Assembly (NCBI GenBank): GCA_051294375.1
Contig: CM119271.1
Coordinates: forward strand, 3,069,061 to 3,133,060
Direction: 5' to 3'
Length of the DNA stretch: 64,000 nucleotides
Source: Paraspadella gotoi
Lineage: Eukaryota > Animalia > Chaetognatha
A program made the translations under genes and the position numbers. The first letter of the stretch is position 1; each line of letters starts with the position of its first letter. Below the pieces are notes generated by a model. The model made no database searches. It had not been told where the DNA came from and was given only the letters and a program-made list of their open reading frames with translations. Below are positions 1-64,000 of the stretch, in pieces.

Positions 1-412
1 TACTGATGTTGTCTACTTACCACCTTAATAATAAAAAAATAGTTGTATGCGTTGTGATTATTAATTGAACCCGTATAATTTTTCACGTCTGTAATCATGA
101 TCACTCTAGGATATGAATTTCACTCTTCAGCCATTGAAATTGCATCTTTCTACATACTATTTACTTTCCACTTAACATTTAGTATCATTTTATGGTGAAT
201 ATTTAGGATATCATAATCACAATTGTTGCGCAATCTTTGTTGGCTGTGGCGGTTTTTAGAAAACCAATTTTTAACATATTTTAAGGTTGATATAATTACA
301 TAATATTTACTTCTTTGGTTGATTTTTTTTTGGTTTTTCAGATGCGCATTATATCGAATTAAATCCGTCTCGTCGACTCTGCCCAATACCGGCATAACCC
401 TCCCATCGAAAC

Positions 413-1325
413 ATGTCGGACGCTGACGCCGGGCGGACCTGTTGGGTCTGCTTCGCCTCCGACGAGGACGCCCCGCGCGAGCAGTGGGTGCGGCCCTGCG
501 GGTGTCGCGGCGCCACCAAGTGGGTCCACCAAAACTGCGTCAATCGATGGATCGACGAGAAACAAAAGGGTAATTCGACGGCGAAAGTCTTTTGTCCTCA
601 GTGCAACAAGGAGTACGCCTTCACATTTCCGAAGATCACCCATCTTGTCCGCGTCCTTGATCTCGTCGAACGCGGCGTCGTCAAATTCTGCCCGTATCTC
701 GCCGGCGTCGTCTTTATCGGCGCCATGTACTGGGGCGCCGTGACCCACGGCGCCATCACTGTCATGCAGGTCCATTTGGGTTTTCTGGGTTTGACGACAG
801 AATTTGTCCTCAATTACACGATGAATTCAGGTGATGGGCAACAGGGAAGGCCTCACGCTAATGGAGGAGAGCGACTCTTTGGTTCTGCTGATCGGGCTCC
901 CCACGATCCCCGTTGGTCTCGTCCTGGCCAAGCTGACCCGTTGGGAGGATTACGTTCTTCAATGGTGGCGCGGATACTTGCGGCCTTTTCTAGCCTCGGC
1001 GTCTTCCTCCTCATCCTTGCCGACCCAACCGGCGCGAATCCCGGCGGATCCCGCGTCGATCGCGGATCCCGTCTCGGCGACGCGCGTCGTCGTCGGCGCC
1101 CTGCTTCTCCCGACCGTCTCCACAGTGTGCGGGCAACTCTTTTTTAAGAGGGAGAGGAACAACTTTAAACGGACCATGCTGGGGGGCGCTACGTTCGTGT
1201 TGATCAAGGGCCTGCTGAAGCTCTACTACAAGCAGCAGCAGTACGAGCGACAGGTGCAGCGACAGGTGTTGGACTACGAGGTGGCTCAGAAGTTGGCCGC
1301 CGCCGCCTCCGATCGCGATCTTTGA
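413..1325 (+). CDS. MARCHF5: E3 ubiquitin ligase MARCH5 (mitochondrial RING-CH); exons 413-769 and 831-1325
   Basis: RING-CH motif CWVCFA...PCGCRGATKWVHQNC...CPQC, hydrophobic segments and C-terminal YYKQQQY. A GT-AG intron at 770-830 joins the two ORFs in frame. Confidence 0.95.
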
Positions 1326-1601
1326 AGGTGGTGGACCAGTGATATGTAGATTTTGGTTTTACCTTTGATTCCGTTTTCTTTCTGAATAAATTTATTTTCG
1401 TACGTCCTTTGTTTCGTATCTTTTATTTAAATATTCTCTTCCAATATTGTGCCAATTTGTAATAATGTATTAAATTGATTCCTTTAGTAATGGACTTGGG
1501 CACATATTAGGACTTGTAAATAAGTTTCAGCTCTATCGATTAACAAACAACAAATTTAAATTATAAAAACAAAAAAAAACAAACAAACAAAAAAAATTAA
1601 C

Positions 1602-4600
1602 ATGAAGATACTTTTTTCTCAACAAAATCCGTCGGAAACTAATCAAGCAATTCCAGCGACTTTCGCCAATTTCGGAAATCAATTAAATTTTTTCAAATTG
1701 CACCAACAACAACAACCGACGTCTCGATCCTCGGAGCGACCTCCAACGAGGCCGCGAGTTTTGATAGAAGATCACACGGATTCCCCGACCGACCTTTCGA
1801 CGACCGTGTCGGCCGAGATTCGGGAGGAGCGATACCAAGTGAAGACGGAAGCCACAATGCCGACAAGCACAGTAGTGGCCGTCCGGCATCAGTCGCCGCC
1901 GCTCGAAGCATCCAAGATATCGTCGTCCACGGCGACGGCAAAGAGCTCGGTTCCTCCCCTACCGCATAAAAAGATCATCATGGGGAAGATCGAGCACGGA
2001 AACGCCGCCGGGGTTAGCGAATCCATGCAGCACGCGCAAACCATGCTGCAGCTGAGTCAGGAGCCGTTGCTGCTGCACCAACGGACGAGGCCGGATTCAT
2101 CCGCCTCGCAACCGGAGCAGAGGAAGGTGGAGAAGGCGCCGCCGGTTGAATACTACATGGAGATCGGGCAATCTTCGCCCGCGCCCCTCGACGTTCGGCC
2201 GAAACTGGGCGAGAACAACTATGAGAGCAGACATTACTTGACGAACAACTTGAACGAAGCGAGCCTGGCAAGCGGGACACCTTCCGCGCAACAATTAAAT
2301 CCTGCTTTGATTCACAGTAGGATTTTTCCTAAGGATGAGCCGATGTCACCAAGGTTTACTATGATTGGTTTTAACGATTGTGGTTTTTAATATTATTAAT
2401 TTATGTTTGATTAATGACCTCAATTTTATAAATGTACCCAGATCGCTCGCCTCATCTCCACTGGCCTCCGGTACAGCTTCTCCCCGCTCTCCCATCAATT
2501 CCGCCCTCGTTGCCAACGAGCTTAGCCAACGGCTGGCCTCAAAAGGCTTGCTGCAGCAACAAATACAACCACAGCATTTTCAGCATCTTTCGCAGCAACA
2601 AGTAGTCATCTCACCCGCCGAAACTTTAGTCATTTCCACCTCGACTTTGGATTCGGACAATTTCATCGTGTCCTCGGCGAATAGGTATGTTTTCCTATAT
2701 TGTTGTATGGGACGAAGGTGTGTTTCTACTATTACTATTATCTACTATTGTATGATATACAACTATAGAAACTCGCCGTAAAATTTTTTGCTTCACTCAG
2801 ATTTTTTTCCCCCGTTTTTTTGACAGTCCAACATCGACAGTTCCTGTCACAACGGAAAGTCCGGACATTCCGCAAACAAAAATACCAGGTGATTAAATTC
2901 GATAATTCAATCGAAATTAGCAACATGTGAACATAAGCGAAGGAAAAAAGTCATTGATTTTTCCCCTCCCACGAAATTTTCACCAACTACAGGAACAACG
3001 GTATACGAAGGAGAGTACGGGTTTCGCATCTCTTTCGCTCCGCAGATGAAGGAGACAAAATCTGCTCAGGTTTTTCACCGAGTTTATTGCCATTTTAATT
3101 AATCTTTATCAGTATTTTGAATAATTCTCCGCAGTGGACCTACTCTCCGATGCTGCACAAGCTTTTCACGCGCATCAACGCCGCCTGTCCCATCCGTTTC
3201 CAATGCGCCTACAAACTTCCGCCATCGGGAACTCTCCTGCGAGCTCTGCCTATTTACATGCAGGTGCGACATTATTGGCACAGCGTACCCCACAAAAATA
3301 GGAGTAGTTTAATCAGAAAAAGAAGACTACCTTATTTTAAAATTTTGTTTCAGCCCGAACACGTTTGCGAGTCTGTGGTACGGTGTCCCGTTCATGCGGC
3401 GATGCCCTTGGATAACGACGCCAATCCATTGCAGGGTATACATTTTATAATGAAGTTAGAATGAAATGAATTTCAGCATTTAACCATTACCCATCTTAAT
3501 GTTCAGGCGGTCGACCGACGAACCACTTGATACGCGCCGATCACCCCCACGCCGACTACAGCGAGTCGGACCCTCACTACGGTCGCCAGTCTGTTTGCGT
3601 CCCGTTCGAAGCACCAGCCGTCGGCACAATCTGGTCCACGGTCCTTTACCGTTTTATGTGCAACTCTTCTTGCGCGGGTAAATTTTGTTCTTGGAAAAAT
3701 ATTTTTTATAACCATCAGCACTACGTTAAATTGCTTCTTTCCTATAAAGGCGGTATGAACCGACGACCGATTCAAACGGTCTTCACTTTGGAAACCCCGA
3801 CCGGAGAAGTCATCGGACGCCAGGTGGTCGAAGTCAGGATTTGCGCTTGTCCCGGCCGCGACAGCAAGGTGAGTTCCCGAACATAGTGGGAAGTTTCCCC
3901 CAGCGAACTCCCGACGGGCCGCCAGGTGAAGAGTAAGATAAACTATGGCAACGGGAGGATAGCCTGTGATACCCGGGGCGCGGGGTATCTCACCAACTGG
4001 CATAGGGGCTGCGGACCCTCAGTGACCGCCTCCTGTCACTGGCATGTTTATACCGGCACCGTCACACTTAAGCCAGAACCGGGATACCCAGGGATTGAAC
4101 CCAGGACGCACGGATGGAATGAGATGATTTAGCCTGCTCAGCCATTGAGACGAGGCTGAGGACGGACAGCAGTGAGGCAGCTTTAAGTCTTGCTGCCACA
4201 AAACCACTTTTTCCTACCGCAGGTCGAAGAGCGTAATCTGTTGAACAAAGGGAACGGAGGTGACATCTCCTCAAAGGCGCACAACACAAAGATGGAACCC
4301 GGTACTGAAATGGTTACTGATCTTTTAAATAATTATGAGATTAACACACTCTTGAAATTCTGACCGCCATCCTTATAGGTTTCATCCTTGACGGTCCGCT
4401 TCCGATGAACTCGGCCACGCTCGTCCACGACGTTTTCCCCACGAGCGGACGCAAGCGGAAACGCGCTCCTCACCACGAAGTTTCGCAACACCATGACGAC
4501 GAAGAGGCGGGGCCGGTTTACAATCACGGTGAGTTTGGGGTTTGGGCGCTTGCCTCCTGCTTGTCGCCTTTTTGGCCAATCGTTTTCATGACTTAAATTA

Positions 4601-4941
4601 TTGATAAACTTTTCTACCCAACACAACAGGAGCAGAAGACCAGCGCGTATTCACGCTGCTGGTTCGCGGACGCGACACCTACGAACTCCTCAAACGCCTC
4701 CGCGATTCCATCGAACTCTCCAAGATGGCCACCTCCGATCAATTGGACAAGCTTCAGGTCCGAGCACTAGCGATTTGTTAATATTTTAATGATCATGATT
4801 TTAAATTAAAGCGTATGAATTCGACAGACGATGGAGGCGGAGATGGAGCAGCAGGTTAACGCCGCTTCGAGTCTCATCTCGTTTATGTCGCAGCCGCCGG
4901 AGAATCATCATAATCATCCGACGGCGCGGGAAGGCAACTGA
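1602..4941 (+). CDS. p53/p63/p73-family transcription factor (multi-exon, no SAM domain); start codon uncertain
   Basis: Spliced DNA-binding domain [54 protein letters not shown], with all four Zn ligands and the DNA-contact Arg residues. NLS RKRKR; oligomerisation domain [24 protein letters not shown]; stop TGA at 4939-4941. Confidence 0.93.
3944..4160 (-). mobile_element. tRNA-derived SINE, family A copy 1 (in a p53-family gene intron)
   Basis: Minus strand has A-box TGGCTGAGCAGG and B-box GGTTCAATCCC (4091-4101). The body is colinear with the copy at 56631-56833. Confidence 0.8.
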
Positions 4942-5726
4942 GAAAAGGGGAGGGGAAGGTTGAGCTCGTATCAAGTTCCGACCGGCTCTTTGTGAGGATC
5001 GAGTCAAAAAAAAAAGAAAAATTTAACCAAAATTATTTGATTTTTAAAAAAATATTAAAACGGCTGAAAAAGAAAAGAATAAAATACAATGAGGTATACA
5101 AATACTTCTGTGTTCATTGAACACTGTTCAAGTCAACTAAGTCAAGTGTCAATCGTGTGTCCACAGCCATTTATAAAAACAATTAAAAAAAAAACCCTTT
5201 AAACTTTTCACGTACCTACCGAGAACTGTCCCCTTTTTGTAATTCTTTGTAATTATGTTTGGTTTTTTTTAAAGGGAAGTCTAGACTAATATCTGGCGCT
5301 AAAGCGTGTTTTTATCAAAACAAGCCTCATGCTCCTATTTGATTAAGGAAAAAAAAACAGCTTTTCAAATTTCCTCAGTTGCCCTTTCCTTTCCTTTCCT
5401 TTTGAAGTAATAAAGCATATATATATTCATCGAAATTTGTTATGCATTTACGTTTCAGTTATCAATTTATATTTTGGTATTACGCATTCAGTCTTCAGAG
5501 AAAATTTGATAAGAAAAACGAAATTTTGAATTTGTTTTTGTTTTGTCTTAAAAGATTTAATTTGGGACTTCAAAGAAGTACATTGTAGTCGTTCTGGTCC
5601 CGCCTTGCGCTTGTCTCTGCGAACTTCTATCTGCTGAAAGAAATTGGTTCGAGCTGCGTCGCAAGGCCAAGGGTCGCATTGATGAGCGCAGCTTAGAGAG
5701 AAAAGTTACCTAAATTGACTCTAAAA

Positions 5727-7816
5727 ATGGCCGCCAAAAGCAAGACCTCGCTGAAGCTCGACAAGCTTCCCACGATGCCAACGGCACGGACTTTTTGTCA
5801 CGCTTTTCGCGTCGGCGACGTCGCCTTCGTCGCCGGCGGCTGCGACGTCGCGGGAAAGGCGCTGGGGGCTTTCGAGAGCCTCGACATTAGGTGAGGAAGA
5901 TTAGAAGTGGGGAGAGGGAAAGAGCGCGAGTCCTAATCGCTATATTTTTGTCGATAATATAGTAAAAAGAAACCAAAGTGGAACCGCCTGACCGACATGC
6001 CGACACGTCGCGCCGGAGTCACTGGTGGCGTCATACAGGACAAAGTGATCGTCATATCCGGCGTCGATGAAACGAAAAAGTCGCACGAGGTCGTCGAGTG
6101 CTACGACGTGGGCGCCAAGTCGTGGTCCAAATTGGACCCCATCAGCGAACCCATGCAGGGCGTGGCGACCTTCGTCAGGTTGACCATGAATGAAATATTG
6201 ATTTATCTTAAGATCGGATCGTTGTTCTACTTTTTTTTCACCCCTTCCAACCAATTTTCTCCCAGAGACTCACGACTCCACGCCCTCGGCGGCATGAAGG
6301 AAAACGGGAACCCTTCCGATGCCTTCCACGCCCTCGATCTCGAGCGCAACAAATGGGCGATGCACGCGCCGCTCAACTCGGCGCGTTACGCCGCCTCCGC
6401 CTTCGTGGTCGACGATTGTGTTTATGCCATGGGAGGCAGGGTGGGGAAACTGCCCTCGGTCGCTTGCGAGGTTGGTTAATGGTGGTTAAGAGATCAAGGG
6501 TGGATCAACGTTTTTATTGAAGTTTATTTTAAAGGGGTTTTAATAATTTCGTAAATTACGATGTTTTTCATACTAATTTTGAGGGGTATTGAAATAGAGG
6601 GAAATAATCGTATATTTCGCAAAGAGTAGAAACTAGAGAATTATTCGCCTAGACAAAATATACCCAGGGGCAAGAGGAGGAGGGAAAAAGAGGAAGAGGA
6701 GAATGGGACGGCAAGCTAAATCCTCCTCTGCTAATTCATATAAAATTGGTACATTCAATATATAATATTATAAATTCATTCAATAACTCCCCTTACTTTA
6801 AACAGGCTATGGTAGTCAGGGCCTACAGCCTATAATAACATAACACCCTGCAGACTTTTAATTAAGACTCTCTCACCCTTCCCCTCGGCCCGACCAGATG
6901 TTTGATTTTCGCGAGAAGCGATGGCAAAATTTAACTGACGCTCCGTCAAAACGTGTGTTCGTAGCCAGCGCAGTGGATCCGGCGTCTCAGAGAATATTCA
7001 TTGTTGGAGGGCTTAGTCATCCCTCCGACGACGGATTCTGCAACACGCTGGAAGCTTACGATATCAGGTTTGGGGGATAGTCGAAATAAATGTCACTAAC
7101 TAATTCATACTAAAATTAACCTATTTACTCTCAAGTCTTTGTAAATCAACGAATTTATCATATTACATTGAGTACATTGTTCATTAGTTTCATTCATATA
7201 AATTGAGACTTGTACTTTTCTAACAATCGCTGCCAGTTTTGAACTTTGACTTTTAAATTTCGATGTTTTCGTTTCTCTCCTAAAAAAATTCGTTATATAA
7301 CATTACACAACATTTTTAATGCCTTTTATTTATTTAACTCAAAACCAGAGCCGCAAAGTGGGAGTCCCTCGCCCCTCTTCCACAGAAAAAGGGCGACATG
7401 GTCTGTCGATTTCTCGACAATCGTCTCTGGGTTTTTGGTGGAATGGGATCTGAGTCTATGGAGGTCCTTCCGCAGGTGCCGTTTGAAGAATATACTTAAA
7501 ATATGTAGAATTGGAATTTCTCTTTGTTAACTATCAAATTAATCTATTATAGTATTGTGTTGACAATATAATTGTTTCTTCTCTAATCATTCTCCAGCTG
7601 TACTCCGAATGCCACGCCTACGAACCGACGAGCGATTCCTGGTCGGAGTCGTTTCGTCTCTCGTCCCCTCGATCAGCGATGGCGGCGATCGCTTTCCCTA
7701 CCGGCGGCGAAGATGCCGGTGACGCCCTCCAGGAGAAACTCTTCATAGTCGGCGGATTGTTGAATGGCGGACCCGCCAACTCCGCAGAGCTCGTTACGAG
7801 CTCGAAAGGTCGATAA
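5727..7816 (+). CDS. Kelch-repeat beta-propeller protein, KLHDC8-like (multi-exon)
   Basis: Successive kelch repeats (MPTAR..VAGGCD, MPTRRAG..ISGVD, ALGGM, YAMGGR, IVGGLS, VFGGMG, IVGGL) with no BTB domain. Exons join in frame through GT-AG introns. Confidence 0.8.
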
Positions 7817-8181
7817 AGGGAGACGGTTCCGACATGTAATCGGGAAGTATTTTTTAATATTTTTTTTATTGTATTCTGCGACCGCTTTCTTGTTTTACTC
7901 GCGACACAAAGGGACTCTTTGGCATTTTTTCAAAGTGGAATTGATTTTATTTAGTCCAAATTGATTTTTATTTTTATTCTAAATTTTGACTTTCTAATCA
8001 TTTTTTTGATCCAAAAAGCGATGTATTTTACTTTTTCTTATCTGCGTGCCTTATTTTGTAATTTTTTTAGGGTTTTACGATAATTTAAAAACAAGAATGC
8101 GTTCCTATCTTCCTTTCACGTGGATAAACGAAGAATAATGTAACTTTTAGCCACATTATTTAAATAAGCGTAAAAAACAAG

Positions 8182-12446
<4,265 letters not shown>

Positions 12447-13458
12447 AAACGATCTCTCTCTCTCTCTCTCTCTCTCTCACATCGTTGTCACGATTCCAAC
12501 TCCATAAATTCGTCACCGCGTTGTCTCTTGACGGTCGTAAATCGCGAAAAAAAACGTTTGTTGTTTCTCTTTTTCGTCGACGTCATTTGTCTTCTGGATG
12601 ACAGTCGCGTGCGGATCGTAAGAAGTTGGATGGACACTGTCCGCCCCCGCGGGATTGGAAAAACCACTGGCGAAAAAAATATTTACGTTTTACGAAACTT
12701 AATACAGTTTAATTTAATGAACAGTAATGTGTCATATGTTGGTTTTTTTTTTTCAACAAAAGAATCGTCGTTTCCTTTCCCTTCCTGCCTTACGTTTCAA
12801 ATGCAGATTCCCTTTTGAATCCCCTTTCCTTCTGTTACTATTCAGTATTCACCCACTCCCCATTTGACCCCCTCCCCTTTCCACCCCACCCAACCCCTCG
12901 TTTTCCCACCCCCTCCCTTTCCCTCACCTCCCTCGACCCCCCCCAGACCCCCCCGATCCATCCTTACTCATCTTTTCCTGAATTCGCAATTTTTTTTCCC
13001 TCTCGATTCCCTTCTTCCCGTGATCACGAGTTTTATTCGCCTCTTGTTTATTATTATTATTAATATTAATATTATTGACTTTTTTCCAATGAACTTTTAT
13101 TTTATCAAAAAAAGGGATTGATCGAGACTCGCGATGCCCCGAAACGACCTCTTGCTTTTTATGCAATGACCTTCCTTCGTCTAAAATCCCATCGAACGAT
13201 AGTCACTTCACGCCTTTGTGTTCCACACACCCTCAGGGGGTTTTGACTTTGAGGGAGGTTCGCGATTTTGCGAAGCGAAAAAAAACAACTGATTCATAAA
13301 AAAAAACTGTCCCAATTTTCAATTCTCATTATCTTCGTATTTCGTCGGACCTCTTAATTGAACCAATCCCCCAACCCTACCGGCCTACCCTTTTCAAACG
13401 AGAATAATCCCACAAACAATACTAACTTGCTCATTGCTCAATAAACTATCGAAAACTC

Positions 13459-16109
<2,651 letters not shown>

Positions 16110-18261
16110 AGAGATTCAAACTGAACCAAAAAAAAAAAGAAGTGTTAAGTTTACCCTGGACAAGGTTTTTCACGTTAAAGTAAATAAAAGTTACAATCAT
16201 TACTCGCTGGTTTGCTTTATATCGTGGAAAATACGTAGGAAATTATAAAAACTCGAATCTGTGCGTTTTTATACGGCAGAAGACAAAAACCTGTCTTTGT
16301 AGCGATTATTGTGCACTTCGTAATTCAGCCATTCACTGACCAATCTTTCACGATTTTATTTGATAAATGTATACTTGTTTTTAATCTTAAATCATAGACG
16401 TCAAACTATTTCTTTTCTTAAAACAGTCTCTTGCGCTAGTACATGTACAGACATGTACTTCCCCCCCCCAATGAATTCGCAGATTATTCATTTCGTCACA
16501 ATTCAAACTGGTATAAATTTTGAACGTTTCTGCTTTATATCTAGATTTCCAGCTTGCGTTTTCTGTATTTTAACAAAGCTGGTTATCAGTGTAACGTCAT
16601 TCTAATCTATTCCTGTATATTCGGAGAATTTTTAATTAATTAATCTTTCAAGTTTATGTACAATATATATTCATTGTTTGTTTAGTAGTTATTTAATTTA
16701 AAAAAAATTAGTGTTTATACTACTCTTTTAAGCCTCTAAATTTCGTGTTGTCAGTAGTGGTACTTAAAAAAAAGAATCAAATTTTTAGGGTGTAAGGTAA
16801 ATTACACAGATGTACTTTTTTCTTATATACTTAAATGATTATTCTTTGTTCATATGTACCTCACTATTTTTTCTAAATTACCATGCTCGTTGATAATATT
16901 AAGTTGGTAATCGTTTGACAGTTGTTGACGACAAAAATATAATATTTGATAAAAGATACTGTCGAATGCTGAATGCTGAATATTTTAATACGTTAAAACT
17001 AATTTGGTAATTCCGAATTTGTTTTCCTCACTTTATTGAAAGAATCAATATTTATTAAATGTATATACTAAAATTTGGTATTATAAGCTAGCAATTTATA
17101 TGTACGAATTTTTTTATCAAAATTAAGCGTTAGAAAGTCACGAAAAAAAAAAAAAGCTTTTAATGTGCATCCTTTATCAAAAACTACTCGTCTGATACGG
17201 TCGTAAAAATCAGGCTACAACGATAAAACCTCAGCATTTTATACCTCATCATTTACAACTTTTTTTTTTAATTTTTCTATGCGTCAATGAATTTAGTCAG
17301 ATGTGGATAAAGTAGCTAGAAAATCGATTGGATTGAACATAATTTTCACAAAATAACGTAGTAAATTTTTAATGATAACGACAAATATAAGGTTTCTGTT
17401 CTGTAGTTTATTGCACCAAAGCAAAGTTGTAAACGTTGGTTTAAAAAAAAAATTATGGTAAGATATTAGACGGGACTGAGATATCGCTCAACATTTAATT
17501 TCTAAATGATCAGATATGTTGTAGTCAAGGTTTATCTGTCATTCTACATAAACGACATTTGGGTTGTAGAAAGTGAGGATTCTGTTAAGTGTTTTTTTTT
17601 TTAGGTTTGCGTTGCTTCCTCTTTCTAATTTGTGAGAAATATAAAACTATGGTCACTTATTCACTGCCAATATTTTTATTAACTTCTAACTTATGGCAAC
17701 GAATCATTTATCGAATATGTAGATATGTAAATTTGTGTGGCGGTATGTATCAAATTTTACATGCATGAATTTGCAATGTTAAATGTATGCATTCTGCAGT
17801 TTATTCTGCAATCCGTATTTCCTCGTTACATGAAGGATGTGTTGATATTATACAACATTCATCCGATACTTTTTTGTGAATGAAAATTATTTTTATTGCA
17901 ATGCTCTCGATTATTTTTCCCTTTTCTTAAAAAAAAGTAATTTCTATAAATATTCCAAGAAAAAATTGTAAATTTTATTTGCAAACCATCTGTGTTAAGC
18001 CGACGCCCTGTAACCTGAATATTGTAAAATGCAATTTTGCTGTTTATAAACTTTTCCTTTAACGATATCGCAATTCTTTTTGCATCGGCCGCTGTCATAA
18101 AAAAAAAAACGCAATTCGACCAAGAAAACCCGGAGTTTTTCAAATTTGTCCTCCAGGCATTAAAACCTTGTTTTGCTGTAATGTTAGTGTAAAAAAAAAA
18201 TCATGCTTCCGATTTTTCCGTTAGTCTATAAAAATTACGATTATTTTTTCGAACTCGAAAA

Positions 18262-18902
18262 ATGGAAATGGAATCGATGAGCCGCTACGTTTCTCCGGTC
18301 AATCCGGCCATTTATCCTCACCTGACGGTAAACGCGAGATTGTTGAAAGATAAAAATATTAAGATACTGAAGAGACAGTAATTATTGTTATATGTTAATG
18401 ACAGAACCGTTCAATGTAAGCAGTCCCTGAGCTTCGGATCAGGCTGTAACACCGTGTTACAGGCGGGTTAAGCGCCCCGTCTCTCTTAACTGCTAGGCGA
18501 CCACCGGGCTAGAACCCCGGACCTTTGGGTTGGGAGGCGAATGACTTGCCTCCGGCACCAATGGCCGCGGTTCGTGGATTTTAGTCCACCATAATACTGT
18601 CAGCTCGATCTTTCCTCTGATTATCAAAACCCAAATTTGGATTCTTTTGCAAAACAGATCGTTTTGTTGGGCATCGGGATTTTCTTCATGGCTTGGTTTT
18701 TCGTTTATGAGGTCACATCAACTAAGTTTAACCGGGATTTACCAAAGGTAATCGGAAGAAGTACTCATAGGCTCTAGGACTGAATGCGTGTGAATAGTAT
18801 TTTTTGCTCCTTTTTCAGGAATTGCTCATGTCGGCGGTAGCTTCGGTCTTCATGGGTTTCGGAGTCTTGTTCCTTCTCCTGTGGGTCGGAATTTATGTAT
18901 GA
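18262..18902 (+). CDS. TMEM258: TMEM258 oligosaccharyltransferase subunit (3 small exons, absent from the ORF track)
   Basis: Manual translation: [22 protein letters not shown] / [30 protein letters not shown] / [27 protein letters not shown]. Confidence 0.93.
18410..18568 (-). mobile_element. tRNA-derived SINE or pseudo-tRNA (Gly-CCC-like head), family B, in TMEM258 intron 1
   Basis: Minus strand 18568-18497 (72 nt) has acceptor stem GCGGCCA/TGGTCGC, T-like arm CCGGG-GTTCTAG-CCCGG and loop CTCCCAA. The anticodon stem is mismatched, and a hairpin-rich GC body follows. Confidence 0.6.
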
Positions 18903-19173
18903 CGTTTGGATCGTCTGGCTTCAGAAAAAATATTACCTTACGTTTGTTATTAAAATGAAATTCCATCTAAAAACTAGTCTTAAATTTTAACAGTCATGAA
19001 AGGTCAACTGACGAATCTGTTTTCTCTCTGTTATGTATCTAGATGTATTGCTTCCTCAAAGTTTTAAATATTGTTTTCCTTTTGTTTAATTAAAGGTTTA
19101 AGAATACTTTCATTTTTTACGTTCCTCGTATTTTTTTTTTCGATACTTTTTTAAGATTACACAAAAGATAAAA

Positions 19174-21907
19174 ATGACGTTTCTCGGAACGGCTTCGAGA
19201 CATTTTCTCCGTCCCTCTACGACAGTCCCCCGCGCGGCTACACTTTTCAAACATCTCCCCAACGATGGAGAAATATCGAGAGTCCAAATCGCCCGTAACT
19301 TTCCCGGGTCTCGATCGCATATTCTCGGTCCCTCGCCCATCCTTCCTCCCCTTATCCCTCTCAGCCAGAGTCGACCCTTCCGCGTCACTCCCGCCCGCGC
19401 CATCCCCATGCCCGCCCTTCTATTAATCAAAAACGCTCTCAAAATCGGGACAATTTTCGTGGGCCGATTCTTCCGCGGTTGGTACCGCCGAAAGTCTAAC
19501 GAGGAGAAGCGGGAGTTCAAGAGGCGAGTTTGGAGTCATCGTTCCAAGCTGTGGTGGTCCGCGGTGGCGCTGGGCAGTGCAGTTATTGCTTGGTTCGCAA
19601 CGCATTTGGAGAGGACCCCGATGACCGGCAGGTTGAGGTGAGAAAGCTAGGAGTTTTTTATGTCCTTTTAGTCTTCCTTAATGTACGTATACTTAATTTT
19701 TAGTTTTCTTTCAAAATTCATTCATTTTTCAACCTCCCCCCAATTTGATTTATATATCAGGTGGGTGGCGTTGACGAGAAAACAGGTAAACGAGTTGTCT
19801 CAGCTTGAGCTCTCCCAACTCTGTCAGCTCCATGGTCCGAATTTGGTGTCCGAGGACACGCGCCTTTACCAAAACATCAAACAAATCATCGACAACCTCA
19901 TTCAGGGCAATAGGTTCGTATAAAAAGTTTGGTATAAAAGAATTGATAACTTTTCTAAGAAGCCCGAATCGTACTGGTCAGGGATATTTCGGTCTTCAAC
20001 GATTTGAAATGGAAGCTTCACGTTGTGGACCGAAAGGACATCCAGAACGCTTTAGTTTTATCGTCAGGGGACATCTTTGTCTTCACTGGACTGTTGCAGG
20101 CGAGAAATTCTAGAGGGAAAATAATATTAAGGATAAAAATTATGAATCTATTTTTTTTTTCCTTATTCTTTCACCTCGGTTTTTAGTTGCGTTTTAAGTC
20201 ACTTTTCGGTCGGTCGGTAAGTCTGTCCGTCGGGCTGTCCCACTTACGTTAAAAATGCATATAATTCGCCTATTGCTGATTGTTCATTTGTTAAGACAGA
20301 AAAAACCTCAAATCTAAGGGACTGCTAGCGCCGACTTCAGGAAATCCTAAACTATAAAGAATAAAAGACGGAATTTTGATGCAGTGCATGTCATAAATAC
20401 ACGAGCGAAAAAAGTTTTTTTAATCATGTCATGTCATATCATATGATCAAAAAGAAAAAAAATAAAGTTAAAATAGTCATGCGGCGCAACACCTTGGAAT
20501 TACCGTTCTTAGTTCTTCTTGACAGACGTTAGAGAACGACGACGAGATCGCCTCTATTCTCGGTCACGAGATGGCGCATCGTGTTTTGGGTCACGATCTG
20601 GAGAAAGCGTCTCGCGCCCACATCCTCGATTGTGTCTTCATCGTCCTCGCCGGCGTCGTCTGGTTTCTCGCCGGCTCCGATCTCTTGTCCTTTATCTCCC
20701 AGAATATTAGGTCTGTGTGGTTTGGATAAAATTAATCGCATACTTTTCAATCCTGGCTTTATTGTTTAGAGAGGCCGTTTGATGAGTAAATTGCAATGCT
20801 GATTGTTGTCAATTCCAAACTTCGTTTCTCTTAAACAGTGAAAAAATTCTTCGCGTGATATTGGAATTACCTTACGGACGGGAACTGGAAAAAGAAGCAG
20901 ATGTAGTGGGACTTGAATTGTCCGCAAAAGCTTGCTACGACGTCAGGTAGTATAATTTTTCAAGAAGTATTTTTTTTTACTTCTTTGGCTTTGTCCTAAT
21001 CAAAACTACCCTTATTCTTAAAATGTTGTAATAATAATCATAATCATATTAGGAGGTGATCACTTGACTCACGTAAAAAAAACATATAAGAAAAGTTTTT
21101 TGGTAGAGTGCTTTCCCTTTTAAATATTTATAAAAAAGTAAAATGTAAATAGGATTAATAGACAGACCGACCGATAGATCGAAAATTGTCTTATGAAATT
21201 TTATTGAGAATACTCGTATCCCAACTAAAAACCTCATCGTCAACTCCCAGATCGAGCTCAAACGTTTGGACAACAATGTTCCTGAGGCAAAAAATCGAGG
21301 GAAACATCGGGGCCGATTCTCCGGTGACCACTTATTTTTCCACACATCCCTCGGACTTGGAAAGAGCGAGTAAGTTCTTAAGATCGAGACGTTTGCGAAA
21401 TCCATCTGCTATGAGCTTTTCTCTCTTCAGACGCCCTGGACGCGGAGATACCCTCCGCCCTCCACAAACGAAAGGCTTGTAACTGCCCTCCCCTTCCCCA
21501 CCTGGATCCCCGTCGCCCTCTGAAGTTCCTCAAAACTTTTCTCGACACGCTTGACGAGGAGGAGATGGCCTCCCTGCGGAGGGCCTCGTCGGAGAATCGG
21601 CTCAAATCGGACTTGGAGGATCTCATCACGAAAAAACGCTGGGAGAAAGTGAGAGAAAGACGCGCGAACAAATCGAAATGGGTTTCTTATCTTTCGTTAT
21701 TTTCAGATGGAAGAGGATCACCGAAAAGAATTAGATGCGGTAAAGACGCGGATAAAAAAAGCGGAAGTTTTGGAGGAGCGTACGAAGGAAGCGGGATCTT
21801 TGGAGAAAGTAGAGAAAAGCTCATCTCCAAATAAAACTACCAAATCAAATGAATTGGACGATGAAATCAGACCAAACTCCTCAGAAAAGTCAAAGGTTTT
21901 GGCTTAA
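19174..21907 (+). CDS. OMA1: Mitochondrial metalloprotease OMA1 (peptidase M48)
   Basis: Arg-rich presequence, HLERTPMTGRLR, NALVLSSGDIFVFTGLL, zinc motif GHEMAH, LPYGRELEKEADVVG and YFSTHPS. Confidence 0.92.
20181..20520. mobile_element. Putative non-autonomous Helentron/DINE-1-like element in an OMA1 intron
   Basis: Starts TTTTAGTTGCG, contains a GGTC/GTCC microsatellite (cggtcggtcgg..gtccgtcgg) and has an inverted CGCAAC near the 3' end. It accounts for an unusually long intron. Confidence 0.4.
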
Positions 21908-22069
21908 AACTCGTGCCCGATATATTTCGTTGAATGACGATGAATAACTTTTGCCATCTGTGATACTGGTTTGATATTGGTTTTTTCTTTTGGCATTATC
22001 TTGTCGTTTTATATTTCAGCAGATAGTCCTCTAGATTATAAAGAAGTTAAACTGTAAAATCGCCTCGTT

Positions 22070-24437
22070 ATGTCGGCGATCGAGAGGTCGAAGCCTTTAA
22101 CCGTCCAAACTTCTCTCTCTGACGCCGCCATGTCCAACGTGAGTCCGTGCCTTTCTCGTTCACGCCTCCGCAACCCGGAGCAAGAATATCAACGCCACGC
22201 CTACCTCACGACGATGTGCGGCGTTCCGCGTTGTTTTCGATCCCACTTTCACCGCAACGGAGCATTTTGCTCGAGCAGCGGTAGATTCGTGGAAGGGGCG
22301 GCCGCGCGGTGTTTTTGCGGCGAGGATCACTTTCACTCGGCTTTGACTCGGGAAGTCTTGAAGAAAGCCTTCAACATTGAGGACGAGGGTGAGATAGGCT
22401 AGTTTGTTTGTTTTTCGTTTTTTTTTTCAGAATATCGGGGGGTTGTACAAATATGGTAATGGAGTCGAATTTTACTCGAGCTCCTCCCCAGGTTTCCCTC
22501 CGTCCCCTCGCTCACGCACGGAACGAGACTCGGGTTTGTCCTCTTCCAGTCCCGATATCTTTGCGGATCGAAGATCTTCGGGAACGGCGAGTCCCGACCC
22601 GGAAAGTGTTTTGCCGACCCCCACGAACTTTTCGACGATTCGGTTTTCTTCGACGTCGTTTTCCGAATTCGCTGTTAAAGAGGCTCCTCGAAATTTTAGT
22701 CCAGAAAGCCACCCGATGCTCGATAAATCCACTCTCTCATCGCGAAAATCTTCTATGTCCCCCGAAGACAAACACGCATTCATTTCCGAGGCTCGACCTC
22801 AAGGTCCGACTCGTCCGCGTGCTTTAGAGAGAACCATCCTCGACGGCGGAAGGCGGGCGACCGACAAAAACAATACTAACGCCGTTGGAAATGGTAAAGT
22901 CGTCGAGCCTAAGTTGCGAAAAACTGGACACGCTCATTCTCCCCCGAACCCGGCCGACAATTATCATTTAACTTCTAGACATTGCGCTGTCCATAAGACC
23001 GAATATGAACGTAAGATTTCCAACTGTGAGGGCGATTGCTCGACACCTCCCATCGTGCAAATGAACGATAAATGTGAACCGAAACGCAGTAGTACATCCG
23101 ACGGGCATTTAGATTATTACTACGAGAAGCGAGAGACGGCCGAAGATCGTATGAAACGAAAAATTTCCTGCAGTTCTTTCCGTCGGAACGGGGAGAATCC
23201 GCATGATTTTCGGTCCGCCGCTCGCGTTCGATCAGGTTGTGAGGTAGTACCGCGATCCATGACCCCGGCGGCGCCATCACCGCCTCCGCTGTCGCCTCCG
23301 CGCGCTAAAGAAACCATCGACGTTAAGATGCAAAGGTTCTTGTCTCGTACTTCAGATATCATTGATGCTCAAAAAGTGGGCGCGGGGATCAAAGTTGAAA
23401 AATTGTCTTCCACGGACGACAACAACAACAACGTCCCCAGTTCCGAAGAGGTTTTCCGCAGTCGTGTCGCCGATTTGGTCGACGCCATGGCCCGCGTCGA
23501 AATTCGAGTCCCGACCGCGGAGTCTATCAGGGATGAGTCCGGCAAAGACTTGGACGGAGCGGACGACTTGGCGCGCTCGTCGAAGTCTCAAGCGATCTCC
23601 AGAGAAGACTGGTCGAGCGATCCCCTTTTATCAAAAGTGACGAGTACGGAAGATGAGGATAAAAATCGCAAGCGGACACAATTTTCACCACAGCAATCGA
23701 CCGTTATTGAATCTTCCAATGCTCTTTCTCAAGAAAAAGAGAAAAGTTTAAAGAAAGATGCTCTATATCCAAATTTGTCAACGCCTCAACTCTCTCGACA
23801 CACCCCTTCACTTCCTCCGCAATTTTTGGCGCCCCAATCGAAGGTCATCGCCAAAGTGGATACTTCAATCATGAAACCATTAGAGGCTTTTCCTAAACCG
23901 AAATCGTGGTGTTCGAAGGAAAAGACCAAAAATCGCGAGCAGTCATCGCCGCAAATTCCGCCACATCACTCTATTTTTTCTCGGTCGCTGTCGGCTCCAA
24001 AGCAAGCGACCAAAGTCCCAAAATCTAACGGGCCAATCGTCTCGCAATCACAAGCTCTTCGAGCGGAGGTCGAGGCTGAAAATCGGAAGCAGTCATCCGC
24101 CAAAGTTCGATCAAAACCTTCGTCGCAACCTTTGTCGAATATTCCGCCGCCTTCACAACCGCAATCGCCGCTCAAAATCTCGCCACCCCGGGAAGAGTTA
24201 CAATCCACACCGCCCTCCATTAGACTCCAGATTTTGGACAAACGCATTCTTCGCGTCGTTAACGTTCCGATGGCTTGGCGCGAGAAATTATACCATTACG
24301 TAAACACGCTCGATTACCACATGGCAAAACATTTGAATGATGGCGACTCCATTGGGGTTGAATTGATTTTTGTTGAACCATATCAGGCGACCAGGGCCCG
24401 CGACAGGTTCGACTTGAGCAAAGTGAGAGTCGATTGA
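22070..24437 (+). CDS. Orphan gene: Cys/His-rich N-terminal ORF plus long Ser/Pro-rich ORF ending in a possible divergent RRM; frame junction problematic
   Basis: 110-aa and 677-aa ORFs with coding-like composition, separated by a 42-nt GT-AG intron (22389-22430). AATAAA at 24521. Confidence 0.65.
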
Positions 24438-25054
24438 AACTCGTTCATACGGCTCTCGGAGGGGCATTCATTTTTAGTTTTTAGTTTAGAATTGACAATG
24501 TTACGAATCGTATTCATGTTAATAAATTGAGTCATTCAATTAAATCAAATACAAAGGCTTAAATTACATTTTGATCTTGTTTCTTATTAAATTATTGTTT
24601 AACGTTTATTTCGTCTCGTCACCGCGACAGTCCCCATACATTGAAAAAGGCAGAGAATATATAAATTTTCGTTAGGTTTGCCTAAACGAGTTAAGCTGAG
24701 TCAGATTAAAATAAATACAGAAAGTAAGGCAAGAAAAAAATGAATGGCAAAAAATAAAAAAGAAAGAAAACCGGCGTAAATAATAAATCTGGCTATAATT
24801 GCTCTTAATTTCGCTTTTCCTAACGAGGCGTTTTTTTTACCTGAACTCGTAATATTAAAGCTCACCCGGGCTTTATATATTTATTACATTTATTTATAAC
24901 AAGAAAAAATATCGATGTATTTATGACCAATTCTTGTCAATTTTTATCAGAATGTGGTAATAATAATAAATATAATAATAATAATAATAAAAACAAAAAG
25001 AGAAATTGATCCCTCGAAAACGATATCGCTCGATGACATCTCGAGCGAGAGACA

Positions 25055-28024
25055 ATGAAAGGAAAGGGCGGAACCGGTGTGGCGACCCTGCTTTCGCCCG
25101 TCTCTCTTTACGTCAATATTTGTCGCTCCGTTATGAACGCCGATCCCAATGATTCCGACTCGCTCTTGGAGCTCAACGACTTTATGCCGTATTTAAGGTG
25201 AGGAAACTTGAAAAGAAGTTTCTCAGTCCATCGTCAGGTTTTAAACAGTTCTCTTTCCGTTCCCCCGATATTTTCTTCCAGGCAGTCGTTGTCTTGTCTC
25301 GTTTGCGCCAAGTTGATACAGAATCCAATGAGGCCTCCTCACAATCACTGTCGGCATATTGTATGCAAACGCTGCATCGGTAAGAGACCCTTACGCACTT
25401 TTTTTCGAAAGTGATCGAAACGACTTAATTTTTGAATGCGGCCTTTTCGGTCAGGAGGTCGGATGAGGCTCAAGCCCAAGTGCAGTTGGTGCCGTGACCA
25501 ATCCGTCTTCATCAAAGACGCTCAGCTCAGGTCCCTCGTCAACTGCTACGTGCTCATGTGCGAATACGTGAATAGGTAAGGTCTAAGGAGTAATACGCGT
25601 TTTAAAGAATTAATGTAATAAATGATAAATATTTAATCGAGAATTCCGAAATATGCTGCTCCGTTTTTGTGCTATCAGCTGCCTCGCGGAGCCCCTTCGC
25701 AGCGCCTCCCAAAAGCGCCTTCAAGAATCCGGGGGCGTCCGGCTGGCGCCGGTAGCGCCGCTTACGTCGACCGACGTGGTGGATATGGTGCAAGAAGGAG
25801 TAGAGTTCGAGCGATTCAATGACGAGGACGACGACGACGCAGGCGAAGACGACGACGACGACGACGGAAGCGAAGACGACGACGACGACGATGATGCGAC
25901 CGAAGTGGGCGATTTTGAGGAGGCGATGCTCGAGAGTGACGGCGACGAAGATTTCGGCGGTTGGCCCGACGACGCGTTGGACGGCGAACCTCGAGGGTGG
26001 AAGTATCTCGACTTGGACGCTGAGGCGTCTCCAGAGACCCCGGACGCTGCCGTCGAGAAAGACCCCGGTCTCGGTCTCGAGATAACCGCCGTCAAGCGGG
26101 AGAGGACGGACGACGAAAAGCCGGCGAATTTCCCGCCGCCTTCGACGCCGGAAATTCCTCCCGCCGCCGACGTCGTCTCGCCGCCGGGCCGAGCCGCTCT
26201 CGACGGTGCGACGCCGGAAACCGAGTCGGCGGCCTTGTGTCTCGCCACCGTTAAGGTTTCTTTCGACGCCGACGACGTCCAGTCTTCCAACGACGAGTTC
26301 CACGACGCCGTCGAGGCCGTTGAGGAAGTGGAGGAGGCTGCGGCAACAGCGGCGGCTGCGGTAGCGGCCGGGGACTTACCCGGTTTGGAAAATTCTGAGA
26401 TTGAACACGTATCGAAGGAAGAACCGGCCGTGTTCGATTTCATCGGTGAGGAAACCTTTTCTCTCCATCCCTTATCCTTTGAATCACTGAATGATCGAGA
26501 TCCATTTCATCAATTCCGTTCAGATAGCGAAATCGTCAACATGATGGTTAAAACTTCTCCCGATACCGACTGTTTCTTGACGAGCACCGCCGACGCCGTT
26601 TCCGCCGTGACCACACTCGGTTCCACCGTCACGGTCGCCGCTTCTCCCGACATCTCCAGCTCCCCACCTCCCGCCGCTCTTTTTAATCTCGCGCCCGATC
26701 TTTGCCACCAGAATTTCGCCGCCCTACCCGCCACCTCATCCGCGGTCCCGGCCGTCGTCTCTAACGCGGGGTGAGAGCGGGTTTGAGGCCAAGGCAAAAC
26801 AAAACCTTTTCTCAAAATATATTCTAGTAAAAAGTTGTTCTCTATCATTAGGCCCAAGACTTTCGCGGGGAAAAGAAAGTCTTGTCTCGCTCCCGAATCT
26901 CCGCGCTCTTCTTCGAACAAAATCTCCGGTGCTCAAAAGATTCAACTTTTGACCTTCGACGGCGCCACCGCCGCCGCCGTCTCCTCCTCCGACGGCACCG
27001 CTTCCTCCTCGATGCCGACCACGGCGCCGCTCGACATTATGAAACACGGCAAGCTCAAACGGGTCATCGCCCGAGTCGGTGTTTCTGAGAAGCAAACCAG
27101 AAGTAAGCAATTCGCGTGTCTGGATGGATGAATTTTATTATTTTTTTATTCGCGAAAATTATTTTTTTTTGTTTTATTTGAATCATTCAGGTTACGTTCC
27201 GGTTCCGTCCCACCCGTCTCTACCTCACTCGACGACCGTCCAGCGCTTCGTCGAGAATCCCAAGATCGTCAAACCGCAGTCGAGGGGTCGGGCGAAGGAA
27301 TTTCGAAAGGGCGGGTGCAGGTATTTTTTCCCAAAATTTTGCGCCTTTAGTAATTTACAAGAATTTCGTACGTCTGATTAGTTTATGATTGCTACTGCTA
27401 CTTTTATTTTGAGTATTGCTCCTTGACTCGCAGGTTAGCCTTCAAAAGTTTTAAACACATTTTGGCATCAACGTAACTTTAACGGTTTCATTGTCATCCA
27501 CCTTAGATGCGGCATGGCGACCCAAACACCGGGCCAACTCACATGTTGTGGCCAACGTTGCCCTTGTTACGTGGGCGGAGAACGTTGCGTCGGCTGCAGG
27601 TAATTATTAGGAGAGAGAATAATCTTCTTTTTCCACCCAGGGGTCTTTTTGGTGTTCTATGAATCATTTCCTTTCTTTACTTTTTTCTGAGTTTTTTAAT
27701 CTTTTCTAATTTGAATTCGTATTTAGAACTTCCAACTGATTTAGTTTTTTCCATTTCCACTAACATGTTTAATTAATTCAAGTTCGGCTTCTAAGAAAAC
27801 TCGGTTATTTAACCGACTTCCCTTTTTCCACAAGATGCCGCGGATGCCGAAACCCTTACGACGAGCACGGCAACAAGCGTGAGCTCAGCATCCAAGACAT
27901 CCTTCGCAGCGCCGCCTCTACTGACGCCGTGCCCACCAAGGCTCTTGTCGTGCAGAAGCCGGCCGGAAAGAGGACGACTATCTACAATCTCGGCAAGGAC
28001 ACGTGGAAGGTGAAGCCCATGTGA
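25055..28024 (+). CDS. MSL2: E3 ligase MSL2 (N-terminal RING, acidic linker, C-terminal CXC)
   Basis: SLYVNICRSV..LRQSLSCLVC..CRHIVCKRCIGGRMRLKPKCSWC RING. The spliced CXC reads GCRCGMATQTPGQLTCCGQRCPCY..CVGCRCRGCRNP. Confidence 0.92.
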
Positions 28025-28633
28025 TCCACCCCGCCAACGGGGTCAGCAACTATTTTTACATTCCGATACGGAAGCATCGGAACGAATTGACGGCTACTCG
28101 TCTCTGTGATAATTGATGAAACCGTCTTTTCGTTCTTTTCAAAATCAACTATGTACGTATGTACTAAAAATCCAGAAACAAAATAAACTCAAAAAGCGTT
28201 CTTTCAGTTTATCCCATTTTAGCATTCACTTCCCCTCGTAAATGGATTGTACTCATAAATAGTTAATAATCGTGCTTCTTTTTTTCTATCACCTTCATGA
28301 TACGATTTATCATGGTCTTTTTTTTTTATAACTCATTAATATTCATCATCTATTATTTTTAACCATCTACTTAGATTAATTCATCTCTTTTTGTAACGAA
28401 AAACCAGTTTGTGTGTAAACTCAATTCATCTCTTTTTCCAGTTTCTAGTCAACGAAATTACATTTCACGAATCGTAATTTGCTAATCAACCTTGACTTGG
28501 AATAAAATGCAATTAACTCGTTTTGTAAGTTCTTGATCCTGGCGACATTCTCGCAATAAGACCGTTTCGATCGCGGATTCGTTGAATGCAGAAGAAAAAA
28601 CCAAACGACTTCCCCCGACGTTTCGCTAATTTT

Positions 28634-29976
28634 ATGCGTTTTACGAAAACGAAACTACTTTTCCTAGTCACCCTTACAATGGCCTTGTCCCTCCTTCGAA
28701 TCACGATGGGAGCTAATCACAGTCAAACCTTCAAAAAACTCCAGTCGTTTTGCAAAAAACGTTCCAAAGTCAAGTTTCCGCAGGTTGTGATGGATCCAAT
28801 TTTTGGGAGACGTTTTGACGAACTAAATTAGTTACTTTATGGTATTTTAAAATTAAATTCCTGCCCGACCTTCCCTGTTTTCTTTATTCATGCTAGGCGT
28901 CCTCGGCGTCGGAAAAGTCAACTCTGACGTCGCGATTGACTCCGCTGCAGTTTCGCGTGACGCAAGACGGCGGGACGGAACGCGCCTTCGCCGGGGAATT
29001 CGTCGGTCACAAGGGGAGAGGCACGTACGGTTGCGTCGTGTGCGGGCAGGTGAGTTTACGAAGGGTAAAGTTAAGTCGAAACCGGTGATTATTTTAGAAA
29101 TGTGGAGAGGTGAATCCTGAATTATTAGGGACGAAATGACTTTAAGCATTCTCCTATTGTGTGTGTGTGTGTGATGCGTATGTTTACATTGTGTGGTGTC
29201 TTTCTGTGAGCTTCTCACCACTTCTAATCTTCAGGACTTAAAAAGCATTCACCTATTCTCTCCGTTTGTGTGAGGCGTAGGTCTGCATTTTATGGTGTCC
29301 GTCTGTGTTTCTAATCTCCCTAAATTCGCCCGCGATTCCCTCCTCAGGAATTGTTTTCCTCCAAGACCAAGTACGAATCTTACTCGGGGTGGCCTTCCTT
29401 CTACGACGTCATCGAGCAGAATCGCGTCGTACTCTTCGAAGACATGGCCAACGGCCTTCATCGTATCGAAGGTAGTCTCCACTTTGGGCCCTTTCTCCTC
29501 ACCAACGTTTAAATTTTAATAAAAAATATAATACATAGGTTTTTTTTTAATTCTGTTAGTCGTGTGCGCGGAATGTGGCGCCCATTTAGGACATGTTTTT
29601 GACGACGGTCCGAAGCCGACGAATACCAGGTGAATAGTTTACCGTGGCAATTTTATTGTTACTTTTTTTCGAATAAGTAATAAAATAATCTTGAAAGAAC
29701 AAAACATGACTTTTCAGATACTGCGTCAACAGCGCCTCTCTCCGATTTTATCCCAAATCCTCTCGTTGCGAAGAAAACTCGAAAATTCCGTCGCAGCCTC
29801 GCGAAAAGACTTGGAGCGATCCGAAAGAAGCTCCGGACGAAGACGCCTGCGTCGCCGCCGCCGAAGACGACGCCGCCGTCGAGACCTCGACTCTCGACGG
29901 CGAAGGAAACGAGGACGACGCGTTCGCGCCGAGTATCTCCGAATTCAAGTGCACCTCGTCCGGTTGCGGACCATAA
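28634..29976 (+). CDS. Methionine-R-sulfoxide reductase MsrB (Cys type, MSRB2/3-like); alternative start at 28679
   Basis: [44 protein letters not shown] and catalytic RYCVNS, followed by an acidic C-terminal tail. Confidence 0.92.
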
Positions 29977-31321
29977 CGTTGTTTACGAACGAATGTTTGT
30001 GGAATCGGCCCGAGCGAAAAGGATGTGATGGTCGACGGTTATGCTTTATGGTTTTGAGTTGCTGTATTTTTTTTTCCTGTCGTCTTGCGTTATATTTGCG
30101 ATTTTTGTTTCTATTAGTATTACGAAATTCCTTCGAACGAATAATTCCTTTTTTTCCCATTTTGGCAAAATGTGATTATGGTTGGATAGGGGGGGGATTA
30201 ATGTCGTCATCTTCCTATTACTATTTCATAAAAAATTGGGTTTCAATTCTTTGAAATTGGCTAATATTGATCGTCTGCCATGTCTTTCATTTAGATTTCG
30301 TTGTATATTTGATTTCTTTTCATTTAAAAGTATCATTTAAATCACCGCTTTTAAATTGATTTGCCGCTACTCGTTCCAGCATTTTCAATATTGGTCTCAT
30401 GCGCTTTGGTTTCAAAGTTCATCTTGTTGCTAATCATCAAAATTGTCCAACTAACTTGAACGACGCAGTTCGTCTTATTTAAGATTACCATAAAAATCAT
30501 TAGTATGTCATATTTATATCTTTCTTATAGATCGATAATTGTTTAATATGTGCGTAATTATATTTGGGCATGGTCTGACTCCCTTGACTCCTTTACTTAA
30601 AACTAATAAATAATTGTATTTGTATAATTGGGAAAATTAAAATGCTTAACCTAAAGGATCCATGAAAAAAAAATTTACCTAATTACTTAAATACATAAAT
30701 TACATATTGTAATAGTGGTTCGAATAGAACAATTTTAAAAGATTCTAAATAAAAATCTTTATAAAATGTCTAATTTTTAATCACATTTAAAAAATTTGTT
30801 TCCGAAACGACTCCTGCCCAATTGCCCATTGCCGATCGAAAAATATCGTAGGATTAATGCTACCAATTTTCAAACATTTATCATTATTATTTTCTAATCT
30901 GCTTGAATATTTGCTTTTTTTGGTTTGCTATTTATATAATTAAATCATTAAAATTTTCATTTTTCAAGCAGTCATGATTAATGAATGTTTTTGTTTATAT
31001 CAGTTATAGAAATAATGAAATTTAGCTATATGTAGAATTAAAAATAAAAGACGAAATCAATTTACAGATTAGTAAACAACTAACAACGTTATTGACATTG
31101 AACCTAAAAATTATACATAGTACGTTTATGTGTAATGTATATGTGATAACGTCAGTTCATGTTTAAAATTAAATAGGTCCTCGGATTGAGATCGTGTTAT
31201 TTTGTTTTTTCCGTAATCTCTTTGCTGCTGCAGAAGCCCGGCCACACCGAAGCGTCGGTGCTGCGTCTGTTGCTGCCTCCGCCGCAGCTGCTGTCTTCCC
31301 TCAACACGCATTCCTTTCATC

Positions 31322-31334
31322 CTCCGCCATCTTG
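31322..31334 (+). promoter_or_regulatory. YY1-like motif in a GC-rich patch upstream of hnRNP K (candidate promoter/TSS)
   Basis: CCGCCATCTTG matches the YY1 consensus CGCCATnTT. It lies in a GC patch after about 1 kb of AT-rich spacer. Confidence 0.35.
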
Positions 31335-32391
31335 ATCTCATTGCAAATCACTCTCAAATCAAATATGAGGTCAAAATCGCGTCACTCAGCGCGTCGAGGC
31401 GTTTAAAGTTCCTTTTAAACGCTTCCCCGACGTCACAACTCTCTCTCCCGATCGCATGGGCACTTAAACATCCGGATATCGATATAACAGTAAAATTATG
31501 ATGGGTCCTTTCTTTTTAAAAAAATAACCGAAAGCCCTTTATTAACCTATCAACCTTTTCCTTTTTTTTCCTCCTTTCATCCGCCTTTTTTTAAAATATG
31601 TAAAATACTTATGTATTTTTGTGTAATTCTCGGAGCAGGGTATATTGTTTTTTTTAAAGATACGCATCCTGCTGTAGAACAAAGTACGAAAGGTATTATG
31701 AGATCTCCCTAATTTAATGTTATCGCGTTTATGCTTCCAGAATTCCCTGACCGTCACTTTTCCCCAGAAAAGAAACTCTCCTCGTCCCCCATCCTCCAAA
31801 TTTGGGGCCCGAAAGGTTCGATTGTCACGCGAGAGTGTCCCCGAAGTCTTCTTCTTGATCCCGGACCCCCGGACCTTTTTTTGTTAAATCCAAAATTCTC
31901 CTTGATAACTTTTTTTTAACTCCAAAGTCCCCGAAAGTCTCCGAATCGAAAAAAAAAAAGAAAAGGAAAAAAAAAAATCCGTTTTATTGAAAAGTGATTT
32001 AGAGTAATAAGTTGGCGGATCCCCGCACCGAAAATATCGTCCCCTTCAAACCAACCCCGAAGCTTTCGTCCTCTCCTTCTCCACATCCATTGTCCTCGAC
32101 CCCGGGCGGACTTTTTTTCTTCCCTTCCCGCTCTCTCTCTCTCTCTTTCTCTCTCTCAAAAAAAAAACCGAAAAAACCAAAGGAATCCCGGGACCCTCCT
32201 TCCTCTCCTCCAGGAAAGGAAAAAAAAAATACGCCCGTTTCGAAATTAAATATCCTTGGGCCTCTCCCCTCCACCCTTCGATAAATAAGGCTTTTTTTGA
32301 GACGATTTGCTAATTATCATCTCCCCCCCTCCTCCTCCGATTCATTTTCTCCCCGCCACCAAAATAATTTTAAAACCCCTTACCTGCGATC

Positions 32392-33561
32392 ATGAGCACC
32401 GACTACGAAGGTCAGAAGCGGCCCGCCGATTCTAACGGGTACCACAACAGCGACAGCCAGGACGGCTCGCCCCCATTCAAGAAATGCCGCCGCGGCGAAG
32501 GCCCGAGAACGGAGCTCCGGCTCCTGATGAACAGCAAATCGACGGGAGCGATCATCGGCAAGGCCGGCACCAACATCAAGCGCCTGCGAGAGGTCTTCAA
32601 GGCGGCCGTGACCATCCCCGACTGCAACGGACCCGAACGGGTGCTCTCCGTGACGGCCGAGCTGGGCACCGCGTTAGAGGTGCTTTTGGATATCCTTCCC
32701 CGCACGCTAGAGAGCGCGTCGGGAAACGCGACGTCGCCCGAAGCCGCCAGTGGAGACGTGGAGGCACGCCTGCTGATCCATCAGAGCCAAGCCGGGCCCG
32801 TTATCGGTCGCGCGGGGAGCAAGATCAAGGACCTGCGCGATGAAACCAAGACCAACATCAAGGTGTTCTCCCAGTGCTGTCCCGGCTCTACCGACCGCGT
32901 TGTCCAGATCTCTGGCAAAGCCGAACAGGTCGTCGACACCATACAGCGCATCCTCGAGCTCTCCGCCGAATCTGGCGTCAAGGGGGCCGTCCAGCCTTAC
33001 GATCCCTTCAACTTTAACGACTTCGGGGCCAACGAATACGGCGGCTTCGGGGGCAGCGGAAACTACGCCGCCGCTCAGGGCGCCATGGCTCGTTCCCCCG
33101 CCGGAGGCGGCATGATCCCCACGCGCGGCGGCATGATGGGCGGCGGGCGGGGCGGGCCCGGTCTCATGGGCGCTCCCGGTCGCGGCGGCATGGTCGGCCG
33201 GATGGGCATGAATCAGCAGCGGTACCGCAGCGCCGGCGGCATCCAAGGCATGGCGGACGCGGACGCTCCGCTCGACCCCGCCTTTGCCGGCCAGCCCAAC
33301 ACCGCCCACTCGGTCGGCGAGAAGACGACCCAGCAAGTCTCCATTCCCAAAGACCTCGCCGGCTCCATCATCGGACCGGCGGGGACCCGAATCCGCGCCA
33401 TCCGCGCTCAAAGCGGCGCCCAGATCATTCTGGGCAAGAGCGGCGAGGGTGGCTCCAGCGCCGACGACCGCATCATCACCATCACCGGAACCGAGGAGCA
33501 GGTGCAGAACGCTCAATACCTCCTGCAGATGGCGGTGCGCCAACACTCGGGAAAATACTGA
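32392..33561 (+). CDS. HNRNPK: Heterogeneous nuclear ribonucleoprotein K (intronless CDS)
   Basis: Three KH domains (GAIIGKAG, GPVIGRAG, GSIIGPAG), an RGG region between KH2 and KH3, and C-terminal AQYLLQMAVRQHSGKY. AATAAA at 34596. Confidence 0.96.
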   Translation: MSTDYEGQKRPADSNGYHNSDSQDGSPPFKKCRRGEGPRTELRLLMNSKSTGAIIGKAGTNIKRLREVFKAAVTIPDCNGPERVLSVTAELGTALEVLLDILPRTLESASGNATSPEAASGDVEARLLIHQSQAGPVIGRAGSKIKDLRDETKTNIKVFSQCCPGSTDRVVQISGKAEQVVDTIQRILELSAESGVKGAVQPYDPFNFNDFGANEYGGFGGSGNYAAAQGAMARSPAGGGMIPTRGGMMGGGRGGPGLMGAPGRGGMVGRMGMNQQRYRSAGGIQGMADADAPLDPAFAGQPNTAHSVGEKTTQQVSIPKDLAGSIIGPAGTRIRAIRAQSGAQIILGKSGEGGSSADDRIITITGTEEQVQNAQYLLQMAVRQHSGKY

Positions 33562-35060
33562 GCCCTGACGGGAGCGGGGAGAAACGGGGACGTTGTTTGA
33601 GAGAGGAAACGTTTGAAATGGAATACTGGCCCCCAAGTCCCCCCCCTCCTCCCTCGTAAATTTCTTTCTCTTTTTTGCTCCCCCCCCAATTCTGACGGCG
33701 ACGAGAGATAGTTTTTCTTTACTTTAGAATGAAAGATCTTGACGTTTGGTTTTGTTTTTGTTTTTTTTTTATGCTTTTCATTTTTCAAGTTTAATAATAG
33801 AATGCTACCTTAGATTAATGTTAAAAAGGAATTGAAACGAAATGTTCCTCGATGCCGACGGGAATTTTTTTTTTTTTTTTTTATCATGGTGTAAATCTTC
33901 GGGATAAGTCACTTTGATTTGTTCTGCTTTTTCTCCTGTCTTTACCCATTTCCTTTACCTTCGAACCGATCTGTAAATTTTTCGATGGTCCTACTTCGAG
34001 TAACATCGACAAACTTTAAGGATGATGGCAAAATGCTTTTAGAACGTAGTCCGATTAACGTCTTATCTATGTCAACTCGTAACTTGTTTTTACGTTAGAT
34101 TGTTTTCGACGCCTGGCAATTGCCAACATTCTCAGCATTCCCTTTTTAGCTCTAGTTGCGCTGATTTATTGAGTTTTGATAATCCTATCAATTACCTTTT
34201 AGGAATCCAGACGACCGCCCAAAAAAATTTTTTCGAGTATTTTTTTTTCGATGGTATTATTTATTCCTATATTATGATTACGTAAGTTCAAGAAGGGATT
34301 TTTTTTTTCGTTTTAAGATTTTAAAAAAGAAATCGATTTTTTTTCTCTCTTTTTGCTTCAATTTTTCTTTGTCGTTGTATTTTTCTAATCCCGTTTCTCC
34401 TAATCCTGATCAATGTAGGTATAGATCATTATTTTCAGATTTATAACAAAAAGATGAACGGGAAAAGACTTTTCAAGGTCCTTCGATTTAAAAAAAAAAA
34501 GAAACCTTGCATGCTGCCCATCTCGTTTGTCAACTGGAGGTGAAGTTTTACTTGTAATTTTACCTCCTGAATCAGTCATTTATCACGATTTAATGAATAA
34601 AAGGTAGTTACATGGTCCTTATTTGATGATTTTATTGTATTTAGTCTCAATACGTTTAGATATCTGTGGAAAGCTATTAAAAAGTGAATAAAGAAGCGTT
34701 TGAAATTTGTTTTGAATGTTTGTACTTGTTGAAGTTAGATTAATTAATTTCTCATTCCTGAAGTCACTCGCCACGAAATATATATTGTATTTTAAGAAAT
34801 TATTAAAAGTTTAAAAATGATTTAAAGCGGTAAAATTTGCAAGAATAGCCATCGCTCATAGTAAGAGTAAATAAGTTCGTTTAGAAGCTACAATCGGTCT
34901 AATTTTAGAGCTGTCAAACTTTAATACAATCTTTCGAAATATATCTTAATGAATAAACTTTTTATCTAGTGATTACTTACCGTTTTACTGATGTGACAAT
35001 AAATGAGATTGAGGCTACGCCTTGAACCCACCATGGCTTGTATTAAGTTAGGGTTTAGAA

Positions 35061-35168
35061 TTTGAGATGAGAAAAGTTTTCTTTGTTTTCACATCGAAAT
35101 TTTTAATGTCGGTGATTTTTCATTAAAAATTTTGTTGTGAAAATAAAGAAAACTTTTCTCATCTCAAA
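35061..35168. repeat. Long inverted repeat (about 48-bp arms), MITE-like or foldback
   Basis: tttgagatgagaaaagttttctttgttttcacatcgaaatttttaatg pairs with cattaaaaattttgttgtgaaaataaagaaaacttttctcatctcaaa, with few mismatches. Confidence 0.85.
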
Positions 35169-36141
35169 GCTTATTTATTGAAAAAATATATAATTTTATC
35201 TTGTTGTACCAATTTATAACAGATTTTATTTCATATTTGCAACTAATAATACGAGTTAAGCTAGGTAGTTTTCATTAAGTAAGGTACGCACTAGTCATCC
35301 TACCGTTGACGTTTAGTCAAATAACGAGGGTAAATAATAAGTGGCAAAGTATTTGGTTGACAATAGTTTATTAATGACGGACAATGATTAGGGTGATGAC
35401 ATAGGTAACGATGACACAATGACAAAGGTGATGACAATATTAAATAGTTCAATAATTATTTGAAGAAGAGTTCTTTCTTGAGTTTGGGTGTAGAGGTGAA
35501 TGCCTAGAGTTCTCTTAGCAATTTTGACCATCAATCCCTCCGTCGGTTCCTCTGTCGGTCATTGGTCATTCTAAGGTTGGAAGTAATGTGATTCGTCGGC
35601 ATTCTGATGATTCGTGAAGGAGACGAGCAATCACATCACTAGGCCAACCAAGTCCGTTTATCGGTCCATTCCGTTGATGCTACATTTTAAGTGATTTATC
35701 AGAACTGATAAAGAAAGCCATTTTCTCCAGTGCATATATGTCGAATGTCTACTTATGAACGACTCGGTATTTCGTTTTGAACAATACGACAATGAATCAC
35801 TTCTTCTATTCTCTTCATATTTTCTCAGTATTAAGAAGTCGGATGAAACTATTGCCTTCCCACTCGTTGACGTTGTCACCATTTCTCATGCGATCATTCG
35901 TCACCCGATTTCTAACCCGCCTCCTGTCGGAGACCGCGTCTAACAAATGAACAACGTTATGCGTAATTATTTTGCTTTCACGTTGCTGTCGTCGCCTGCC
36001 TTAGTAATTATCCCGACCTTTCTTCCCCGAGATTAGATCCTACTTTGTCTCGGGACTCGAGGCCGTAATAAAAGAGCCTTTAAACTCGAATCATATTCTG
36101 GGGCGGGTCTCGTTTTAGCGCCGCCCTTCCCACTCCCCGCG

Positions 36142-39100
36142 ATGCACGGCGGCGTGGAGTGGACCTCGGCGACTCGGCGCTTCGTCGCCCTTCTCTTGCC
36201 GACGCTCCTCGTCACGCAAAACTCGGCGGCGTTGTTCGAAGATCAGGCCGGAAAGTGGGACTGGCGCCAGTCCTACGTCGGCGCCGTCAAGTTTTTGGAG
36301 ACTGACGCCGCCTCGAGCTCTGGGGGCGGCACCGGTCTCAAGCGTGTCTTTGTCGCCACGAGAGACAACGCTGTCGCTGCCATCAATGCCAGGTTTTATA
36401 ATATTTTGTGTAACAATTGTATAGCAATTCGAGTTTTTAGATATTAAAGATTGAAAGGCAATCTATTACAATAACCAATCTCCTCCTAAGGACGGGTCAC
36501 CTCCATTGGCGCCACCTCTACAACCAAGGTGACTTGGGCACCATCCACGCCCTATTGGGTGGCGCTCTTTCATATTCTCCCGGCGTAGTCACGGTCTCCG
36601 GCGCCGCTCAACCTCTCGTCCGCTGCTGGCACAAAGAGAAGGGCCATCTGTTGTGGGAGACTGTGCTCGCTCTTCCCGAGCGATCGTCGGGCAAGTCGAC
36701 TTCCTTCTTCGTGACGGCGCTCTTCGCCGACGGCCACGATTATACGAAGAACGTCGTCCTCGTCTTCTCCCACGCCGTCACCGTCCTCAATTTAGAAAGC
36801 GGGAGCGTCGTGTGGACGCATCATTTCGACGCCGCCGAGACGCCGATCGCCGCGTCGGCTCTGGCGGCCCCGGGCTCGTCCAAGGCCGGCGAAGAGGAAG
36901 GTTTCGCTGTATTGACGGTCGAACCGCGAAAAAGGGTAATTAGGTTTAGAGGATATTAAAAGTATTAAAACTTTATGGCTTTGTTCGATATTTTCCTTTC
37001 CTTAGGAAAGAGATTTGTTTTAACGAAACAACGACTTTATTTAAGACATGTTTCGACTCTAATTCACGCTGATGAAGACTCGAATCAGAGTTGAAACATG
37101 TCTGTTTTATCTTAAATAAAGTCGATTAAAAAAATATCGATTTGTTTTAACAAACAAATCGATATTTTTCTTTACAAAAATCCACAAAGTCAGATCCCAA
37201 ATTGCTAAACTTTATGAACACAGCAGTAAAAAATATCATAACTTGGTATCAAACTTACTATTCAGTATTCAGATACCTTACCTTACCCTACCTTACCAGG
37301 CCTTCGTCAAGTTCTTCGACTCTCAGACTGGCGACATTGACGAGGTGAGGGAATTGGCGGCCGATTGGATCCCATCCGACGGCGACGTCCCCTGCGCGAT
37401 CGACGCCGCGGCATCGCTGCTTTGTTTCGACCGGGATGCGCGCCTTCTTCGCTTCGCCGCCCTGCGGAAGCAAGTGAGGACCGGAGAGGGAGACGGGGTT
37501 GGGATGAAACGTCTGTTGAAAAGGACGGAATTTAAATTTTTAGTTGTAATATGAAGTTGAATGAACAGTTCGAAACTAAGTCTTTTCCCTTCTTCCATTC
37601 TTCGCAGTCTAAATTTCTCGCCAAGTCTCTGGAGTTTGTCTTCGAAGGCGACGACCTCATTGAGGTTATCTCTCCCATGGGCATCAACTCTGGGCTTTTT
37701 CAAATGAGCCTTTCTAGCGGCGATCGATCCGTCGTCGCCGTGAATGCCGACGGCCTCGTCCCCATCGTCGCCCGCGCATCTTCTCCGTCAACCTTGGTCG
37801 CATTCGGCGACGCCCGACTTCTGCTCCGCGTCGAATCACGCCTCGCCGGTGCCGATCCATCTGGGGACAAAGATGTCGACGGCGCCGCTACGACTCATCC
37901 TTACGTCCTTAAATTCGCCGACGCCAAGACCGGCGACGACCGGCCCGACCTCGAAAAGTCTCTCGATCTCGCTGGGTGGCGCGGCGATGCGAAGGCGCTG
38001 GTCGGCGTCGCCTTTTCCTCCAAGAAAGACGCCACCGCGGTCTCCTTCCGTCTTGTGGCGTCGATGACGGACTATTCCCTTCTGCTGGTGACGACGCCTG
38101 GAAGAGCGGCGTGGATTCGCGAAGAGGCGCTGGCGTCTGTGCTGAGCGTCGCCATGGTCGACCTGCCTATCTCGAAGGTGCAGGCGGCGCTTTTCCAGGA
38201 TCAGAACGGCGGAAAGAAGGACGACGTCCTGACGGCTTTCGTCAAAAGGATCTCCATGCAGGTTGCATCCTGATTTCCGTTTTCTTTTTCGGGTTTTAGC
38301 CGAAAATCTGTTTTGTTCGTTGCATCGCATGAGTTTCTTTGTTTCAGGTTGACCAATTTGTGACCTTCATGTACTTCCTCCAAGACAAGTTCCGCGTCCG
38401 TCTCCCTCCTGCTCGCGACGCCCAAGGACGGCCAGTTCGTCGAGAACATTCCTCCTCTTCCTCTTTGTCCTCCTCCTCTTCTTCCTCTCCGACTCGCGAC
38501 ATTTTCGACCCTAATCCGCCCGACATGGAACTCGTCCGTGACGAGTTTGGACTCCGCAAAATCATCGTCGTCTCTACGGCCTCCAGCAAGTTGATTGGGC
38601 TCGACTCGGACACGGGTTTGTTTTGAGGGCTGTATCGATAGTTAAAAATAATTATTTCTTAATCTAGTGGTATTTTGCCCTAACTCCTAGGCTACGTCAT
38701 CTGGCAGCGATATCTCCCCCGCCTTCGCCCCTTCGATTCCTCCGCCACCGGCGCCCGCCCCTTCGGCGCCACGCATCTCTCCATTTCCCCTCTCTTCGTA
38801 CTTCGCACGTCGGCTCACGTCTCCCACGACCCGCTCTGCGTCGTCCTGGGAAAATCTCCGACCACCGGGGAGGGGGTGGCCTTCGAGTTCAATCCGCTCA
38901 CCGGCGAACCCACCGGCGCCGACGCGGATCCCGACGGTTTCGTTCCGCTGGGCTTCATGGTCGCTCAGGCTACGCTTCTCGACGCCGCGTTTCCTTCGGC
39001 CGACGACCACGTGCGCGGCGTGCTTTTTCTTGATAGCTATTCGAACGTGCGCGTACGGCCGGCTTCGTTGAAGACGGATTTGAAGGTATCGAGTATCGTG

Positions 39101-40667
39101 TTTACGATTTGAGTTTGTTTATAAGCCAGGGGAAGATGATGGTTAATGTGGATGATTTTGGTTTAATGTTTTCATAATTCTTGCAAAAAAAAAGGTTTGT
39201 TTTTGACTAATTTACCAAGCGAATAAATTCTACTATGAAATTTTAATGTCGCCCAAACTCCTTCATAGGATCATTTGGCCTCGTATTACATGTACACTTG
39301 CGACGCGGTCAAGGGAAAGCTGGAAGGGTTCGCCATCGACGTCGATTCTCCCGAATGGAAGGCGAAGAGAGTGTGGAATGTAAAGATCCACCCGCGTTTG
39401 GGGGCGATCACTCGCGTGGTGGGGAGACCCCCGGGCGAACAAACGCACTCTCAAGGAAGAGTCTTGGCCGATCGAAGCGTCATGTACAAGTGAGCCTGTC
39501 AATTTTTTCTCTAAAACTTTTTCGGGTTAATTTATTAATTAATTAATTGATTTTAATTTAGCCGACCTGAGTTAAAGGGGGTTTAGGGGTGGTTTAGGGT
39601 TAAAAGGGTTTAAGGTTTGGGTAATTACGTAATATTTTTTTAAATTTATTTAAAAAATTTAAATAAATATTTTTAAGATGTTTTTCAAAAGTCGCCCGGT
39701 CGGCGAAAGTAAAATTTAGCCACTTTTTCTTCTTTCCCCAGATACCTCAACCCCAACCTCGTCGCCGTCGTGACCGAGGGCGAAGACGACTCGGTCAATT
39801 GCGAGGGCACGCCGGCCCTCCAGTGTTTCCGCGGTCAGATTTCTGTCCTCCTCATTGACGTTATCACCGGCCACATAGTGTTCAGCACTGTGCACAAGAA
39901 GTGTCGCGGACCCGTAAACATCGTCCACTCGGAAAACTGGCTTGTCTACACTTACTGGAACGAGCGATCACGCCGCAACGAGATCGCCTCGATCGAACTT
40001 TACGAGGGAAAAACGCAGTCGAACACGACCATCTTCTCGTCGCTGGATCTGCCGCTCGTCACGCCCATGGTTGAGCGCCAGTCTTTCATCTTTCCCGGAC
40101 ACGTCGACGCGATGGGAGTGTCGATGACGGAAAAGGGCATTGCCAACAAGGTGGCGATGGGAGGAGAAGCTTTTTTTTTTCATATGAATTATAATTTTAC
40201 AATTAATGCGAACAAGTTGGGCGATTCTTGTATAATTATACCAAATTACGTTCCACTTTCAGGACATTCTTCTTTCTCTGGCCACCGGCGGCCTTCTCGA
40301 ACTCCCTCGTCTTTTCCTTGACCCCCGTCGCCCGGTGGAGCCCCGACCGGAAGACCGCGAGGAGGGCCTCATACCATACGCCCCTGAGTTGCCCATCCCG
40401 CCGATTAGCATCGTCTCGTATAATCAAACGATTCACCGGGCGAGGGGCATCGCCTCCGCCCCTGCTGGGCTCGAGTCTACCTCTCTCGTGCTCGTCCACG
40501 GCATGGACCTTTTCTTTACGAGGATTTACCCTTCGAAGATGTTCGATCTGCTCAAGGATGACTTTGATTACTTTTTCATTTCCTCGGTGCTCTTCGGACT
40601 CGTGGCAGCCTCGTTTCTTTTCCAGCAGCTAGCGGCGAACAAGACTGTACGACGGGCGTGGCGATGA
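36142..40667 (+). CDS. EMC1: ER membrane protein complex subunit 1
   Basis: Signal peptide then ALFEDQAGKWDWRQSYVG, WIREEALA, RDEFGLRKIIV, HSQGRVLADRSVMYKYLNPN, VHSENWLVY, LESTSLV and FDLLKDDFDY plus a C-terminal TM. Confidence 0.97.
37032..37124 (+). ncRNA. Minimal hammerhead ribozyme motif inside an inverted repeat (Penelope-like relic), in an EMC1 intron
   Basis: CTGATGA (37069-37075), stem II GACTC/GAGTT, and GAAACATGTC (37093-37102) with palindromic ACATGT and a GUC site. The flanks are inverted repeats. Confidence 0.6.
39551..39714. mobile_element. MITE-like element with 17-bp imperfect TIRs in an EMC1 intron
   Basis: ttttaatttagccgacc (39551-39567) matches the reverse complement of ggtcggcgaaagtaaaa (39698-39714) at 15/17. 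The interior has degenerate TTTAGGG-like repeats. Confidence 0.5.
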
Positions 40668-41361
40668 AAAAAAAAATTCCAATTCATGGAGGACGCGGGA
40701 ATACCGAGCCCCTAGCGGCTGCAGTATCAAACGATCTCTATTTGTTAGAAACAAAAACCTTAGAAAAACAAAAACTTCAGATTTAGTCACATTTTAGTTG
40801 TTCGAATATACGACGGTTGAAATTATCAAGTGCGGCATATACGGTGTATGTGATCATCTTCTAGTGTCATTCTCATTTCCTTTTTTTTTTACCATTCTTG
40901 ACTTGCTTTTTTTTCTTCTTCAGTTTACAAAAGGGAAGATCGCTCGTTTGTTCTTGTGAAGTAGAATCTTTATATACAGACTTTGCTGAAAAGATAACAG
41001 ATCCACTCAGCGTTCTATAACTGTGTTATTGTCTCATTGGATGGCGTTTTAAACGAACATTAATATTCTTTGTTGAAAAAAAAAAAATTCACGGTCTTAT
41101 CAAAAATTAAAAAAAATAAAAAAAATAAAAATAAGGCTACCATCCCATTGCTTTCAATTGCTTCTTGTTCTCATTCGCGTTCGTTTTTTTTTTTTTTCGT
41201 CACTCTCATATTTCCGAGTCACTTTCCGTACATCGTCAAACCGCCCATTTTTCTTCTTCTTTTGAAGCGAACCTTGACGATCTCCTGACAAAAGATATAA
41301 AAAAGAAAAAAAGTCGTCCTCGTTCGAATCCTTATATAGAAACCGAATTCCGGGGAAAAAC

Positions 41362-44300
41362 ATGAATCGTGGTTACGGTCAACGCAACAACAGCGGGGGC
41401 GCCGGCCTTGGCGGCGGCGGCCTTGGCGGCGGCGGCCTTAACTCCTGGAAAGGCGCAGCCGGCGGTGGATACGACTCTGGTCACTATGGCGGGGCGAGTG
41501 GCGCTGGCGGTGGATCTAGCGGCGGCAGCAGCAGCATAGGGCTCGGCTTCGGACATTCGTCTTATGGTGGCTCCGCTGGAGCTGCTGGCCAATCCCGTGG
41601 AAACTATGGTGGCGTGACGTCTGGGGCCAGCGGCGGCTACGGCGGTCAATCTTCCCTCGGTGGCGGACTCGGCAGCCAAGGAAGTGGAATTGGCGGCGGC
41701 ATCGGTGGGTCTCAGGGTGGCTCCCACGCCGGGCCTCATGGCGGTTCTCATGCTGGGCCCCACGGTGGTTCCCACGCCGGGACTCACGGTGGTTCCCACT
41801 CTGGTTCGCACGGCACATCTCGCGGAAGCTCCCAGGGCGGGTCACACAGCGGTTCTATGGTTCCTCCATCGGCGCCTCATATTCACACTGGGCCCGCGAA
41901 ATCGCACGGAGGTCCGCAAAGCGCTTCTCACAGCCCTCTCGGAAGCACAGGGCCTATGGGGTACGGTGGAGGCCGTTATCCTCCCGCCTCCTCCACCTCG
42001 GGCGGTGAAAGTTGGGGTGCGGCGCCTTCTCGTCAACAATTCGGTTCTGGAGCAGCGGCGGCATCGAGCTCTCGTTACGGCGGGTCAGCTTCGTTAACTG
42101 GAGGCGTCACTGGCGGTTCCATCGGCAGCGGCGCTAGCGCTATCGGCGTCGGCAACGCTATGGGTGGCGGCGCTGGAGCTCTCGTTGGTAGCGGCGGCGC
42201 CTTGGGCGGTGGTAGTTCCATGGGCTCCAGCGGCTCCGCCATAGGTGGATCCGGTGGTCGCTATGATGCCTCAAAGTCGCAGAACGGCAGCGACGGCATC
42301 TACTACCAAGGTCGACGCATCGACGGGTTCGGTCAGCCCACGTCGTCCGCGGGTCGCGGCTCCAGCACCGGGGCTGGCTCATCTGGTAGCGGCTCTTACG
42401 GCGCCCAGTCTTCCATGCGCGGCGACGCCGGCGCCAAGCCAATGGATGATTCCCGTCGTCGTCTCGACAAGCAGCGGGACGAAGAGGCGAAATTGCACGA
42501 TCGAAGGGAGAAGGAGCGACGGGAGAAAGAAGAGATGAGAAAGAAAAAGGATGAGGAAGAGAAGATGAAGCTCATGGTCGAATTGAAGAAAAAGGAAGAG
42601 GCGGAGCGTCGTCGCGAGCTCGACGTCAAACGCAAGATGGAGGAGCTTAAGCGGCGCGAACAGGCTCTCGCCCAGCAGGAGCGAGATCTAGAGATGAAGC
42701 GCAATAGAGAGCTCGAGATGAAACGTCGAGAGGAGCGGGAACGGGAGGCTTACTCGCAATGGCGGGATGAAGAGGAGCGCAGACGACAGGAGGAGGCCGC
42801 CCGAGTTCAGATGCGCGAGGAGGAGGTGCGCCAGCGGGAGATGGAGGAGATGCGTCGCGAGGAGATGCGACGAGCGGAGATGGAAGAAATGCGTAGGGTC
42901 GAAGAGCAGCGACGTATGGAGATGATGCATCAACAACAACAACAGCAGCAGCAGCAACAGCAGAGGATGATGGCCAGGGGCAGTTTGTTGGGCGGGCCGC
43001 CCATCGGGCCGCCCCCGACGGCTGGAATGGGGGCGCTGAACGCGCTGAGTCAGCATCTGTTGGCGCAAGCGCACGGCGGTCCCGGCATCGGCGTCTCGAG
43101 CTTTTCCGGGGCTTCGCGGGGTCCTGCGAGCGGGAGCAGAGATCGCGCACTAAAGCGGGATCGCGGCCGCGACTCCAGGCGATCGCCCGTCGCTTCTAAG
43201 AGGCCGAAGTCCAACGCGGATCGTCGCAGCCGCGAGCGTCACGGTCGAGACGATCGACGCTCCGGCAGCAGGAGGCGCGACGACAGGGGCCGCGGCGGCA
43301 GCGGCAGGGCCAACTCCAGGAAGAAGGAATCGGCTGAGAAGGAAGAGGACGACGACGGTGGACTCGTCGTTCTCGACGAAGTCAACGACGACGACGAGAC
43401 GAGCAAGAAATCCGAAAAGGCCGAGGGGAAACGCGGGGAAAAGAGGGACAGGGAGAGCGAGAAGAAAAAGAGAGATGCCGAGCGTGCCGCGCGTCATAAG
43501 AGGTTGGAGGAAGAGAGAAAGGAGAGGGACAGGGCGGACGACGTGCGAAGGGTGCTTTACGACATGGTGCGCAAGGTTGCGCACAAGAGCCGTTTCCCCG
43601 ACGAGGAGGTGCAGACGGAAGATCTGGTCGGGATCGAGCCGTTGGCCAACTTGTTGGACACGTTCAGGAAGGAGGAGGCTGTGAGGAGGGAGATGAGGAG
43701 GAAGGAAAGGGAGGAGAGAAAGAAGAAAGAGGTGGAGGAGAAGAAGAGGAAGGAGGCCAAGAGGAAGAAGGAGGAGGAAGAGAGAAAAGCGAAGGAGGCG
43801 GAGCAGAAGAAGAAGGAAGAAAGCGAGAGGGAGGAAAGGGAAAAGAAAAGAAAGGAAGAGAGGGAAGCTAAGGCTAAGAGAGAGAAGGAAGCGAAAGCTA
43901 AAGAAGAGAAGGAATCCAAACCCAAAGAAAAAGAAGCTAAGGTAAAAGAAGAGAAAGAAGAGAAGGATGAGGAAAAAGAAGCAAAGGTTGAGGAAGGTAA
44001 GGTGAAGATAGAGTCGATGGAAATCGAGAAGAAAGAACAAAACTCCACCACAGAAACGCAAAATGGCAAAGGATCCGAAGGCGAGGGAACAAAGGAATCC
44101 GACGACGATTGCGTCGTCATAGAGTCGCCCTCTCCGTCGAAGAACGCCGAAAAACCGGCGCCAACCGAATCCAAGCCGGTCTCGACGCCGAAAAAGTCGC
44201 CGGGGCGTGCCAATCGCGGGGGGCCGCGCGGGCGCGCTCGCGGCCGATGCTCCTCCAGGGGCGGAAGAAAAGCCACGCCGGCTCCGACGCCGACAGAGAC

Positions 44301-62692: not shown

Positions 62693-63232
62693 ACGAATTT
62701 TTTGTTATGTAGTTTTGTTTTTCTTGTTGTTCCATCGCGCGGATTTCGAAAGGAGATGTCGTGCGGCCCTCGGATCCAGTTAATTTGGGTGAGGAGCATG
62801 AAAAGCCCGACCTTGGTCGGGTTGATATAATTTGTTTCGGCGGAGTCGAGACCGAAGCAGTTATCATTTTTGTTGCCGTTGTTTTTGTTGCTGCCATAGT
62901 TTGTTGTTTTTAAAATGCCAATGATTTATTTACAAATAATAAAGTGATTTAATACAATTTTACTAGATCACGGCCGACCAGAAGCCCGGATCGTTTTGAA
63001 TCGCCAACTTCATCTTCGTTCCTGTTTGTCATTTTAACATTCAGACTATTTCGAACGATTCCAAATGTGATATTAATTATTTCCACAATTTTACGTATTA
63101 TCTCGATCACCCAAAAGTTTATACAAGTCATATTTATGTGTGTAGTAATTTTATAGCCCAAAGATTTTACTGCAACAACGAAAATAAAGAACTCTAGATC
63201 GCGGCTAGAAAAAAAAATCGAATCGAGCGAAA

Positions 63233-64000
63233 ATGGCTCTCAACGGGTCGCACCACGATACTGGCGGACTCGTCGTTTTTCTCGGCGAGAACATCCTTTG
63301 CTATCACGACGGTGTTGAATTGGACTTTGCCAAAACCGACGTAGCAACCATGGCGAAGGTGAGTGGGCCCGTTGGGGGGTATTTGCTTCTTAAAACGTTT
63401 CTTCTACTTCCTTTTTTCTGCGCCTGTTTGTGTCACCTACTTTCACTTCACTCTCCCCTCCTCCTCCCAGGGCACAAAAAAGGGTCGCGCTTACTTAACG
63501 ACGCATCGCGTGATTTTCGTGACCAAGGACACCCGCGACGCCCTAAAGTCCTTCTCTATGGGCTTCTGCTCCATGAAGAACGTCGAGTTGGAGCAGCCCA
63601 TCTTCGGCGCTAACTACCTGAAGGGCCTCGTCTCCGCCGAACCCGGCGGCAAGTGGACGGGCTGCGCCGAGTTTAAGATACGGTTCAACAAGGGAGGCTG
63701 CATAGAGTTCGGAACGGCGATGCTGAAGGTTTGTTCGTCACGATGGAACCGGTCACGAAACATGAGCGCGAAAGCCCCTTCTCATCGCGAAAATTTACAT
63801 ATCCCAGGCGGCGTCTATGGCCTCCCGATTCACCGGGCCCCAGTTCGCGCCCCCGCCCTACTCTTACGAGAACCAGAACGTGCAACCCGCGCAACCGTCG
63901 ATGTACGTTCCTCCACCGGGAGCGTACGGATGGGTCATGCACGACGAGTATCTTTATCCCCCGCCGACCTCCGGTGAGATTATAACGTACATTATAACAT
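63233..64000 (+). CDS. WBP2: WW domain-binding protein 2 (GRAM domain plus PPxY), truncated by the window end
   Basis: MALNGSH, KGRAYLTTHRVIF, LEQPIFGANYLKG, FNKGGCIEFG and a downstream PPPY motif. Confidence 0.92.

Follow-up and report, generated by a model that had tools for sequence, protein, structure and literature searches.

Gene content and orientation

The window, the whole 64-kb stretch of Paraspadella gotoi DNA that was analysed, carries 22 mostly unrelated genes arranged head to tail from position 413 to the window end, all on the plus strand. The genes and the spacers discussed below are, in order:

413..1325, +, RING-variant E3 ligase, which we take to be MARCH5-like (Pfam RINGv; RNA contig 1)
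1602..4941, +, p53-family transcription factor (Pfam P53 and P53_tetramer; 11 RNA joints)
4942..5726, +, p53-kelch spacer of 785 nt, unbroken in one spliced RNA contig of 4062 nt (piece 4825-5887)
5727..7816, +, Kelch-repeat protein, presumably KLHDC8-like (Pfam Kelch_1; 4 RNA joints)
8182..12446, +, amine-oxidase-domain demethylase, presumably LSD1/KDM1A-like (Pfam Amino_oxidase above the cut-off, SWIRM below it)
13115..18109, +, TGF-beta type I receptor gene, RNA span (RNA contig, record 3)
13459..16109, +, TGF-beta/activin type I receptor kinase (Pfam Activin_recp and Pkinase; stop checked)
18262..18902, +, TMEM258/Ost5 (Pfam Ost5; repeat within intron 1)
19174..21907, +, M48 peptidase, assumed to be OMA1-like (Pfam Peptidase_M48; 3' exons predicted)
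22070..24437, +, gene without Pfam family (first exon of 109 aa, then a 679-aa open frame as second exon)
25055..28024, +, MSL2 (Pfam zf-RING_10 and MSL2-CXC)
28586..29976, +, MsrB methionine sulfoxide reductase (Pfam SelR; start codon uncertain)
29977..32391, +, gap of 2415 nt, candidate boundary and putative promoter region (length; skew, GC patches)
32392..33561, +, hnRNP K (intronless coding region; Pfam match)
33562..36141, +, gap of 2580 nt, candidate boundary and putative promoter region (length; skew)
36142..40667, +, EMC1, heading the closely spaced chain of at least 11 genes (Pfam matches to the EMC1 N and C domains)
41362..44376, +, 1004-aa protein, Gly-rich and Arg/Glu-rich, without Pfam family (single open frame)
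44797..47518, +, two-RRM protein, presumably hnRNP A/B-like (Pfam RRM_1)
47992..49845, +, PDCD2 (Pfam PDCD2_C)
50009..51568, +, short-chain dehydrogenase, RDH-like, copy a (Pfam adh_short; 70% identity to copy b)
51959..53591, +, short-chain dehydrogenase, RDH-like, copy b, tandem duplicate (Pfam match; identity to copy a)
54255..54741, +, ATP synthase subunit g (Pfam ATP-synt_G)
54970..57106, +, DUF1295 membrane protein (Pfam DUF1295)
57450..60862, +, C2H2 zinc-finger protein (Pfam zf-C2H2)
61470..62692, +, GT2 glycosyltransferase, taken to be DPM1-like (Pfam Glycos_transf_2)
63233..64000, +, GRAM-domain protein, presumably WBP2-like (Pfam GRAM; extends past the window edge)

The curated Pfam cut-off was reached by an exon of 20 of the 22 genes. 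The remaining two (22070-24437 and 41362-44376) are long plus-strand ORFs without a Pfam family, and the first exon of the former had no usable match in the protein atlas. The minus strand was scanned with all 314 stop-to-stop ORFs of at least 50 aa and with all 61 ORFs of 30-49 aa in 12 spacers, namely the 11 gaps of at least 540 nt plus the region ahead of the first gene. None of these 375 ORFs reached the Pfam cut-off; three gave sub-threshold matches with E values of 0.002-0.008. A small orphan minus-strand gene lacking a Pfam domain could still be present. The 15 RNA splice joints listed (of 53) for positions 1-20000 are all GT..AG on the plus strand, and neither tRNAs nor Rfam families were found within the 64-kb window. 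The sequence-only reading had placed every gene on the plus strand, and the same-strand run of 22 genes is hereby confirmed.

Spacers and candidate boundaries

Ten of the stop-to-ATG gaps had been quoted earlier (276, 365, 271, 162, 420, 473, 163, 390, 228 and 343 nt) and these values were exact on recomputation. The median of all 21 gaps is 540 nt; three are below 250 nt, ten are at most 500 nt and 16 are below 700 nt. The 11 genes from EMC1 to the WBP2-like gene are, as had been claimed, separated by gaps that are all below 700 nt, the largest being 694 nt, and this stretch is a plausible candidate for one transcription unit.

Only two of the 21 gaps exceed 2.2 kb (2415 and 2580 nt). Both flank hnRNP K and split the run into a 10-gene chain and a chain of 11 or more genes. 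The T-over-A skew is lost beyond approximately 30530 in the first of these gaps, where GC patches lie at 31188-32390, and at approximately 34560-35800 in the second; both are weak signals in 250-nt bins. The two gaps of 2.4-2.6 kb would have space enough for promoters, and the 22-gene run is therefore unlikely to be one unit. A single 64-kb transcript across the window is unsupported.

The longest chaetognath operon given in the accessible text of the P. gotoi genome paper has nine genes under a rule of 250 bp between transcript models (PMC12460157). Applied to the window, this rule is certain to hold at 3 of the 21 junctions by stop-to-ATG distance and at one more by RNA (152 nt), and one further junction is RNA-bridged. 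The two gaps around hnRNP K are likely to fail it, and the other junctions depend on where the UTRs end.

RNA contigs, leaders and acceptor signals

The sequencing run behind the contigs was taken as RNA from its GT..AG joints. One spliced contig (record 2, 4062 nt) joins p53 and kelch exons through the whole spacer and stops about 100 nt beyond the kelch stop, short of the LSD1-like gene. The kelch 5' end lies inside this unbroken contig and no leader branch is visible there. A two-gene contig is not proof of one transcript, as abutting or overlapping UTRs give the same picture. The 2152-nt gap before TMEM258 is filled by the receptor contig up to 152 nt short of the ATG. The 3' end of this contig lies at a genomic A tract, a possible internal priming site. 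Its 5' end directly follows a genomic AG and is preceded by 16 unaligned letters, which could be a leader remnant but also a small cis-spliced exon. The contigs give no real cover on 53620-56600, and that stretch provides evidence neither way.

None of the published chaetognath leaders matched among the six loose ends listed (of 97). The few near-matches to published leader ends within the window lie in AT-rich DNA and were taken as chance. Acceptor-like sites before the ATGs of the 22 genes are weakly enriched with a simple score (p=0.013 against shuffles, with one gene driving the result; p=0.12 against 3' regions and p=0.11 against the reverse strand), and a position-weight score for 10 of the 22 genes showed little. 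The AATAAA motif was dropped as evidence, with 32 occurrences on the plus and 42 on the minus strand in the spacers.

Frequency of same-strand runs

The probability of about 1e-6 that had been attached to the run is correct under random orientation but overstates the surprise. Random orientation gives approximately 0.01 such runs per 22,000-gene genome. The published operon counts (PMC12460157), assuming that operon pairs share a strand, translate into a same-strand adjacency of 0.566 and 0.06-0.1 runs per genome, and about one run would be expected at an adjacency of 0.65.

A second chaetognath locus is available in a Spadella BAC (Table S5 in PMC2481426), which the authors chose while mining same-orientation clusters and for which the table holds only genes with database matches. 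The plus strand carries every one of the 14 named host genes, which extend over about 120 kb and across gaps above 10 kb. The mobile-element rows are divided into five plus and four minus, and only transposon rows are on the minus strand (Fisher p=0.014 against the host genes). The BAC pattern has p of approximately 0.001 at an adjacency of 0.566. A naive lower bound of the same-strand adjacency, ignoring the selection of loci, is 0.91.

Comparison with known systems

The accessible parts of the chaetognath papers report operons and trans-splicing of about half of the genes (PMC12460157; PMC2481426). In P. gotoi 18% of the genes are placed in operons, in which developmental and signalling genes are under-represented, and open chromatin is found near start sites (PMC12460157). 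The operons resolved by spliced leaders in P. gotoi (PMC12460157) and at RPS14-PCNA in Spadella cephaloptera (PMC2481426) are, as far as described there, similar to the window in that unrelated housekeeping genes follow each other head to tail, separated by short spacers, and the neighbours on the Spadella BAC share one strand in the same way (PMC2481426). They differ in size, the reported operons having up to nine genes and the candidate chains within the 22-gene run 10 and 11 or more, and in content, p53 and a TGF-beta receptor being part of the run, a mismatch with the P. gotoi operons that counts against the operon reading. Leader addition has been demonstrated for the published operons, whereas the candidate chains in the window are drawn from orientation and gaps, with RNA contigs at two spacers. 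The terms 'orientation' and 'same strand' are absent from the main text of the P. gotoi paper in the form accessible to us (PMC12460157).

Operons of Oikopleura dioica and Caenorhabditis elegans are likewise described, in the portions of the papers available, as head-to-tail, functionally loose, biased towards housekeeping genes and resolved by trans-splicing (PMC11067885, PMC2776167, PMC7986045). Their predicted intercistronic distances are shorter, most SLOPPR runs giving medians of about 30-110 nt. The transcription units of C. elegans are reported to be oriented near-randomly, which would not yield runs of 22 genes.

Long one-strand runs of unrelated genes are also found in trypanosomatids, where directons have a mean of about 30 genes (bioRxiv 10.64898/2026.07.29.740908, accessible part), and in Symbiodinium, where half of the genes are stated to lie in unidirectional blocks of nine or more (PMC8110479, accessible part). 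Those layouts were measured genome-wide, while the present data comprise one window, with candidate internal boundaries, and one BAC table. Kinetoplastid genes are largely intronless and all trans-spliced; the window genes are intron-rich, with many cis-introns, 15 of which are seen in the listed RNA joints. The average same-strand run in animals with one promoter per gene is given as about two genes (bioRxiv 10.64898/2026.07.29.740908, accessible part). The literature available outside subscription papers yielded no report of an animal, chaetognath or other, with long runs of genes on one strand.

Interpretation

The run, which consists mostly of housekeeping genes, is best explained, with a probability of roughly 0.55, as two long chains on the two sides of hnRNP K, one of 10 genes and one of at least 11, that are transcribed polycistronically from few promoters and resolved by spliced-leader trans-splicing. 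A few promoters, probably located in the two long gaps around hnRNP K, would drive transcription of both chains, and some internal promoters are likely. The polycistrons would be cut to single mRNAs through 3' cleavage and trans-splicing, with most neighbours co-transcribed and the leader presumably added at the window genes. A promoterless gene survives only in sense orientation behind existing transcription, which would maintain the one-way layout. The sequence-only reading had offered a chain of long operons or a strand-biased organisation. Both gain support from the chaetognath host, from two spacers that are RNA-bridged or nearly closed and from the 14 of 14 named host genes of the BAC; on the other hand no leader was seen among the six loose ends listed, the signals are weak and one unit is unlikely.

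The run could instead be a tail case from an ordinary genome rich in operons, in which several operons of 2-4 genes and single trans-spliced genes, each with its own promoter, face the same way by chance and a large scan has picked the extreme. This would agree with the low number of gaps below 250 nt (3 of 21), with a surge of tandem duplications reported for P. gotoi in the accessible text (PMC12460157), with the one run per genome expected at an adjacency of 0.65, and with the approximately tenfold difference in RNA depth between p53/kelch and the LSD1-like gene, calculated from contig means, a poor measure. Such an origin is nevertheless unlikely, as the published counts give an adjacency of only 0.566, at which 0.06-0.1 runs are expected and the Spadella pattern has p of about 0.001, and a tandem duplicate (the RDH-like pair) is found at only one of the 21 junctions. 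In the opposite direction, very long, kinetoplastid-like units with rare start regions and nearly all control post-transcriptional might span the entire window and a large part of the genome. The one-strandedness of both loci (22 of 22 and 14 of 14 genes, the latter across gaps above 10 kb) and the naive bound of 0.91 point this way. The loss of T-over-A skew in the middle of both long gaps, as at unit boundaries (weak, in 250-nt bins), and the reported limits on trans-splicing and operon content together with open chromatin near start sites in P. gotoi make it improbable.

Compact monocistronic genes, each driven by a short promoter within or next to the 3' UTR upstream of it, receiving no leader and facing in tandem only to avoid transcriptional collisions, would account for the unseen leader and the weak acceptor enrichment, and a median gap of 540 nt has room for a core promoter together with a short UTR. 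The gaps of 162, 163 and 228 nt would have to contain both UTRs, and the run far exceeds the two genes usual with one promoter per gene, so that we give this alternative little credence. Overlooked minus-strand genes or misassembly are a very improbable source of the run: orphan genes without Pfam domains do escape the scan and the two long gaps hold GC-rich patches, but 0 of 375 minus-strand ORFs reached the cut-off, the listed RNA joints are all on the plus strand and the p53-kelch junction is crossed by RNA from an independent run.

We take the run as a longer variant of the known chaetognath operon architecture, and possibly as a phylum-wide trait. The 22-gene run and the 14-gene Spadella run suggest that trans-splicing let the phylum drift toward long directional arrays. 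A wider proposal, which we put forward tentatively and consider rather doubtful, is that chaetognaths keep their housekeeping genes, genome-wide, in unidirectional series of 10-20 or more members that are unrelated and rich in introns and are transcribed as a few long polycistrons. If true, chaetognaths would be the first animal group whose genome is directional in the manner of dinoflagellates or kinetoplastids, a layout that would have been overlooked through the 250-bp operon rule and because strand statistics were not reported. A general pattern would provide an animal model for promoter loss and operon growth reshaping a genome, and would bring regulatory genes, p53 and the TGF-beta receptor among them, under post-transcriptional control. 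Should the run prove to be just a local tail event, it would be an ordinary case of the known operons, if a somewhat longer one.

Affinities of hnRNP K and EMC1

Scanning metagenomes with an alignment of hnRNP K gave 597 pattern matches and no confirmed relatives. In a quick tree of the window protein and 49 of the 120 listed matches, hnRNP K is part of a 20-row clade (SH-aLRT 100) and lies apart from the mollusc, annelid, arthropod and fish sequences in the tree. EMC1 is at most 58% identical to records with named organisms and 79% identical to other records.

Gene content and orientation

The window carries 22 genes, all on the + strand between position 413 and its end, and the one-strand run proposed in the sequence-only reading is a real feature. 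In a scan of 139 selected frames and 13 further exons of this strand, 20 of the 22 genes had at least one exon reaching the Pfam curated cut-off; the remaining two (22070-24437 and 41362-44376) are long open frames without a Pfam family. A Cys/His-rich motif is present in exon 1 of the former, for which the protein atlas gave no usable match. On the minus strand none of the 314 stop-to-stop ORFs of at least 50 aa, all of which were scanned, and none of 61 shorter ORFs in 12 selected spacers reached the cut-off. ARAGORN and Rfam gave no match within the window. The only tandem duplicates among the 22 are the two dehydrogenases. A partial third copy of the dehydrogenase 3' end lies upstream of the ATP synthase g gene (53555-53607 versus 53896-53948, 79% over 53 nt).

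Only the names hnRNP K and EMC1 rest on homologue searches; MARCH5, OMA1, DPM1, WBP2 and the others are provisional labels for the domain content. The best matches of hnRNP K in the alignment of its homologues (A1) are 76-86% identical, with named molluscs next. A quick tree placed the window protein in a long-stemmed clade of 20 rows (SH-aLRT 100), outside the molluscs, annelid, arthropods and fishes sampled and dividing into about three paralogue-like groups. EMC1 is 79% identical to its best matches versus at most 58% to records of named species. The source animal is probably a chaetognath.

Spacers and structure of the run

The ten stop-to-ATG gaps quoted in the sequence-only reading were exact on recomputation. 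The median of all 21 gaps is 540 nt, and 16 of 21 are shorter than 700 nt. Three exceed 2 kb, one after the TGF-beta receptor gene and two, of 2415 and 2580 nt, on either side of hnRNP K. The first is occupied by RNA: a contig from run X9 covers 16000-18109, and its end, 152 nt upstream of the TMEM258 ATG, falls on an A tract in the genome that may be an internal priming site. Both gaps flanking hnRNP K show a T-over-A skew just 3' of the stop codon that fades mid-gap, and GC-rich patches ahead of the following gene. This base composition gives weak support to transcription-unit boundaries there, and the window reads as follows.

From 413, + strand: chain of 10 genes, MARCH5-like gene first
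32392-33561, + strand: hnRNP K, coding region intronless, neighbours intron-rich
From 36142 (EMC1, 36142-40667) to the window end, + strand: chain of at least 11 genes, every gap below 700 nt

The hnRNP K-EMC1 gap contains a MITE-like 48-nt inverted repeat (35061-35168, 94% complementary), and a smaller inverted repeat is found in an EMC1 intron (37044-37103).

Transcripts and acceptor signals

RNA coverage was analysed for window positions 1-20000, with the EMC1-WBP2 chain lying outside. All RNA joints there were GT..AG on the + strand among the 15 of 53 listed. One spliced contig of 4062 nt leads from the p53-family gene through the entire 785-nt spacer into the kelch gene and ends, by arithmetic, at about 7916, short of LSD1. 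Because a contig is not a single molecule, both read-through and overlapping UTRs fit. The proposal of long operons gains from this contig and is weakened by the loose contig ends, which showed no resemblance to published chaetognath leaders among the 6 of 97 listed. The TGF-beta receptor contig starts at 13115, immediately 3' of an AG, and its 16 unaligned letters may come from the remnant of a leader or from a very small exon further upstream.

Over the 110 nt upstream of the 22 ATGs, acceptor-like sites scored slightly higher than in shuffles (p=0.013), mainly through MARCH5, and not higher than in 3' regions (p=0.12) or on the reverse strand (p=0.11). The sequence by itself is of little help here. 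The MARCH5-like contig departs from the genome at 1272, within the coding region, and has 30 foreign letters at its end. The point of departure matches no canonical splice site in either orientation; a chimeric contig or an allele may explain it.

Expected frequency and a second locus

The probability of 1e-6 originally attached to the run is correct for random orientation, under which about 0.01 such runs are expected in a 22,000-gene genome. For P. gotoi, 2,151 candidate operons have been reported, comprising 5,061 genes (PMC12460157); provided that operon pairs share a strand, these counts give a same-strand adjacency of 0.566. The run is unusual, but much less so than 1e-6 implies, because this adjacency yields 0.06-0.1 such runs per genome; 0.65 would yield about 1. 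The scan that picked the window favours extreme cases.

The second chaetognath locus is a 158 kb BAC from Spadella cephaloptera, whose genes, apart from predictions that lack database matches, are tabulated in PMC2481426 (Table S5). All 14 named non-mobile genes with stated orientation are on the + strand across about 120 kb, a count omitting one unidentified gene whose orientation is absent from the table. The nine rows counted as mobile, which include a tyrosine recombinase and rows with merged 'transposon' labels, are divided 5 + and 4 - (Fisher p=0.014 versus host genes). At an adjacency of 0.566 the host-gene pattern has p of about 0.0006-0.001. The BAC was selected by its authors during mining for same-orientation clusters. 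The comment in PMC2481426 is solely that several BAC genes share orientation and are potentially operonic.

Interpretation and comparison

In chaetognaths about half of the genes receive spliced leaders; operons hold 18% of P. gotoi genes, up to nine in a single operon (PMC12460157). The simplest reading, which we infer throughout at this locus, is that of leader-resolved chains. Each chain would be transcribed from a promoter upstream of it, internal promoters being possible; cleavage and polyadenylation would form the 3' end of each gene, and the following gene would receive its cap with a leader joined at an AG shortly upstream of its ATG. Only sense orientation would let a gene without a promoter persist, giving longer one-way runs, and comparable arguments exist for nematode operons (PMC2776167) and Oikopleura (PMC11067885). 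Against this mechanism, p53 and the TGF-beta receptor are of a gene type reported as depleted in chaetognath operons (PMC12460157). That the run marks a directional genome layout throughout the phylum is possible, but less likely than not.

In a survey that covered 525 metazoan genomes and names no chaetognaths in its main text (bioRxiv 10.64898/2026.07.29.740908), same-strand runs average about 2 genes in animals, versus about 30 in trypanosomatids; in Symbiodinium half of the genes are in blocks of at least 9 (PMC8110479). Orientation is not mentioned in the main text of the P. gotoi genome paper (PMC12460157), nor does 'strand' occur in three of its supplements, and the literature searched holds no account of long directional arrays in chaetognaths. 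The mechanism is already known in Chaetognatha and the length is new, though the P. gotoi operon spreadsheet may bear on length.

Repeats and gene-level observations

Two repeat families were found in introns.

18368-18568: repeat in TMEM258 intron 1, covered by RNA contigs in great number (depth per bin about 20,000)
3944-4136 and 56690-56791: second family, in p53 and DUF1295 introns, 75% identical over 107 nt

The TMEM258 repeat, which has no ARAGORN or Rfam match, looks by eye like a tRNA-derived SINE. Also by eye, the N-terminal part encoded by the p53-family gene (1602-4941) is long and Gln/Ser/Pro-rich, and a SAM domain is not obvious C-terminal to the tetramerisation motif. Within 46767-47518, retention of the last intron of the two-RRM gene would lead, by eye, to an in-frame stop at 47222, a possible alternative C-terminus. 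CpG observed/expected is 0.88-1.6 in the window, with no depletion, which fits the loss of gene-body methylation reported for P. gotoi (PMC12460157).
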